A stretch of 64,000 nt of DNA from IMG/VR virus record IMGVR_UViG_3300025015_000010, positions 96,001-160,000 of that record; one strand, given 5' to 3'. A model generated the notes under the pieces. It saw nothing but the letters and a program-made list of their open reading frames with translations, did no database searches and was not told the origin of the DNA. Source of the DNA: a virus. Shown piece after piece: positions 1 to 64,000 of the stretch. Every line of letters begins with the position of its first letter. Positions within the stretch are counted from its first letter, which is position 1. The translations under genes were made by a program, and so were the position numbers.

Positions 1-33
1 GTCGAGGACTATCTAGCCGGTGATGCCGCATTT

Positions 34-579
34 GTGTTTATGCATGTAGGCGCTTTTAGTGAAATACATCAAGAAAACCAGTTTATGACTGGGTATAATC
101 ATAGGAATTTCTATTTTGACGCAGTTGAACTGATCGAGATGGGCGCAATACTGAGGCACCACGATCTATTATTTGAGTACAAGAAGGTCATGTGTAGTAT
201 TGTCAATAATTTTCTTGGCAGCAATTTAGATCGCAATCAGACCGCATATTTTCTTGAGTATGCTGCCTATATGAGTGGCGTAGACGTTAATTGTCGCGAT
301 TCTTGGTCGTTCGATTGTTACCGTGAGTTAGCAGATAATTTCATAGCGGGTTTAAGCCGACTACAAGGTGAGCATAGATTAGGTGAAATGTTCGATAAGG
401 TGTATAAAAAGTGTTTGAAAATCCGAGCCCAGAACGAGCATGTAGGCGACAAGGCAATAAGCATGCTTGAAAGTATGTATGATCACAGAAATCTTTCGAA
501 TGTAGAAATCATCTGGGAAGGCCCACTCCCGACGTATCTAGCTTTGCATGACTCACCTGCTTTTAGGACGGCACAGTGA
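34..579 (+). CDS. hypothetical protein (may be 5'-truncated by window edge)
   Basis: 181-aa ORF, co-oriented with downstream genes. Confidence 0.6.
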   Translation: MFMHVGAFSEIHQENQFMTGYNHRNFYFDAVELIEMGAILRHHDLLFEYKKVMCSIVNNFLGSNLDRNQTAYFLEYAAYMSGVDVNCRDSWSFDCYRELADNFIAGLSRLQGEHRLGEMFDKVYKKCLKIRAQNEHVGDKAISMLESMYDHRNLSNVEIIWEGPLPTYLALHDSPAFRTAQ

Positions 580-649
580 TGGCTAACGAGCACATTAATA
601 AAAATTTGCATATCTATGCTCCTGGATCGCCATATAGAGGAAATGCTAG

Positions 650-1231
650 ATGAGGCTGTTAGGCTATCATGGAACACACGCTGTGTTCAGGAATTTTGAG
701 AAGCGCGGAGGTGTTCGTCAGATACTATTTGCTAGTTTCAAGGTTCCGTCGAATGGTTTTTTCTTTTCTGACAATCTCGATGACGCGGCTGGTTTCGGGC
801 CTAATGTGATTGTTGCTAATCTAATTTTGCGACGGCCATTAGTATTTCCCGAGCACGATAAGCACGCCGCGTTCTGGAACAATGAATTCTCTTACTTTTT
901 CGGTCAAGATATGGACGAAGCGGCTACAGTGTGGCAGAGCGATTTGGATTATATTTTTGCCCCGCTCATCCAAGAAGATCATGGCAAGTTCGTCGTTGAT
1001 CTAGGCTCAACTAGGTACTATGTTGATCCTAACGACATAGATTGGTCAGAGTTTGCAGTTCTGAGTGGCGGCGTTGAATGGAATATATTGGATAATCCGG
1101 ATGTTGTGGTCCGCATGCAAGAACGTGGCTATGATGGAACAGTGGTGTATGAGCCAGGAACATATAGTGGCTATTCTTATTTTGTGATTGATCAAAGCCA
1201 GATAGAAATTTTAGAGATAGTCCGAAGATGA
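650..1231 (+). CDS. ADP-ribosyltransferase-like protein (ART-PolyVal-like)
   Basis: YHGT, GFFFS, and C-terminal GYDG..V...Y.V....QI pattern typical of H-Y-type ART folds. Confidence 0.6.
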   Translation: MRLLGYHGTHAVFRNFEKRGGVRQILFASFKVPSNGFFFSDNLDDAAGFGPNVIVANLILRRPLVFPEHDKHAAFWNNEFSYFFGQDMDEAATVWQSDLDYIFAPLIQEDHGKFVVDLGSTRYYVDPNDIDWSEFAVLSGGVEWNILDNPDVVVRMQERGYDGTVVYEPGTYSGYSYFVIDQSQIEILEIVRR

Positions 1232-1773
1232 TTAAATATCTAGCTGCCATGTTGTTACTATTATCTACAGCACATGCTCAGGAAAATTCAGTGGCCGAAG
1301 CAATGGCAAAATTTTCTGTAGATACCGATTTGACTCAGCCAGTGGATATTACTGCTGAAGATTTTGAGACATATTTTAAGCAGAAAGGTGCAAAGGGCAT
1401 GTTGGGTACGGGGGAAGCCTTCGTGGCCGCTCAAGAGAAATATGGTATCAACGCTGTATACATCATGGCCCATGCAGCCTGGGAATCTGGATGGGGAAAG
1501 TCCTGGATAGCACAAAACAAGAAAAATTTGTTCGGTTACGGCGCTTATGACAGATCACCTGCAAAATCAGCTTGGACTTTTGAGACCTACACCGACGGTG
1601 TAGATATCGTAATGTCACATGTCAAGGAAGACTACTTGACACCTGGTGGTAAGTATTGGAGCGGGGCGCCGTCGCTACGAGGAATGAACAATGCATATGC
1701 CACAGATAAAACCTGGCAGTTTGGTATTACGTCGATTATGAATGGGTTAGGCTTATGCCTTATTTACATGTAA
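1228..1773 (+). CDS. GH73 glucosaminidase-domain peptidoglycan hydrolase, C-terminus replaced by transposon end
   Basis: signal peptide; AHAAWESGWG, NLFG, YATD motifs; native sequence ends at 1747 and resumes in frame at 11501. Confidence 0.85.
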   Translation: MIKYLAAMLLLLSTAHAQENSVAEAMAKFSVDTDLTQPVDITAEDFETYFKQKGAKGMLGTGEAFVAAQEKYGINAVYIMAHAAWESGWGKSWIAQNKKNLFGYGAYDRSPAKSAWTFETYTDGVDIVMSHVKEDYLTPGGKYWSGAPSLRGMNNAYATDKTWQFGITSIMNGLGLCLIYM

Positions 1774-1936
1774 GGTTCCAGTTAGCCTAAACGCCCCGAT
1801 AAATAGCTAACAAAAGCCGTTTAGGGCACTAATGCCAGGATGTCTAGTCTTGGTTCTTATCGACGGCCAAGTCCTGTCCAAGGGGTTTTACGGTGTTTTG
1901 AGTAACATAGACGACCATCTTTATAGGGAGGTCGTC

Positions 1937-2347
1937 ATGGGCAGTATACAGAGGGCTAAACTAGTCGAGGCAGCGTCCCAGAGGTTAGAAAAGGAACGAA
2001 TAGCTTTCTACGATTATCTCGCTGAGTTGACTAATGCTGATTTTGTCGCAGAGAGTGGGATAGCCAGAGGAGAAATGGAGCGACGCAAATTAGTTTTAGA
2101 ATCTCGCCAGGCGGAATATGATAAGGAATTTAAAATGTACATTCAGGATTTACATGAAGAAAACATAAGAGAAAGTCAGAGAATTTCAGCAGAGAGTCAG
2201 AAACTCACGGCATCGAGTCTTCGGTGGAGCAAGATTGCTGCTGCGGCGGTTATTGCTTATGCAGTAGCTACTGGAGTACAAATCTATTTTTCTATTATTT
2301 GGCATGTACCCGCAAATGTGCCTATACTTGTTCGATTGATACGTTAA
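1937..2347 (+). CDS. hypothetical cargo protein, coiled-coil plus C-terminal membrane anchor
   Basis: GGGAGG RBS before ATG 1937; hydrophobic C-terminal segment. Confidence 0.65.
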   Translation: MGSIQRAKLVEAASQRLEKERIAFYDYLAELTNADFVAESGIARGEMERRKLVLESRQAEYDKEFKMYIQDLHEENIRESQRISAESQKLTASSLRWSKIAAAAVIAYAVATGVQIYFSIIWHVPANVPILVRLIR

Positions 2348-2395
2348 TAGACACATTCCTCGGAGTAATTTCCGAGGAATGTGTCTATTACTTAG

Positions 2396-4375
2396 TTACG
2401 CCCCAAATCCTCGTACTTCCGGCCCATCTTCCCAACGGTCCTTAAGAACCGACTGGACAGCCTCTAACAATACTTCCTGGCTCAGTACAGTCAACCCTCG
2501 ATGCTCAACCAGTCTCACGGCGTAAAGCAGAGATTTTTTGATTTCCCCGCCCGATAACTCAGCCTGGGCCAACTCTTCAAAATTCACGTTACCTAGCTTG
2601 GTACAGTCCGCCAGTAGCCCGCGCCAGATAGCTTCCCTGGCTTCTTCGTCTGGCAAGTCGAATTCCAGGACAGCCGCAACGCGCCGAATAAGTGCCTCGT
2701 CTAGGGCTTCCTTTCGGTTGGTCGCTAGAATTACGCAGCCGTTGAAGCGTTCGATTTCTTGGAGCAGCACGGCCACGTCTTGAGCTTCCCACGTGTGGCT
2801 AGTCCCGCTACGGGCGTAGAACAGACTATCGGCTTCGTCAAAGAACAGCACGGCCTTGCCTTCGTGGTCGTCTTTAGCCGTTTGGAACACTTTGGCGATG
2901 TGCTTCTGAGTCATGCCAACCCAATGGCTGATTAGCTGGCTGGAATCGACGGTCAGCAACGGCCAGCCGAGTTCACCGGCTACGGCTTGCGCGGCGAGTG
3001 TCTTGCCTGTTCCTGGTAGCCCCGAAAACAACAATCCAGGCCCGGTTCCGTAAGCTATCTTCTTGTCCAGCCCCCAATCGGCTAGGTAAGAACGGTCAGA
3101 CTTCAGGGCTGAAATCGTCATTTCGATGGTTTCGCGGTGAGCATCAGGCAAAACCACGTCGGCAAGTTTCACTATGGGTCGAATACACCGTAGCGAGCCG
3201 CCCGCCTCTATCGCTTCGGGCTCCGATTTCCCAGGCTTGGCTATAAAGTCAACGTCTCCATGCCCAAGGAGATAACGCGCCAAGTCTTCGTCTACGTAGA
3301 AATCTGTCGCTTCAACATGTCCTGCCTTGCCAGAAACTCGCACAAGGCCAGATGTGTGCAATCTGGCCTCAGGGTAAAGATAGCGGCGCAAGTCTAAGCG
3401 TACCGCTCTAGTTCCACCCATGACCTCAAGGAGTAGCCTTCCTGGCGTTTTGGGTCGTCCTGCTGGCTCGTCATTTCCACCGAACATAAAGAACGGCCTA
3501 TCATCGCTGGTATCCCGGCCATTCAGAGCAAGAAACACCAGTGCGTCAATTTCAGGACTGGCTAGATGTTCCTGCCTGGCCAGATGGTGTAACGGTGTAT
3601 CGTCCCAACGGGCAGATTCGCGTTCCACGATAAGCGCCCGCTCCAGTTTGCATAGCTTGTCTTGAGCCTCGGCATCTTCGTCGTCGTCATCGAGTGCCCA
3701 AGGTGGCCTACGTAGTCTCCTGGGTCGTTCTGTGCAGCGGCCCGCCCTGGCTTCACAGCATTTCAATATCAAGTCCAAATAATCGGTATAAGTAGCGCAT
3801 GGAGCCACACTCGAAGACGGTTCAGGCACGCCGTAGTCTTGCCCCGTGAGTCTGGTTAGCAGCACTTCACCGACTCGATAGCCTTTGAGTTCGTGCCAGC
3901 GACCGTTTTCAAGTTGTATAACCAACTTGGATTTAATGAGTGGTGCGTTTCTATGCAAGGCACGACTAGCTAGAATCCTGTCCATCGCCTGGGTACTCAA
4001 GGCAGGTAATATTGCTGTAATTTCTCGCTCAGGCCCGCCTTTGCTATCCGCCGCGAGCAACAGCCAAAGTATGCTTTCTTCGATGGCTGTCAGTGATAAC
4101 TCACCGATGATCTTATCCCAAAGCAACACACAGCCTTGTTCCTGGGCTGCACGGCGAAGTTCAGCCATGCTCGCCCGGATAGGTGTAGTCTCTAATAATA
4201 AATCTCTGGGTGGCGCTTCAGGTGGGATTTCTACAGGTGACATAGCCCGGCGTGCGTGTCGCAAGTACCTGGGCAGTTCTTCGGGCGGGGAACCAATGCT
4301 GTCTAGTACATTTCCGAGCCGAAACCCAAGCTCAAGGAAATTGCGGTCCAACTCGGTAAGCGGGTTATCCTGCAT
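2396..4375 (-). CDS. AAA+ ATPase with long N-terminal extension (transposon cargo)
   Basis: Walker A GLPGTGKT, Walker B VLFFDEAD, ATN sensor, LDEALIRR arginine finger; AGGAG RBS. Confidence 0.9.
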   Translation of the reverse strand: MQDNPLTELDRNFLELGFRLGNVLDSIGSPPEELPRYLRHARRAMSPVEIPPEAPPRDLLLETTPIRASMAELRRAAQEQGCVLLWDKIIGELSLTAIEESILWLLLAADSKGGPEREITAILPALSTQAMDRILASRALHRNAPLIKSKLVIQLENGRWHELKGYRVGEVLLTRLTGQDYGVPEPSSSVAPCATYTDYLDLILKCCEARAGRCTERPRRLRRPPWALDDDDEDAEAQDKLCKLERALIVERESARWDDTPLHHLARQEHLASPEIDALVFLALNGRDTSDDRPFFMFGGNDEPAGRPKTPGRLLLEVMGGTRAVRLDLRRYLYPEARLHTSGLVRVSGKAGHVEATDFYVDEDLARYLLGHGDVDFIAKPGKSEPEAIEAGGSLRCIRPIVKLADVVLPDAHRETIEMTISALKSDRSYLADWGLDKKIAYGTGPGLLFSGLPGTGKTLAAQAVAGELGWPLLTVDSSQLISHWVGMTQKHIAKVFQTAKDDHEGKAVLFFDEADSLFYARSGTSHTWEAQDVAVLLQEIERFNGCVILATNRKEALDEALIRRVAAVLEFDLPDEEAREAIWRGLLADCTKLGNVNFEELAQAELSGGEIKKSLLYAVRLVEHRGLTVLSQEVLLEAVQSVLKDRWEDGPEVRGFGA

Positions 4376-4473
4376 GGGCGTTCTCCTTTTTAGGACAAAG
4401 CTTATTTGTTCTTGGACCGAATTTCTCCATTATTGGTATTTATTTGTCATCCTAAGTTGGATGATGGTCAGGC

Positions 4474-4501
4474 ATTATACACAATAGGTACATAATGTCA
4501 A
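4474..4501 (-). promoter_or_regulatory. sigma70-type promoter for the AAA ATPase
   Basis: TTGACA-16-TATAAT on minus strand. Confidence 0.7.
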
Positions 4502-4530
4502 GGATGAACTGTGCATATTAGTGCTAGAAT
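4501..4530 (+). promoter_or_regulatory. putative phage-type promoter motif, copy 1
   Basis: AGGAT-N14-AGTGCTAGAAT; same spacing as four other copies. Confidence 0.55.
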
Positions 4531-4536
4531 TAAATT

Positions 4537-4716
4537 ATGTCTAAACCCATGATTCAGTCACCGCCCGAAATCGACAAAGATGAGATGTCTAATCGTATTT
4601 TTAGTTTCCTTTCATCAGAAGGCCTATCGTTAAAAGAGATGTGGGAAGTCGGTGACTGGTTTTCTAAAGAAGCTCATCTTAAATATGTCGAGGCTAGACA
4701 AAGACTTTCTCACTAG
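4537..4716 (+). CDS. small hypothetical protein (59 aa, not in ORF track)
   Basis: ATG just after motif copy 1; MSKPMIQSPPEIDKDEM...QRLSH. Confidence 0.45.
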   Translation: MSKPMIQSPPEIDKDEMSNRIFSFLSSEGLSLKEMWEVGDWFSKEAHLKYVEARQRLSH

Positions 4717-4993
4717 TATTCGGTTTTAATGCCAGGCGTAGGTTGTCTATAACCCTGGAGTCATTTACTCCAGACATAGCAATAATAAAAGCCACAGCGC
4801 CTAGATAGGCATTGTCACTTAGCTTTAAGTTCAGAGCGTCTTTCCCTCCGACACTGACAGCTAACGTATTGATATACTTACCGAGTGAAGTTAAATCATA
4901 GCCAACCGGAAGCCACTGCACTGGCTGATGCCCCATGACATAGGCAACACGACCAAGAACAGTTGTTGGGTCAATGATGTTTACCGTGTCCAT
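4694..4993 (-). CDS. hypothetical cargo protein
   Basis: AGGAGG RBS before MDTVNII. Confidence 0.65.
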   Translation of the reverse strand: MDTVNIIDPTTVLGRVAYVMGHQPVQWLPVGYDLTSLGKYINTLAVSVGGKDALNLKLSDNAYLGAVAFIIAMSGVNDSRVIDNLRLALKPNTSEKVFV

Positions 4994-5096
4994 GAGTGCC
5001 TCCTTTAGTGGCTTAATTTCAAAACCAACTGTAACAACGCTTGGCACTCGCCCCGGAGTTCGCCTCCATCCTTCCTTTGATTTACTGTGCTCTAGG

Positions 5097-5957
5097 TTAA
5101 GGTTGCCAAGTTTCAATAACTACGATCATAAAACCATCTGGCCCTTGCCAGTCATCGCCGCTTGAACATCCTAGTCCGTGGACGTTTGGGCAGAGCACCA
5201 AAGGTCCACTTTGGTCGGCAATGAATTCGGTGGCGTCGCCCATTCCGCGTGGGTTTACAGGATCAATTCCTACACCAAATAGAAGTTGCATAGGTTTGCC
5301 AACAGGGAACATGCGTGAGTCACCGAAGGACTCTGCCTCAGATGATCCTTCAGGCCCGTGGTATCGCCAGTCAGACGCACATCGCCATTTGCCTTTAGCG
5401 CGTATTCTTATGTGATCCCCCGCTTGGATTGTAACTTTAGAAACATTTTGCCATCTTCCGTCACCGATTAATAATCCTACTCGTTGCTTGTAATTATGCG
5501 TATTGTCTGGAGTCCCGGCAGAGGTTATTTCGGCAAGCCAAGAGGTAATACTCTCTAGTAGCGGTGCCAAAGACGCGATAGTCTTCTCGCCTAGTCCATT
5601 AGGGTGGCCTGGGGGCTCAATTCTGGATTGGATTGTCGCTATTCCAGCCCAAACCAACTCTCGTTGTAGCGCCAAGTATTCGTCGCGTAACTGCGTGGGA
5701 GAAGCAGCTTGTTCTGCTACGGATAGTTTCTTTCTTAACGATTGATTTTCTTGTTGAAGTTGTACAACGGTGTCAGAAGAGGTCACAGGTGTTGCACGGT
5801 TGGTGGCGTTCAACTCTCGTTGTAGTGCATCGATCTTATGCTGAAGTTCAGCAATGGCTGTCACGTCTGGTGTGGCTGATGCTGCGGGCGTGCTGTTACC
5901 GCATCCGGCTAAAGCTAACCACGCCGCGCATAAACCTCCTAGTGCCCACTGTCCCAT
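5097..5957 (-). CDS. lipoprotein with coiled coil and C-terminal beta domain (possibly LecA/PA-IL-like)
   Basis: lipobox LAGC after hydrophobic signal; W...V.I.AGD.IRI.A.G.W pattern. Confidence 0.7.
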   Translation of the reverse strand: MGQWALGGLCAAWLALAGCGNSTPAASATPDVTAIAELQHKIDALQRELNATNRATPVTSSDTVVQLQQENQSLRKKLSVAEQAASPTQLRDEYLALQRELVWAGIATIQSRIEPPGHPNGLGEKTIASLAPLLESITSWLAEITSAGTPDNTHNYKQRVGLLIGDGRWQNVSKVTIQAGDHIRIRAKGKWRCASDWRYHGPEGSSEAESFGDSRMFPVGKPMQLLFGVGIDPVNPRGMGDATEFIADQSGPLVLCPNVHGLGCSSGDDWQGPDGFMIVVIETWQP

Positions 5958-6033
5958 ATCCTGCCTCCCTCCGAGAGGCGGCGTAATCGTCCTTCCATGA
6001 GAAAGGCGGGTACGCCGCTGATTGGTACTTCCC

Positions 6034-6127
6034 CTCGGTCGCACGAGTATCAATAGGGAAGGAGCACGCTATGTCCCCGTCCTCTGGGCGGGTACGTGCT
6101 GGCGTGCTCCCTACTCGTGCGACCGAG
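6034..6127 (-). promoter_or_regulatory. structured leader / sRNA upstream of outer-element lipoprotein gene
   Basis: perfect 16-bp closing stem 6034-6049/6112-6127 with nested stems; TTGCCT-17-TATCCT promoter at 6135-6163 (-). Confidence 0.55.
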
Positions 6128-6180
6128 TGCCAACAGGATATCAGAAACAACTCAAAAAGGCAAGAAGTTACTTGGAGCCA

Positions 6181-6210
6181 AGGACGGGCGTCCTCAAATA
6201 GTGCTAGACT
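6181..6210 (+). promoter_or_regulatory. putative phage-type promoter motif, copy 2 (upstream of outer transposase)
   Basis: AGGAC-N14-AGTGCTAGACT. Confidence 0.65.
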
Positions 6211-6248
6211 TCAAATAGCAATTGCCACATAACCAACTGGAGTTAGAG

Positions 6249-6398
6249 ATGTCTAGCACATTACCGTTTCCAAGAACTGATTATGAGTTCTACGAATTGT
6301 TTCCAAATGACCATGCGTGCATTGAATACTTAACCGCGCTACGGTGGCCAGATGGCTTCGTATGCCCGCACTGTGAGTCCCACGAAGGCTATTGGAAT
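6249..6398 (+). pseudogene. IS1595 transposase of outer element, N-terminal 50 codons
   Basis: RWPDGFVCPHC Zn-ribbon start; joins in frame to 10563. Confidence 0.92.
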
Positions 6399-6578
6399 CA
6401 GGCTTATCCGTTATTTGCCGGTAAGGCTTAGGTTAGCCTAAAAAGGCCAATAAATGCCCTTTGCGGCATTTAATCCCGCACGATATGTCCGGGGCAGACC
6501 CAATAGGGCTAATCCTGAGTTAGCATTTTTACGAGGTTTCATCGTCAGTTTCAAACACAGCTAGTCAGGAGACATTTT

Positions 6579-6704
6579 ATGAAGACGCTGGGAGTTATCG
6601 GTATAAGCGCCTTACTCGCTTATAGCATATTTCAGTTATTGGCCTTCGTCGGCCCAGGGAAAATATCGATGCCAATGTACGAGGGCACTCATAAGACAAA
6701 TTAG
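6579..6704 (+). CDS. small membrane peptide (41 aa)
   Basis: AGGAG RBS; MKTLGVIGISALLAYSIFQLLAFVGPG. Confidence 0.45.
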   Translation: MKTLGVIGISALLAYSIFQLLAFVGPGKISMPMYEGTHKTN

Positions 6705-7171
6705 TCACTAGTCTTTTCCCTGCGGAATATGAAGTACAAAGTCAGTGCTGCTAGAGAAGCCGAAGTAGCGAGTTGGATTACTTTCTTTTGTACTTGTGTA
6801 GAATATGCTTTTTTGTAATAGCACATGTTTTTGAAATGTTCGCAGTTGAATCTCTTTGTCCACTGAACATTAATCAGTGCTTCAGCCCGTGCAATAATTT
6901 GGTTAGCATGTTCTGGACTCTTAGGGTATCCCGCCGTAACAGCCCCGGATTTTACGGCTTCAATTCTTCCTCCGTGATCTTCTATGAATGTTTTGAAGAA
7001 TTCAGCCTTTGTAACTTTCGCGACACCTGCATTACTGTTGTTTGGCGAGTTGTGATAATAATGTCCTGCACCGTCGTAAATTCCATAATGGTCTACCTTA
7101 ATTGGTAGTCCTTTATAGACGGCGGGGATGTCGTGCAAGACTATGTACCAACCTTTCAACTTCGCGCTCAT
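6701..7171 (-). CDS. LRAT-like permuted NlpC/P60 protein with C-terminal membrane anchor
   Basis: HYGIY...H and NCEHF catalytic motifs; AGGAG RBS. Confidence 0.8.
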   Translation of the reverse strand: MSAKLKGWYIVLHDIPAVYKGLPIKVDHYGIYDGAGHYYHNSPNNSNAGVAKVTKAEFFKTFIEDHGGRIEAVKSGAVTAGYPKSPEHANQIIARAEALINVQWTKRFNCEHFKNMCYYKKAYSTQVQKKVIQLATSASLAALTLYFIFRREKTSD

Positions 7172-7292
7172 AATTTTACTCCTAGATAATTTGAGCCGCG
7201 TTTCGTCCGGCCTGAGTCTATCGGTTGAACCTAGCACCGTCTAGGTTCCTATTGACAAGCTGCCATCCGGCTCTTTATCCTACTTCAAGTTA

Positions 7293-7442
7293 CGTCACCG
7301 GGCTGTAGTACATAGGGAGAAACTCTGTTTTCTCCTCGGGGAGCAAGCCCCGCCCTGTCCATTGGGGACAGGCGCGGCGGCTATGCTTGCTCCCCACCTT
7401 GCCCGGTGACGGACAGTACGCCGTTCGCGTCTGTCCTTTTTA
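7293..7442 (+). ncRNA. structured leader / sRNA followed by terminator-like hairpin
   Basis: TTGACA-18-TATCCT at 7252-7281; 11-bp stems 7293-7303/7401-7411 and 7338-7348/7385-7395; hairpin plus T-run to 7442. Confidence 0.5.
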
Positions 7443-7466
7443 TTTGCCTTCGGGCAAGGAGGCGGT

Positions 7467-7851
7467 ATGGGCAAGGCAATGTTCTTGGCCATTGTTTTAA
7501 TTTCGTTTTTAGGTGGTTGCTCGTCCGTAGCAACTATGCGCGAGGCCGATCCCACCGAGGGCGCGTCGAAAACATATTCCGCTGATGTGCAACGGGTGGT
7601 AGACGCAGTCAGGCAAGCTATAACAGATGCAGGCTTCCCGTGTAGACGGCGGTGGCTGGTCAATCGTTGCAAGTAAGGGAATGTCAGCGTTTAGCTACGG
7701 CGAGTTTGTACGTGTCATGGTCGCTCCAGCATCGAACCCTAAGTCGTCTATTGTGCATGTTCTTACACGGCGGCGACTGGCCACAAATGTCACGGCCAAG
7801 GGTGATTACTCAGAAGCTATATTTGCTGGTATAGACCTTAGATTGCAATAA
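7467..7851 (+). pseudogene. lipoprotein, frameshifted near 7640
   Basis: lipobox LGGC; protein-like sequence continues in the 7627..7851 frame. Confidence 0.6.
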
Positions 7852-7896
7852 TTGTTTAGCTTCGCGGATTCATTGACTATTGCTGGAGAATTTTCG

Positions 7897-8874
7897 ATGC
7901 TTAGAAATGTGATATACGGGTTTTCGGTGGCCCTGTTGTTTAGTGCTTGTGGAGGTGGCGGCGGGTCGTCCAGTGCAGCACCAGTGCCAGGACTTCAAAC
8001 ACTAGTAGTTCCGTCTGTAAGTGATGTCAGGTTGGACGATGTAAATAGCCAGGGTATTATGCCGAAGAATTTACTTCTTGCTAGTGGAGTTTGGCTTACT
8101 GATCTAACAGGTGATGCCGTCGGAGGCAGTAGCGAGAGAGATATCAGTAGTATGGGCTTATTGCGAGACAAGAATAGCCTGTATGTGGCTTTAGTATTGA
8201 CCGCAGGAGGTGTTCCTGACGTGTCTGGCACCATACAGTATATTTTTAAGATTCAGGCCAGTGGAGCTACACAGAGGTTCGCGTTTAATGGGGATCTTAC
8301 TGGATATGAACCTCTTGTGAGCAAATTCACTGGGACTAATAACGTTACCACCACAGTAATTACTGATGGTCTTGGCGAGGTTTATGCTAATGCTATCATA
8401 TTTGAGATTCCCCTTGCTAACATTACAAACAGCGGCGGAGGGTTATCAGGAATAACAGCAACTGGTTATGTTCAGGCCGCCAATGTAGTAGCCGATAGCA
8501 CGCCGAGTGTATTGCTCGATTTTGGAGGTTACGTGCCCCTAGGTGACGCTAGTAATGATGGCACCTTTAGTAGCCTTCCCGTGTATGTTGCCCCACTGGT
8601 TACTGTTATTTCACTCAATCAGTCTGTGACAGTTGAGTGGTTTGTTGGAAATCCACCAGTAACTACAATTATTGAAACCGATATTCGGTGGCGTCCGAGT
8701 ACGATTGCTACGACCACTGTTGGAACTCAACATGCTATGTCAAATCCGGGGACGATTACTTCGTTTACCGATTCTTTTCTGCCGACAGCCCGAGGAACTT
8801 GGTTATTTTCTGTCTATGTAACCGACGGAGTGACAGAAGCAACTTCGACGGAGAAAGTTGTGATTGTTCAGTAA
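7897..8874 (+). CDS. surface lipoprotein with beta-rich domains
   Basis: GGAG RBS; FSAC-GGGGGSSS lipoprotein signal; Thr/Val/Gly-rich. Confidence 0.75.
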   Translation: MLRNVIYGFSVALLFSACGGGGGSSSAAPVPGLQTLVVPSVSDVRLDDVNSQGIMPKNLLLASGVWLTDLTGDAVGGSSERDISSMGLLRDKNSLYVALVLTAGGVPDVSGTIQYIFKIQASGATQRFAFNGDLTGYEPLVSKFTGTNNVTTTVITDGLGEVYANAIIFEIPLANITNSGGGLSGITATGYVQAANVVADSTPSVLLDFGGYVPLGDASNDGTFSSLPVYVAPLVTVISLNQSVTVEWFVGNPPVTTIIETDIRWRPSTIATTTVGTQHAMSNPGTITSFTDSFLPTARGTWLFSVYVTDGVTEATSTEKVVIVQ

Positions 8875-8893
8875 GTCCGTAGTACCGCAAATA

Positions 8894-8941
8894 AACAGTC
8901 GTGTTTGCCTTTTCATTGAGACAAACACGACTGTTTTATTT
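8894..8941. terminator. intrinsic terminator-like hairpin
   Basis: AAACAGTCGTGTTTG ... CAAACACGACTGTTT followed by T-rich run. Confidence 0.65.
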
Positions 8942-8996
8942 TCGCTCATAATTCAACCTGTATGAGCATATCAAAAGCAAGTTATATGTTTTGTCA

Positions 8997-9026
8997 AGGA
9001 CAGTATCTAGTAAATAGTGCTAGACT
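8997..9026 (+). promoter_or_regulatory. putative phage-type promoter motif, copy 3 (upstream of orf9073 and inner transposase)
   Basis: AGGAC-N14-AGTGCTAGACT. Confidence 0.65.
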
Positions 9027-9072
9027 TACAATAGGCACGTTACTTGTAAATTTATAATTAGGAGAAAATGGC

Positions 9073-9459
9073 ATGTCAATCTACATACCCGAGAGCGCGG
9101 ATATATCAGGTTTGGACGCATCATTCTGGAAGAAGAAAAAGAAGCCTGCCCCCGCTGTTAAACTGTCAGATAAATTGATGAAAGTTAAGACTTCAGCAGA
9201 ACAGAGCATGTTTAGTACAAAAGCTATTAGGATGACGACTGAACAAAGGTGCATTGCAATTGGTGGACGCTGGGACTCATCTACCAATAAGTGCTTCAAA
9301 CGAGTATGTAACAGCGCTGATATAACTTTGCCACAGCCAGTAGACCCTTATGCTCAGGCAAAGGCTGATTGTGCTGCTAAGGGCGGGCAGTGGTATCCAT
9401 TTGCTAACCCACAGAAGTGCTTCAAACGAGTATGTAACGAGGCTGATGCTGGATTTTAG
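9073..9459 (+). CDS. small Lys-rich protein with two Cys repeats (C...GG.W...KCFKRVCN.AD)
   Basis: AGGAG RBS; internal repeat visible in DNA (AAGTGCTTCAAACGAGTATGTAAC twice). Confidence 0.75.
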   Translation: MSIYIPESADISGLDASFWKKKKKPAPAVKLSDKLMKVKTSAEQSMFSTKAIRMTTEQRCIAIGGRWDSSTNKCFKRVCNSADITLPQPVDPYAQAKADCAAKGGQWYPFANPQKCFKRVCNEADAGF

Positions 9460-9488
9460 GCCAATTAACCTAGTTGATCGGATGAGTA

Positions 9489-18593: not shown

Positions 18594-18617
18594 CCTAGTA
18601 ACTCAAGGAGAAAAGTC

Positions 18618-19763
18618 ATGTCTAAAGAACTGATTACGCAGCTAGAAAGTCGGGTAGCTAGGGGGCTGATTAGTCGTAGAGATCGTGGACCGTTATCGAT
18701 CTACAATTACACAGACACTTGTACATTTGATCGCGCCTGGGACGAGTACACGATGGCTGCTCGTGGCCTGATTGTTAACCAGGTAACTAAAAAGGTAGTG
18801 GCCAGGGGATTTAGTAAGTTTTTCAATTATGGTGAGAATCCCGATATCGATTATACAAATTTTGGTCAATTTGAAGTCACTGAGAAGCTTGACGGCAGTC
18901 TTGGCATTATGTATTGGGACGAGTTAACCCAAATGTACCGGATTGCCACACGAGGCAGCTTCGAGAGTGATCAAGCCACCTGGGCAACGAATTGGTTGCA
19001 CAAGGAATTTTCTAACAGAGTAGGCATTATTAATGGCTTTGGTCAAGATCGAGGAATCACCCTAGTATTTGAGATCATTTATCCCGATAACCGTATTATC
19101 GTGGACTATCACGGTATTGAGGGGCTATTTTTGATCGGTGTGATTGAAAATTCGACGGGACATTCCTTTGGCTATAATCGAGTAGTCAATTGGGGCGAAG
19201 ATCACGGTTTTCAGGTAGTTAAATCGGTTCAAGTGACCAGTGTTCAAGAGCTTTTGGACTTAGCTTCTAAGCCTACAGGCAGGCCGACTGACGAGGAGGG
19301 TTGGGTGGTATTTTGGCCAAAAGCCCAATTGCGTGTTAAGATAAAGCGCGACGACTACATGCAACTGGCCAGGATTCTATCTAGGATGTCAGCCAGAGCA
19401 GTATTTGAGGCGGTTAGGGACGGTACTTTTGAGAATATGATCAAGGATCTGCCCCCAGAGTTGGCTAATGTACCGAGATTGTTAGAAGACGAAGTCAGCG
19501 CGGCATTTGCAACTGTGCATGACAACGCTGTAGACGCCCAGGATATTTTGTATGATCAGACAAAGAATAAACCTGAAATGTCCAGAAAGGACAAAGCACT
19601 GTTGATCCAAAGTGATTTACGGATTAAATGGTGCGCTTCGTACTTGTTTTCTATGCTGGATGGACAGGTTAATAATAAATGGCTGTGGAGTCAAGTTGAA
19701 GACAGGCTCAAAAAGATGGGCTATTTTATCCGCAGATTGCCTACCGAAGAGATTACGCCGTGA
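18618..19763 (+). CDS. T4 Rnl1-like RNA ligase
   Basis: ARGL, F.KFFN.GE, EKLDGSL, ATRGSF, FEII, EGWVV, RVKIK motifs. Confidence 0.92.
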   Translation: MSKELITQLESRVARGLISRRDRGPLSIYNYTDTCTFDRAWDEYTMAARGLIVNQVTKKVVARGFSKFFNYGENPDIDYTNFGQFEVTEKLDGSLGIMYWDELTQMYRIATRGSFESDQATWATNWLHKEFSNRVGIINGFGQDRGITLVFEIIYPDNRIIVDYHGIEGLFLIGVIENSTGHSFGYNRVVNWGEDHGFQVVKSVQVTSVQELLDLASKPTGRPTDEEGWVVFWPKAQLRVKIKRDDYMQLARILSRMSARAVFEAVRDGTFENMIKDLPPELANVPRLLEDEVSAAFATVHDNAVDAQDILYDQTKNKPEMSRKDKALLIQSDLRIKWCASYLFSMLDGQVNNKWLWSQVEDRLKKMGYFIRRLPTEEITP

Positions 19764-19921
19764 TTCGTCCAGGTAGCAAAGTAAAATACTTGCTAATTTC
19801 AGGTGAGCGCGGAGAAGGTACGGTTATCAAGCACCAATACGGTAGTACGTGGTTTGTCACTAAGGAAAATGGCCAGACTGTTAGTATGCCAACTACGGCT
19901 TTTGAGGAGATTACGCCGTGA
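19760..19921 (+). CDS. small SH3-like hypothetical protein (53 aa)
   Basis: GTG start overlapping ligase stop; MIRPGSKVKY...EEITP. Confidence 0.55.
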   Translation: MIRPGSKVKYLLISGERGEGTVIKHQYGSTWFVTKENGQTVSMPTTAFEEITP

Positions 19922-20256
19922 AATACCAGATATGGAAACGTTGGGAGTATGATCATGCAGATGATCCAACAGCTTGGAAGTTAGCTGATGACTATCAGTA
20001 TTATACTTTAGAGCAAGCCAATGCAGAGGCACGTAATCTTAGACGTAGGTTGACTGGTCGTATAGTTGAAGTCAAGGAGCAGACTATGTCTAACGACCGT
20101 TTCATCGAAGCCTATGCACAACTACGCAGAAATCTTCGAGATTTGATGTTTAAAAATGGAGTTCAATCTAATCCAGGATTCGGAGACGATGAGATTGTTG
20201 CCTGTATGGCCGAAATTATTCGAAAAGCGGGTAATCACAAGAAAGGAAAGTCATGA
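19918..20256 (+). CDS. hypothetical protein
   Basis: ORF in operon. Confidence 0.55.
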   Translation: MKYQIWKRWEYDHADDPTAWKLADDYQYYTLEQANAEARNLRRRLTGRIVEVKEQTMSNDRFIEAYAQLRRNLRDLMFKNGVQSNPGFGDDEIVACMAEIIRKAGNHKKGKS

Positions 20257-20639
20257 GATTTCTGTGCAGATATGCTATGCCAGGCTCGCCCAAGACCGAA
20301 TGGGCAACTGTAAATTCAGACACAAAAGAATCAGCCGTGATGGATTTTCACCATGTATGTGATCGGGGCATGGTATATACTCACTACCTAAACGCTGAGA
20401 AGACTCGAAAAGAAAATATCACATTCGCCTGCGTAGCAGTGAAAGCAGAATTAGACCTAGGCGACGGTGAAGAGTTTATAGCCAGAAATTATTTTTCTAA
20501 GATATGGCGTAGCGGAGGCGTGAAGCGCCCAGAGCACGATGTTACTTTAGCAGAGATCACCGAGAAACTAGGCTACACGTTTGAGCCAGAAACACTCTTA
20601 GAGAAGGGCTGGGACGAAGAATCCGAATCTTGGGACTAA
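20253..20639 (+). CDS. hypothetical protein
   Basis: ORF in operon. Confidence 0.65.
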   Translation: MRFLCRYAMPGSPKTEWATVNSDTKESAVMDFHHVCDRGMVYTHYLNAEKTRKENITFACVAVKAELDLGDGEEFIARNYFSKIWRSGGVKRPEHDVTLAEITEKLGYTFEPETLLEKGWDEESESWD

Positions 20640-20679
20640 AAGTTCTTGACTCCATAATAATTTATGGTATATTACTCAT

Positions 20680-21930
20680 ATGACGACTAAGCTATATAAA
20701 GTTGGTGGAGCCGTACGGGATACGCTTCTCGGTAGAACGCCCAAGGACATCGACTATGTTCTTGTGGGCGCTACCTATGAGCAAGCCCAAGCTATGTATG
20801 GTGATCCCGTAGGAGCCACTTTCCCGGTATTTTTCGATGCCAATGGCAATGAAGTCGCTCTTGCTCGCAAGGAAACTAAGACCGGTGCAGGCCATACAGG
20901 ATTTGTCTGCGACTTCGGGCCAGACGTAACGATTGAGCAAGATTTAGCTCGCCGTGACTTTACAATTAATGCTATTGCTATGGATTCGGACGGAAAGTAC
21001 ACCGACCCATTTGGCGGTATCAATGATCTGAAGGCTAAGGTGCTTCGTGCTGTGGGTCCAGCGTTCGCCGAAGATCCACTCCGTGTTTACAGGCTCGCTA
21101 GGTTTGCAGCTACGCTGGAATTTAGTATGGTTTACGAGACGGCAGAAATGGCTAAATCCCTGGTTCAAGAAATCAGTTCACTGTCTGGCGAACGAGTTGC
21201 AGCCGAGATGCTCAAGACGTTTTTCAAGTCTGGTATCAAGCCGTCCGTATTTTTCAGAACGCTGCTTGATCTTGGAGTTCTGCACGTGCATTTTCCCGAG
21301 GTTCAGGCCCTTGTAGATGTTCCGGCCGGGCCAAAGGTTCATCACCAAGAAGGTAGCGCGTTTGAGCACACAATGCTGGTTCTGGATGAGATTCAGTGCA
21401 GCGATCCAGTATCCAGGTTCGGCGCTTTGGTGCATGATCTGGGTAAGGGAGTGACACCTAAGAGCGAACTTCCTAAGCACTACGGCCATGATTCCAGGGT
21501 TGAACTGGTTGACGCCCTGTGTGACCGGCTGAAGCTGCCTGCTGAGTATCTGCACTTTGGTCGTTTGGCCATGAGTCAGCACATGCGGGCACATGAAGTC
21601 AAGAAAATGTCCACGAAGAAGCTTGTGCAGTTTGTTCATCAGGTTTCTAAGCCTACCACGGACATGTACAGGCTGATTGAAATCGTGGAAGCTGATGGCC
21701 GTGGACGTCGGCCTAGTAGTGAGGATAAGACAACTGGCGAGCATATCCTGAAGGTGTACGCAGCCATCAAGAGCGTGAAGCCAGTGGAAGTTATTCAGGC
21801 TGCTGAGAAGTCCAGAGCAGAACGCGCTGTCAGGACCGGAATCAAGCCTGAAAAGCTTCTTGGTAAGCATATTGGTGAACTTATTTACATAGCGGAAATT
21901 CAGGCTGTCAATAAAGTACTGGAGGTTTGA
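20680..21930 (+). CDS. cca: CCA-adding tRNA nucleotidyltransferase with HD domain
   Basis: VGGAVRD, DID, EVALAR, DLARRDFTINA, EDPLR, HDLGK motifs; TTGACT-16-TATATT promoter just upstream. Confidence 0.92.
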   Translation: MTTKLYKVGGAVRDTLLGRTPKDIDYVLVGATYEQAQAMYGDPVGATFPVFFDANGNEVALARKETKTGAGHTGFVCDFGPDVTIEQDLARRDFTINAIAMDSDGKYTDPFGGINDLKAKVLRAVGPAFAEDPLRVYRLARFAATLEFSMVYETAEMAKSLVQEISSLSGERVAAEMLKTFFKSGIKPSVFFRTLLDLGVLHVHFPEVQALVDVPAGPKVHHQEGSAFEHTMLVLDEIQCSDPVSRFGALVHDLGKGVTPKSELPKHYGHDSRVELVDALCDRLKLPAEYLHFGRLAMSQHMRAHEVKKMSTKKLVQFVHQVSKPTTDMYRLIEIVEADGRGRRPSSEDKTTGEHILKVYAAIKSVKPVEVIQAAEKSRAERAVRTGIKPEKLLGKHIGELIYIAEIQAVNKVLEV

Positions 21931-22155
21931 CATGGTCGAGTTCGCGCTCCTTGGAGACGAAGATAAGATTCGAGTTGCAGGTTTAGCCACAAGTTGGTAT
22001 AGAGAGCATATACACCATGTTGTCAAATTAGTCAGAAAACAATCTGTAGCTTATTCACCTTCAGGGTCAGACCTGTTTCGTCCCGAATTGTGGAAAGCCG
22101 CACATTGGAAGTGGTTTACGGATGTTTATATTCTTAAGGCTGTTAAAGAGATAAA

Positions 22156-22503
22156 ATGACTACTAGCGAGATTGTTCGGAGGCTGGAACTAATTACGCGG
22201 ATCACGTTAGAACTAAGGAATCGTGGTTCTTGGTTATGCAAAGCTGTTGATATCAAGTCAACACACAAAGGAAATATCTATTCACCCCACAGCGTAGAGG
22301 CTTTTGGTTCTACACCAGAGTATGCAGTTAGCGCATTGTGGGATCTTATCATGGACCGGCAGGCGGATGCCTATGTTGTACAGAAGCAGACCGATTCTGG
22401 CGTGAGCACTAACTACACATGGGAAGTGAAGGTGGGGCTGTGGCGTAATTGGGGAGATGGCTTTCCAGTATACAGTCCGGCAGAAATTCTTACTCAGGAG
22501 TAA
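22156..22503 (+). CDS. hypothetical protein
   Basis: ORF in operon. Confidence 0.6.
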   Translation: MTTSEIVRRLELITRITLELRNRGSWLCKAVDIKSTHKGNIYSPHSVEAFGSTPEYAVSALWDLIMDRQADAYVVQKQTDSGVSTNYTWEVKVGLWRNWGDGFPVYSPAEILTQE

Positions 22504-22507
22504 AATT

Positions 22508-23089
22508 ATGACGACCGTACACGAAATTAGCGTTTCAAATGTTTGTACCGCGTTCGACAAGATGCCTATCGGCACCGGAGTAATGCATCGCAATAATTTT
22601 TTGACCGCGCTGCTAGCCAGGATCGAGCAAACCGACTTTGGTACTTTGGGGCAGGTTTACATTGATCTTCCAGAGGCTCTGCTTTGTGTTTCCGGAGGTC
22701 TGGCTAGGCGAGAAGGTGTACGACACGTTAATGTCCGAGCACATCGTGGCCAGTTCGGCGTTTATGCTCCTAGGGTTCTGGCTGAGCCACCCGAAAAGCT
22801 GGGTGTTGTTGTGTACACCATCAAAGCTTATCTGGCTGATCCCGAAGTTGACGAGGAAGAGGCTAGGAGTCTGATTTGGAGCCAAGCCAAATATGTCATC
22901 GTAGCGGTACTCTCGGCCCCAAAAGGTGTTGGTGGAGATGGAGTGATGGGTACTTATCGGTTTACGTCTAACCTGGCAGGTGGGAATAATAAGTACAAGC
23001 CAGAAAATGGTTATACTCTTGACAAAGCAATTTCAGATGCTAAACTGTGTCTTGAATATGAGAATACTTGGATTACGGTTGCTGATTAG
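22508..23089 (+). CDS. hypothetical protein
   Basis: AGGAG RBS before ATG 22508. Confidence 0.7.
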   Translation: MTTVHEISVSNVCTAFDKMPIGTGVMHRNNFLTALLARIEQTDFGTLGQVYIDLPEALLCVSGGLARREGVRHVNVRAHRGQFGVYAPRVLAEPPEKLGVVVYTIKAYLADPEVDEEEARSLIWSQAKYVIVAVLSAPKGVGGDGVMGTYRFTSNLAGGNNKYKPENGYTLDKAISDAKLCLEYENTWITVAD

Positions 23090-23441
23090 GGGCATAATGT
23101 GAAAATCATCGTTACAAAGCGTTTAAATGACTATCACGCATGCCTAGAGTCTAATACAGGCGTCTGGGGATGTGGTAAGAATCCTACGGAGGCTGTTGGT
23201 AGTTTCATTATTACACTGGCCAGTTTTAAGCCACACGAAGTCGAAGTCGTCAGAAAGGACGGTGCATAGTGAGTTTCAACCTAGATGATTTTCGTGAGAA
23301 GGTAGCTAGGCTAAATACTATCTTGCAAGACAGGGACGGTGAAGGGACTTTTGTTTATGCCGAGGCCATCCATAGACTAATGGACGAAGTACATGATGCG
23401 TGGTACGGTCCAGATGGTAAAATGAAGCCGGGAGCGAAGCT

Positions 23442-23792
23442 ATGATTACATTGACTACAGAAAATTGGCGGCAAGAAATCGATCAAGCTAAACTGCCAAA
23501 TATTTTGAAAAGCATCGTTGGTGACTATTTAAACGATAGTATTCCGCCAGAAGCTTATGATTGGGACATTATGGTTGTCCAGCAGAAGACACAAGGTGAA
23601 TTAGAGATTGATCGAGTTCCATATAATATTGTAGTGTTCGTTCCTGATAATTCTGAGACTCACCGCAGATTCTTTACTCTGGTGAAGAAGTATCCAGGCG
23701 GAAAATTGACGAGCCTTGGTGATGCCATGAGTCAGTTAAATCTTGAGTACTTGGAAGGAGTGTTTTCGGGGATTAAGTTGGATGTTAATTAG
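23442..23792 (+). CDS. hypothetical protein
   Basis: GGAG RBS. Confidence 0.65.
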   Translation: MITLTTENWRQEIDQAKLPNILKSIVGDYLNDSIPPEAYDWDIMVVQQKTQGELEIDRVPYNIVVFVPDNSETHRRFFTLVKKYPGGKLTSLGDAMSQLNLEYLEGVFSGIKLDVN

Positions 23793-24070
23793 TCTAATTC
23801 TGGCAGCGGAGCACTAGGGTCGATTCTGAATACATGTTCTATGCAGATCCAGTCAAAGTAGTAGAATGTTTCGCCGCCCACGGTCGATTTGTGGAAACTG
23901 ACACCGTAGTACTTGGATGGAATTAATTCTAGCAGTTCTTGCTCAATGTAGACATGCCTCATAAAGGTAGCTCTGCTGATCACTCTTGAGTTTGCGACAA
24001 TAGCAATGAGTGCATCTACTTCATCTTCAGGCCACTGGACACAGGCACTGTAAAAATAGTAGTTTTTCAT
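23789..24070 (-). CDS. hypothetical protein
   Basis: ORF in operon. Confidence 0.65.
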   Translation of the reverse strand: MKNYYFYSACVQWPEDEVDALIAIVANSRVISRATFMRHVYIEQELLELIPSKYYGVSFHKSTVGGETFYYFDWICIEHVFRIDPSAPLPELD

Positions 24071-24360
24071 TTAGACCTTTCAATGTGTTTCATCCAGGCA
24101 CGCCCCTCTTGGGTAGCATAGTTACCGAGCATAGCCCAGGTCTCGAAGCCTTGGCTGTCTAGTAAATGTTCCAGCAAGGCAGTGGCAATGCCTTGTCTTT
24201 GATGATCAGGTTCTACTTCAACATGCCGAATGTAGGCTGTGCTGTCGTGAGGCATTGAGGTCCATGATATCTTGCCAACGATTTTTTGTTTGATAATTGC
24301 ATAATCTGTCCCTTGATATTCTTGCCCTAGAGCGTCGCCAGTATGTTCGAATCTAAGCAT
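24067..24360 (-). CDS. GNAT acetyltransferase
   Basis: V.P.HQRQGIATALL acetyl-CoA motif. Confidence 0.8.
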   Translation of the reverse strand: MLRFEHTGDALGQEYQGTDYAIIKQKIVGKISWTSMPHDSTAYIRHVEVEPDHQRQGIATALLEHLLDSQGFETWAMLGNYATQEGRAWMKHIERSK

Positions 24361-24955
24361 TTTTGCACTCCATGTAAAATCTATTATTCCGCGTTTCTAC
24401 CTTTACGCCGTAGGTATTCTTCAAGGAATTCCATACCCGCCGTGCTCCTGTGGTAACGTGGCTATCAGAATAAAGCGGAAACATTTCGCAAGCAATAGTT
24501 TTATACAGACTAGTCATTAGACCACGACCGCGCCATCCATGCTGGATAGCCGATGCACTAACGTACCAACCGACTTGAGTATGTTTCCATTGAGTACCTG
24601 AAAATGCCCCTTCAGTAAGTGGGAATAAGTCAACACCACCAATGGCCTGTAGGTCCGGCTGGTGATCTTCCATCCACTGTTCCCGCTCGTGGTGGTGAAG
24701 TAACTCTGGCGGTACAGTAGACATCCAAATAAAGAAATCCTCCTCGGTAGTTCCAGGAAGTAGTATTCTAAAGGTATAACTTTGGTAGTGATTGTCAGTC
24801 TTGGTTACGGCCACAAGATATTGTCGAGATTCGTGATCCACAACGGTTAAAAATTGGTTATGCGTCTCTGTTTCGGCTATGTTAAGTCTAAATGACTCAA
24901 GGACATGCTTAGTCCATGACGGATCAAATCTATGATTTTTTGGGCCTGGTGGCAT
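24353..24955 (-). CDS. GNAT-like protein
   Basis: WRGRGLMTSLY...LYSD...T.GA..VW pattern. Confidence 0.6.
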   Translation of the reverse strand: MPPGPKNHRFDPSWTKHVLESFRLNIAETETHNQFLTVVDHESRQYLVAVTKTDNHYQSYTFRILLPGTTEEDFFIWMSTVPPELLHHHEREQWMEDHQPDLQAIGGVDLFPLTEGAFSGTQWKHTQVGWYVSASAIQHGWRGRGLMTSLYKTIACEMFPLYSDSHVTTGARRVWNSLKNTYGVKVETRNNRFYMECKNA

Positions 24956-24985
24956 AAGATTACCTTTAAGTAGAACACTACCTAA

Positions 24986-25015
24986 AGTCTACCACTTTTC
25001 CTAGGTGCTTGTCCT
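24986..25015 (-). promoter_or_regulatory. putative phage-type promoter motif, copy 4
   Basis: AGGAC-N14-AGTGGTAGACT on minus strand, ahead of the GNAT genes. Confidence 0.65.
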
Positions 25016-25516
25016 TCTACGGTGTTCTTTTGCCCGGCAGTTCCAGACAGGGAGCGGATGTTCAGTGTGTATAGGGCATGAGTCATCATGTACGCCGTAC
25101 TCGCCGTCAGGGTCGCCTAAGCAGGCACAAGTAATCGGGCAGATGCAGTGAATCGTGCTTTCGGCTATGATTGTGATATTAAATTCAGGTAAGTGTTTGT
25201 CGGCTATCTGCCTAGCAGTCCTTTTGGCCCCGCGCATGTAGTCAGGCTTGACATTTTTGAGTAGAATTGCAGTGCTTAGAAAAGTATAGTCGTCTAGGGT
25301 GCTGACTAAGATGTTCTTGTCACTTAGAGCCGTTTCTATGGCAGCTACGGCGTTGCCTACCCTTAAGGATAGTTCCCTGTAATCTGGGTTTTCAGGACGT
25401 CCTAGGGCTACTCTGGCCTGTTTACCGTGGTCTTGAATGATCTTGGCCATTCCGTCATGATAGGTGACCGGATTAGCATAGAACTCAAGCGCCGAAATTA
25501 ACTTATTGATATCCAT
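25001..25516 (-). CDS. hypothetical protein
   Basis: ORF in operon. Confidence 0.6.
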   Translation of the reverse strand: MDINKLISALEFYANPVTYHDGMAKIIQDHGKQARVALGRPENPDYRELSLRVGNAVAAIETALSDKNILVSTLDDYTFLSTAILLKNVKPDYMRGAKRTARQIADKHLPEFNITIIAESTIHCICPITCACLGDPDGEYGVHDDSCPIHTEHPLPVWNCRAKEHRRRTST

Positions 25517-25525
25517 AAGATTTCC

Positions 25526-26032
25526 TCACCACAAATTAGGGCCTATTCTGCTGGGTAATTTCAGTAAATCATCCTGCCAGTACAAATTATACACAGGTAT
25601 ATTCAGGTCTTCAGCAAGCCTTAATGCCCGCCCTGTGCCACCCGAGGCATGTCCGTCTTTAGTCCAACAGACTACGAAATCTACAGGGGATTTCAAATCG
25701 CGGCCAAGTATTTGGTAGCAATTTCTGGCCATTAGCTTTTTACCGGCTTGGGATAATTTATCCCAAGCCGGATGATATTTTTCAGCCAGCGCAAAAGCTT
25801 CTGCTGTTAGAGTATATAAATTTGAGTTATTTCTATTGAAGCTACGCCAAGGCAGGTAGATTTCTTTTTTGATAGCATGGCGTTCAAAGAAGGTGTCTGC
25901 ACCATCAGCCCCGCCAGACCGTAAGGTATATCCTTGAGAGTTAAGTTCAGTGACTATTTGGCTGATACTGGGCTCTAAGGTTATAGGAGTTTCTCTGGAG
26001 CCTATACCCGCGTAGAATTTAGCTATTCCCAC
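25526..26032 (-). CDS. SLOG/DprA-like nucleotide-binding protein
   Basis: YAGIGSRETP, LRSGGA.GAD, ARN, SGGTG motifs. Confidence 0.8.
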   Translation of the reverse strand: MGIAKFYAGIGSRETPITLEPSISQIVTELNSQGYTLRSGGADGADTFFERHAIKKEIYLPWRSFNRNNSNLYTLTAEAFALAEKYHPAWDKLSQAGKKLMARNCYQILGRDLKSPVDFVVCWTKDGHASGGTGRALRLAEDLNIPVYNLYWQDDLLKLPSRIGPNLW

Positions 26033-26343
26033 TCAGTCCATTTTTCACTATAAACACGTTTTTCACATCTGGAGCATTTAAAGTGTAACGTGACCTTGTA
26101 GCACTTGTATCTTACCTTTTTTGAGAAGAAAAAGCGTTCACAGTTACAGGCTTCTGACGAACAGTAGCAGTCGCTTCTGCTACCTTCATCTCTTTCTTCG
26201 TAGTGTGTTTCCTGATCACGGCTGTCTTCGATGTAATCGTGTCCTCTACGGTTACATTCCCACAAGCCAGGATTCTCTTTTAACAGCCTTGCTTGCTGCC
26301 TTTCTTCTTCTAGGTCTTCCTGAGTCCTGTAGCTATCAGTCAT
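26023..26343 (-). CDS. hypothetical Cys-rich protein
   Basis: ORF in operon. Confidence 0.6.
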   Translation of the reverse strand: MTDSYRTQEDLEEERQQARLLKENPGLWECNRRGHDYIEDSRDQETHYEERDEGSRSDCYCSSEACNCERFFFSKKVRYKCYKVTLHFKCSRCEKRVYSEKWTEWE

Positions 26344-26353
26344 AGCGGCACCT

Positions 26354-26890
26354 TTATGTTTTAGTTAGTTCGTCCAACGCCTGGCGCAGAATGGCTGCAC
26401 GTTCATCTCTGTGTTCAGCATAAGCTTCACCTGTGAGTAGTTTTAGTTGCTTGATCACTGAGTTTTCGACTGACCGTTTTGTGCTTTCTTGTTCAAATAA
26501 TTGACCGGCTTTATGTGCAGCAGTCATCCAATCTTTCTTTGGCCCAGCCTGTGTTTTTTGAAGTATTGCACTTAGGTTATATTTGTACAGATTCCCAAGG
26601 CTGTCTAAAGGTATTACGACTATTTCGCGCCCCAGATTGTCTAGTTTGTGTCGCCACAGTTCTACGCATAGAATAGCGGCTTCCTCAGGCGATTCTGTGT
26701 TGAGTTCAAGATTAGTGATTTTGCCAGAGGTTACTTTATATGCCCGCATAGAGTTGTTTCCTTCTTTCAGAGTCGAGTTTAAGTGTGGATTGTAATTCGT
26801 AGTCACCGACTTTGGTGCCAGACCCTTTACAGATTGTGGTCCTCCACAACGGGCGTCGAGTTCCTGGGCCGACTTTCTCAACATGGCCAA
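26354..26890 (-). CDS. hypothetical protein
   Basis: likely start MRAYKV downstream of track start. Confidence 0.55.
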   Translation of the reverse strand: MAMLRKSAQELDARCGGPQSVKGLAPKSVTTNYNPHLNSTLKEGNNSMRAYKVTSGKITNLELNTESPEEAAILCVELWRHKLDNLGREIVVIPLDSLGNLYKYNLSAILQKTQAGPKKDWMTAAHKAGQLFEQESTKRSVENSVIKQLKLLTGEAYAEHRDERAAILRQALDELTKT

Positions 26891-27209
26891 ACGATTCAGA
26901 ATGTCTAACTATTTTGCCGTTGGCCATAAAACCGACTGACCAGGAAGCGCAGCATGGACATGATGTGTAGCCTATTACATGCCATGGCTTGAGAATTCTA
27001 TGTCTTCGGATCAAGTAGGCGTACCTCGAAGGTAGAGTCAGGTCGTGCTGCGGCTTCAAGAGCACTAATTGAGCCACAATCCTTTATGGCATTTCTTAGG
27101 GTCATGTCAAGTCCAGCGAGATTAGCCAGGATGTCCATTCCGTCGTCGTAGTTATCTTCCTGATGAATAAGCCGTATGGCCTGGCGGATTAATTGACGCT
27201 CTTTCTTGG

Positions 27210-27506
27210 TCACCGCCCTAGGGCCTTAGCAATTGCGATCTTTGCTTTAGATCCACAGTCACTGCTGCTTACAGAGTCCATGTGCTCAGGCGTAAATTCA
27301 CGGAGAATTTCCTGAAGCGCAGCCAGTAGTTCTGGCGCAGCGGATACGAGATGGCCATTAGCTGTGCAGCGTTCACTAGTAGGCGATCCAGGATGAAAGC
27401 TAAAAATTGCACAGTCCGCGACCATAAAGCCGTCTGGGCCTAACACAGCCTGGTACTCAACCTCTGGATTGGCGGTCCAAGGGCCTGGTGTATGAGTATC
27501 GTGCAT
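27210..27506 (-). CDS. phage hypothetical protein (HTPGPW...AAPELLAAL family)
   Basis: common phage small-protein pattern. Confidence 0.75.
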   Translation of the reverse strand: MHDTHTPGPWTANPEVEYQAVLGPDGFMVADCAIFSFHPGSPTSERCTANGHLVSAAPELLAALQEILREFTPEHMDSVSSSDCGSKAKIAIAKALGR

Positions 27507-27543
27507 GATTGTTACCTTTCTACGTAAGTGAGTACTTTAGTCT

Positions 27544-27837
27544 TTAGTAGTCATCACGGTCCTTCAATGGCCGATTCAGACTATCCTTGAGTAAGTTTTC
27601 GCCTTCCTCGCTCAGACCGCGCATCTTTAGAGTCATAGAACCAGTCTCTAATATTCGGCAATAATGATCTTGAACAGCCAGCGTACCGGCGTCGCTAGCC
27701 TGTTCAGTAGGCCCTACAAGTTCATAGTGTGATCCGCACATGACGTCTACGAATCTTATCTGGCCGTTCACGATTACAAATTTGAAACAGCCGCGAGGCA
27801 CTTTGTTAATATCTTCGATGTTCATGTAATCGATCAT
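27544..27837 (-). CDS. hypothetical protein
   Basis: ORF in operon. Confidence 0.6.
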   Translation of the reverse strand: MIDYMNIEDINKVPRGCFKFVIVNGQIRFVDVMCGSHYELVGPTEQASDAGTLAVQDHYCRILETGSMTLKMRGLSEEGENLLKDSLNRPLKDRDDY

Positions 27838-28076
27838 TCCTCATCTACCTCCACGTCGTGATCCACATCGTACTCTACACTCAGGCGTTCCCCCTGCTCA
27901 AGCAGAAAAGCCTCTGCTCTTTCCTCCCTCCCAGGGCCGATGAAGACCCTGCTAACCCCTGACAGGCCTCTTTCACCTTCATGCCAGTTCGTATGGATAA
28001 CCACCGAAACGTGTCTCATAGGTCACCAAGATTCTTTCGATTGCTAGGGTTAATTACAGGAGAATTATAGCATGAC

Positions 28077-28577
28077 TCAGACGTGAGTCAAGAGCTTTTC
28101 TTTAAGTTTAGTTACAATAGCCGCTGGCACTGAGCGTCTCACTTCATTCTCCCAGTTTGGATCAATACCTACGTGGCCTTTGACCATGCTGGAACTTACA
28201 TGCATTAGGCTTGGTAAACAAGGTATCCAGACAGTTTCGATGTTAGGACATATTTTTCTATTTTCTTCCGCCAAGGTCTGCTCAGCTTCGAGGTCTTTGA
28301 AATTTCGTATGCCACGGATAATAACTTGAGCGTCCAGTGATTTCGCATGCTTAACTACGTAGTGGCCTATGCAGATATCGATTGTGACATTTGGCATGTG
28401 CAGGGTCACTTCTCTGGCCATACTGGCACGTTCTTCGGGCGAGAATGTGTAGGTCTTTCGAGCATCTACGGCGATTAGAACTATGAGTTCATCATAGAGT
28501 TTAGCAGCGCGCTCGATGACGTTGATGTGTCCGTTTGTGATAGGATCAAGACTCGCAGCATAGACAGCTTTACGCAC
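28077..28577 (-). CDS. coaD: phosphopantetheine adenylyltransferase
   Basis: AVYAASLDPITNGH, IIRGIR, HVSSSMVK motifs; GTG start at 28577. Confidence 0.88.
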   Translation of the reverse strand: MRKAVYAASLDPITNGHINVIERAAKLYDELIVLIAVDARKTYTFSPEERASMAREVTLHMPNVTIDICIGHYVVKHAKSLDAQVIIRGIRNFKDLEAEQTLAEENRKICPNIETVWIPCLPSLMHVSSSMVKGHVGIDPNWENEVRRSVPAAIVTKLKEKLLTHV

Positions 28578-29534
28578 GTTTAGTCCTTTGTCGAAAATGA
28601 CGCGCAGCCGAGGCAGAGTAGTCCGTCTCCGCGTTTTTCTAAACCCTGAAAAGGCAGAGGTTGCTGACCGCAACGAGTGCAAGCTTTTATACCAGGTCTG
28701 AAATCGTAAAAGAAAGGTCGCTTTGCATGTGCCCAAGCGGCAGCCCAGGCTATTGCGGCCAGTCCAGCCATGAAACTAATGAGAGCACAAGCATTTGACC
28801 AGGCCATCGGAGTTACAGGCTCAGTTTCCATTTTGGTCCTTTCGTTTTCGCAAAAATCAATGCTATTTCGTTGATTCCAGTTATAGCCTGTCAACTCTCG
28901 CGTCTGCCCCTCCAAAGCTGAAGTTATTGTTAGTCTATCCGATTTCCGTTGTTATCTACGAAAGTAATTTCGTTGCTCATCGTAACATAAATAGGTTCGT
29001 CGTTGTCTGTGGTAGTCAAAAAATAACAGAGGTTAGATGGGTCGTCAGTAAAGAATTCACCCCACAAAGCCGTCATCGCTTCTCGGACGGAGTTAAATGG
29101 CCCGAAGGCATGTCCATGATCCAAGGCCACGACTTCTCGGGTGTCCTCAAAACGAAATACATACTGGGTCATGTTATTCTCCAAGTCAGAAGTCTTGTTT
29201 AACTCGACTTTAGAATATAGTACGTTACAAAGCTAAGTCAAATTAAAATTCGTAATCATCTGGATCTTCAGGATTGATAATAAGGTCGCCTGTTTCGGTA
29301 ATAGTCCACCGTTTAAAATTTCGACCACCAGACAAGTCCGCGCCTAGAAAGCCTTCGATCATCCCCTTGTGCTTTAACGTTTTGAGCCTTCCGGCAGCAG
29401 ATGCATAACTGAAGTCTTCAGTTGTTACACCGTGGTTATGATCGATGAATTTTAGCATGCTAAGCTGTTCAGCAGTAATCTCTTTCACGTTCTTCCTTTC
29501 TGTTTGGATACCAAAATTATAGCATAAACTAGTT

Positions 29535-30707
29535 TTAAGTCAAGCCTATTTTACTAATTATTTGAGACACGGTCAGATCGCCTATTTTGACATCGTATAT
29601 TTTCTTTGCTGCGGCCTGTGCTACATCTGGTCCTCTTTTGTATTTTTGACTGTAGTAGACTTCTACCCTGGTGTCTGCTATATTCGAGGCACATTTTTTA
29701 CAGGGATCATTACGTAGTATTCGTAATATACTATTGATTGCATTACAATTTTTGCATCGCCGATACTTTTTAAAGCTTTCGCCAACGTCATGCCTATAGG
29801 AGTAACTGAATTTTTTGTTAGTGGCATCACTTTTTTCATAGACTTTTTGTTTCTTACTTAGAAGTAATTTTACCCACCGATATGGCGGGTTGGCATTCTG
29901 AGGTTTGTTACGATTCCTTTTGCCCTTTGAGTTTTTAGGTTTTTCTAGCACAAGGCGCACGTTGACACTAGTGATTAAACATATGAGATTGTATGCGGCC
30001 ATAAGTAGAGGCAGGGCAAAAGGCCGTGTATAGGAAGAATCAGTAGAATTTATTATGTTTTCCCCGACAAATTTTTTACTGGAGTCTTCTTCACGTGCTA
30101 GTACGTCTAAGATGTAGTAAAATGGATAGCTTTTTTCTGAGCCACGCTTATTCTCAAAAAAGGCGTCAACTCGTATCAGCAGTTTGGCTGGTTCTTGGAG
30201 TTCTCCGTCTAATATGGCCTGATCTTTCACTTGTTTAAAGGATTCTCGTAATACGTTATCAGGCGGTAGTGGTTTGTTTGCATAAAGTGTTTTATATCTT
30301 TGAAATGCTAGTTCTGTGATTTCCAAAGCCCTATTTTCCGTAAAAATCTCTACCATGATTGCGCAAATAGGCTCTCTAATTCCAGGGATTCGTATAGGCG
30401 CGCCTTCAAACCAGCACTTCGATGTTGGCATTTGTAGGTCGCACCATCGAGGGAACCTATTTTTAGCTAGGCAGACTTCTTGGAAAATATTGCCTATAAA
30501 GTATACGGAGGCTTCGGACATGGTTTGATAGGCAGCCTCAAGGCCAAGCTCGTTCTTGAATTCATCCGACTCCAATTTTTTTAGAGCAGAGTCCTGTTCC
30601 TCAGCAAAGGCTAGTCGTTCTAATTCGGCTTTTACAGCACGTATTCGTTTGGCACGCTCATCATAGAAAGCGAGTATTTTAGGATAAACTAGATCAGGCT
30701 TATTCAT
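29535..30707 (-). CDS. hypothetical protein with C-terminal CxxC...CxxC
   Basis: 390-aa ORF, basic C-terminus. Confidence 0.7.
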   Translation of the reverse strand: MNKPDLVYPKILAFYDERAKRIRAVKAELERLAFAEEQDSALKKLESDEFKNELGLEAAYQTMSEASVYFIGNIFQEVCLAKNRFPRWCDLQMPTSKCWFEGAPIRIPGIREPICAIMVEIFTENRALEITELAFQRYKTLYANKPLPPDNVLRESFKQVKDQAILDGELQEPAKLLIRVDAFFENKRGSEKSYPFYYILDVLAREEDSSKKFVGENIINSTDSSYTRPFALPLLMAAYNLICLITSVNVRLVLEKPKNSKGKRNRNKPQNANPPYRWVKLLLSKKQKVYEKSDATNKKFSYSYRHDVGESFKKYRRCKNCNAINSILRILRNDPCKKCASNIADTRVEVYYSQKYKRGPDVAQAAAKKIYDVKIGDLTVSQIISKIGLT

Positions 30708-31128
30708 AATCTGTAATTAACCTTCCGTTCAAGTGGTCAATTTCGTGGCAAACGACCCTGGCTTCGTAATTAGACAGGCACAGTTCTACCTTATGTTTGG
30801 ATAGATCATTTCCAGTAACCCTGATTTCCTTGGGCCTCGGTACCGCCACTCTGGCATCTGGTATAGACAGGCAACCTTCAAATTCGGTAATTACCTTTTT
30901 AGACCGCCAGATGATTTGAGGGTTGATAAGCCCAGGAATTCCGGGCAAATCAGTAATCAGCATTCTTAGCTGTTTACCTATTTGTGGAGCAGCCAGGCCA
31001 ATACCGCCAAGTTTTCGCATCAATGTTTGCATGGCCACGATAAGTGGCTCGATGTTATAATCCGATGGCACATCCAGGCATGGCTGGGTTAGTTTTGGAT
31101 CAGGCCAGAGGACTAGTTTAAGCTTCAT
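30700..31128 (-). CDS. def: peptide deformylase
   Basis: GIGLAAPQ, EGCLS, HEIDHL motifs. Confidence 0.95.
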   Translation of the reverse strand: MKLKLVLWPDPKLTQPCLDVPSDYNIEPLIVAMQTLMRKLGGIGLAAPQIGKQLRMLITDLPGIPGLINPQIIWRSKKVITEFEGCLSIPDARVAVPRPKEIRVTGNDLSKHKVELCLSNYEARVVCHEIDHLNGRLITDYE

Positions 31129-32188
31129 ACTGACGAAGTTGCGTGGAAGATACGTGAGCATACTTTCTATGCTCAGTAGCAGAATAGGCGAATCCACCAT
31201 TTTTACCCCAGGGGCTTGCAAGCGATTTGATGGCGCCGTTGATTTCACGAGAAAACACCATAAATGCTATGTCTAGGTTTTCCAACTCGGCTATCATTTT
31301 ATTACGGTCAGAAACGCTACCTGAGTAGTATTTAGGATCGATGATCCGCTCCCAAGTATCAATGCCTACCAGAAAGGTTACGCCTGGATTAAGCCTAGCT
31401 TTGTCAATGAATAGTGGCGCATTGGTCAGTACAAGATTGCCATCAAACTGAGCAGATCGCTGTTCGATTTCAACATAGTCAAGTGGCGGTTTGTCAACAT
31501 TAGTTATGGATAATTCAAATGCTGCATGAGCGTCATAAATTTCGAGTACTGTTTGGACCATCTCTTTATGTCCATCATGCAGTGGATTAAATGATCCGGA
31601 AAGTATAAAACGCTTTGTTGCTGGATATCTATGCAGTGGTTTAGGAATATAGCAACCGGGGCTGTGAAGGATGTTTACTAGGCCTGCATCAGCAACTATT
31701 TTTGCAGTAGGTTCAATATTTGTCGTATCCGTTACAGCATCGCCCAGGAAGTCAATAATAAGTTGCGAAACTTCTGCTTCTTCGAGTTCGCGAGTATTAT
31801 CCAACTCTGTATGGAAAGTACACGTTGTGTCTCGTGTTTGGTAGGCAAGGTATACTACATGCTTCCTGTTTTCACGCTCGTCGGTTTTAGCTAACGAGCA
31901 TGTCGCACCAAAGCCAACAACTTTCTCTTTTGTCAGCTTACCTGCCTTGATGTATGCTGCCATGGCAAGTTGCCTGGCTGTCAGGTCGGAGACATACTTT
32001 TCAGGCACGTGACCAATGAAGCCCGCCAAGCTTTCCTGGCCATAAGGCACGATAGCTTCCAATAGAAATGCCGAGCCACCCCCATGCTCCAAGAGGCTGT
32101 TGATAGCACCCGTACCGCCTCCCGTGATAGCCAGAACAGCCTTGTAGCCAGACTGGTGGATCTTAGTGATTTGGTTAAGAGGATTCAT
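31118..32188 (-). CDS. CinA-like plus nicotinate/NMN adenylyltransferase fusion
   Basis: N-terminal ITGGG...LEA.VPY; C-terminal GSFNPLH.GH, NVDKP, VG.DT, SST.LR. Confidence 0.75.
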   Translation of the reverse strand: MNPLNQITKIHQSGYKAVLAITGGGTGAINSLLEHGGGSAFLLEAIVPYGQESLAGFIGHVPEKYVSDLTARQLAMAAYIKAGKLTKEKVVGFGATCSLAKTDERENRKHVVYLAYQTRDTTCTFHTELDNTRELEEAEVSQLIIDFLGDAVTDTTNIEPTAKIVADAGLVNILHSPGCYIPKPLHRYPATKRFILSGSFNPLHDGHKEMVQTVLEIYDAHAAFELSITNVDKPPLDYVEIEQRSAQFDGNLVLTNAPLFIDKARLNPGVTFLVGIDTWERIIDPKYYSGSVSDRNKMIAELENLDIAFMVFSREINGAIKSLASPWGKNGGFAYSATEHRKYAHVSSTQLRQYEA

Positions 32189-32762
32189 GAGTGTCCTTAA
32201 TTCGATCCCATTTTTCAGCATCGTTCATCCGGGCACTAATTCCATCACAAAGATGAAGCATCCAGGCCAGTCGAGTGTTTGGAGCAACCGGACTACCAAA
32301 TTCCCGTCGGCCGTGATGAGCAAGAATGGCATGCAATATGTCATTGATATACTCTTCACTCAGTTTAAGATGCGAGTTCAGTATACATGATTCATACCAG
32401 ACAAGAGCGGACCTGGATATGTGGTGGATGTGTCGCTTGTGAGCAGTGGACGTCCAATCTTGGCATTCAGCATTGGGTTGTTGATAGTCCCACATCTTTC
32501 CTGCATCGTGAAACACTGCTGCTATAAAAAGCTGACACGGGTTTACTTGTTCATTTGTTGGAAGATATTTATTATTAAGTAAGCACAATTCCGCCACTTC
32601 GAGTGTATGTTTAGCTAAACCACCTTTGCCATAGTGGTGCTGCAATGGCTTAGACGATCCCGACCATACTGAAAAGCGATAGTCTTTTAAAACTATGCTA
32701 CAAAGATCCCGGACACCAAAATCGTAAGCAAGAGACTCTAATCTTTCAACTGGCGAAGTCAC
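32175..32762 (-). CDS. HD-domain protein (YhaM-like)
   Basis: HH...GGLA.HT.EV, HDAGK, ILAHHG..EFGSPV.P motifs. Confidence 0.85.
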   Translation of the reverse strand: MTSPVERLESLAYDFGVRDLCSIVLKDYRFSVWSGSSKPLQHHYGKGGLAKHTLEVAELCLLNNKYLPTNEQVNPCQLFIAAVFHDAGKMWDYQQPNAECQDWTSTAHKRHIHHISRSALVWYESCILNSHLKLSEEYINDILHAILAHHGRREFGSPVAPNTRLAWMLHLCDGISARMNDAEKWDRIKDTHESS

Positions 32763-33063
32763 GGCTCACCTCCCACGCTAATGTTCCCAACGTCTTACTA
32801 GATGTGTCACTTATCTTTTGTAGCTGCCTGAGCATGTTTGGAGTCAGCATGGTTTAAATCAATGTTCTTCGCAACAGTCGTCATAGCCAAGTCGGTAAGC
32901 CAGATCAAAAGCAGCATTAAATTGAGCACGCAATTTGTCAGCTTTGGTTTTGCGGTCTGGATGCTGAAGAATGTTTCCATCAGGGTCCAGAACAGGCCAG
33001 CCATCGAGCAGGTCAGAGTACTCGCCAACAGTGTACGTATTCATGGCAGGTGTCCTTTCTACC

Positions 33064-33104
33064 AGGGTTAATTACAGCATACCAGATTTTATTGTGAAGT
33101 CAAG
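33064..33104 (-). repeat. 41-bp promoter module, identical to the MITE target at 59157-59337
   Basis: AGGGTTAATTACAGCATACCAGATTTTATTGTGAAGTCAAG; TTGACT-16-TATGCT on minus strand. Confidence 0.85.
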
Positions 33105-34935
33105 TCTTCTTTAAAAATTCTACCAGATCGTTCAAGTCGCTTGTAATCTTGGCAGGTTGTAAGGCAGCTAGGATGGTGCCTGAGTATCTACTGTTTTTGA
33201 CCCGTCCATCTAGTATTGCCACCACGCCTTTGTCTGTTTCTCGTCGAATTAGTCTACCTATGCCCTGCTTTAGCGACATGATCATGTCGGCTAAATAAGT
33301 TCTATTCCAGCCATTTTTGTACTTTTTTTCTACGTAATCGTTCAAAAACGACATTACAGGGTCGGTAGGTGTCTCGAAGGGTAGTTTGTCGATGATAACG
33401 ACTGTTAGTAAGTCACCCGGAAGATCGATCCCAGTCCACAGTGATCTTGTAGCAACGACGCATTTAACTTGCTTTTCGCGCAGCGATTGTGCAGCGGCAG
33501 CAGCACGCCCTGATTCTTGGAATCTTACGGAAATATTTCCAGGCCACTTAGCTTCAAGTTCGCGCACCATGGTCCACGAGGTACAAAGTACTAGCATACC
33601 TCCCGTAGTGGCTTTATCTAGTATTTTTACGACCCTAAGAAGCTCGTCCGCCGTAGTACCTCGATCAGATGTCTCTGGAGCATATATTCGCCTCTGATTT
33701 GCTTCGTCAAAAACTGAGGCTATCTGTACACCCTTCTCAGCCGGGAATCCCATGAGCGTTTTAACGCTGGTCTTATCTTTGTGGATCGTCGCGCTTACCC
33801 CCACGAGTCTACCTCCGAGTTCTTCGAATAACTCCTGGATTTTATTATCCAAGATCGGAGGCACGGCAAACATGTAGGCGTCAACATAATTAGGTGTTTC
33901 TATTTTATCGACGATGCGTATCCAGCCTTCAGGTATAGGCTTGTTCATGAACTGCATGTCATCTTCGAGTTTGTAGATTCTGGCAACTAGTTTGGTAAGG
34001 TCTTCACCATAAGCAGATTCATCTGCAAAATTGTTCAGTGGTTGGCCTAATAGGCTTAAATCTTCGAATGCCGACAGCGTTTGAGTCCACCGGCCTAGAC
34101 CTGGATCAAAGGGCTGAAAATTCTTCGCAAATATTCTATCTTTGTACTTGTTTAATTCAATATCTACGAGCCCCTGAATGATTTCAAAGCCATAGATGCC
34201 CGCCTTAGATGCAGCATTAGCCAGTTGTTTAACTCGCCCACGAGATATTTTTCTCTGGAAGAAGCCTCTAGCATTTTCTCCAAAAGCGTGTACCTCATCA
34301 ATGATAAAAGCAGGTTGTCGGTCTTGAAACACCTCGGTATACATTAAGTGAGCCATTAAGCTGTGATGATTGCAGATTATAACGTCTGACTTGACTGCCT
34401 GTGCTTTGGCTTTTTCATAGAAACAGTTTTTGCATTTTTTGCATTCATCATAGTCGCCACAGATCGAAAGCCAGTCTGATCTTTTATGGTCTTCAGGTGC
34501 TGATTCCCGTCCTCCCGTTTTCTTGTCACGGATCTCGGACTCACCCCAGGTTAGCAGTCTATCCGTGATTTCGTCTCGTCCACCAGCGACGTCACAAAAT
34601 GATTTAAACCTACCCTGACAAATGTAGTTCCCTTTGCCTTTTAGAATCCCCCAAGTTACGGGCATAACCTCGGCAATTTTAGGCAGATCTTCCTTGTCTA
34701 GCTGTCTTTGTAGGGCAATGCTGCTTGTGGCTACTACAACAGGTCGGAACTTAGTAGCTAGGGCTCCACAGAGGTAGCCTAGTGTTTTGCCGGTGCCTGT
34801 GGGCGCTTCTGCGATTAACGTATAGGGTGTGTTAATCGCAGACTCGATTTCTCCAGCCAAGGTAATCTGTGGTAGTCGAGGCGTGAACCCGCTTTTGGAG
34901 ATTACTTTACGGAGCAGTTCTTCAGAGAGAGTCAT
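33100..34935 (-). CDS. dinG: DinG/YoaA-family Fe-S helicase
   Basis: EAPTGTGKT, LKGKGNY.C, Cys cluster, IIDEVH, TGIDLPG, QGIGRLIR motifs. Confidence 0.9.
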   Translation of the reverse strand: MTLSEELLRKVISKSGFTPRLPQITLAGEIESAINTPYTLIAEAPTGTGKTLGYLCGALATKFRPVVVATSSIALQRQLDKEDLPKIAEVMPVTWGILKGKGNYICQGRFKSFCDVAGGRDEITDRLLTWGESEIRDKKTGGRESAPEDHKRSDWLSICGDYDECKKCKNCFYEKAKAQAVKSDVIICNHHSLMAHLMYTEVFQDRQPAFIIDEVHAFGENARGFFQRKISRGRVKQLANAASKAGIYGFEIIQGLVDIELNKYKDRIFAKNFQPFDPGLGRWTQTLSAFEDLSLLGQPLNNFADESAYGEDLTKLVARIYKLEDDMQFMNKPIPEGWIRIVDKIETPNYVDAYMFAVPPILDNKIQELFEELGGRLVGVSATIHKDKTSVKTLMGFPAEKGVQIASVFDEANQRRIYAPETSDRGTTADELLRVVKILDKATTGGMLVLCTSWTMVRELEAKWPGNISVRFQESGRAAAAAQSLREKQVKCVVATRSLWTGIDLPGDLLTVVIIDKLPFETPTDPVMSFLNDYVEKKYKNGWNRTYLADMIMSLKQGIGRLIRRETDKGVVAILDGRVKNSRYSGTILAALQPAKITSDLNDLVEFLKKT

Positions 34936-35260
34936 TGTTTGATTGCAATTTGTGTTCTCGCAGGGCACGAATTTCGTAAATTAGACGTTTCAGTTCTAAA
35001 TATGGATACGGGTAAAACCCGTGTTTGCTGCCATATTTTTCAGACATAATTCTTTGGTTCTCACAACTAGAATCTAGGAAGTTTAACATTTCATCTGTTA
35101 CAGGATCGTCGCGTGTGCTAGTCCAATCGTCCGGACCTTCGTTATCAACGATTCTTGTAGCATTGACATAGTAGCAATTCGGGCATGGCCTATCTAAGTC
35201 AGCATAGATGATTTTCTTGTTACATGCAATACAGTTGATCTTCATCGCTTTATTTTCCAA
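34922..35260 (-). CDS. hypothetical Zn-ribbon protein
   Basis: CxxC...CxxC. Confidence 0.6.
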   Translation of the reverse strand: MENKAMKINCIACNKKIIYADLDRPCPNCYYVNATRIVDNEGPDDWTSTRDDPVTDEMLNFLDSSCENQRIMSEKYGSKHGFYPYPYLELKRLIYEIRALREHKLQSNNDSL

Positions 35261-35817
35261 AATCTATTCATAATGCTCACGATACCAAATTTCCAGTTAT
35301 TGTCTGTAGCATATTTTTTACTCATTCCAGCTAGCGTAGGCGATCCGCCCCAATATCGACCGTCGGGCGCTAAATAGTCTTGTTTTACATAGTACATGAC
35401 AACATCGATGCTGTCCGCAAAAGAATTAAATGTCCAAGCCGAATTCATAGGCGAGGCGCCGAAAGCGCCATAGCCGAACAGATTTTTCTTCTTCCTGGCT
35501 ATTTTTGATTTTCCCCAGCCAGATTCCCAAGCCGCGTGGGCCATAATATATACTGCATTGATACTATACTTGTCTTGAGCCGAGACGAGCGCTCTACCAA
35601 GACCGTACATTTCTTTCATCTGCCGCCGCTCAAAATACAAATCAAAGTCTTCTGCAATTACAGGCACCTGCTGTGTCAAGTCAGTATCGATAGTGAATTC
35701 TATTGGTGTACGCGGAGCGGCAACGGGTCTACTGGTAGGTACAACGGCAAATGGCGCTACCGAGTCCAGGGCAGCCACTAGCAGCACGAGCGTAGTGAAT
35801 TTAGATAGATTGTACAT
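35242..35817 (-). CDS. GH73 glucosaminidase-domain protein (paralog of 1228)
   Basis: INAVYIMAHAAWESGWGKS, NLFGYGA, YATD. Confidence 0.88.
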   Translation of the reverse strand: MYNLSKFTTLVLLVAALDSVAPFAVVPTSRPVAAPRTPIEFTIDTDLTQQVPVIAEDFDLYFERRQMKEMYGLGRALVSAQDKYSINAVYIMAHAAWESGWGKSKIARKKKNLFGYGAFGASPMNSAWTFNSFADSIDVVMYYVKQDYLAPDGRYWGGSPTLAGMSKKYATDNNWKFGIVSIMNRFWKIKR

Positions 35818-36072
35818 GATTATCCTTTTCTGGCACAGGAACAGTTCGAGCAAACCACTCCATGGCTATTAGTCGTTCGCCGATTTTTTCAAATCCATAG
35901 ATAAATATGCCGTGTGCATGGATGTCTACTCTGTGTACGGTCATTTCACCTACGCACGACATGCCATCAAAAGCGTTTGCTGTGGGCCAAGAAATATCTA
36001 TGTTGTCCGCGAAGCGTAGTGGCTTCTTGACTTGATTTCCGCGTTTATCTAGGCAGCGATGCACGGAGCAGA

Positions 36073-36456
36073 TCATGAATTACTCACTATAGCTAAAGGG
36101 TCAATAACATCAATAATCTCCCAGTTTTCATAGAATGATCCCGACACCCACAAAGCATCTGGGTGGTAGCCTGAACCGCCGCAGCTTGGGCACTCTTTGC
36201 TGTCGCGCTCTACCGAGAAGTAAAAATTTGCTAGCTCGTTGAGATCATCGAGTTCCCACGGCCCAAATTCGGACCAAGTATTAGGCAGTTGCCTGGAATT
36301 CCAGCCATCTCCACTGTCGCTCATGTAATCTTCGTGCGGTCCCCAACAGGTGTAATCTGGGTTTAGTTTAAGTAGCCTGACCATCCATGGCTGGGCATTT
36401 AATTCAGCCAGGTCTTCTTGATCATACTTGTTGTCAGCATCCGGGTAATGGCGCAT
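36073..36456 (-). CDS. hypothetical protein
   Basis: AGGAG RBS; CPSCGGSG. Confidence 0.6.
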   Translation of the reverse strand: MRHYPDADNKYDQEDLAELNAQPWMVRLLKLNPDYTCWGPHEDYMSDSGDGWNSRQLPNTWSEFGPWELDDLNELANFYFSVERDSKECPSCGGSGYHPDALWVSGSFYENWEIIDVIDPLAIVSNS

Positions 36457-36980
36457 CGCTTTCTCCTTTAGATCAATTCCAATATGGCCTTAACTGTGTC
36501 AAATTTCGCTATGTCTAGCATTTTAGTTGCTTTGGTCAAGTACCTTTCCCGTTCGCCTCTGGGATAGTACCACTCAGAGTATTCCCAGTCGCACATGTCA
36601 ATGTGGTTAGAGGTACAGATAGCCTTGTGCATCATTTCGGCAAGTTCTTCAGCTTCGGTCATGGCCTGTTTCTTTCCACTAGGTCAAGTAATATCAACAC
36701 TTCTTCCTTAGTTAACCTAGCCTCGACCCAGATTTCCTTGTTGTTGCTGCGCGGCTGGCCAGTAAGACTTAAAGCTAGCTCCCTAGTTATCTTGTCGGCC
36801 GTCAGAGTATCTAGCGGACTACTCATCGGCAAGACAATAACACCGGTTACCAAGGGTCTGTCTCCAGCAGTGCGTGCAGTACACATCTGATAGAGCAGCT
36901 ATAATATCTTTGCGTTCGTCTACAGTTGTGCCGTCAAGTAGTTCCAGGATTAGTTCAATCTTTGTTGCTGTATTCATTGT

Positions 36981-37353
36981 CTATCGCTTTCTATTCCTCT
37001 TTTTAACAGGAACTACTAGTAGCTTTTGAGCTACAATTACCTTGCACCCATGCTGCATTCCAGTCGCAGTAACCTCTTTGAATTTTACTTTTCTTATGAC
37101 GTTATATCCAGATTCTCTTGCAGATTCTCTTGCAGAGTCTCGGCTAGTATAAATATGAAAACCAGCTTTGTATTTCTTATCCTCATGATTAGTACACAGA
37201 ATAATGCATCTTTTCCCGTTATTGGCATCGAGCTATCTATTCACAGGAAATATGTAGTCTGTAAATGGTCCTTCCAGTTTGCCTTCACGTCCAACAAAAG
37301 ACTTTCCAACCACAGTCTTTTGTTGGAAAGTCTTTAAGCCTGTCTAAGCACAT
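36981..37353 (-). pseudogene. degraded hypothetical gene
   Basis: MCLDRL start, frameshift in a quasi-palindrome near 37290-37335, internal TAG, then protein-like YKAGFHIY...KVIVAQK. Confidence 0.5.
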
Positions 37354-37370
37354 GCTGTTTTGCCTTTCTA

Positions 37371-37574
37371 TTAGCCTTTAACGGCTAAAATGACTACGTA
37401 GCCTAGAAAAACAACTCCCAGAAGAAGTAGCACCAAGACCGGCAGCCCCCACAGTGGTGCGGTTACCCACCACCAAGACCAGTCGATGTTATGTGTGATC
37501 TTTAGACCAAGAAACAAGATGAACATCATTCCGCACAACCCGATCCCGCTACTATGTGTGTTATTGCTTGCCAC
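37371..37574 (-). CDS. small membrane protein (IDWSWWWV.APLW family)
   Basis: conserved phage TM pattern; TTGACT-16-TATACT promoter at 37604-37631. Confidence 0.75.
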   Translation of the reverse strand: MASNNTHSSGIGLCGMMFILFLGLKITHNIDWSWWWVTAPLWGLPVLVLLLLGVVFLGYVVILAVKG

Positions 37575-37634
37575 GGCTTTCCTCCCTCTTTAGAGTTGAT
37601 TACAGTATATCAGGTTTTACTGCGAAGTCAAGAG

Positions 37635-38147
37635 TTACTTTTCAAAATTCATTTTCCTGGCGTAGATATTTGGCTCGAATATCCTGCCTTGGTAGTCGGG
37701 CAGTATGATATTAACTTTAGATGTCACAGCCTTTGTAGTAATGTCCTGAGAATGCAGCCTATATCCCCACGGTCCTAGGAAGTGAGACAGTAAGTAATCT
37801 AGCCACTTTGTGTAGTTGTAAAGTTTGTTGGGATCGCCGACCCAGTCTATGCACTGCCCAGACTCAGTCGGTGCCCACTGGCACCACAGTCCTGGCATAC
37901 CGATAGGCGGCGAAGACCTAGAAATCACTGAATTGTCCGACTCTTGTCCCAAGTTACCTAATCCACCAGTAAAGTAACAGCCTTGTTCACCAATGGGCAG
38001 TCCCACAGCTTCACGCAATGGATCTGCTAGTTTCAATGCCAACTGAATATCTCGTTTCATATGCTTAACGTCAGCAAATCGTTGTAGGTAAGCCAAGTGC
38101 TTAGGCTTAAGACACCTGTCCAGTCTGTGAGATAGTGCAAGAGTCAT
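37635..38147 (-). CDS. conserved phage hypothetical protein
   Basis: PG.WCQW.P...Y.Y..WL.YL pattern. Confidence 0.65.
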   Translation of the reverse strand: MTLALSHRLDRCLKPKHLAYLQRFADVKHMKRDIQLALKLADPLREAVGLPIGEQGCYFTGGLGNLGQESDNSVISRSSPPIGMPGLWCQWAPTESGQCIDWVGDPNKLYNYTKWLDYLLSHFLGPWGYRLHSQDITTKAVTSKVNIILPDYQGRIFEPNIYARKMNFEK

Positions 38148-38426
38148 TAGGAATTTCCTAGGTACTTGTTCATCCGATCATGCCACTTTTGTGAACGAGC
38201 ATAGTGTCGTTCAGCTAGTTCTTTCTGGCTGATCTCGGTAGCTAGATTACCTAAAGCCAGCCAATAAGCAGCTTGGCGTTTGGCACTTAGCATTTGCTGG
38301 TATCGTCTTTGTGACATACTATTTGCGCCTCCGTGTAACCAATAATTGAAATCCAGCGAGGATCAATCCTACAACGCATCCGACCCAGAATCCTTTGTCC
38401 ATATTAGGCTCCGTTTAGTCATTGAG

Positions 38427-38508
38427 ATTATACTATTTTCAAATCGGAAGTCAAGAGATAAATTATTTGAAATATAAGCTTGACTTGCTGATCAGGTAGT
38501 GATACAAT
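38427..38508. promoter_or_regulatory. divergent sigma70-type promoters
   Basis: minus TTGACT-16-TATAAT (38427-38454); plus TTGACT-17-TACAAT (38480-38508). Confidence 0.75.
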
Positions 38509-38514
38509 CTTTGA

Positions 38515-38946
38515 CGTTGAGCAGGTGACATCTGGCAGTGCTGAGTTAGCGAGAGTGATACTCTCATGGAAGCTAGGTGGTTTGCCGATGGCGGGAAAGG
38601 GCGAAGTCAGCGCTCCATCGCGTCGGACACCTGCTGTAACTGGACTCTGAAAAGGGTCCAAAATTAGACAGTTAAGACGAGCAACCGGGGGGATACCTTC
38701 CACCAGGTATTCGTTTAGGGCGTAAGTCCTAAGGATGTGAAAGACTATGGGAAAGTAGATGCCCAGGGATATTTCCCGACGGGTAGTGCCAACGGCATGG
38801 TTAAATGGCAAGTTGATAGTTACGGACGTTTATGCTATACTGGTAAACGACGGGTAATAACCTTGGCCATCTACCGGAATTAAACCACCGGCTATCTTAT
38901 GCAAGTACTAGGGAGAACAGGTTGATAGCCTAGTTCTAGGCTTTTT
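38515..38946 (+). ncRNA. candidate large structured ncRNA (about 430 nt)
   Basis: promoter, multiple helices, long-range GGTGGTTT/AAACCACC pairing, terminator-like end; no plus-strand ORF. Confidence 0.6.
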
Positions 38947-39026
38947 AGAGAAGTGTCCACAATCCCAGCCTTCTCACTGTTTTTTGTCATATAAGATACA
39001 AAATATTTCCTTAGACGGAGGATATC

Positions 39027-39293
39027 GTGAAGAAGTTTTTTGGAGTATGTTGTCTGGCTTTTGTGCTTGTAGTCTCGGCCTGTACTCAAAATAGCCGCGC
39101 CAAGAGTTTTGGAGGCACTGCGACTATTACACTGCCAGCAGGTAAGACTTTAGTAACAGCTACTTGGAAGGATGATCATCTATGGTATTTGACTCGTGAT
39201 CGGTCTGTAGGTGAAACGCCAACTACATATCAATTTCACGAGAAAAGTTCTTATGGCGTGCTACAAGGCGCCATCATTTTTGAGGAGAAGTAA
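39027..39293 (+). CDS. small lipoprotein
   Basis: VSAC lipobox; GGAGG RBS. Confidence 0.75.
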   Translation: MKKFFGVCCLAFVLVVSACTQNSRAKSFGGTATITLPAGKTLVTATWKDDHLWYLTRDRSVGETPTTYQFHEKSSYGVLQGAIIFEEK

Positions 39294-39295
39294 AG

Positions 39296-39856
39296 ATGAG
39301 AATAGCTTTGTTTTTGGTAGTCTGTTTGGCGGCTTCGCCAGTATTTGCTCAGCAGATTAGAACTGTGCAGGTTCCAGAGAATATGCTGACAGCCGAACAG
39401 AAAGCTCAGATTGAAGCCGAGAATCTAAAGTCTAGGGTGGAGCAGTATGGTAACTGGGTTGGTTTCGGAGCCGAACTCGGCCACGCTGTAGATAGTTCTC
39501 TGGGAGCACTGACCGAGCGTGCTGATCAGTTTTCAAAGACTGGCGTGGGTAAGTTTACTCTGGTGTTGGTAGCCTGGAGGGTAATCGGTGAGGATTTCGC
39601 CAGGATTGTTATCGGGCTGGGGCTATTTTTAGTCCTTATTCCTATCTGGGTTTGGTCATTTCATCGGAATGTGGTTGAACGGTCGGTTCTACTGAAAGTG
39701 CTTCCGGATAAGACTCGTGAATATAAAGTCGTAAACAAGCGCGACGAATTCAAGCACAGTAGTGTGGCAGACCAGAAAACGTGTTATATGCTGTGGCATT
39801 GGCTTATTCTAGGCTTAATCGTTGTGCTCAACAGTCTGCTGATGTTCGCAGGCTAA
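39296..39856 (+). CDS. membrane protein
   Basis: signal peptide plus TM segments. Confidence 0.75.
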   Translation: MRIALFLVVCLAASPVFAQQIRTVQVPENMLTAEQKAQIEAENLKSRVEQYGNWVGFGAELGHAVDSSLGALTERADQFSKTGVGKFTLVLVAWRVIGEDFARIVIGLGLFLVLIPIWVWSFHRNVVERSVLLKVLPDKTREYKVVNKRDEFKHSSVADQKTCYMLWHWLILGLIVVLNSLLMFAG

Positions 39857-39857
39857 T

Positions 39858-40166
39858 ATGGACCAACTAGAAATAGCCAAGCGATTAACAGTAGCTTTGC
39901 GAGCACTATCCAAGATTCCAGAGCCCGATCCACTTGCACTTGACTGGGATGTTGAGTTTTCTACCAGCAATGCTAAGCAGTACATCCGTCAAGCGCGCAG
40001 ACACATGGATCAAGCCACTTTAGATGAGGCCAGCAAACTAGCTGATAGTGTGCTAATTTCGACGGATTTAGCTGATGAGGTTATTCAGGCAGGTGCAGCA
40101 TTAATTGAAGAGTTAGGCAATTTGGTAGATAGATTGCGTGGCAACCAAGATCCTGAAAGGCCGTGA
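39858..40166 (+). CDS. hypothetical protein
   Basis: ORF in operon. Confidence 0.6.
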   Translation: MDQLEIAKRLTVALRALSKIPEPDPLALDWDVEFSTSNAKQYIRQARRHMDQATLDEASKLADSVLISTDLADEVIQAGAALIEELGNLVDRLRGNQDPERP

Positions 40167-40342
40167 TGTTAAAAGTTATCGGCTTCGATGATTAGAACTT
40201 CTTACTTAGTTCAGGGGATGGTTTTCAGTGCCGCAACAGCCTTTGTTATGTTGGCTCATAACTGGCCTGGATCAGCCGTAGGCGCAGCAATAGTATTTTA
40301 TAGCCTAGCAAAGTACCTAAGCCCAACTAAGTACGGTGACGA

Positions 40343-40891
40343 GTGAACATTTGGTTCAGTGCCGACTGGCATCTCGGGCATGCCAACATCATTAAGTACT
40401 GTAATCGGCCGTTTAAGTCGATACAGGAACATGATAATGCTCTAATTGCCAATATTAATGCGGTTGTAGACCAAGAAGATACTCTGTATTTTCTTGGCGA
40501 TTTCTGCATGAGCCGAGATTACAAGATTGTGGCTGAATATAGGCGAAGAATAAACTGTGCCGTTATAGTTATGCTCCTCGGTAATCACGATAGGATGTAT
40601 GCACCTGAGTACAGAAGCGTTGGATTTCTGTCAGAAGGTAGCCCATATTGCGAGCGCACAATAAACAACCAACGAATCACAATGTGCCACTATGCGATGC
40701 GCGTATGGAATCATTTGCATCACGGTTCGTGGCACTTGTATGGTCACTCACATGGTGGTTTGCCTGAAGATCCGGTAGCTAAGAGCATGGATGTGGGGAT
40801 CGATTGTCACCCTGAGTATCGGCCATTTAGTTACAGTGAGATCAAAATGAAGCTGGATAAGAAGCCGGGTTACTTGGTAGGTAGCAGGTGA
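40343..40891 (+). CDS. calcineurin-like metallophosphoesterase
   Basis: D.H.GH, LGDF, GNHD, GHSH motifs. Confidence 0.9.
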   Translation: MNIWFSADWHLGHANIIKYCNRPFKSIQEHDNALIANINAVVDQEDTLYFLGDFCMSRDYKIVAEYRRRINCAVIVMLLGNHDRMYAPEYRSVGFLSEGSPYCERTINNQRITMCHYAMRVWNHLHHGSWHLYGHSHGGLPEDPVAKSMDVGIDCHPEYRPFSYSEIKMKLDKKPGYLVGSR

Positions 40892-41250
40892 CCGAGATAG
40901 TAGGATATAAATTTCTTACTAAAGACGGTATCAAGGCGAGATCATTCTACGGAAATGTAGAGTGGTCTATGCCTCAAGGCGGTATTCCTGGTGAGTGGCA
41001 TAGGCATAATGGCAGTGTAGTTGTTTGTAAATCTGGATTTCATGCTTATAGTACGCTGTTTGGCTGTTTGAGACAATGTATTGTCAAGGATATTTTGTGT
41101 GTAGTCGAAGCCGGTGGAAATATTGATAGGCATGATGGTCTGTTTGCGGCATCAGAGATGCGCGTAATTAGAGCTTTCGATTTAACGAGCCTTGCTGCTA
41201 TTACGTCCATGATTCATGGAGTATGGGTTAATAGGTATATTGAATCCTAG
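40888..41250 (+). CDS. hypothetical protein (C..GFHA family)
   Basis: ORF in operon. Confidence 0.65.
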   Translation: MTEIVGYKFLTKDGIKARSFYGNVEWSMPQGGIPGEWHRHNGSVVVCKSGFHAYSTLFGCLRQCIVKDILCVVEAGGNIDRHDGLFAASEMRVIRAFDLTSLAAITSMIHGVWVNRYIES

Positions 41251-41585
41251 TGATATGGAATTTAGCCCAGAGTATGCGGCATGTGTACTGGCTATCGTCA
41301 GTCAAGGATACAATGCGGCATCAAGTATGATGCATAAAGTTAAGACGTCCAATTCTCGTGATAGTATTCTGTTAGATAAAGCTTGGCAGCAGGTCAGTGA
41401 AGAGGCACAGAAACTTGGTGACGTTGCAGTACATATGACTAATGAGCAGTTACGAGCACACACGCCTGTATTTCGAGGCGGCGAAATTAAGTGATCTTTA
41501 CATTAGGTAAGATATGGTGTCCAAGATGCGGACTGAGACTACTTACTATAAACTATCCGACATTGCATGGTAAGTTGCGCTTTGA

Positions 41586-42176
41586 TTGTCAGAATATGTG
41601 TCCAGTATTTTTTGTGAGGATTCGGTAATCGATACAAACTGGGTTGATAAAGAATGTAAGCGCGTCGAATATTTCACGCCTGAGAGTATTTTAGCCTGTA
41701 CTAGATATTACTTTGAAGGCCAGATTCCCTTAGATCCGGCAACAACTAGTACTAATCCTACAAAGGCAGAAAGGTTCTATACAATAGTAGATAATGGCCT
41801 AGTACAGCCGTGGTATCACGGTGTGTTTGTGAATCCGCCTTATGGCCGAGTAATCAGAGATTGGACAAAAAAAATCCGCGAAGCATCCGAACTAGGTACG
41901 CAGATTATAGCATTGTTACCGCGCGGCACCAGGTTTTCTACTCTATACTGGCAAGATAATATTTTAAGCAGTAGGCTTAATGCAGTCTGTTTTGTTCGTG
42001 GGCGAGTCAACTTTTTAGACGAACACGGTAACAAGATCACCCACATAGATAAGCACGGCAAGAAAAAATCGAGCGGGAATCCATATGACAGTGCGATCTA
42101 TGGTTATAATGTGTTTCAGGACAGGTTTGTTGAGGCTTTTGGCAAATTGGGAAAAGTTCTGAGGATCAGCATTTGA
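41586..42176 (+). CDS. phage DNA N6-adenine methyltransferase
   Basis: TP, LDPA, FVNPPY, GRV.F motifs; start uncertain. Confidence 0.8.
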   Translation: MSEYVSSIFCEDSVIDTNWVDKECKRVEYFTPESILACTRYYFEGQIPLDPATTSTNPTKAERFYTIVDNGLVQPWYHGVFVNPPYGRVIRDWTKKIREASELGTQIIALLPRGTRFSTLYWQDNILSSRLNAVCFVRGRVNFLDEHGNKITHIDKHGKKKSSGNPYDSAIYGYNVFQDRFVEAFGKLGKVLRISI

Positions 42177-42622
42177 AAAAAATTCTTTACATCGACATGG
42201 ATGGTGTACTGGCTGACTGGAATACTGCTATAAAGGCACTTCCACAGGAAACTCGTGATCGATATGCTGGTAAAATAGACGAACTTCACGGCCTGTTTGG
42301 TACACTGAAGCCTTTACCTGGAGCTATCGAGGCTTTTGAGTTGCTAGCCAGTGCCTTTGATGTCTACATCTTATCTACGCCGTCCTGGAATAATCCGAGT
42401 TCGTGGTCGGATAAACTACTGTGGGTTCAACAGTATCTAGGTAAAAATGCCGAAAAGCGGCTAATTTTATCGCATCGCAAAGACTTAAATCTTGGTGCCT
42501 TTTTGATCGATGATCGCTTAAAAAATGGCGCGGACAAATTTACAGGTGAGCATATTCATTTCGGCACAGCTAAGTTCCCAGGCTGGCCGAGTGTGATTAA
42601 CTATTTGCTGGAACGAGCATAG
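42173..42622 (+). CDS. 5'(3')-deoxyribonucleotidase (HAD)
   Basis: YIDMDGVL, K..WV, LIDD motifs. Confidence 0.9.
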   Translation: MKKILYIDMDGVLADWNTAIKALPQETRDRYAGKIDELHGLFGTLKPLPGAIEAFELLASAFDVYILSTPSWNNPSSWSDKLLWVQQYLGKNAEKRLILSHRKDLNLGAFLIDDRLKNGADKFTGEHIHFGTAKFPGWPSVINYLLERA

Positions 42623-42999
42623 TGGAACCAATTGGACATCAGATACTGGCAGTTTTGTACAATCATAGGATGAAAGATCCCAATGACATTAGTAACCCGG
42701 CTATGCCAGTGGAGGATCTATCCGAGCGAGTATCTAGATTTTTTACATCAGATTTAAATGCCTTAGTTGAACAAAATTTAGTTGAGTTTTGCGGCGGCGT
42801 TAGAATTACAGGTCTTGGCTGTGTATACTACTTGAATGGATTCAAATCATGAACAACGACGAAATAGTGGCCTGTGTCAATGCCTGGCAGAACAATCCAC
42901 ACGTGCATCCACTGACTTGCGGCACCGATTCAAATCATGTAGCATTGGTTCCAGAAATTCGAGATAACAACGTGATTCTGAAGTGCATAGATTGTTCGT

Positions 43000-43689
43000 T
43001 TGAGCAGTTGTGGATACCAGACTGTATCAAGCAAGAATTTGATTTTGATCTTTTTTGGCAGCAGTTTGAATTCGATGAGTGACGGGACACCGACTCAGTA
43101 CTATGATCGTTTTGTACTGAGGCCAGATTTTGGCATGTTGGAGATCGATTTTTTCTATAATGCCGTAGGAATGGCAGGTTCAACATATGCCGTCACAAAT
43201 TTGTTACGAAGCAGGCAATTGGAGTCAAATTTTATAGTCGATGGCATAGTATTACACTGTAATGACGAGTCCGTATGGTATGATTCTTGGTTTGATCTTT
43301 GTGTTAGAGATCGTCCTGTAGTTCGAGTTAACACACGAGTTAGCAGAATGACAGGGCGGGCGGACATTATGTATGATGATCGAGTCGTGATTAACGCAAA
43401 CGACACTTTTAGAGCCACGCTACGCTGGGCTAGTCCGAAAAGATCGATGAAGGAAGTTACTATTACAGCAGTAATCATAGGCAGGTCTTATTCAACAGAC
43501 AAGTACCAGCCAAATGTCCTTAAGCCCGGAGTATTTGCTAGAGTTTTGATTGGCAGTGAGGTCGCTGACGCTGATTATTTGACTATGCAAAGTGGTGCTG
43601 GCCGGGTTCAGCAGGTAGACGTCGGAGTACGTAAGTCGTCTCAGACAGTAGTTTCAGGTCCATCACGCAAATTTAACTTCGAGGAGTAG
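43000..43689 (+). CDS. hypothetical protein
   Basis: likely start MSDGTP near 43075. Confidence 0.6.
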   Translation: MSSCGYQTVSSKNLILIFFGSSLNSMSDGTPTQYYDRFVLRPDFGMLEIDFFYNAVGMAGSTYAVTNLLRSRQLESNFIVDGIVLHCNDESVWYDSWFDLCVRDRPVVRVNTRVSRMTGRADIMYDDRVVINANDTFRATLRWASPKRSMKEVTITAVIIGRSYSTDKYQPNVLKPGVFARVLIGSEVADADYLTMQSGAGRVQQVDVGVRKSSQTVVSGPSRKFNFEE

Positions 43690-44499
43690 ATGAAACCAGT
43701 TATCTTATTTCGTAAGGATCAAGACAGCGAGGAAGAATGTAAAATAGCCAGGAAGTATTTCGATGTTTATACCCAGCGCTGTGCCATTCCAGTAAATAGA
43801 CTGGTTATACCTAGGTACTCTGCGCTGCCATTTCATCAAGAGCTAGAAAATGACCTACTTATTGGATCTTCTAGGCTAATTAACACAACCGAGCAGCACA
43901 ACTGGATTGCTGATTTTGATTATTACGAGGACTTGAAGCAATTCACACCCGAGTCTTGGAATGATAATAATTTCTATCTATGTCGGTACCCAGGCCCGTT
44001 TGTAGTCAAAGGCAAGACCAACTCTAGGAAGTTTCAGTGGAATACAAAAATGTTTGCTCCGACCAAGGCAGATGCCATGCGCATAGCTGGCGATTTGTTA
44101 AGTGACGGTCAAATCTGTGATCAAGGTATCATATATCGTAAGTTTGAGCCACTAAATGTACTAGAAGTTGGTATCAATGATTTGCCATTTTCTAATGAGT
44201 GGCGGTTCTTTTTCTATAAGAATGTGTTACTGTCTAGTGGCTACTACTGGTCTTTAGCTGAGCATATCCCAAAAAGCCCGGACAAAGCCTGTGTTGCATT
44301 TGCTCAGCAAGTAGCTAGCGTGGCCAAGGATCATGTAAACTTCTTTGTGCTAGATATTGCCGAGACTTTAGACGGTCGATGGATTTTGATCGAAGTTAAT
44401 GACGGAACGATGTCAGGGCTGTCTGAGAACGATCCTGATGAGTTATATGGCAGCCTGAGAACGGCGTTGGAGTACGAGGTAATCAGTGACCGCCCCTAA
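43690..44499 (+). CDS. ATP-grasp domain protein
   Basis: FVVK, NEWRFF, LDIA....G.W..IEVNDG motifs. Confidence 0.8.
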   Translation: MKPVILFRKDQDSEEECKIARKYFDVYTQRCAIPVNRLVIPRYSALPFHQELENDLLIGSSRLINTTEQHNWIADFDYYEDLKQFTPESWNDNNFYLCRYPGPFVVKGKTNSRKFQWNTKMFAPTKADAMRIAGDLLSDGQICDQGIIYRKFEPLNVLEVGINDLPFSNEWRFFFYKNVLLSSGYYWSLAEHIPKSPDKACVAFAQQVASVAKDHVNFFVLDIAETLDGRWILIEVNDGTMSGLSENDPDELYGSLRTALEYEVISDRP

Positions 44500-44941
44500 A
44501 CCCATCACATTTTCAACTGACTGGTTGGTACGTACGCAGAGATTAGTTCCTCTAGATACATACCTAGAACAGCAGTCAACTTATATTGGTGCATCAGGTA
44601 CTGAAGCCTATTATGATACCCTGAACAGTGGCGGTTCGGAGAAGGAAGCACAGAAAAATGCCAAGGCCGTTAGAGAGGTAAGAACAAAGAGTGCAGTCGC
44701 AGATTGGCTAGATTCTGTAAAGATAGACATAGAGTCTGTTTACTCTAGATATGGGATTAGAGTCGATTATATTGATAGGTATGCTACACGAGTGCTCCCA
44801 GTAACTACTTGGGTTGACGCCGCTGATTTAGTTAGATTGGCTGAAGCAGAGACAGGCAGCACGTTGATGGCATTGGACGAGTATATTGAGTATCACGGTA
44901 CCGCACGTAAAGCTGTGCAGAATTGGCTACGATCACTGTGA
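44486..44941 (+). CDS. hypothetical protein
   Basis: ORF in operon. Confidence 0.6.
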   Translation: MTAPKPITFSTDWLVRTQRLVPLDTYLEQQSTYIGASGTEAYYDTLNSGGSEKEAQKNAKAVREVRTKSAVADWLDSVKIDIESVYSRYGIRVDYIDRYATRVLPVTTWVDAADLVRLAEAETGSTLMALDEYIEYHGTARKAVQNWLRSL

Positions 44942-45504
44942 GTCATCCAAAATTTTGCGTCTCAAACAGTTTCTTTGATAAATACATGTGTGGGCAGTGC
45001 TCAGCGTTTGCATTAGCTCTGCACGAGGTTTACGGGTTACAAATCGAAACGATTTTTGATCCTTACAGTGAAACAGGCCACTTTTACGTGCTTGTCGATG
45101 CCGAGCACGTTTTAGACTGTCGCGGTTTGATGCCCAAGAGTGACATTATCAAGGATTTTGGTTCATCTGAGGCGGTGTTTACGAGATTCAAGACCTACGC
45201 CGAGGCCGAAAATGAGGCCATGAGTTGGCTAGCTTCGAGGCTGGATTTTACGTCGGCTCAGCAGGCTGTAACACAGGCTAAACAGATAGTGCAGAATAAT
45301 CTCTGGCTTTACTCGCCAAAACCAGAAATCACAGGATGTGACTTCAAGGCACTATTTGATATTTCTGACTCAGGGTATGCACACGATTTTAGCCAAGAAG
45401 AAGTTGATAGTTTAGTACAGAGAAAGTACGTTAAGTATCGGCGATCAGGTAAATTAGTACTTCAGGTCAGGGGAAAAGAAGTACTACAGAAATTTAAGGC
45501 TTGA
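44923..45504 (+). CDS. hypothetical protein with papain/transglutaminase-like C-H-D pattern
   Basis: GQC.AFA.AL, H.YV, LD.RG. Confidence 0.5.
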   Translation: MATITVSHPKFCVSNSFFDKYMCGQCSAFALALHEVYGLQIETIFDPYSETGHFYVLVDAEHVLDCRGLMPKSDIIKDFGSSEAVFTRFKTYAEAENEAMSWLASRLDFTSAQQAVTQAKQIVQNNLWLYSPKPEITGCDFKALFDISDSGYAHDFSQEEVDSLVQRKYVKYRRSGKLVLQVRGKEVLQKFKA

Positions 45505-45535
45505 CTTCAGATGCCGAGAAATGTATAATGTTCAC

Positions 45536-45683
45536 ATGTACGGTCTAGTGTAGTGAGGAAACTCATACCTGAGCGTCTGGTGTCAGAACGGGATTCGGCT
45601 CCACCCCGAAGACAAGTGATCCTGAGGCCGCGAAAGTCGCCCAAGAGCAAGTATCAGGTACTTCTGGCTGCTAGACTGTGCAT
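45536..45683 (+). ncRNA. candidate structured ncRNA (about 150 nt)
   Basis: starts just after TTGACT-17-TATAAT (45501-45529); 13-bp terminal stem with plus-strand G-U pairs; GAAA loop. Confidence 0.55.
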
Positions 45684-46077
45684 TTAGCTCTAGGCAGAAA
45701 AGAGGATAAAAAATGGAATTCTTCGCTAGCTTGTCTTGGCCAGGTGCAGTGGCATTTTCGTGTATGTGTTTTGCAATCGCGTGGGTGCTGATTAAGTTTT
45801 TTGATTAGAAAGGATTAGATGATGAGCGAAGCTATGGATGCAATTCCTCAGTGGGTCGAAGCCTTAGAAAAGTTAGGGCTGCCAGTAGAAGCTAATATGG
45901 CTGATCTATTGAACAGAGCCATTATAGCCAACGGAGATGACTTAGCTTTCCTTAGGTTATTATCTACTTGGTCAGTGGCTCGGCGAGCCATGCGGGCGGC
46001 TGAATGGTATAGAAAGGCTGTAATCGTACCTGTGGCCGATCCGGGCGAAGTTAGTACGGTCAACCAGGAGCAAATTT

Positions 46078-46416
46078 ATGCAGAAGCCTAGAGAGTTAAC
46101 CACAGACGAGGTTCGCGATAATTTGCTTCGTCAGGTCTGGAGATTGATAGATTACTGGGATAGGAACGCACCCAAGCGAGACACTTATGGTAAATTGTCC
46201 GGACTGGCATTTTCTATTTTGGCCATGCTGGACGGCGCGGAGATTGATATACCACTTTTTATCGTCGCACCACGTCCTCACGAAGCAGACCAGTCTTATC
46301 ATGAGCAGCGCGAAGAGAATTGGTATCCATATAACGACCCTAGCAGCGTGAAAGGCGATGTGGCGGGTAGTTTGCATGAGTTGTTCCATAAGTTTAATCC
46401 TAGAAAGGATGGTTAA
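46078..46416 (+). CDS. hypothetical protein
   Basis: AGGAG RBS. Confidence 0.7.
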   Translation: MQKPRELTTDEVRDNLLRQVWRLIDYWDRNAPKRDTYGKLSGLAFSILAMLDGAEIDIPLFIVAPRPHEADQSYHEQREENWYPYNDPSSVKGDVAGSLHELFHKFNPRKDG

Positions 46417-46812
46417 TTATGAGCACTCGCATGTTGGCAGATTTTATTGCCGATACTGGTAATTCGCACAGTAGTGATTTAAGTTTGATCGCAAATCAGT
46501 TGGACACATGGGCGACTGATTCAAAGGTTGGTGGGTGGTCTACGCATCAAGTTGAGCCTATGCGAAAGTTGGCGGACAGTTTGCGTAGAAAAGCCAGCCA
46601 ACTGTGAATAACGCCCTCAAAATCAGAGCATTGACTAGAAACCTAGATACTCTAGGTGCAGCTTATTTGCCACACGATAAGTCTGCGGACTATCTTGACA
46701 TCGTGGCCCACATGACAAAATATTGTAGTAAATATAGCCTAGGCCTAGCTCATTATGATAATTGGCGCGGATCTGGGTATGTTTTCTTTGATATCAATAA
46801 AGTCGGTATTGT

Positions 46813-47481
46813 ATGATTAAAATTCCAGCATCTGATAAACAGTATGTAGAAGACATTATCGAGAGCGTAACATCTGAAGCTAGGAGTTGGACACTACATT
46901 TTGGCTGGTGTCTGTGGGTACAAAAGAATGACGATTTGCCAGATTTCGAGCCTAAGGCTGGGGATACGTTACGCTGCTACGGCAAGGGCCTAGGATTCTC
47001 TGTTCGCGGCATAGAAATCTTGCAAGGTGGTAAGTCTTATGTGCTGAGATATCAGACTGAAGCTGAAGCAGAGGCCACACCGGGACGATGGTTGGCTGAA
47101 GCCAATATTAGTAATGATCCAAAAACATTGTTCTCAGTGGATTCAACATCCGAACATGTATGTGAGCAATGCGGATGCGGATCTAACGGTTCTGTAATTT
47201 CAGACTCTTTCAGGACAAAAGCAGACGCAGATCTGGTCGTTTTTCTTCACAATAATGCTCTTGAGTTGTTTGATGGCGAGGAGTCGCCTGTGGAACATGG
47301 TACTATACTGGCAGATCGTTCAGCGGTAGAGGTCATGAACGGACACTGTCCAGACTGCGGCGAAAATGTGTACCATTATGGAAATGGACGCAGATGTAGG
47401 GCGTGTTTAACCGTATACACCCCGTCTATACACTTGGGCGAACTCGTGATGTTAACTTCCGGAAGACAGATCAGTCCTTAG
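46813..47481 (+). CDS. hypothetical protein, possibly chimeric
   Basis: abrupt switch at EAEA-TPGRW to a different phage small-protein pattern. Confidence 0.55.
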   Translation: MIKIPASDKQYVEDIIESVTSEARSWTLHFGWCLWVQKNDDLPDFEPKAGDTLRCYGKGLGFSVRGIEILQGGKSYVLRYQTEAEAEATPGRWLAEANISNDPKTLFSVDSTSEHVCEQCGCGSNGSVISDSFRTKADADLVVFLHNNALELFDGEESPVEHGTILADRSAVEVMNGHCPDCGENVYHYGNGRRCRACLTVYTPSIHLGELVMLTSGRQISP

Positions 47482-48047
47482 AAATGATATTGTTTAAATT
47501 GTGTTTAGTTACGATGCTTGGCTGCTCGCTCCAGGCTCAGGTCTACACGCCCCAAAACAACAGACATATTCTTTGGAAAATTCTTGAGAACCGTATTCGT
47601 GTAGACGGTTTAAGGCTGCTCCAACGGCAAACACAGTTTGACTATGGACATAGCTTGTACGAGCCGATGTTACCAGAGGTCAGAATTTTGCCAACTAGCA
47701 GGTTTGGTGGCAGGCTAAGTACCTTGAATAGGCCGTCAGACATGCTAATTGACAATAGGTTTTTGACTATTGACGACGCCCTGAAAATTAGAGTGAGCCT
47801 TCATGATATTTTAAGGATTACTTCGGATAGTCCCGATCAGGAACGAAATTCCGGCCAAAAACACGAGCCTTGGTGGAAGAAAATCAAAGTAGACACGAGC
47901 ACAGATATGAAGTTAAGTACAGACATGGTTAGAAGTTACAAGCTAAGATTTCGGTATTTATTTGGGCCTAGCGAGCTATATCTAGGTTTTAATTATTTTC
48001 CCGTTCGGGACAACGAGGTAGTAGCTGGATTTTCATTGACTTTCTAG
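47403..48047 (+). CDS. secreted hypothetical protein
   Basis: likely start MILFKL with signal peptide; ends in aromatic beta-signal-like FSLTF. Confidence 0.6.
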   Translation: MFNRIHPVYTLGRTRDVNFRKTDQSLEMILFKLCLVTMLGCSLQAQVYTPQNNRHILWKILENRIRVDGLRLLQRQTQFDYGHSLYEPMLPEVRILPTSRFGGRLSTLNRPSDMLIDNRFLTIDDALKIRVSLHDILRITSDSPDQERNSGQKHEPWWKKIKVDTSTDMKLSTDMVRSYKLRFRYLFGPSELYLGFNYFPVRDNEVVAGFSLTF

Positions 48048-48730
48048 TTTGGTATGTTATGATGTGGGTGTCTTAAAAACCGTTAAGCCCTTAGAAAGGA
48101 CATGGCACATGGAACCGCACATGAGACGTAGAATGGTCCAGGAACTTAGTCGAAGCCTTGATCGTCCTGTTAGCTCAGACGGAGATCAGGAGTGGGTCGA
48201 ACCGAGATTGGCTAAGGACGAGGTAGAGTATCTTATTGGAATGTTGCAAAGTACAGACGTAAAATTCATGCATGAAGATATTTTGGGTCGATTGTTCTTT
48301 GTGTAGGCCCTAGGATTATGCACGGATGGTTTGGAGGATAGTCATGTCTCGGATGAAGAAGTTTGCCGCTTTGATCAAGTTTAGTCACGAGTCTTCTCGT
48401 GGGTACGATCATTACGAGATTTTCGACTATGATATTGTTGCCCAAAATTTGGAGTCGGCCACAAATAAGGCTAGTCTCATCAAGTGTATAGGTCGCCAGT
48501 TTGACAGCATTGTTGAAATAAAGGAAGTTTGATTATGGAACATACAATTAGTAGCATCGATTTTCGTAAGTGGACCCGACAAGAGGTTATTGCGATTCTC
48601 AGGACAGCCAAGGATCGTAGGTATGATCCGCTTGTTCAATGGATAGCCGAGTCCGTCGAGTATGATAACATGTCTTATGCCATTCGGTGTGATATTGCCA
48701 AGTCAGAAACTAGAGTAAAGGTGTTAAGCA

Positions 48731-49258
48731 ATGGCTAAGTCCAAGGTATCGAATTGTTGTTTTGAACTGCGACTGGGCTCTGATGAGTCTATGTCAAATG
48801 CCTGCTTGTTGATTAACAATCCAGCCTATGTAGATAGCATCGAGGATGCCCTGGCTCATTTCGGTAATTGTCTCAAGACCGTGATTGAGCATGACGGTTT
48901 CTCTGGTAAAGATTGCTGTGGCGAAATAAAAAAGCGGGTTAAGGATAATTTCTGTTCGGTATGTGGGCGCAGATTTGAGTCCATGGACGTTTTTGATCAA
49001 GTTTGCAAACTAGTTCAATCTTTGTTTACATCTTCCAGCGTAGATTTAGGCCCCAACTGGGAGATTGTTATGCATAACGGCTGGGATGTTGGGGCACGGA
49101 ATGTTTCTGGGAAAGACTGGGAAAATCGTAGAATTGTTAGCAATGCCGATTTAGTGATAGCTTCGATTCTTGCAGATAGGCTGGATATCAAGGTAGACGA
49201 TGTTGATTACCTGGATTCGGACATGAGAAAAGGATGTATCGAGAGGGCTGGAGCGTGA
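48731..49258 (+). CDS. hypothetical Zn-binding protein
   Basis: CC...FCSVCG. Confidence 0.65.
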   Translation: MAKSKVSNCCFELRLGSDESMSNACLLINNPAYVDSIEDALAHFGNCLKTVIEHDGFSGKDCCGEIKKRVKDNFCSVCGRRFESMDVFDQVCKLVQSLFTSSSVDLGPNWEIVMHNGWDVGARNVSGKDWENRRIVSNADLVIASILADRLDIKVDDVDYLDSDMRKGCIERAGA

Positions 49259-49800
49259 TGGAAACTCAAACGACTTATGCAGAGGTAACTAGGGATTATC
49301 CGAAGGCCGTGGACGCTATCATGGCCAAACTGCGTAGTGGCACATCAAAGGAGAAGTCTGCTAGTCCGGAAGACCTAGAATGGTCTTATAGTTACGGGAT
49401 CGCAGTACAGTCGCAGTCATTTCAAGATATGTTGTCAAATATAGGTAAGCCTAGAGCACCGAAGAAGGTCACGCCCGAAGAGGCCGTAGACGCTATGGGC
49501 TTTGTTGTGTCGTTGCGAGGTAAGATTCGTCGTTGGTGGGCCTGGGAGGTGGTTACAGGTGTTCCTAAGGTCATTAGAGATTATCAGATTGGATTAGAGC
49601 GTAAGGCTAGAACAAAGCAAGCAACTTTTGATGCATTGCCAGACAGCGAAAAGCAGAAACAAACCGACGACGTTATCAGTAAGCTTTTTGGCATGGGCGG
49701 ATTTGCCGCTTTTAATATTGCTCCTGTGCCGTCTGTTAAGCAAAAATTAACTATCACGGTTCAGCCTAAGTTCAAGAAGAAATTTGATTTCGATGAGTAG
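49234..49800 (+). CDS. hypothetical protein
   Basis: ORF in operon. Confidence 0.65.
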   Translation: MYREGWSVMETQTTYAEVTRDYPKAVDAIMAKLRSGTSKEKSASPEDLEWSYSYGIAVQSQSFQDMLSNIGKPRAPKKVTPEEAVDAMGFVVSLRGKIRRWWAWEVVTGVPKVIRDYQIGLERKARTKQATFDALPDSEKQKQTDDVISKLFGMGGFAAFNIAPVPSVKQKLTITVQPKFKKKFDFDE

Positions 49801-50193
49801 TTAAATACAAAAGGAAGTGGTTATGCTAGTCCAGTCTCTGCGAGCCACCCAATTCGGAATTAGACTGGCAGCTTACATCGTCAGAGGCTAGGATAGCTGA
49901 AATGCTATTAGATACTACACGAAAATCGGAGGCTCGGTGTGCTGGAATGCGCATCTCGTGAAAAAGTCTTGCATATCGCAGCGGCGCTATGGAACTTCGA
50001 GCCCCCCCCTGTTAAAATGAGAACTTACTGGTGCGGAGAGGGTGTGTTTGATGAGCGATTTTGTACCAACCGAAGAATATAAGTCTCTTGTTAAGCAGAT
50101 ACTTGATGTCAAAAAAACACTGATTTGGACGTCAATATTGGTGTATAGTTCTATCGCCAGCATGTTCGTATTTATGGCCTGGAGTAGGATTCA

Positions 50194-50457
50194 ATGTCAG
50201 TGACCCACTGGAATTATCGTGTTATTAAGCGTATCTACGATACAGGCGAAGCTTACGATATAGGTGAAGCTTACTACACAATTTGCGAAGTGTTCTACGA
50301 CGAGGGCGGTAGTGTAAACCTGTATTCAGGACCGAAAAGCCCTCGTGGCGAGACACTCGATGATCTCAAAGAAAATCTATCATTTATGCAGATAGCTCTG
50401 AATAAACCTGTGTTAGATGAAAAGGACTTGACGGCATCCGATGAAAAGACAGCCTAA
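50194..50457 (+). CDS. phage hypothetical protein (WNYRV family)
   Basis: WNYRV...EV.YD...A..KPVL pattern. Confidence 0.7.
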   Translation: MSVTHWNYRVIKRIYDTGEAYDIGEAYYTICEVFYDEGGSVNLYSGPKSPRGETLDDLKENLSFMQIALNKPVLDEKDLTASDEKTA

Positions 50458-50550
50458 AGATATCTGGTCAGAAATCAAGTGGTATTACGGTAAGCGCATA
50501 GCGCTAGCCGTCTTGGTTATTTTTGCACTTGGATTTATGGCAGGTAAAGC

Positions 50551-50970
50551 ATGCCAGTAATCTCATCAGGTGCGGTTGTAGTGTCTATATTTGAAGATAG
50601 CACGAAGGTGCTACTAGTGCATCCGTCTGGACAAAAACTGGCTAATGGTTCTTGGAGTATTCCTAAAGGTGAAGTTGAGTTAGCTGAAGACTATACGGTC
50701 ACAGCGTTACGAGAAGTTAAAGAAGAGACTGGCCTAGACGTAAGTATAGTCTGCCCATTAGGTTCGATTACATACAAGAGTGGCAGAAAGATTGTGTTCG
50801 GTTTTTTGGCAACACCGATAGGCATAGTGAGTCAGGTAATGGAACCCCATTCTTGGGAAGTAGATCGTGTAGAATTTTTTTCAGTAGCCGAGGTCAAAAA
50901 TCTAGTTCATAGGGATCAAGTCGGGTTGATAGAGCGAGCCTTGAAAAGCATAGGTAAAGCATGCCAGTAA
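50551..50970 (+). CDS. Nudix hydrolase
   Basis: PKG.....E....TA.REV.EETG Nudix box. Confidence 0.9.
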   Translation: MPVISSGAVVVSIFEDSTKVLLVHPSGQKLANGSWSIPKGEVELAEDYTVTALREVKEETGLDVSIVCPLGSITYKSGRKIVFGFLATPIGIVSQVMEPHSWEVDRVEFFSVAEVKNLVHRDQVGLIERALKSIGKACQ

Positions 50971-52430
50971 ATTATACTATTCACACCGGCCATGTCCTGG
51001 ATCAGATAAAGAAGTTAGCTTCTAGCAGTGTTCATTGCGTTGTGACGAGTCCGCCCTATTGGGGTCTTAGAGATTACAAGACTGCACCCACAGTTTGGGA
51101 CGGAAACATTCAATGCTCTCATCAATGGACTGAGTCACGTCCAGGCAGACGAGCCAATACAGATGCTGGTCTGGCCTTAACAGGCACAGGTAGTCAGGAA
51201 TCTAGGCTACAGGGTTTGTGCGAAGCCGGAAGCGGTACTTCGAGTGCAGGCCAGTTTTGTTCTCTGTGCAGCGCCTGGCTAGGCAGTTTGGGCCAGGAAC
51301 CGACACCGCAGTTGTATGTGCAGCATCTTGTTCAAGCATTCAAAGAAGTAAAGCGAGTACTCAGGGATGATGGCACTTTGTGGCTTAATTTGGGAGATAC
51401 ATTTTCTGTAGGACCATCAGGTAGGCGCGATCATGGCGTTGAAGGCAGTGGGTCAAAATTAGGCCCTAGCCATGACGGTATTAAAGGCGGATCTGTTATT
51501 CAAGCTACAGGGAATAGGCGCTGTCCTGAAGGACTGAAACCAAAAGACCTGTGTGGCATTCCATGGCACGTAGCTTTTGCACTCCAAGAAGACGGCTGGT
51601 ATCTTCGCTCGGATATTATCTGGGCCAAAGGTGTATCTGGTCAAAAGATTGTCGAGGCACAAGTATTAAAGGCGTTGCAAAATAATAGCATACCCGATGT
51701 CGTAATTGAGAATGTACTAAGAGATTTAGGATTGTATTCGGGTAATCCTATGCCTGAGTCTGTAACAGATCGGCCGACCAGGTCACACGAGTATGTGTTT
51801 TTGTTGGCCAAATCAAAAAAATATTTTTATGACCACGAGGCAATCAAAGAGCCCACGGTTAGCGATCATAATAGTGGTAACGGCTTTAATCGCGAGGCAG
51901 GAGAATCTTATAAAAATACTGACGGTACTTTTAGAGGCAATAATAAACAGTGGGACGCTATTGGTACAACTCGAAATATACGGGATGTATGGGCATTAGT
52001 CACAAAGCCGCTAAAGCTGGCTCATTATGCCGCCTATCCCGTGGACCTGGTTGAGCCCTGTGTCCTGGCCGGAACCAGCGAGCACGGATGTTGTTCTGTC
52101 TGCGGTTCGCCCTATAAGCGCATACTAGAAAAGACTGAAGCAGCAAATCCAGGCTATAATGGCTCAAAGTTTGATTCAGGTAAAACAGGCAGTCGGGATC
52201 GGGGTGAGCGTACTCAGCACGGTGACAGATTTGTTAAGACGACCGCTGGATGGCAAGTTACCTGTGGCTGCACAGGGGCGGACATAAGTCCCTGTACAGT
52301 TTTAGACCCATTTTGTGGAAGTGGTACGACTGGTATAGTCACTTTGAAACATGGCAGAAAATTTATTGGTATAGAATTGAATCCAGAATATACTGAGATG
52401 GCCAAAATGAGAATCGAGTCAGGCAAATGA
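50961..52430 (+). CDS. DNA N4-cytosine/N6-adenine methyltransferase (beta class)
   Basis: TSPPY, NPMPESV, VLDPFCGSGTT, GIELN motifs. Confidence 0.92.
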   Translation: MPVNYTIHTGHVLDQIKKLASSSVHCVVTSPPYWGLRDYKTAPTVWDGNIQCSHQWTESRPGRRANTDAGLALTGTGSQESRLQGLCEAGSGTSSAGQFCSLCSAWLGSLGQEPTPQLYVQHLVQAFKEVKRVLRDDGTLWLNLGDTFSVGPSGRRDHGVEGSGSKLGPSHDGIKGGSVIQATGNRRCPEGLKPKDLCGIPWHVAFALQEDGWYLRSDIIWAKGVSGQKIVEAQVLKALQNNSIPDVVIENVLRDLGLYSGNPMPESVTDRPTRSHEYVFLLAKSKKYFYDHEAIKEPTVSDHNSGNGFNREAGESYKNTDGTFRGNNKQWDAIGTTRNIRDVWALVTKPLKLAHYAAYPVDLVEPCVLAGTSEHGCCSVCGSPYKRILEKTEAANPGYNGSKFDSGKTGSRDRGERTQHGDRFVKTTAGWQVTCGCTGADISPCTVLDPFCGSGTTGIVTLKHGRKFIGIELNPEYTEMAKMRIESGK

Positions 52431-52720
52431 TAGCCGCGTTTCATCTTGAAAAGGACTCGTACTTGTCCGTTTCTGTACTGGCTAAAAATCGTCGTGTTAA
52501 AGTAGTTGTATCCTCAGACGCAAGCGTGAATGTGGCTTTGTTTAGCACTAGTGCCTTTAATGACTACACTACTAAAGGCGAAGCCAACGCCGTGTGGTCT
52601 AGGAAGAACAGACATTTGATCGAAGATATAGTGAATCTGCCAGCGCCTGGAGAATATGTTTTCGTTATTGAAAATTGTGGTTCTGATGCCCTTGGGGGCA
52701 CCTGGGAAATATATGAGTAA
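52427..52720 (+). CDS. hypothetical beta-sandwich protein
   Basis: ORF in operon. Confidence 0.6.
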   Translation: MIAAFHLEKDSYLSVSVLAKNRRVKVVVSSDASVNVALFSTSAFNDYTTKGEANAVWSRKNRHLIEDIVNLPAPGEYVFVIENCGSDALGGTWEIYE

Positions 52721-52948
52721 TAAATCTCCAGAAAAAATCGCTGTTCCAAGTTGGATCGCCGGGGCAGGTTTGTTTACAGGTTTTGTATTAGCCTATTTAT
52801 CAAAATCGCCCAGAATGTTTGAAGAAGTCCACGCGGCGCTTAAAGAATTCCACTCTCCCAAGCCACCAGTAATAACAACTATTAGCTCGTCAGGCGAGCA
52901 AGTCACCCACGAAATTGTCATATTGGGATTGAACGGCAAGCCATTCGG

Positions 52949-52978
52949 CGGACAGCCTAGCTAAAAAAGTGGTAGACT
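52949..52978 (+). promoter_or_regulatory. putative phage-type promoter motif, copy 5
   Basis: CGGAC-N14-AGTGGTAGACT heading the 53016-57776 cluster. Confidence 0.65.
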
Positions 52979-53015
52979 AGAAATAGTAGATTTTCTATTC
53001 TATCTGAGGCTGTTT

Positions 53016-53300
53016 ATGGATCTGTCACCTAGAATTCAAGAAGCTATAGGCAAACTATTTTCTAAGCTTGAAGGTAATACTTTCAAGTGTGGCGATAGTG
53101 TTGTCGTAGACGGCTGCTGGATCGAATCACATACATTAGGCTGTCGAAATGCAGCCGATGAGCCCAGAGATATTTGGGAAGAATCCCACGATAAAATATT
53201 GCAAGAATATCTAAATGATGGCAAATCTTATGTAGATTTAGACGAGTCTACTAGAATATTTGTTACAGTAACTCCAACAAGAAAAATCTTCTGTGAGTAA
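53016..53300 (+). CDS. hypothetical protein
   Basis: GAGG RBS. Confidence 0.6.
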   Translation: MDLSPRIQEAIGKLFSKLEGNTFKCGDSVVVDGCWIESHTLGCRNAADEPRDIWEESHDKILQEYLNDGKSYVDLDESTRIFVTVTPTRKIFCE

Positions 53301-53742
53301 ATGCCTGGCTATAGATTATTCTTTGTACCAAGGTATTCCTAAGGAAATACGTAAAGAACTGTATGAGCTAGCCTTTCATGGGCAAGGAATGCTGCGCAGC
53401 TTTTTTCGAAAGCCTTATCTGGTTGACTGTGTGGTAGCCTGGCATAATGATAAGCCGATAGGTTGGTCTGCTGCCTCCTTAGAGCCGGTTGAACACACGT
53501 TCGGTGTTGTTAGACAGAGTGCTCATCTGTATATCTATGTTGGTACTTACGTATTAAAAAAATACAGATCTGTTGGCATAGGTACAGAGTTGTTAAAAAG
53601 ACTCAGTATACACTTGTGTGATTCGTATAAGTCCGGAGATATCTTTGCAACGCAAAAAGCACTGGATATAATATATCGAGCTAAGGGCAAGCGTAAAAGC
53701 TGTTTAGGCTATAATGTGCTGTGGGAAGATAATCATGGGTAG
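53293..53742 (+). CDS. GNAT acetyltransferase
   Basis: YV.KKYRSVGIGTELL. Confidence 0.7.
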   Translation: MSKCLAIDYSLYQGIPKEIRKELYELAFHGQGMLRSFFRKPYLVDCVVAWHNDKPIGWSAASLEPVEHTFGVVRQSAHLYIYVGTYVLKKYRSVGIGTELLKRLSIHLCDSYKSGDIFATQKALDIIYRAKGKRKSCLGYNVLWEDNHG

Positions 53743-53750
53743 TTATTATT

Positions 53751-54125
53751 GTGACATTATATAATCATATTTTATCTCTTAGACCAAAGATAGTTGAAGC
53801 TGCTCAACGAGTCTACGATGAGTGGGATCAGGATTCCGATGGCTTTGATCCAAACTTCGGTCAAGGCGGTATTTGTACCGACATAGCCCAGGAAATCGGC
53901 GGCATTCTGTCTGAAGCAGGCATAGATGTCACGGATGGTGGCCAAGAAGGCATGGATCATGCCTGGGTGGTGGCTTATGATGCTAAAAGCGCCTATGATG
54001 TGGATATTCCGTGCCACATCTATGAGGACGGTTCGGGGTATACCTGGATGAAGATTTGGGGCGTTAAGTTCACAGTAGACGACGTAGTTATGTCTAAAAT
54101 TAACAGGGCCGATTTAGATGACTAA
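53751..54125 (+). CDS. transglutaminase/papain-like hypothetical protein
   Basis: GGIC..IA, HAWV, VDI catalytic-triad-like pattern. Confidence 0.5.
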   Translation: MTLYNHILSLRPKIVEAAQRVYDEWDQDSDGFDPNFGQGGICTDIAQEIGGILSEAGIDVTDGGQEGMDHAWVVAYDAKSAYDVDIPCHIYEDGSGYTWMKIWGVKFTVDDVVMSKINRADLDD

Positions 54126-54627
54126 AATCTACAACAATTACTGGCAAGATGCTCTGCATGAGTTAGCTTGTCTACTGCCGTTAGTTCCATTCCGTTCTTG
54201 GGAATACACGCTGCCACCAGAGCGACCACGTAAGTTCTTTGGCCAGTCCGTTGAATATTTGGCCTTAGAGTTTAGCGAGGATAAGTACGATACTAGGAAT
54301 TGGGCTGGTCTCAGTGACTTTGTAGACGGTCCATTAGTAGGTAACGGCTTGGCTTTGTACATCACACTTAATGCCGATGGCATTGACAGGCGAGAATTCA
54401 ATGCCAGATATCCCGATGTGCCCGTGCAGAATAGATACCTGTTTATTTTAGCCCATGAAGTTGGCCATGCCTTGCGTGGCAGTACCGAAACAGCCGCCGA
54501 CGATTTCGCTTTTGAATTGCTGGGACTAGAACAAGATATCGAGGCTAAATCTTACCGAGATGGCCAGTATGTCATAATTCACGAAAAGCGTAAAAAGTTA
54601 CGTGACAAATTATTCGGGCCTAAATAA
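54118..54627 (+). CDS. zincin metallopeptidase-like protein
   Basis: LAHEVGH...E..AD.FA. Confidence 0.7.
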   Translation: MTKIYNNYWQDALHELACLLPLVPFRSWEYTLPPERPRKFFGQSVEYLALEFSEDKYDTRNWAGLSDFVDGPLVGNGLALYITLNADGIDRREFNARYPDVPVQNRYLFILAHEVGHALRGSTETAADDFAFELLGLEQDIEAKSYRDGQYVIIHEKRKKLRDKLFGPK

Positions 54628-55175
54628 TGCCTTGCTTCTGGAAAAATTTTGAGGCTAGCACTGATCTTGAGCAAGACAGTGAAGCAGCCCTCGTTTACTC
54701 AGTTCAGGATGAGGTAGATATATCGTTATCTTCTTTGTACCACTGGCATTATGAGCCGTGTTGGGCTATTCAAGATCTGTTAAGTAAAATGCCTGCAAAG
54801 AGGCATAAAGATCCGAGAGGCTGGACACGTTGGTTGGATGCAGAGATTGAAGAGCGCATAGAAGACATGGACGATGGCTATTATGATGAACTTTGGCGTT
54901 GGTGGTCGGAAGATCCGGCTGTTGCCCCGATTATGGTACCGCTGAACAGTAGGGGCAGAGTAGATAAGAATAATCTAGAGGCCAATCCTATCTGGGCAGG
55001 ACATCACAGGTTGGCTTTAGCAATCGAGCATGGCTGGACCCATGTTCCAGTGATCTACAGTATACTTAAGGACGACACGGGGATTCAGCAGGCCCTGATT
55101 GATGCTAATAAACGTTTTGGAATGTACGTAGCAGCTAGTTTAGACAGACACTATCTAAAAGTATCGAGGAAATAA
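54627..55175 (+). CDS. ParB/sulfiredoxin-like domain protein
   Basis: PI.V ... GHHRL.LA...G...VPV. Confidence 0.6.
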   Translation: MPCFWKNFEASTDLEQDSEAALVYSVQDEVDISLSSLYHWHYEPCWAIQDLLSKMPAKRHKDPRGWTRWLDAEIEERIEDMDDGYYDELWRWWSEDPAVAPIMVPLNSRGRVDKNNLEANPIWAGHHRLALAIEHGWTHVPVIYSILKDDTGIQQALIDANKRFGMYVAASLDRHYLKVSRK

Positions 55176-55978
55176 TGGCTAACTATGAAAACTGGGTTTT
55201 GGCGATGCACCAGGCTATTGATGACGAGACTCTAATCCCAGAATTTGAACAGAACCCACGAGAGGCACTGGAATTTTTCAGACAAGCTATTTTGGATCGA
55301 CGAGATAGAGTGAAATATGATGTTATTGATCATGTTCGTATGTATCCGTTTGTAGAGCCAGTCACAATGTCTATTATGGTTGATGCTTTTGCTCGGCTAA
55401 AAGACAGAGAACTGTTGTCGCATGCAGGTCAAATTGTTATTATCGAGTGGACTTGTGAGCCAGACCGTGACTATCGTGGTTATCCATTACTGGTTCTGGA
55501 CATGCTTCGGCTAGTTAGACACAGTCTCTATAAGACTGTAGAAGACGGTGGCATAACACTAGGAGATTTCTTAGTCAGGCAAGGCGTATTTCGACAGATT
55601 TTTGAGGTACTAGTTTCTGGGGAAGATTTCGGCAAGAAAGTACTATACGCAGCGGCCGAGCAATTAACTGAAAGCTCTGATACGGACTCGATGGAGCATC
55701 TGGGTATTATAAGACAACTGCTTGAAAATCACAAAGATTCTAAGGTACGAGATATTTTTGAGAAATATTATGGCTGGTTAGCTACCAGAGATCCGATGGG
55801 CGATTTTCTAGCCGAAATCGAAAGAAAAGCTAGGGCGCGTGGGATCTCTGAGAAGGAAGTAAAAAATACACTAAGACAGGCAATCAAAAATTACAAGGCA
55901 CTGTTTGGTGCTTACAATCTTGTGAAGCAGGATCTCGATTCCCAGAATGACTTGGTCGAAGATGACGACCAGAATTAA
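55175..55978 (+). CDS. hypothetical helical protein
   Basis: ORF in operon. Confidence 0.7.
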   Translation: MANYENWVLAMHQAIDDETLIPEFEQNPREALEFFRQAILDRRDRVKYDVIDHVRMYPFVEPVTMSIMVDAFARLKDRELLSHAGQIVIIEWTCEPDRDYRGYPLLVLDMLRLVRHSLYKTVEDGGITLGDFLVRQGVFRQIFEVLVSGEDFGKKVLYAAAEQLTESSDTDSMEHLGIIRQLLENHKDSKVRDIFEKYYGWLATRDPMGDFLAEIERKARARGISEKEVKNTLRQAIKNYKALFGAYNLVKQDLDSQNDLVEDDDQN

Positions 55979-56618
55979 AATCGATCAAGAGATAGTACGC
56001 CTGATAAATGAAATAACATCAAGTTTGGACGGAATGACACGGTATGTTCTAACTGAGTGGACTCAAGGTACAATCTGCGGAGTAACACCACGTTTAGATG
56101 ATTATACCGACGTATTATACGCTTCGTTTAAACCTTTACGCAGATTTCTAGCTTATAAATATGGCCAGAAAGTTACCATGTTTCGTGGTGAACCGATAGA
56201 AATCCCTTGCATAGATCGCAAGTGGCTGTCGTGGACAACTAATCACGGGCTAGCAGCAGTTTTTGCAGATAGGAAAGAGCATCATATAGTAAAAGCCGAA
56301 GTAGATGTCAATGACGTAGTGGCTGGTATCGTACTACATGAAGGCGAGTACTACATTGAATATCTAATTTTAGACCGACCGGAATACCACGATTATGGCC
56401 GTCTTGTGCCAGTGCGGGGACAGATGCATGTTGATACGTCTGTAAGCAGATATGCCAAAAGTGTGATTAGAGACGCTGGAGGAGAGATATTGCGAACTTG
56501 GGTTCATGAGAGCGATGACGATTTTGAGTTTATCACTTTTGTGCTGCCAGCCGACGCTGTTTTACCGGGCTTTAGTTTTGAAATTATCGGACATTACCCT
56601 GATGGATTCGAACCGTGA
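55947..56618 (+). CDS. ADP-ribosyltransferase-like (R-S-E) protein
   Basis: MFRG, LSWT.....A..FA, E.L pattern. Confidence 0.5.
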   Translation: MTWSKMTTRIKIDQEIVRLINEITSSLDGMTRYVLTEWTQGTICGVTPRLDDYTDVLYASFKPLRRFLAYKYGQKVTMFRGEPIEIPCIDRKWLSWTTNHGLAAVFADRKEHHIVKAEVDVNDVVAGIVLHEGEYYIEYLILDRPEYHDYGRLVPVRGQMHVDTSVSRYAKSVIRDAGGEILRTWVHESDDDFEFITFVLPADAVLPGFSFEIIGHYPDGFEP

Positions 56619-57193
56619 ATAATTTACCTTTTGATTCTGCATACCACGCGACATACAGGTATAGAGCTATAAAGCAAGGTGGTTTGTGTGTTCCGCCGCT
56701 TGGTGTGTCACTGGACGGTCGTGATTTTTGGCCGAGACAAGTATTTGATCAATATCAAGATATGGTTTTCGAAAATGAGCACGTCGATAACTATCTAGGT
56801 TTCACGCCCAAAAAATTTACAGACATGGTTGGCAAGGTGTCGCTGCTTTTTGTAATTACGGATTTGCGCGAGGCTAGAGCTATCAAGCAAGTTCTTAGAG
56901 ATGGCACCACACTGTTCGAAGGACATTCAATCGCCGACTTAGTTTCAGGATGGAATCCCGACAAAGATGTAAAAATATTGAAAGTAAATATGCTAGATTT
57001 ACCTGTGTTATACTGGTTTCCTGATCGTGCTTATGAGCAGTATGACGATAAGTACAGGTGGCGCTTCGACGAGTATGGAATATCGTTGGACGGTGATTAT
57101 GACGATAGCGATTGGGATTTTAGCAGCTATGTTTTAGTGCTACCCACCGAGTGTCCACAAGTACCAAGCAGAGCATTTAAGGCAATAAAATAA
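56615..57193 (+). CDS. hypothetical protein, ART-like N-terminus
   Basis: YHAT.....I...GL; ends VP..AF. Confidence 0.45.
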   Translation: MNNLPFDSAYHATYRYRAIKQGGLCVPPLGVSLDGRDFWPRQVFDQYQDMVFENEHVDNYLGFTPKKFTDMVGKVSLLFVITDLREARAIKQVLRDGTTLFEGHSIADLVSGWNPDKDVKILKVNMLDLPVLYWFPDRAYEQYDDKYRWRFDEYGISLDGDYDDSDWDFSSYVLVLPTECPQVPSRAFKAIK

Positions 57194-57227
57194 GGGGCCG
57201 TCAAATGGATACCCCCCCCCTAAAATA

Positions 57228-57776
57228 ATGGCTAGGCGAGTGTATAAAAATGTCTACCATGGCACGTACTGGCCGATGCCCGAAAAGCTTAATGATCAGT
57301 GGGAACCGTTCATCGATCTGGACCCTGATCGTTCGGACTACGGAGCCGTGTGGTTTACTCAGAGCGAAAAAGACGCAGAGTTTTTCGCCGCATGGCATAG
57401 TTCAAATGGATACCCCCCTAGGTCAAAATCTGGTAATGATACACTTGTTATGTTCAGGGCCAGACTAGAATTGCCTAACGCCCGTGTGGCCACGCCTAGA
57501 TGGCTAGAGCTAAAGGGTCAAGAAATCCGAGAATATGGTGATGGCGTAACTGATATTGGCATTATGTGGGAAGAAGCCAGAGACGAAGGCAAAGATGCTT
57601 TTATAGTGTCAGCTAATTATCAGTGCGGCGGCGATGACATTGCAGTTTTCGACTTACGAGGATTCAGCTTACAGGGCATCAAAACCAAGCTTCCTGGCCA
57701 GGACTGGACTGAATACATGGAAGCGGAAGAAGCTGTGAGATTGTTTAAGCAGTTTTGGGGATGGTCTGAAGAATGA
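57228..57776 (+). CDS. ADP-ribosyltransferase-like protein (ART-PolyVal-like)
   Basis: VYHGT, VWFT.....A..FA, G.DA.I, IAVFD. Confidence 0.6.
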   Translation: MARRVYKNVYHGTYWPMPEKLNDQWEPFIDLDPDRSDYGAVWFTQSEKDAEFFAAWHSSNGYPPRSKSGNDTLVMFRARLELPNARVATPRWLELKGQEIREYGDGVTDIGIMWEEARDEGKDAFIVSANYQCGGDDIAVFDLRGFSLQGIKTKLPGQDWTEYMEAEEAVRLFKQFWGWSEE

Positions 57777-58063
57777 TCCAAATAGTTAACAGTCATACCC
57801 ACAGTCCCACAAACGACGACGTCTATATTGGTAGACCGTCGCTGTTTGGCAATCCGGTTTCTCATCGGCAAGAAAGCACGGCTGTTATACAGGTAGAAAC
57901 TCGTGAGAATGCCGTACAAGCTTACGAAGATTGGTTATTGGGCCGCGACTACACTGACGATGGGACCAGCGACCGCAAGCCCCGGAATTTATTTCGGGGC
58001 TTGCGGTCGCTGGTCCCATCGTCAGGACAGGTAAATGATTTGACAGTTGAGAAAATTACTTAG
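57773..58063 (+). pseudogene. DUF4326-family protein disrupted by a long palindrome
   Basis: DVYIGRPS.FGNP N-terminus; expected C-terminal C.C...CH.D region absent. Confidence 0.65.
57954..58025. repeat. 72-bp palindrome (31-bp perfect arms, 10-nt centre)
   Basis: CTGACGATGGGACCAGCGACCGCAAGCCCCG and its exact reverse complement. Confidence 0.95.
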
Positions 58064-59173
58064 CTATTTCTTCGCGTAGCCAGGTCTCCAGTTCGCTAAG
58101 TATATCTTCTTCGAGATCTAGTTCATCCTCCAGAAACAGCATTTGATCGAGTACTTCCTGTAGTGTTTTACGGTCCATGATCAGTTTCCCTTCTTATCTA
58201 AGCTTTTGATTGCGTCAATCTCAGGACGGTCGGCCATGATTACACCGTCCACTAGTTGAAATATAACCGTATGCCCACAGGGCAGTGTAACACTTACTGC
58301 TGCATTCTCTGGTTCGATACTCAAGGTCTTCCCGTAATATTCTTCGTGATTAACGGTGCATTCCGTGTTTCGCGCACTAGTGCAGCCTAAAAGGCACAGA
58401 CTAAGGCAGATTAGTAGTCTTAGCATCGAATACCCTGTATGTAGAATTCGATGCGCTTACCGCATCCAGCACAGACATGCTCATAGCGCCCAGGCTGAAA
58501 AACCTGGCGGCTAGGTATATTGTGGTCTGGGTGCATGCATTGCGTGATATGATCCTCACGTGGTGTACTGATTTTTCGTGTAGGCATTCCATCTCCTTTA
58601 ATAGTACCGCCGACGGTATATCGGCTCGTCATCAAACTCGTTCGTTAATCAATGCAGTAATCACGAAAATAAGCACTGTAGCTAGCGGACTAGGATCAAT
58701 AGTTAAGTACGAAAAGTCTCTGAAGCGCTTCCTATGCCACTTTTCCTCGATTACTGGCCGAGTACTAGGCTTTTCGCCTCGATTTCAATGTCTTTGTAAT
58801 CTGACCACGAAAACGCCCGAGCCTCCTGGTTAGATAGGAGTAGTGTATACTATTTTTTACAACAGTCAAGAGCCAATTTCTGGCCAAGCGAGTTAGATGT
58901 TCGCCTTCGATTTTGAAACAGACAGCTTTAGTACTCATGGTTAGTCCCCAGTTATGGCAGAAAGGGCCGTCTTGACGTCTTCACCGAGAAACACGCCGTC
59001 AAGCCACCAACCAGCGTGTGTATCACCGTGAGAGTCTTCACGCTTTTCATGCACAGCGCCAGCACTACGAAGCTTGAGCATGCGTTCGTTATCGCGGCAG
59101 TAACGTGGCGTCAAGTCCAAGCCATGCCATTCAGTAATCATGGGTGTTTCTCCATTAGGGTTAATTACAGCAT

Positions 59174-59305
59174 CAGGCTTATCGGGTTAACGCCTCTAAG
59201 GTAAATGTTAGCCACTACGTGTAGTACCTTTTTTGGAGAACACGCCTATAGACACCACGGATAGACCCTAACAAAGAACTAATAGTCGTTAACCCGATAA
59301 GCCTG
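59174..59305. mobile_element. 132-bp MITE with IS1595-type ends
   Basis: 19-bp perfect TIRs CAGGCTTATCGGGTTAACG; 8-bp TSD TACAGCAT at 59166-59173 and 59306-59313. Confidence 0.93.
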
Positions 59306-59341
59306 TACAGCATACCAGATTTTATTGTGAAGTCAAGAGCT

Positions 59342-59451
59342 AATTTCTAATAGGTGTGCCTCGCCTGAATTACCCGCGACAGTCTGCGCTAGGCCATGAC
59401 TGAGAGCAAAGCATCTTACCTGGGGACGGCATACCCGACCCACTAGAAATT
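59342..59451. ncRNA. candidate structured intergenic RNA
   Basis: nested stems AATTTCTA/TAGAAATT and GGTGTGCC/GGCATACC. Confidence 0.35.
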
Positions 59452-60195
59452 TACTCGACGATCTTGTATTTTACTCGACTGTTTACTTTGTGCCAGCTAG
59501 TAGCATCGCTAAACTCTTGAGTGTGTTCAAGTTGAAGATACAATGCTCCATTTTTGTCTTTTTCAGGCCACCCGAATACCCACCCATGCTCATCGTTATT
59601 TATGGCCTGAAGCGTATTTAAATCAAGAAATTTTGCGTCAAGAATCCTGAGTGGAATATCTTCTCCGAAGTCCGATATGATTTTCTTACCGACCAGTTTC
59701 TTGGCACGAGTGAGTTTACTCACAGTCAATCCATTCTGTAAGGCTCATAGGAGCCACTATCTACTTGGACAGTCCACGCATCAAATGTGGCAATCGCTTT
59801 TGACCCAACCATCGACTTCAGCTTTTCCAACAACAGTGCCGGTTCGCGTACAACACTATGGCTATCGGCAGTTAGCGTAACTGTGAATGTTACTTGGCCG
59901 GTTTTGCGCTTATCACACACCATGATTATTCTCCTTAGTGTCTAAGTTTTGGACAAGATTCATGGCGGCATTAAGATCGTCAGCAGCGTTTTGAGCTGCC
60001 TTTAGGCTATAAAATGTAAGTAGTGCTCGGTCGTTCCAAGTCATATTTGAAGCTTTAACGCTGGCCACCTTTAGATGGTCCCAATACTTGGCCTCAAAAG
60101 GTCCAATCAGGTCGATGCCGTATACGGCTATTCCATCGTTGTTTCTTAGTACAAGTAGTGTTTTTAGGGCCTGTATTAGAATAGTGCTGTCAACG

Positions 60196-60573
60196 TCAAT
60201 CATGACTATTCCCCTTTGCTACGTTACAATCAGCACACATAGTTTGATAGTTATCTAGGCTGTCATGCCCGCCTTTAGATTTAGGCACAATGTGATCTTT
60301 AGTCATCAGCATTTCAGTTCCGTCAGACTTGATCGCGTACAGATTTAAGTGCGGCGCGCTGTTACCTTGCAAATCAAGTTTGAATATTGAGCCAGTGATT
60401 CCGCACTGAGTACAGATTAGACTTTTAGCGAAAACAGCCAAGCGATCAGATGACAATGATACTCTAAAGCCATCAAGCTCTTTACGCACCTTATTCTTTG
60501 AATGCCTTTTTGGTGTTACATAAGGCAAGATTTCGCCTAAAGTGTGATCCTGGCCAACATGTTCAGCAGCCAT
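60196..60573 (-). CDS. HNH endonuclease
   Basis: C..CG, TKDHIVPKSKGG....N.Q..C..CN..K. Confidence 0.88.
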   Translation of the reverse strand: MAAEHVGQDHTLGEILPYVTPKRHSKNKVRKELDGFRVSLSSDRLAVFAKSLICTQCGITGSIFKLDLQGNSAPHLNLYAIKSDGTEMLMTKDHIVPKSKGGHDSLDNYQTMCADCNVAKGNSHD

Positions 60574-60574
60574 G

Positions 60575-61078
60575 TTACTTATTTTCGGAATTGAGGATTT
60601 TGGACATATTGCAGGCCAACTTTTCGGCATCATAAGTATCTTGTGGGTTAAACAATGCGATCTCAGTGCCAGATTTCTTATCGAATACTCCCCACGATCT
60701 TGACGTCTTCTCGGCAGCATAGTATCGCGCTGATGGGTCGCAAAAAGAGCCTGTGCGAAAATCAGGATTCTCTCGTTTAGTTGTATCCTTATAGCCTAGT
60801 TTATTCAGAAGAAGCACAATATCTGCCTTTTGTGGATTTGTTTCGTGAAGAACAGCCAGTTCGGCGAAAAGCTGGTGCATTTCTTTGAAGGCTATTAGTG
60901 CGTCTTCAAAGACGGCTAGCTGTAAAGTAGGCTTACCTTGTAGCAGTTTCCACTTAAGTGTAAACTCGTAATCGACGCCGACACCGTAATCTGGTGATTT
61001 GTATACAAGTATCACATCAACGTCTCGCTCTGTAGCAAACCACGACTCGTTCATGATGCTGTAACCAAAAGTATTCAT
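60575..61078 (-). CDS. hypothetical protein
   Basis: AGGAG RBS; TTGACA-16-TATAAT promoter at 61112-61139. Confidence 0.7.
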   Translation of the reverse strand: MNTFGYSIMNESWFATERDVDVILVYKSPDYGVGVDYEFTLKWKLLQGKPTLQLAVFEDALIAFKEMHQLFAELAVLHETNPQKADIVLLLNKLGYKDTTKRENPDFRTGSFCDPSARYYAAEKTSRSWGVFDKKSGTEIALFNPQDTYDAEKLACNMSKILNSENK

Positions 61079-61427
61079 CGGCTGTCTCCTTTTAAGCGGT
61101 TGACTGAGAATATTATATCATGTAATCTCCGGATGTCAAGAGTCTTTTACCTGTGTGGGTAAGCTTGAGTTGGTTTCATTTTAGGCGCCTGTGAAAATCG
61201 ATCCTGTATTATCGGTTCATCAGACGGTAGTAACATGTAAGCGTCTTTGTCTTTATATAATCGTTCCAGATTCTTTGTTAACCGAGCAAAATAATCAAAA
61301 CGTTCAGGAGAATCCCAGGTGCCATTTTTGAAATAGTACTCTTTTGTTGTCTGAATGTCTCTTTCTAGGTCTTCGATCAGTAGTTTTCGAAGTTCTTGTT
61401 GCATATAGTGTACAGCCTTCTTGTAGC

Positions 61428-62429
61428 TCATGCCCTCTCCAAATAAGCATTGCTCACGATTTTTAGCTTCAGTCTGCTATTCAACTCCGATTCGAATCGA
61501 TTCTCAATAGGCTGAATTACGACGCCCTCGCGTATGTGATCCGCGCCAACAATAAGAGATTTTCCGTTTGACAGCTTTTCAATATCTACTTCTGAGTATG
61601 GACCCTTGTAAACTACCTGAACCCACGGCATGCCGTGAATTATTCCAGCGGCATTCATAGCTAGTTCTGGAGAAACCCATGTCCCGTCTGGTGTTCGTAC
61701 ATCAAACCCTGCAAAACGTACCTCGCCCGGTTTACATCCGTATTTCAAATCTTGAACCTGCCCGTAAACTTCGCCGTACAGTACATGGCCTGGATTAGCT
61801 TCGCAAAAAGACTTAATAGCTGGTGTAACTTCCAAGGCGCGATGCCAGATTGTGTTGCCAGTTTCCATTTTCCACTCACCATGTGATCCCACGAACATAC
61901 GCAGTGTGCCAGTCTTATCAGAGGCATAAACATATCTTGCTGACGCACCATGGATCTTTTCGGTAGCCACGACAAGTTCGTCTGGCCTGAATAGGTGCTT
62001 ATAGCGATACCAGTTTTCAACATCGTACTTGGGCGCGATTACGCCCGATGGTCCAGGCCCAGTTTCGCCCCGGTGGAAGTTCACGGGTGGTTCGTAACGT
62101 TCGACGCCGAGAGCTTCTAGAGCATTTTGACCCTCAGCCATGCCTTCAGGTGACTTAACTAGCAGTCCTTGTGAGAATATGCCACGTAACTTTTTTACTT
62201 TAATTCGTTCCCGTGCTCTAGGCTTATCCTGGATTATGAGAAACTCAAATTCTGGCCTGTCTGTAGGCACTGTATAGTCAGGTGGAATGTATGCGGCCAA
62301 GTCTCCATCCTGCCAGTCGGCAGAACGGACACAAACTGTATAGCCAAATACTCGAACGATACTTAGAGTATCTGCGTTCGGGTGAGGCTCTTTACGTATT
62401 CGAATGACGGGTATTTCGTGAGTGCTCAC
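61428..62429 (-). CDS. RNA ligase, DRB0094 family
   Basis: N-terminal HPNAD.L...LRG.FSQGL OB module; TEKIHG, YGEVYG, FDV, REGVV, KLK motifs. Confidence 0.9.
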   Translation of the reverse strand: MSTHEIPVIRIRKEPHPNADTLSIVRVFGYTVCVRSADWQDGDLAAYIPPDYTVPTDRPEFEFLIIQDKPRARERIKVKKLRGIFSQGLLVKSPEGMAEGQNALEALGVERYEPPVNFHRGETGPGPSGVIAPKYDVENWYRYKHLFRPDELVVATEKIHGASARYVYASDKTGTLRMFVGSHGEWKMETGNTIWHRALEVTPAIKSFCEANPGHVLYGEVYGQVQDLKYGCKPGEVRFAGFDVRTPDGTWVSPELAMNAAGIIHGMPWVQVVYKGPYSEVDIEKLSNGKSLIVGADHIREGVVIQPIENRFESELNSRLKLKIVSNAYLERA

Positions 62430-62689
62430 GATTTGTTTCTCCTATTCATAGTGCCTGGAGCTAATAGTCAACTCTTTGTCCGAACCAGAAACCAGATAGA
62501 GGAAACGATCTCCATCCAATCACTAGTTCCCAACGGTATAGACCCGTATCTGGATTATGTAGTTTTCTGACACGCATAGCTGTTTCTCCCTTTAGATATG
62601 GGGGCCGTCCATTTGATGGCCCCCCTCCAACTGCCATAAGTCGTGATATTCGGTTCCGTAAATCCAGTGTATTCGAGTCAGGGGCCGTC

Positions 62690-62726
62690 ACTGAGAACAT
62701 TATAGCATGTTCAATTGGTAAGTCAA
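62690..62726 (-). promoter_or_regulatory. sigma70-type promoter module, near-duplicate of 63654-63690
   Basis: TTGACT-16-TATAAT with shared ATTGAACATGCTATAATGTTCTCAGT. Confidence 0.75.
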
Positions 62727-62881
62727 CGGCTAATATCAACCATGCACGCTCTTACAGCGGATTCCCATCGTGTCTTGCCAATTGCCCAGTACCCTACCCA
62801 GAGAAGGCATCCAAGTAAAACATAAGCTTTAATCTTTTTCCAAGTAGTTTTCATGTCCGTCTCCTTATGGTTGCCTGAGTG

Positions 62882-63631
62882 TCAATACAATTTCCAGTCT
62901 CCAATACTGAATTCAATAAATTCTCCACTAGGACTACAGCTATACTTACCTACTGGAGTGTGCCCCAATAGAATCGTCACCGTTCTGATGTCATCGTCAG
63001 AGCAGCTATCGGATAGTCTCAACTTAGCTAGGCCAGAATGCTGGGTTTTTCCATCTGAATATGCATAGAGCCTGTCAATGATGTCTTCGAGTAGCGGCGA
63101 TTTATTTACTCCTAGGTCAGTTCTCAGTGCTTGAAGCAGCATTTCTACACCCACGATTTCACTAACTTCGAACGCTTCCTCGGCATCGAGAGTTTCGTGG
63201 TGGAAAATGGACCAAAAAATATAGTTTTCTTCGGTTGGCTCACAGACTGGCATATTCCTTTCCCGAAGCAGCTTCAACAAGCAGTTTTTTCCGTGCTTAG
63301 CATTTTCATTACAGCAACACGGGCAAGTTTCGTGTCTGCCTTCCATCTCTATGACGCTGAGAAGTTTTCTATTCCACTTACGGTAGTCAGCATCGGAAAG
63401 ACGTTGACTGAACAGTTCCGATTTTACAGTATTAACTCTGGCTACCCAATCTGCCCAAGGCATTCTGACGTCATTAATAGATATGTCCTTGAGATCTTGG
63501 GCGTAATTGTGATTACAGGCATCGATGGGCCAGCCTCGTACTGTGCCGTCGATGTTGATGCGTTCGACCTTGAAGTGGCCACGCACGTTTTCAGATAAAA
63601 CAAAGTAATCTTTACCGAGGTCAACTTCCAT
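62882..63631 (-). CDS. hypothetical protein
   Basis: AGGAG RBS before MEVDLG; promoter at 63663-63690. Confidence 0.65.
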   Translation of the reverse strand: MEVDLGKDYFVLSENVRGHFKVERINIDGTVRGWPIDACNHNYAQDLKDISINDVRMPWADWVARVNTVKSELFSQRLSDADYRKWNRKLLSVIEMEGRHETCPCCCNENAKHGKNCLLKLLRERNMPVCEPTEENYIFWSIFHHETLDAEEAFEVSEIVGVEMLLQALRTDLGVNKSPLLEDIIDRLYAYSDGKTQHSGLAKLRLSDSCSDDDIRTVTILLGHTPVGKYSCSPSGEFIEFSIGDWKLY

Positions 63632-64000
63632 GTGGATCTCCTTTAGTTGGTTGACTGAGAACATTATAGCATGTTCAATAGCCAAGTCAAGAGGTTAGTT
63701 AGAAAAACCAGGCATCTGTATCTGATAGGGCAGCGACACCAAAGATCGTCCCCAGCACGAAAAATATCACTAGAGTGATAGGTGCGAGTAGCCCTGCAAC
63801 AATAGGTATGACTACTTGATGCCAGCGCTCTATGCCTATGTACACATGAGCACTTATTAGGCTTGCACTCGTTATTAGTAGGGCAATTACAATATAAGCC
63901 GTTAACATGTTATCCTCAAAAGTAGGATCGAAGAGAGACTTATGAAATTATATCTAGTAATTCTATGGCAAGTATAACTGATTGTGCGCGTTGATCTCCC

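Follow-up and report, generated by a model that had tools for sequence, protein, structure and literature searches.

A candidate phage-specific promoter class shared by the backbone and the resident transposons of an uncultured large phage

Five sites in a 64,000-nt stretch of viral DNA (the window; positions 96,001 to 160,000 of IMG/VR record IMGVR_UViG_3300025015_000010) are, judged by their sequence, genuine promoters of a class specific to this phage lineage, here termed class B. They stand beside a second abundant class in the record, class A, which has the host-type form cTTGACt-N16-18-TATAAT. Our preferred reading, to which we give about even chances, is that class B is a middle-type class read by a phage sigma factor.

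Distribution of the motif

A pattern scan of both strands with GGAY-N14-AGTGSTAGAMT returns exactly five matches in the window (Table 1) and none in 100 dinucleotide-preserving shuffles of it. The five copies reported in a first-pass annotation are all present, though each range given there took in one surplus base at its GGAY (5') end. A sixth perfect match sits beyond the window, at genome 66528-66556. Across the whole record (168,734 bp, 77% complete), GTGSTAGAMT occurs 16 times against 1.7 expected and GGAY-N13/14-AGTGSTAGAMT 8 times against 0.01 expected (200 third-order Markov simulations). The genome-wide scan that the annotation had called for thus yields further copies, about 17-20 sites in 168.7 kb, of which those in the window are a subset.

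Almost every class B site lies between genes and points the same way as the gene that follows, and in nearly all the -10 box lies 12-66 nt upstream of the co-oriented start codon. Each window site occupies an intergenic gap and is aimed at a co-oriented ATG; the start codons, located in all five cases, bear out the earlier statement that each copy sits just upstream of a co-oriented gene. For the outer transposase, the ATG at 6249 has GGAG before it; the ORF list gives an in-frame TTG at 6222 instead.

Table 1. Predicted promoters, resident transposons and associated genes (window positions unless marked genome).
Feature	Position	Strand	Elements	Start codon of gene served
Class B promoter 1	4502-4530	+	GGAT 4502-4505, AGTGC 4520-4524, -10 TAGAAT 4525-4530	4537
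Class B promoter 2 (outer transposase promoter)	6182-6210	+	-10 TAGACT 6205-6210	6249
Class B promoter 3 (serves orf9073 and inner transposase)	8998-9026	+	-10 TAGACT 9021-9026	9073
Class B promoter 4, backbone	24986-25014	-	-10 TAGACT 24991-24986	24955
Class B promoter 5, backbone	52950-52978	+	-10 TAGACT 52973-52978	53016
Class A (host-type) promoter	4474-4501	-	TTGACA-16-TATAAT, 12/12 consensus positions	
Class A promoter, backbone	18566-18593	+	TTGACT-16-(TGG)TATAAT, before RNA ligase gene 18618-19763	
Outer IS1595-family transposon, Tn B	1748-11491		TIRs 1748-1770 and 11469-11491	
Inner IS1595-family transposon, Tn C	6399-10554		Inverted repeats of 26-29 bp	
Outer transposase gene, split by Tn C	6249-11423	+	Pfam Zn_ribbon_IS1595, DDE_Tnp_IS1595	
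orf9073 (128 aa) and intact inner IS1595 transposase (9489-10481, 330 aa)	9073-10481	+		
Sigma-70-family gene	genome 51109-51864		Pfam Sigma70_r1_2, r2 and r4 above cut-off	

Architecture of class B

The common core is aaAGTG(G/C)TAGACTtaaa(a/g)TAG. An optional GGAC(R) box takes the place of the -35 element, with its end 18-19 nt upstream of the -10 hexamer, and is followed by an A-rich spacer end, the extended -10 AGTG(G/C), the nearly invariant TAGACT, a TTAAA-like discriminator and a conserved TAG at the predicted start site. The box is found in only about half of class B, there at a fixed N13-14 from the extended -10; the extended -10 and the start region are constant. T-12, A-11 and T-7 are kept, as TAGACT or TAGAAT, in all five window sites and nearly every other class B site. 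AGTG(G/C), directly before the hexamer in all five, places TG at -15/-14, and position -13 is G or C in 27 of 29 TGNTAGAMT sites. A canonical TTGACA at 16-18 nt is absent from the window class B sites, and none of the five has a TTGAC box on its own strand, as the annotation had noted. Extended -10 promoters do not require a canonical -35.

Class B promoters of the resident transposons and the backbone

The window promoters are distributed as described previously: the three at 4502, 6182 and 8998 are in transposons and the two at 24986 and 52950 head backbone GNAT operons. The transposons are nested and carry cargo. Tn B is flanked by a 9-bp target duplication, TGAATGGGT (1739-1747 and 11492-11500), and its cargo includes an AAA-ATPase gene (2396-4375, minus strand). 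Tn C, flanked by the 8-bp duplication ATTGGAAT (6391-6398 and 10555-10562), sits within the outer transposase gene, the zinc-ribbon N-terminal part of which stops at the insertion (6398), with the DDE part appearing again after 10555 (the ORF list enters this part as 10611-11423). The split gene is 81-85% identical in DNA to an intact copy at genome 66528-67673. Assignment to the IS1595 family follows from DDE transposases with an N-terminal zinc ribbon (for the inner one, Zn_ribbon_IS1595 at 4e-13 and DDE_Tnp_IS1595 at 4e-26), from terminal inverted repeats of the form CAGGCTTAT(C/G)C... at both ends of all three IS1595 elements, and from target duplications of 8 bp for the inner element and 9 bp for the two outer-type elements.

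Promoter 1 lies in the cargo of Tn B and serves a 59-aa ORF; its mRNA may be leaderless, since the ATG coincides with the predicted transcription start. The class A promoter at 4474-4501 is divergent from it and faces the AAA-ATPase gene. At promoter 2, the first base of homology with the intact copy at genome 66528 is the start of GGAC. Promoter 4 heads a minus-strand operon (24955-23789) that contains a GNAT gene (24360-24067), and promoter 5 a plus-strand block of about ten genes (53016-58063) with a GNAT gene at 53293-53742.

Class B precedes all three IS1595 transposase units in the record as well as an IS607 tnpA; the third IS1595 copy and the IS607 element are outside the window. Class B is missing from seven IS1595 loci that are more distantly related and from one IS607 relative. 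The proposal that IS1595 elements use this class therefore holds for the elements of this record and does not extend to the more distant relatives.

Could the motif be something other than a promoter, a repeated protein-binding or recombination site such as scattered transposon-derived sequence? One transposon family does account for three of the five copies in the window and for the closest similarity between copies (CAAGGAC...AAATAGTGCTAGACTT). However, the backbone copies occupy orthologous positions in relatives with no transposon ends near, orientation and start-codon distance are strict, and the layout corresponds base for base to -35, extended -10, -10 and start site. Moreover, for the variant TGCTAGACT at genome 43872, transcription is predicted to begin exactly where a tRNA-Met gene begins. 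We consider a non-promoter role very improbable.

Conservation and the GGAC box

Class B appears to be specific to this uncultured large phage and a few relatives. Both the core motif and the GGAC box are kept at orthologous sites in related metagenome contigs (L012, L014, L015, L016, L098 and L099). Promoter 2 is kept in L098; the ortholog of promoter 3 in L099 has the GGAC box and precedes a 121-aa ORF and a transposase; and in L015 and L016 the GGAC, AGTGG and -10 elements of promoter 5 are invariant. Relatives may also have the box where this phage departs from it: two sites with AGAC and TGAC here have GGAC in L012, and the GGAT of promoter 1 is GGAC in L098 (GGAC...AGTGGTAGAGT). No strong (>16-bit) core match was found in about 480 kb of unrelated phage contigs, and none of about 79 core matches in unrelated IMG/VR contigs has a GGAC box. 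Conservation of the box, whose absence would have refuted the proposal of the first-pass annotation, is thus evident at orthologous sites, but it concerns only part of the class.

What might bind this box? Class B could consist of T4-type, activator-dependent middle promoters, in which a phage protein binds GGAC and the host or phage sigma reads the extended -10. The fixed spacing of the box, its retention or restoration in relatives and the fact that it takes the place of TTGAC rather than being added to it would fit such a protein. So would the outer-transposase promoters, where GGAC lies inside a dyad that reads AGGACG-GG-CGTCCT in this phage and is perfectly palindromic over 16 bp in L098, an arrangement suited to a dimeric binding protein. 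Against this, a search for AsiA and MotA homologues with Pfam AsiA and MotCF found none in the record, which is about 77% complete, and about half of the class does without the box. Two positions also account for most of the difference between GGAC and TTGAC, and the distance is that of a normal -35, so contact by sigma region 4 is the simpler reading. An activator-dependent class is, on balance, improbable.

Host or phage sigma factor

The record contains exactly one sigma-70-family gene, the phage sigma gene that the first-pass annotation had led one to expect. It is compact, and its regions 3-4 can be aligned to SigA chains. Close relatives occur only in related phage contigs, and the next-nearest relatives in protein databases are cellular primary sigmas, at about 40% identity. 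Whether the sigma gene and class B occur together was examined in three short related contigs only. The Apyc1-sigma operon has a class A-type promoter immediately upstream, which reads TTGATT-17-TACACT in this phage and TTGACT-17-TACACT in L012. The record yielded neither a T7-like polymerase nor an Rpb2-type domain (multisubunit polymerase).

The main rival to a phage-sigma reading is that class B promoters are ordinary extended -10 promoters read by the host primary or a group 2 sigma. They would then make up an early class of lower strength or different tuning, the phage sigma would serve, for example, late genes in the missing part of the genome, and the transposons would carry host-compatible promoters. 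This is possible, though we think it rather unlikely. The TGn-TAnnnT architecture is intact, and because T-12, A-11, T-7 and the extended -10 TG are kept, the host primary sigma could read class B unaided. Variation at -35 inside the class (TGAC, AGAC, TTGAAAC) and hybrid promoters of the form TTGACT-17-TAGACT (genome 38001 and window 18519, minus strand) point the same way. TAGACT-type -10 boxes and leaderless starts, here an ATG at +1, are typical of Actinobacteria-type housekeeping promoters, which counts against reading by the phage sigma. The genes served, with their anti-defence-like GNAT operons and nucleotide metabolism, could be early. Finally, the phage sigma keeps most of the residues by which primary sigmas contact the -35 and -10 (Q437, R441, E458, E585, R588 and Q589, E. 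coli numbering); its specificity could therefore equally be class A-like.

Other observations argue the other way. In the alignment with SigA, the phage sigma departs from primary sigmas at the promoter-contact positions W433Y, T440Q, H455N and R584K (E. coli numbering). In the same genome, class A -10 hexamers vary freely, whereas the inner G-A-C and the start TAG of class B are nearly invariant, which is unusual. The -35 and -10 types are also coupled: GGAC is paired with TG(S)TAGACT in 6 of 9 intergenic cases and TTGAC with other TAnnnT hexamers in 14 of 16 (Fisher p = 0.01), in agreement with the annotation's separation of a second class from the TTGAC promoters. A class A-like and a class B promoter stand in tandem before one operon (genome 56175 and 56211), an arrangement kept in L012. 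A scan of positions 4300-9300 with a generic sigma-70 consensus, which may not be that of the host, calls none of the three class B sites there and does call the neighbouring minus-strand class A promoter. If the host sigma reads class B, moreover, the phage sigma gene, itself behind a host-type promoter, is left without a visible target class in the record.

Genes served and proposed mechanism

Class B serves genes for thymidine kinase, ribonucleotide reductase and a phosphoesterase, GNAT operons, a sugar-biosynthesis block and transposases. Such a set suggests middle or delayed-early rather than late expression. The 77%-complete record yielded no capsid or terminase families, and support for tying the class to late or virion genes is lacking; of the 'middle/late' label given earlier, the first half appears to fit.

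In a phage-sigma scheme, host RNA polymerase with the host primary sigma would first fire class A, and the class A promoter before the Apyc1-sigma operon would lead to synthesis of the phage sigma. This would then direct the host core polymerase to class B, turning on nucleotide metabolism, the GNAT/accessory operons and the sugar-biosynthesis block, together with the transposases encoded by the IS1595 and IS607 elements that the phage carries. The transposon promoters would be matched to the phage transcription programme, and infection would be the main period of expression for the transposases and for one cargo gene or more. A stronger version, which we put forward tentatively and hold to be possible rather than probable, is that the IS1595 and IS607 transposase genes, along with one or more of the cargo genes, depend on a class B read by the phage sigma only. 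They would belong to cargo-swapping elements resident in one phage lineage, silent outside infection and moving with middle transcription, and would act as the phage's accessory-gene shuttle.

Relation to known systems

Primary-sigma extended -10 promoters have TGnTATAAT, with TRTG in Gram-positives. Class B resembles them in TG at -15/-14, in T-12, A-11 and T-7, and in a weak or absent canonical -35, but differs in that the inner GAC, AG at -16/-17, the discriminator and the start triplet are nearly invariant and the GGAC box recurs. Phage sigma cascades with their own promoter consensus include SPO1 gp28 (Bacillus middle promoters) and phiEco32 gp36, in which the host holoenzyme makes an early sigma that redirects the host core polymerase to a phage-specific class. 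Those sigmas are highly divergent and their promoters unlike sigma-70 promoters, whereas the sigma here is near primary sigmas in region 2, the promoters keep TGn-TAnnnT, and sigma dependence is putative. A phage-specific promoter class with a phage sigma is already a known kind of system. Class B would be a further example of this gene-timing strategy and not a new system type, contrary to the suggestion of an undescribed system in the first-pass annotation.

In the jumbo phages vB_PcaM_CBB and GAP32, a consensus RpoD-like class precedes small early genes, including a phage sigma-factor gene, and 'divergent RpoD-like promoters' with a normal -10 and TGAAACG at -35 precede DNA-synthesis genes; these are predicted from sequence only (PMC5259590). 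Here too, two sequence-predicted classes share one phage genome. The differences are GGAC(R), the invariant AGTG(S)TAGACT and conserved start region, an unrelated lineage and sigma, and a class common to phage and resident transposons.

The 53-kb Microbacterium cluster EC/EI siphoviruses, of high-GC Actinobacteria, have a sigma gene and about 12 copies of an asymmetric intergenic motif of putative function, TAGaCTCTaGGTgTaAgC, which starts with TAGACT and lies 21-30 bp before start codons (PMC7302621, PMC9224216). Both cases combine a phage sigma with TAGACT-containing repeats close upstream of genes; however, the sequence after TAGACT differs and the GGAC/AGTG elements are not described there. 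Beyond the related contigs, phage-record matches to this sigma are at most 39.6% identical, and homology with the EC/EI sigmas is not established.

According to Edgell et al. (2010), as cited in PMC5259590, homing endonuclease and intron genes of T4-like phages are expressed from phage middle or late promoters. As far as that citation goes, selfish DNA in the present phage would likewise use phage temporal promoter classes, the elements here being cargo-bearing DDE (IS1595) and serine-recombinase (IS607) transposons, unlike those of the T4-like phages.

Significance

If the host sigma reads class B, what emerges is a routine map of promoters in an uncultured phage, which even so aids annotation of transcription units and a guess at the host. 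If the phage sigma reads it, GGAC / AGTG(S)TAGACT and this sigma form a previously unmatched promoter/sigma pair that might serve as an orthogonal expression switch. Phage-resident DDE and serine transposons could then be tuned to the temporal programme of the phage, which, if true, would bear on the routes by which large phages acquire and swap their accessory and anti-defence cargo.

Two promoter classes

Listing all TGN-TAnnnT sites of the record reveals two recurrent forms. Class A, of host type, has the form cTCTTGAC(T/A)-N16-18-(ATGC)TATAAT with a -10 hexamer that takes many forms (TATAAT, TATGCT, TACACT, TATAGT and others). Its intergenic copies number about 25-30 and are most frequent in the minus-strand blocks of small ORFs and ahead of RNA-repair genes and small RNAs. 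Class B, defined by an iterated weight matrix, reads aaAGTG(G/C)TAGACTtaaa(a/g)TAG with about 15 strong copies and a small number of variants. The first-pass annotation had described five copies of GGAY-N14-AGTGSTAGAMT, and this observation is confirmed, with exactly five matches in the window (see table) and none in 100 shuffles. The further copies that it expected genome-wide are also present, as a sixth exact copy (genome 66528-66556) and as class B at large. In the whole record, GTGSTAGAMT is found 16 times against 1.7 expected, and GGAY-N13/14-AGTGSTAGAMT eight times against 0.01 expected.

Class B sites fall almost exclusively between genes, although just 9% of the record is non-coding, and in all of them a co-oriented ORF lies 12-66 nt downstream, which for the site at genome 19054 becomes apparent once a 60-aa ORF is recognised. 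When TAGACT is counted as -12 to -7, the conserved TAG puts A at +1 and G at +2. It is well supported, and very probable, that these sites are promoters of a distinct, lineage-specific class; that the motif is a repeat without promoter function is highly improbable.

At three class B promoters (window 4525, genome 38001 and genome 46915) the predicted start falls exactly on an ATG, suggesting leaderless mRNAs. In several promoters of both classes an ATG follows the -10 hexamer at a distance of exactly 7 nt (see table). The sequence suggests that leaderless mRNAs are common in this phage, and they may offer a clue to the host phylum. In the stretch genome 43869-43957 (L003:3869-3957, L003 being a segment of the record), a TGCTAGACT box also lies 12 nt before a tRNA-Met (CAT) gene. 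Transcription is predicted to start right at the 5' end of the mature tRNA, so that this end would need no processing.

A downstream palindrome, TAGACTT...AAGT, was considered as a class feature and rejected, as it fits only one or two sites. The tetramer CTAG, which shows no genome-wide depletion (4.1 per kb), occurs in the spacers of four class B promoters (window 9003-9013, 24997-25007(-) and 52955-52965; genome 59590-59600). Four copies against about one expected at the genome rate for the ~240 nt of spacers is at most a marginal excess.

Promoters and mobile elements of the record
Feature	Position	Strand	Remarks
Exact GGAY-N14-AGTGSTAGAMT match	window 4502-4530	+	serves small cargo ORF of Tn B
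Exact GGAY-N14-AGTGSTAGAMT match	window 6182-6210	+	transposase promoter of Tn B
Exact GGAY-N14-AGTGSTAGAMT match	window 8998-9026	+	transposase promoter of Tn C
Exact GGAY-N14-AGTGSTAGAMT match	window 24986-25014	-	
Exact GGAY-N14-AGTGSTAGAMT match	window 52950-52978	+	
Class B promoter	genome 19054		head of sugar-biosynthesis block
Class B promoter	genome 54415	-	thymidine kinase operon
Class B promoter	genome 56101	-	phosphoesterase
Class B promoter	genome 56211		ribonucleotide reductase operon; tandem behind class A-like promoter
Class B promoter	genome 59616		hydrolase operon
Class B promoter	95571		operons upstream of window start
Class B promoters	window 24991 (minus), 52973		two GNAT-containing operons
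Promoters with ATG at 7 nt	window 4525-4539, 18519-18505(-); genome 38001, 46915, 94991, 116668, 160811		both classes
Tn A	genome 64485-67673		IS1595-family; intact
Tn B	window 1748-11491		IS1595-family; 9-bp duplication
Tn C	window 6399-10554		IS1595-family; 8-bp duplication ATTGGAAT; inserted in Tn B transposase gene
IS607-type element	genome 46927-48952		serine recombinase and TnpB; class B promoter at start (46915)

The GGAC box

Of 25 class B sites in this record and the related metagenome contigs L012 and L014, 13 have GGA(C/T) ending 18-19 nt ahead of the hexamer and 15 have GAC there; the remaining sites show TTGAAAC, TTGACT or nothing recognisable. Since the box is present in only part of class B, the motif first described corresponds to the GGAC-bearing members of a wider class. 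Three observations show that the box is real all the same. Box and hexamer types are coupled (Fisher p = 0.01), GGAC being paired with TG(S)TAGACT in six of nine intergenic promoter-like sites and TTGAC with other hexamers in 14 of 16. Two promoters with AAGACA and CTGACA in this record have CGGACG in their L012 orthologues, and the orthologue of the window 4502 site in the related contig L098 has GGAC in place of GGAT. Finally, GGAC at the class B distance is seen in none of the ~79 core-motif matches from unrelated IMG/VR contigs. Taken as the -35 hexamer, NGGACR lies 17-18 nt from the -10, and this spacing to TAGACT is normal geometry for sigma region 4. Binding of an activator at the box is an improbable alternative.

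In the promoter of the outer transposase (Tn B), GGAC is half of a dyad, AGGACG-GG-CGTCCT (window 6186-6199). Its L098 counterpart (~4925-4945) is a perfect 16-bp palindrome, GAGGACGGCCGTCCTC, and that of Tn A is degenerate. Such a dyad might be an operator for transposase autoregulation.

The phage sigma factor and the reading of class B

The record contains one sigma-70-family gene (genome 51109-51864, 251 aa), as the first-pass annotation had predicted. Regions 1.2, 2 and 4 are found by Pfam, and regions 3-4 can be aligned to solved SigA chains. The protein scores below all curated NCBIfam cut-offs for RpoD, RpoS and RpoH and passes only that of the generic sigma-70 superfamily model. Its three close relatives all come from related phage contigs; the next in the protein database are cellular primary sigmas at ~40% identity. 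Matches in the phage collection reach at most 39.6% identity (at most 36% for bona fide phage sigmas of Microcystis and Vibrio phages), and an IMG/VR search with the protein returned no relative. No AsiA or MotA homologue was found in the record.

The sigma gene follows an Apyc1-type anti-Pycsar nuclease gene and stands directly behind a class A-type promoter, TTGATT-17-TACACT (TTGACT-17-TACACT in L012), an arrangement that would be expected of an early gene opening a second class. The nuclease gene (genome 50215-51096, L003:10215-11096; Pfam 1e-34) lies immediately upstream in the same operon, and the pairing is kept in L012 and L013.

That this sigma reads class B is the favoured reading, at about even odds in our estimate. 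The assignment is favoured by the near invariance of the inner -10 bases and start region, whereas class A hexamers vary, by the coupling of -35 and -10 types, by the tandem of class A-like and class B promoters before one operon, and by the sigma gene, which sits behind a host-type promoter and has no other target class in sight. The chief alternative, rather unlikely in our view, is that class B sites are ordinary extended -10 promoters for the host primary sigma: class B keeps the TGn-TAnnnT frame, hybrid promoters exist, and the contact residues of the phage sigma resemble those of primary sigmas. In the alignment with SigA, in E. coli numbering, Y430, W434, Q437, R441, E458, E585, R588 and Q589 are kept, and the changes are W433Y, T440Q, H455N and R584K. 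These changes are modest, yet they fall at positions touching -12, the TG motif and the -35.

Transposons that carry class B

The record has three elements of the IS1595 family, which show terminal repeats CAGGCTTAT(G/C)C... and target duplications. In each, cargo, a class B promoter and the transposase follow one another between the left and the right repeat. Tn A and Tn B have different cargo, and their homology restarts exactly at the promoter GGAC. Back to back with the window 4502 site, a perfect class A promoter points at an AAA-ATPase cargo gene of Tn B. The proposed use of this promoter by IS1595 elements holds for the close relatives: a Tn B-like element in L098 (transposase 84% identical) and a Tn C-like one in L099 (69% identical) have the same promoters with GGAC. 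It does not extend to seven distant IS1595 loci (32-47% identity), which gave no class B match and where the terminal repeat is close to the transposase gene.

The IS607-type element occupies other positions in L012 (14247 onward) and L013 (102 onward), and is thus mobile with its promoter, with recent movement inside this phage lineage. An IS607 from another contig, 67% identical, has TTGACA-17-TATACC as its promoter, not class B. The presence of class B on IS1595 and IS607 elements here and its absence from distant relatives indicate that the promoter type of this phage lineage is also that of its mobile elements. Other genes of TnpB type are found at genome 67858-69015, 83428-84663(-) and 88501-89673. 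The earlier interpretation, an alternative and possibly phage-encoded sigma promoter shared with transposons, is partly supported, and transposition would be coupled to the phage programme only if the phage-sigma assignment holds.

Gene content and genes served

The linear record (168,734 bp, ~77% complete by CheckV; the window is its bases 96001-160000) holds ~290 densely packed ORFs, with 9% non-coding. It encodes a family A DNA polymerase, helicases, ribonucleotide reductase, thymidine kinase, a Ro60-like RNA-binding protein, DNA methyltransferases, the Apyc1-type nuclease, RNA ligases, a CCA-adding enzyme, five tRNAs and several TnpB-type genes. Terminase_6N, TerL_ATPase and HK97-type capsid have no match in the ~77% complete record, and among ~40 larger ORFs scanned against PHROG none matched a virion structural protein, the sole 'tail'-category match being an RNA ligase gene (window 18618-19763). 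No single-subunit polymerase was detected in the record, and no Rpb2-type (multisubunit polymerase) domain. It looks like the non-structural portion of a large virulent-type phage. Deposited phage records have no DNA match to it, and no WhiB gene was found. In a host search against genomes, the best matches of the IS1595 transposase are just 32-47% identical and spread across phyla; relatives of the IS607 TnpA (at most 70% identical) are taxonomically scattered.

The genes that class B serves, listed in the table, also include all of the transposases. The set has a middle or delayed-early profile without any tie to late genes, in a record where the terminase and HK97-type capsid families are not detected. 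Before the ribonucleotide reductase operon, the class A-like (TTGACT-17-TACACT) and class B promoters stand 36 nt apart (genome 56175-56216, L003:16175-16216), with a divergent class B promoter ~110 nt upstream of the pair, an arrangement kept in L012 (~9240-9285). The sugar-biosynthesis block, headed by a class B promoter, is a co-directional 16 kb (genome 19969-36147, segment L002) with several nucleotide-sugar epimerase-like genes, and is unusually large for a phage glycan-biosynthesis module.

Conservation in related contigs

The related contigs are few: L012, L013 and L014, with a sigma 77-86% identical to that of this record; L015 and L016, neighbours of the methyltransferase gene; and L098-L101, with relatives of the transposons. 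The core is kept in every orthologous class B promoter falling within them. At the window 52950 site GGAC, AGTGG and the -10 are invariant in L015 and L016, in line with the predicted conservation of the GGAC box. The orthologous intergenic regions and flanks are themselves 87-91% identical overall, which is too close for conservation by itself to set the motif apart, and phylogenetic footprinting was rejected for this reason. Co-occurrence of sigma and motif in relatives was followed in L012-L014. No strong (>16-bit) core match occurs in ~480 kb of unrelated phage contigs, and the IMG/VR-wide scan gave no clustered core motifs, only 75 single matches that look like chance, none of them with a GGAC box.

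Relation to known systems

The classical sigma cascades of SPO1 and phiEco32 are functional parallels to class B and the phage sigma, as are T4 mobile elements expressed from T4 promoters (cited in PMC5259590) to the class B transposons. In the jumbo phages CBB and GAP32, an RpoD-like early class includes the phage sigma gene, and DNA-synthesis genes are preceded by a 'divergent RpoD-like' class with a different -35 (PMC5259590). Microbacterium phages of clusters EC and EI have a sigma gene and a repeated intergenic motif starting TAGaCT (PMC7302621, PMC9224216). With the parallels above, these are the closest descriptions. No description of the class B motif, of this sigma or of the sharing of the motif with DDE and serine transposons was found in the literature. 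The importance of the system would rise if sigma dependence and the coupling of the transposons were shown.

What the first reader, a model, noticed from the sequence alone, without database searches (positions are those of the whole stretch)
38480..38946. Second candidate large ncRNA with own promoter and terminator
Seen: TTGACT-17-TACAAT, then about 430 nt without a plus-strand ORF. It contains a domain closed by GCAGGTG/CACCTGC (38521-38635), hairpins GAGAGT/ACTCTC, GGACTC/GGGTCC, TAGGGC-GTAA-GTCCTA, GGGA/TCCC, CGTTTA/TAAACG and GGCTATC/GATAGCC, a long-range GGTGGTTT (38576) with AAACCACC (38882) pairing that crosses the first domain, and a hairpin plus T-run at 38927-38946. The G-U pairs and GNRA loop fit the plus strand.
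Basis: partly seen in the sequence, partly recalled or inferred. Interest (0 to 1): 0.75.

Follow-up and report, generated by a model that had tools for sequence, protein, structure and literature searches.

The report
New large structured phage leader RNA
An uncultured groundwater phage carries a conserved, intricately folded non-coding RNA of about 430 bases that matches no catalogued RNA family; it starts at an early promoter and probably runs on as the leader of the next gene, and its function is unknown.

Summary
The stretch is real, conserved, structured RNA. Rfam 15 gives no match at E<=10, for the window or for its one diverged relative. That relative (L010-L012, same groundwater site, about 78% identical over aligned columns) keeps the promoter hexamers and spacing. 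It keeps invariant blocks of 49, 28 and 24 nt, although 29-44% of neighbouring third-codon positions differ. It also carries large insertions; the two I folded (115-nt linker, 25-nt tip) are self-contained hairpins. Of 118 predicted pairs, 17 change on both sides and stay paired, and none is broken by substitution (slid controls: 0-3). Ten G-U pairs and the promoter fix the plus strand. No ORF is conserved.

GGCTATC/GATAGCC is broken in the relative. The terminator hairpin is weak there (-2.2 kcal/mol) and competes with a covarying helix. No sigma-70 promoter lies before the next gene. The 80-nt spacer is about 80% identical (about 88% up to the Shine-Dalgarno sequence), and its predicted fold pairs that sequence and the GTG start.

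I read it as a new two-domain RNA, most likely the 5' leader of an early envelope-protein operon. A free ROOL/GOLLD-like RNA is the main rival.

Only two sequence versions exist in everything searched, and there are no expression data. The scan noted this same stretch in an overlapping window, but not on other DNA.

The parts
38480..38508 (+). Sigma-70 type early promoter: -35 TTGACT, 17-nt spacer ending in TGn (extended -10), -10 TACAAT. Predicted start about 38513-38516.
   Evidence: scan. In the relative both hexamers (TTGACC / TATAAT), the 17-nt spacing and the TGn are kept, while the spacer and upstream DNA diverge.
38427..38454 (-). Back-to-back divergent promoter (TTGACT-16-TATAAT). It drives the leftward operon that begins with a 27-aa hydrophobic peptide. 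Context only, not part of the RNA.
   Evidence: (the -35 boxes form an inverted repeat). Not present upstream of the relative's RNA.
38520..38635 (+). 5' domain, a three-way junction. P1 is 38520-27/38628-35. P2 is 38529-36/38572-79 with an apical hairpin. The invariant junction GUUUG is 38580-84. P3 is 38585-38602/38610-26.
   Evidence: P2 has 5 of 8 pairs with compensatory change, P3 has one, and P1 is invariant. Model R1 hits only this place in the genome.
38641..38660 (+). Variable linker hairpin (GGACUCUG/AAGGGUCC region). In the relative it is replaced by a 76-nt branched hairpin plus a GAAA-capped hairpin.
38664..38911 (+). 3' domain, closed by UUAGAC/GUACUAG and UAAGA..AGC/GCU.UCUUA. 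It holds:
- hairpin 38691-97/38706-12 with a CCACCA loop;
- the GUAA-capped hairpin 38714-38733;
- an invariant 49-nt block, 38729-38777;
- hairpin 38786-38798;
- a covarying arm, 38807-38867;
- hairpin CCGG-AAUUAAACCA-CCGG, 38874-38891.
   Evidence: The arm helices have 1, 3 and 3 compensatory pairs. Model R2 hits only this place.
38579..38584 (+). Candidate tertiary contact. Junction GGUUUG pairs with loop UAAACC (38881-38886) and would tie the two domains together.
Evidence: Both sides are invariant in the two versions, so the pairing is possible but untested by covariation.
38914..38937 (+). 3' hairpin AGAACAGG/CCUAGUUCU. Its loop may also pair with CAACC 38682-38686, a pseudoknot candidate.
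   Evidence: (2 compensatory, 1 one-sided change). The pseudoknot has 1 compensatory and 1 one-sided change.
38927..38946 (+).
   Evidence: -7.1 kcal/mol in the window and -2.2 in the relative. It shares bases with the covarying hairpin above. The U5 run and the following AGAGAAG are invariant.
38947..39035 (+). Conserved spacer and translation start region. Three pairings are predicted:
- CUUCUCAC 38970-77 with the GTG start and first codons, 39027-35;
- hairpin 38981-88/38995-39002;
- AUAUUUCC 39003-10 with GGAGGAUAU 39017-25, which holds the Shine-Dalgarno sequence.
   Evidence: 2 compensatory and 5 one-sided changes, none broken. The shuffle z is only -1.4, so this is suggestive and not proven.
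39027..39293 (+). First downstream gene: an 88-aa lipoprotein-like protein (signal peptide, Cys lipobox; phrog_12728, function unknown). It is linked to the RNA in both versions.

Best explanation
This is a previously uncatalogued large structured RNA of a groundwater phage.

Transcription (inferred): host RNA polymerase starts at the conserved TTGACT-17-TGnTACAAT promoter. The first bases of the transcript already form the closing helix of a 116-nt three-way-junction domain.

Fold (partly shown): a variable hairpin follows, then a 250-nt multi-helix domain with long invariant single-stranded blocks. A junction-loop contact, GGUUUG with UAAACC, probably locks the two domains together.

3' end (inferred): the transcript most likely does not stop at a dedicated terminator. 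It runs through a conserved 80-nt spacer into the lipoprotein gene. In the predicted spacer fold, the Shine-Dalgarno sequence and the GTG start are both base-paired.

Proposed mechanism (inferred): the RNA is a giant cis-acting 5' leader. Its folded state, perhaps set by a ligand or protein still unknown, decides whether the start site of the first early envelope-protein gene opens, or whether the polymerase reads on.

Shown: conservation, covariation, strand, promoter conservation, and absence of a match to any Rfam family.
Inferred: co-transcription, start-site occlusion, and any sensing function.
For: Novelty: no Rfam family matches at E<=10 on either version.

The relative, about 78% identical over aligned columns, shows the pattern of a structured RNA:
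- It has invariant blocks of 49, 28 and 24 nt next to indels of 4, 4, 78, 25 and 25 nt. The linker and helix-tip insertions fold on their own.
- Neighbouring genes differ at 29-44% of third-codon positions, so the invariant blocks reflect constraint.
- 17 of 118 pairs are compensatory and none is broken by substitution; slid controls give 0-3.
- Shuffle z is -5.5.
- The fold of the relative alone, projected on the window, gives 14 compensatory pairs.

Strand: 10 G-U pairs, and -109 kcal/mol on the plus strand against -80 on the minus.

The promoter is conserved, and no ORF is conserved.

For the leader reading:
- The RNA is linked to the lipoprotein gene in both versions, while the left flank differs.
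- No promoter-like site lies in the spacer.
- The terminator is not conserved and competes with a covarying helix.
- The spacer is conserved, and its predicted fold occludes the start site with 2 compensatory changes.
Against: - Only two distinct sequence versions exist, so the covariation is a single pairwise comparison, and the structure was derived from that same alignment.
- The start-site structure is not significant on its own (z = -1.4; 22 of 300 shuffles do as well).
- A fold of 430-615 nt and about 20 helices is far larger than any known bacterial cis-regulator. That size fits free 'ornate' RNAs better.
- The invariant U5 run could still serve as a leaky terminator or a processing site.
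- More distant phages have the lipoprotein homologue without the RNA. The gene therefore does not need this leader.
Confidence: 0.5

Rival explanations
1. It is a free-standing, trans-acting large 'ornate' RNA like ROOL, GOLLD or OLE. On this reading it is released as a discrete particle of about 430 nt, by leaky termination or nuclease cleavage at the invariant GGCUUUUUAGAG. It then works as an RNA-only assembly, a protein scaffold or a ribozyme. The downstream gene is merely co-transcribed by read-through.
For: - Its size, multi-domain build, long invariant single-stranded blocks and fast-changing peripheral hairpins are typical of large ornate RNAs and ribozymes.
- The window version has a usable hairpin plus U5 run, at -7.1 kcal/mol.
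- The U5 run is invariant.
- ROOL and GOLLD occur in phages (PMC12286853, found; not read in detail).
Against: - The terminator hairpin is not conserved and competes with a covarying helix.
- No separate promoter exists for the downstream gene.
- The spacer is conserved and shows a predicted structure around the start site.
- No match to the ROOL, GOLLD, OLE or raiA models.
Confidence: 0.33
2. It is a cis-acting processive antitermination RNA, in the manner of HK022 put or the EAR element. On this reading, the folded nascent RNA at the head of the roughly 19-kb rightward early gene block binds the transcribing polymerase and makes it resistant to downstream terminators.
For: - It lies immediately after a strong early promoter, at the head of a long co-oriented gene block.
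- Terminator-like sites follow inside the block, for example at 39253-39274.
Against: - Known elements of this type are 65-120 nt; this one is four to nine times larger.
- It shows no sequence or model similarity to them.
- Nothing here tests binding to the polymerase.
Confidence: 0.08
3. It is an origin-of-replication transcript. On this reading it is a promoter-driven structured RNA that forms a primer or R-loop, like ColE1 RNA II or the phage T4 origin transcripts, at the point where transcription diverges.
For: - It sits at a strand switch with a local minimum of cumulative GC skew.
- A helicase gene lies about 4 kb to the left.
- An A+T-rich conserved stretch follows the RNA.
Against: - Over the whole genome, the skew simply follows gene orientation and has no global minimum here.
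- No iterons or repeats were found.
- The conserved spacer ends in a Shine-Dalgarno sequence and a start codon.
Confidence: 0.04
4. It is not an RNA gene. It would be either protein-coding (the 127-aa minus-strand ORF or the small plus-strand ORFs) or a DNA-level element with chance inverted repeats.
For: - A 127-aa ORF is open on the minus strand in the window.
- The promoter scan alone is not above chance: 5 sites found against 3.9 expected.
Against: - The ORF is not kept in the relative.
- The indels are not multiples of three.
- The ORF has no Pfam or PHROG match.
- Compensatory changes and G-U pairs point to RNA.
Confidence: 0.02

Closest known systems
ROOL and GOLLD RNAs (large ornate RNAs of bacteria and their phages; Rfam families; PMC12286853)
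   Same: A phage-borne, non-coding RNA several hundred nucleotides long, with many helices, conserved unpaired blocks, variable peripheral hairpins and unknown function.
   Different: - No match to their covariance models at E<=10.
- Smaller than either (ROOL about 580 nt, GOLLD about 800 nt).
- Not next to tRNA genes.
- Probably co-transcribed with a gene.
- Multimer formation is untested.
OLE RNA with its membrane partner OapA
   Same: A large structured RNA that lies inside an operon, next to genes for membrane proteins. Here those are a lipoprotein and a 186-aa signal-peptide/transmembrane protein.
   Different: - No model match.
- OLE belongs to anaerobic Firmicutes, not phages.
- The neighbouring proteins here show no relation to OapA, B or C.
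- No evidence of binding.
Riboswitch and T-box leaders (cis-acting sensor RNAs with an expression platform)
   Same: It starts right after the promoter and lies upstream of, and co-oriented with, a gene. In the predicted fold the Shine-Dalgarno sequence and the start codon are paired.
   Different: - Two to four times larger than known riboswitches.
- No known aptamer model matches.
- No ligand is known.
- No conserved mutually exclusive terminator/antiterminator pair was found.
HK022 put RNA and the EAR element (cis-acting antitermination RNAs)
   Same: The first transcribed element after an early promoter, at the head of a long operon.
   Different: Far larger. No sequence or structure similarity was detected, and the activity is untested.
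Other unnamed large phage RNAs noted earlier in this scan (e1-5645226, e1-306744)
   Same: Promoter-driven folded RNAs of about 400-600 nt in large aquatic or jumbo phages with no catalogue match. One of them also lies beside a strand switch.
   Different: No shared sequence words with any other window. Those families have dozens of members; this one has two known versions.

Membership tests
Any Rfam 15 family (including GOLLD, ROOL, OLE, raiA, HEARO, RNase P, tmRNA, group I/II introns, T-box, riboswitches, 6S, Y RNA) | A match to the family covariance model at or near its gathering score | tested here: not met
   There are no matches at gathering score over the window and none at E<=10 over 38300-39100. 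Only unrelated weak hits occur elsewhere in the window. On the relative, only miRNA-hairpin noise appears. ARAGORN finds no tRNA or tmRNA in the window.
Conserved structured RNA (generic) | Base pairs kept through compensatory changes in homologues, above control level | tested here: met
   17 pairs are compensatory, about 10 change on one side, and none is broken, out of 118 pairs; slid controls give 0-3. Shuffle z is -5.5. The caveat is that only two distinct sequences exist.
Independent RNA gene with promoter and intrinsic terminator | Conserved sigma-70 promoter | tested here: met
   The -35, the -10, the TGn and the 17-nt spacing are kept while the surrounding bases diverge.
Independent RNA gene with promoter and intrinsic terminator | A stable G+C-rich hairpin directly followed by a U tract, conserved in homologues | tested here: not met
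   The hairpin is -7.1 kcal/mol in the window but -2.2 in the relative. The covarying hairpin ends 4-5 nt before the U run.
Riboswitch-type cis-regulatory leader | Located in the 5' UTR of the regulated gene, with no promoter in between | tested here: met
   No promoter-like site lies between 38841 and 39027 on the plus strand. The linkage to the lipoprotein gene holds in both versions.
Riboswitch-type cis-regulatory leader | An expression platform: alternative structures that hide or free the terminator or the ribosome binding site | tested here: inconclusive
   In the predicted fold the Shine-Dalgarno sequence and the start codon are paired in both versions, with 2 compensatory changes. However, z is only -1.4, and no alternative 'on' structure was identified.
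Riboswitch-type cis-regulatory leader | Specific ligand binding | not testable with these tools
   This needs in-line probing or binding assays.
Type I toxin-antitoxin antisense RNA (considered because a 27-aa hydrophobic peptide gene is transcribed divergently) | A stretch complementary to the toxin mRNA, and co-occurrence with the toxin gene | tested here: not met
   There is no meaningful direct repeat between the RNA and the peptide locus. The relative has the RNA without that peptide gene.

The most novel reading that the evidence does not exclude
This would be a new class of very large (430-615 nt), two-domain, pseudoknotted cis-acting RNA. It would sense a host or phage signal, or act catalytically, to gate the first early envelope-protein genes of a large groundwater phage. 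If so, it would be by far the largest sensor-type leader known in a virus of bacteria.
Probability: 0.25. Interest if true: 0.8.

Novelty: new variant of a known kind. Interest (0 to 1): 0.6.

Why it matters
Large, intricately folded bacterial and phage RNAs are rare, and most of the few known (OLE, ROOL, GOLLD, raiA) still lack a clear function. This one adds a family with clear pairwise covariation and a conserved host-type promoter. It is also physically linked to a gene whose start site appears to be occluded, and that linkage offers a simple handle for testing function. A reporter fusion to the lipoprotein gene, with and without the fold, would show whether a 430-nt RNA can act as a cis regulator. 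Its very narrow distribution and fast-evolving periphery also raise the question of how such folds arise in phages.

Tried and rejected
Searches for further homologues that found nothing beyond the two versions:
- BLAST against 50,697 phage records found no match.
- Exact-block scans of IMG/VR returned nothing or only chance hits inside coding regions (filtered).
- A scan of the metagenome contigs gave 36 hits, all chance matches in coding sequence.
- A scan of the reference genomes gave one chance hit in a glycolytic enzyme gene.

The synteny route, via homologues of the neighbouring genes:
- I followed homologues of the lipoprotein, the 170-aa protein and the 186-aa protein.
- I then examined their contigs.
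- This gave identical copies, one copy with a single SNP (L009), and the one diverged lineage.
- The more distant relatives are gene-dense at that position.

Other negative results:
- BLAST and both covariance models find nothing in five related phage records. This does not prove absence.
- There is no paralogue in the phage's own genome, so the other candidate RNA at 16503-16974 is unrelated.

Ideas rejected:
- A protein-coding reading.
- An antisense partner of the 27-aa peptide gene.
- A GAAA-tetraloop receptor reading of CCUAAG...UAUGG. The CC covaries with the hairpin's other strand instead.
- A shared phage-specific promoter motif in the spacer.
- An origin of replication inferred from GC skew.

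Full report
**What is there**

The window is bases 96001-160000 of a 168,734-bp virus record that CheckV rates 77% complete. Its helicase is only about 27% identical to those of cultured phages. Identical copies come from aquifer and groundwater metagenomes.

At 38427-38508 two near-consensus sigma-70 promoters stand back to back.
- The leftward promoter leads into a 27-aa hydrophobic peptide gene and further small genes.
About 515 nt follow it before the next gene.
- That gene, at 39027, encodes an 88-aa lipoprotein-like protein of PHROG family 12728, function unknown.

**Is it known?**

No. Rfam 15 gives nothing at gathering score over the whole window. It gives nothing at E<=10 on 38300-39100. 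Elsewhere in the window there are only two unrelated weak hits. ARAGORN finds no tRNA or tmRNA. The phage's own genome holds no second copy, by nhmmer, BLAST or two covariance models.

**Homologues**

DNA searches of the phage records found nothing. The synteny route worked.
- The lipoprotein has a 68%-identical relative on short contigs from the same groundwater project, L010-L015.
- The roughly 650 nt upstream of that relative are homologous to the RNA.
- Every other copy I could fetch is identical to the window, apart from one SNP in L009.
- Scans of IMG/VR, the metagenome contigs and the reference genomes with invariant blocks gave only chance hits in coding regions.
- Five more distant phage records have the lipoprotein or a neighbouring gene but no RNA, by BLAST or by covariance model.
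- Contexts of the 186-aa neighbour's homologues are gene-dense.

So exactly two versions are known, which is the main weakness of this case.

**Evidence for a structured RNA**

The two phages are close but not identical.
- The 186-aa neighbour is 88% identical in protein and 85% in DNA, with 29% of third-codon positions changed.
- The lipoprotein gene is 70% identical in DNA, with 44% of third-codon positions changed.

Against that background the RNA shows:
- invariant blocks of 49, 28 and 24 nt;
- stems in which half the bases differ;
- indels of 4, 4, 78, 25 and 25 nt. The linker and helix-tip insertions fold as self-contained hairpins.

The covariation evidence is as follows.
- RNAalifold predicts 118 pairs. 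Of these, 17 change on both sides and stay paired, about 10 change on one side and stay paired, and none is broken by a substitution.
- With the partners slid by 1-3 columns, only 0-3 compensatory pairs remain.
- A column shuffle of the alignment gives z = -5.5 on the plus strand and -4.7 on the minus. The energies are -109 and -80 kcal/mol.
- Because the structure came from this same alignment, I also folded the relative alone and projected it on the window. That gives 14 compensatory, 11 one-sided and 15 broken pairs.
- The global MFE of the window alone is not conserved. Single-sequence folding, at z = -2.1, would have misled.

Ten G-U pairs fix the plus strand, together with the promoter. 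No ORF is shared. The 127-aa minus-strand ORF is absent from the relative, and the indels break every frame.

**Anatomy**

- **5' domain, 38520-38635.** This is a three-way junction. P1 is invariant, P2 has 5 of 8 pairs compensatory, and P3 has one.
- **Linker hairpin, 38641-38660.** It is variable. The relative has a 76-nt branched hairpin plus a GAAA-capped one in its place.
- **3' domain, 38664-38911.** Two invariant helices close it. It contains a hairpin with a CCACCA loop, the GUAA-capped hairpin (tip extended by 25 nt in the relative), the invariant 49-nt block, a small hairpin, a three-helix arm with seven compensatory pairs, and a hairpin whose 10-nt loop holds UAAACC.
- **3' hairpin, 38914-38937.** It has two compensatory pairs.

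Three long-range contacts are candidates:
- junction GGUUUG with loop UAAACC (invariant, so untested);
- CAACC 38682-86 with GGUUG 38920-24 (one compensatory and one one-sided change);
- GUAGAUG 38755-61 with CAUCUAC 38868-74 (one one-sided change).

**The 3' end and the downstream gene**

It shares bases with the covarying 3' hairpin, which ends 4-5 nt before the U run.
- No promoter-like site lies between the RNA and the gene. The phage's other promoter motif is absent there.
- The 80-nt spacer is about 80% identical (about 88% up to the Shine-Dalgarno sequence). That is better conserved than the lipoprotein gene.
- Its consensus fold pairs CUUCUCAC with the GTG start and first codons, and AUAUUUCC with the Shine-Dalgarno region. 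It shows two compensatory and five one-sided changes and none broken. The shuffle z is only -1.4, so I treat this as suggestive.
- The left flank differs between the two versions, while the RNA-spacer-lipoprotein unit is kept.

**Interpretation**

That this is a genuine, uncatalogued structured RNA I hold at about 0.9.

On how it works, I lean (0.5) to a giant cis-acting leader, co-transcribed with the early envelope-protein genes and controlling access to the first start site or read-through. The main rival (0.33) is a free ornate RNA in the manner of ROOL or GOLLD, released at the invariant U run. Antitermination RNA, origin transcript and non-RNA readings are minor; skew, repeats and ORF checks speak against the last two.

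No expression data could be obtained.

**Earlier notes of this scan**

The same stretch was noted from an overlapping window as a two-domain RNA at a divergent promoter (e1-5729720), which agrees with this report. No look-alike exists on other DNA. Analogous unnamed large phage RNAs have been reported in other genomes. They are only a parallel, not evidence.

Noticed in passing
window 38319-38402 (-): A 27-aa hydrophobic peptide with a basic tail (MDKGFWVGCVVGLILAGFQLLVTRRRK) is the first gene after the leftward promoter. It is followed by overlapping 56-aa and 170-aa genes of unknown function. It looks like a small membrane-active peptide, of the type I toxin or holin-like kind.
   Followed up: partly
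L010:58-215: In the diverged lineage, the DNA upstream of the RNA is different. A second promoter-like site shares the AAAAGTAGTTGA context of the RNA's own -35 box. It is followed by a hairpin-rich stretch of about 120 nt (GUUCUC...GAGAAC), which may be another small RNA.
   Followed up: no
window 39027-39293 versus 39296-39856: Between the two lineages, the lipoprotein is 68% identical while the adjacent 186-aa signal-peptide/transmembrane protein is 88% identical. The lipoprotein is evolving much faster, as would be expected of a surface-interaction or exclusion protein.
   Followed up: partly
window 39253-39274 (+): A terminator-like hairpin plus T-run lies inside the last codons of the lipoprotein gene. 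It could attenuate transcription into the rest of the operon.
   Followed up: no
L010 and L061 (sample ERZ28564264): Both RNA versions, and so both phage lineages, occur in the same groundwater metagenome. Across the samples fetched, the window's version shows only one SNP (in L009) over 591 bp.
   Followed up: partly
window 38813-38841 (+): A promoter-like site (TTGATA-17-TATACT) lies inside the variable arm of the RNA. It is not conserved in the relative, so it is probably chance.
   Followed up: yes
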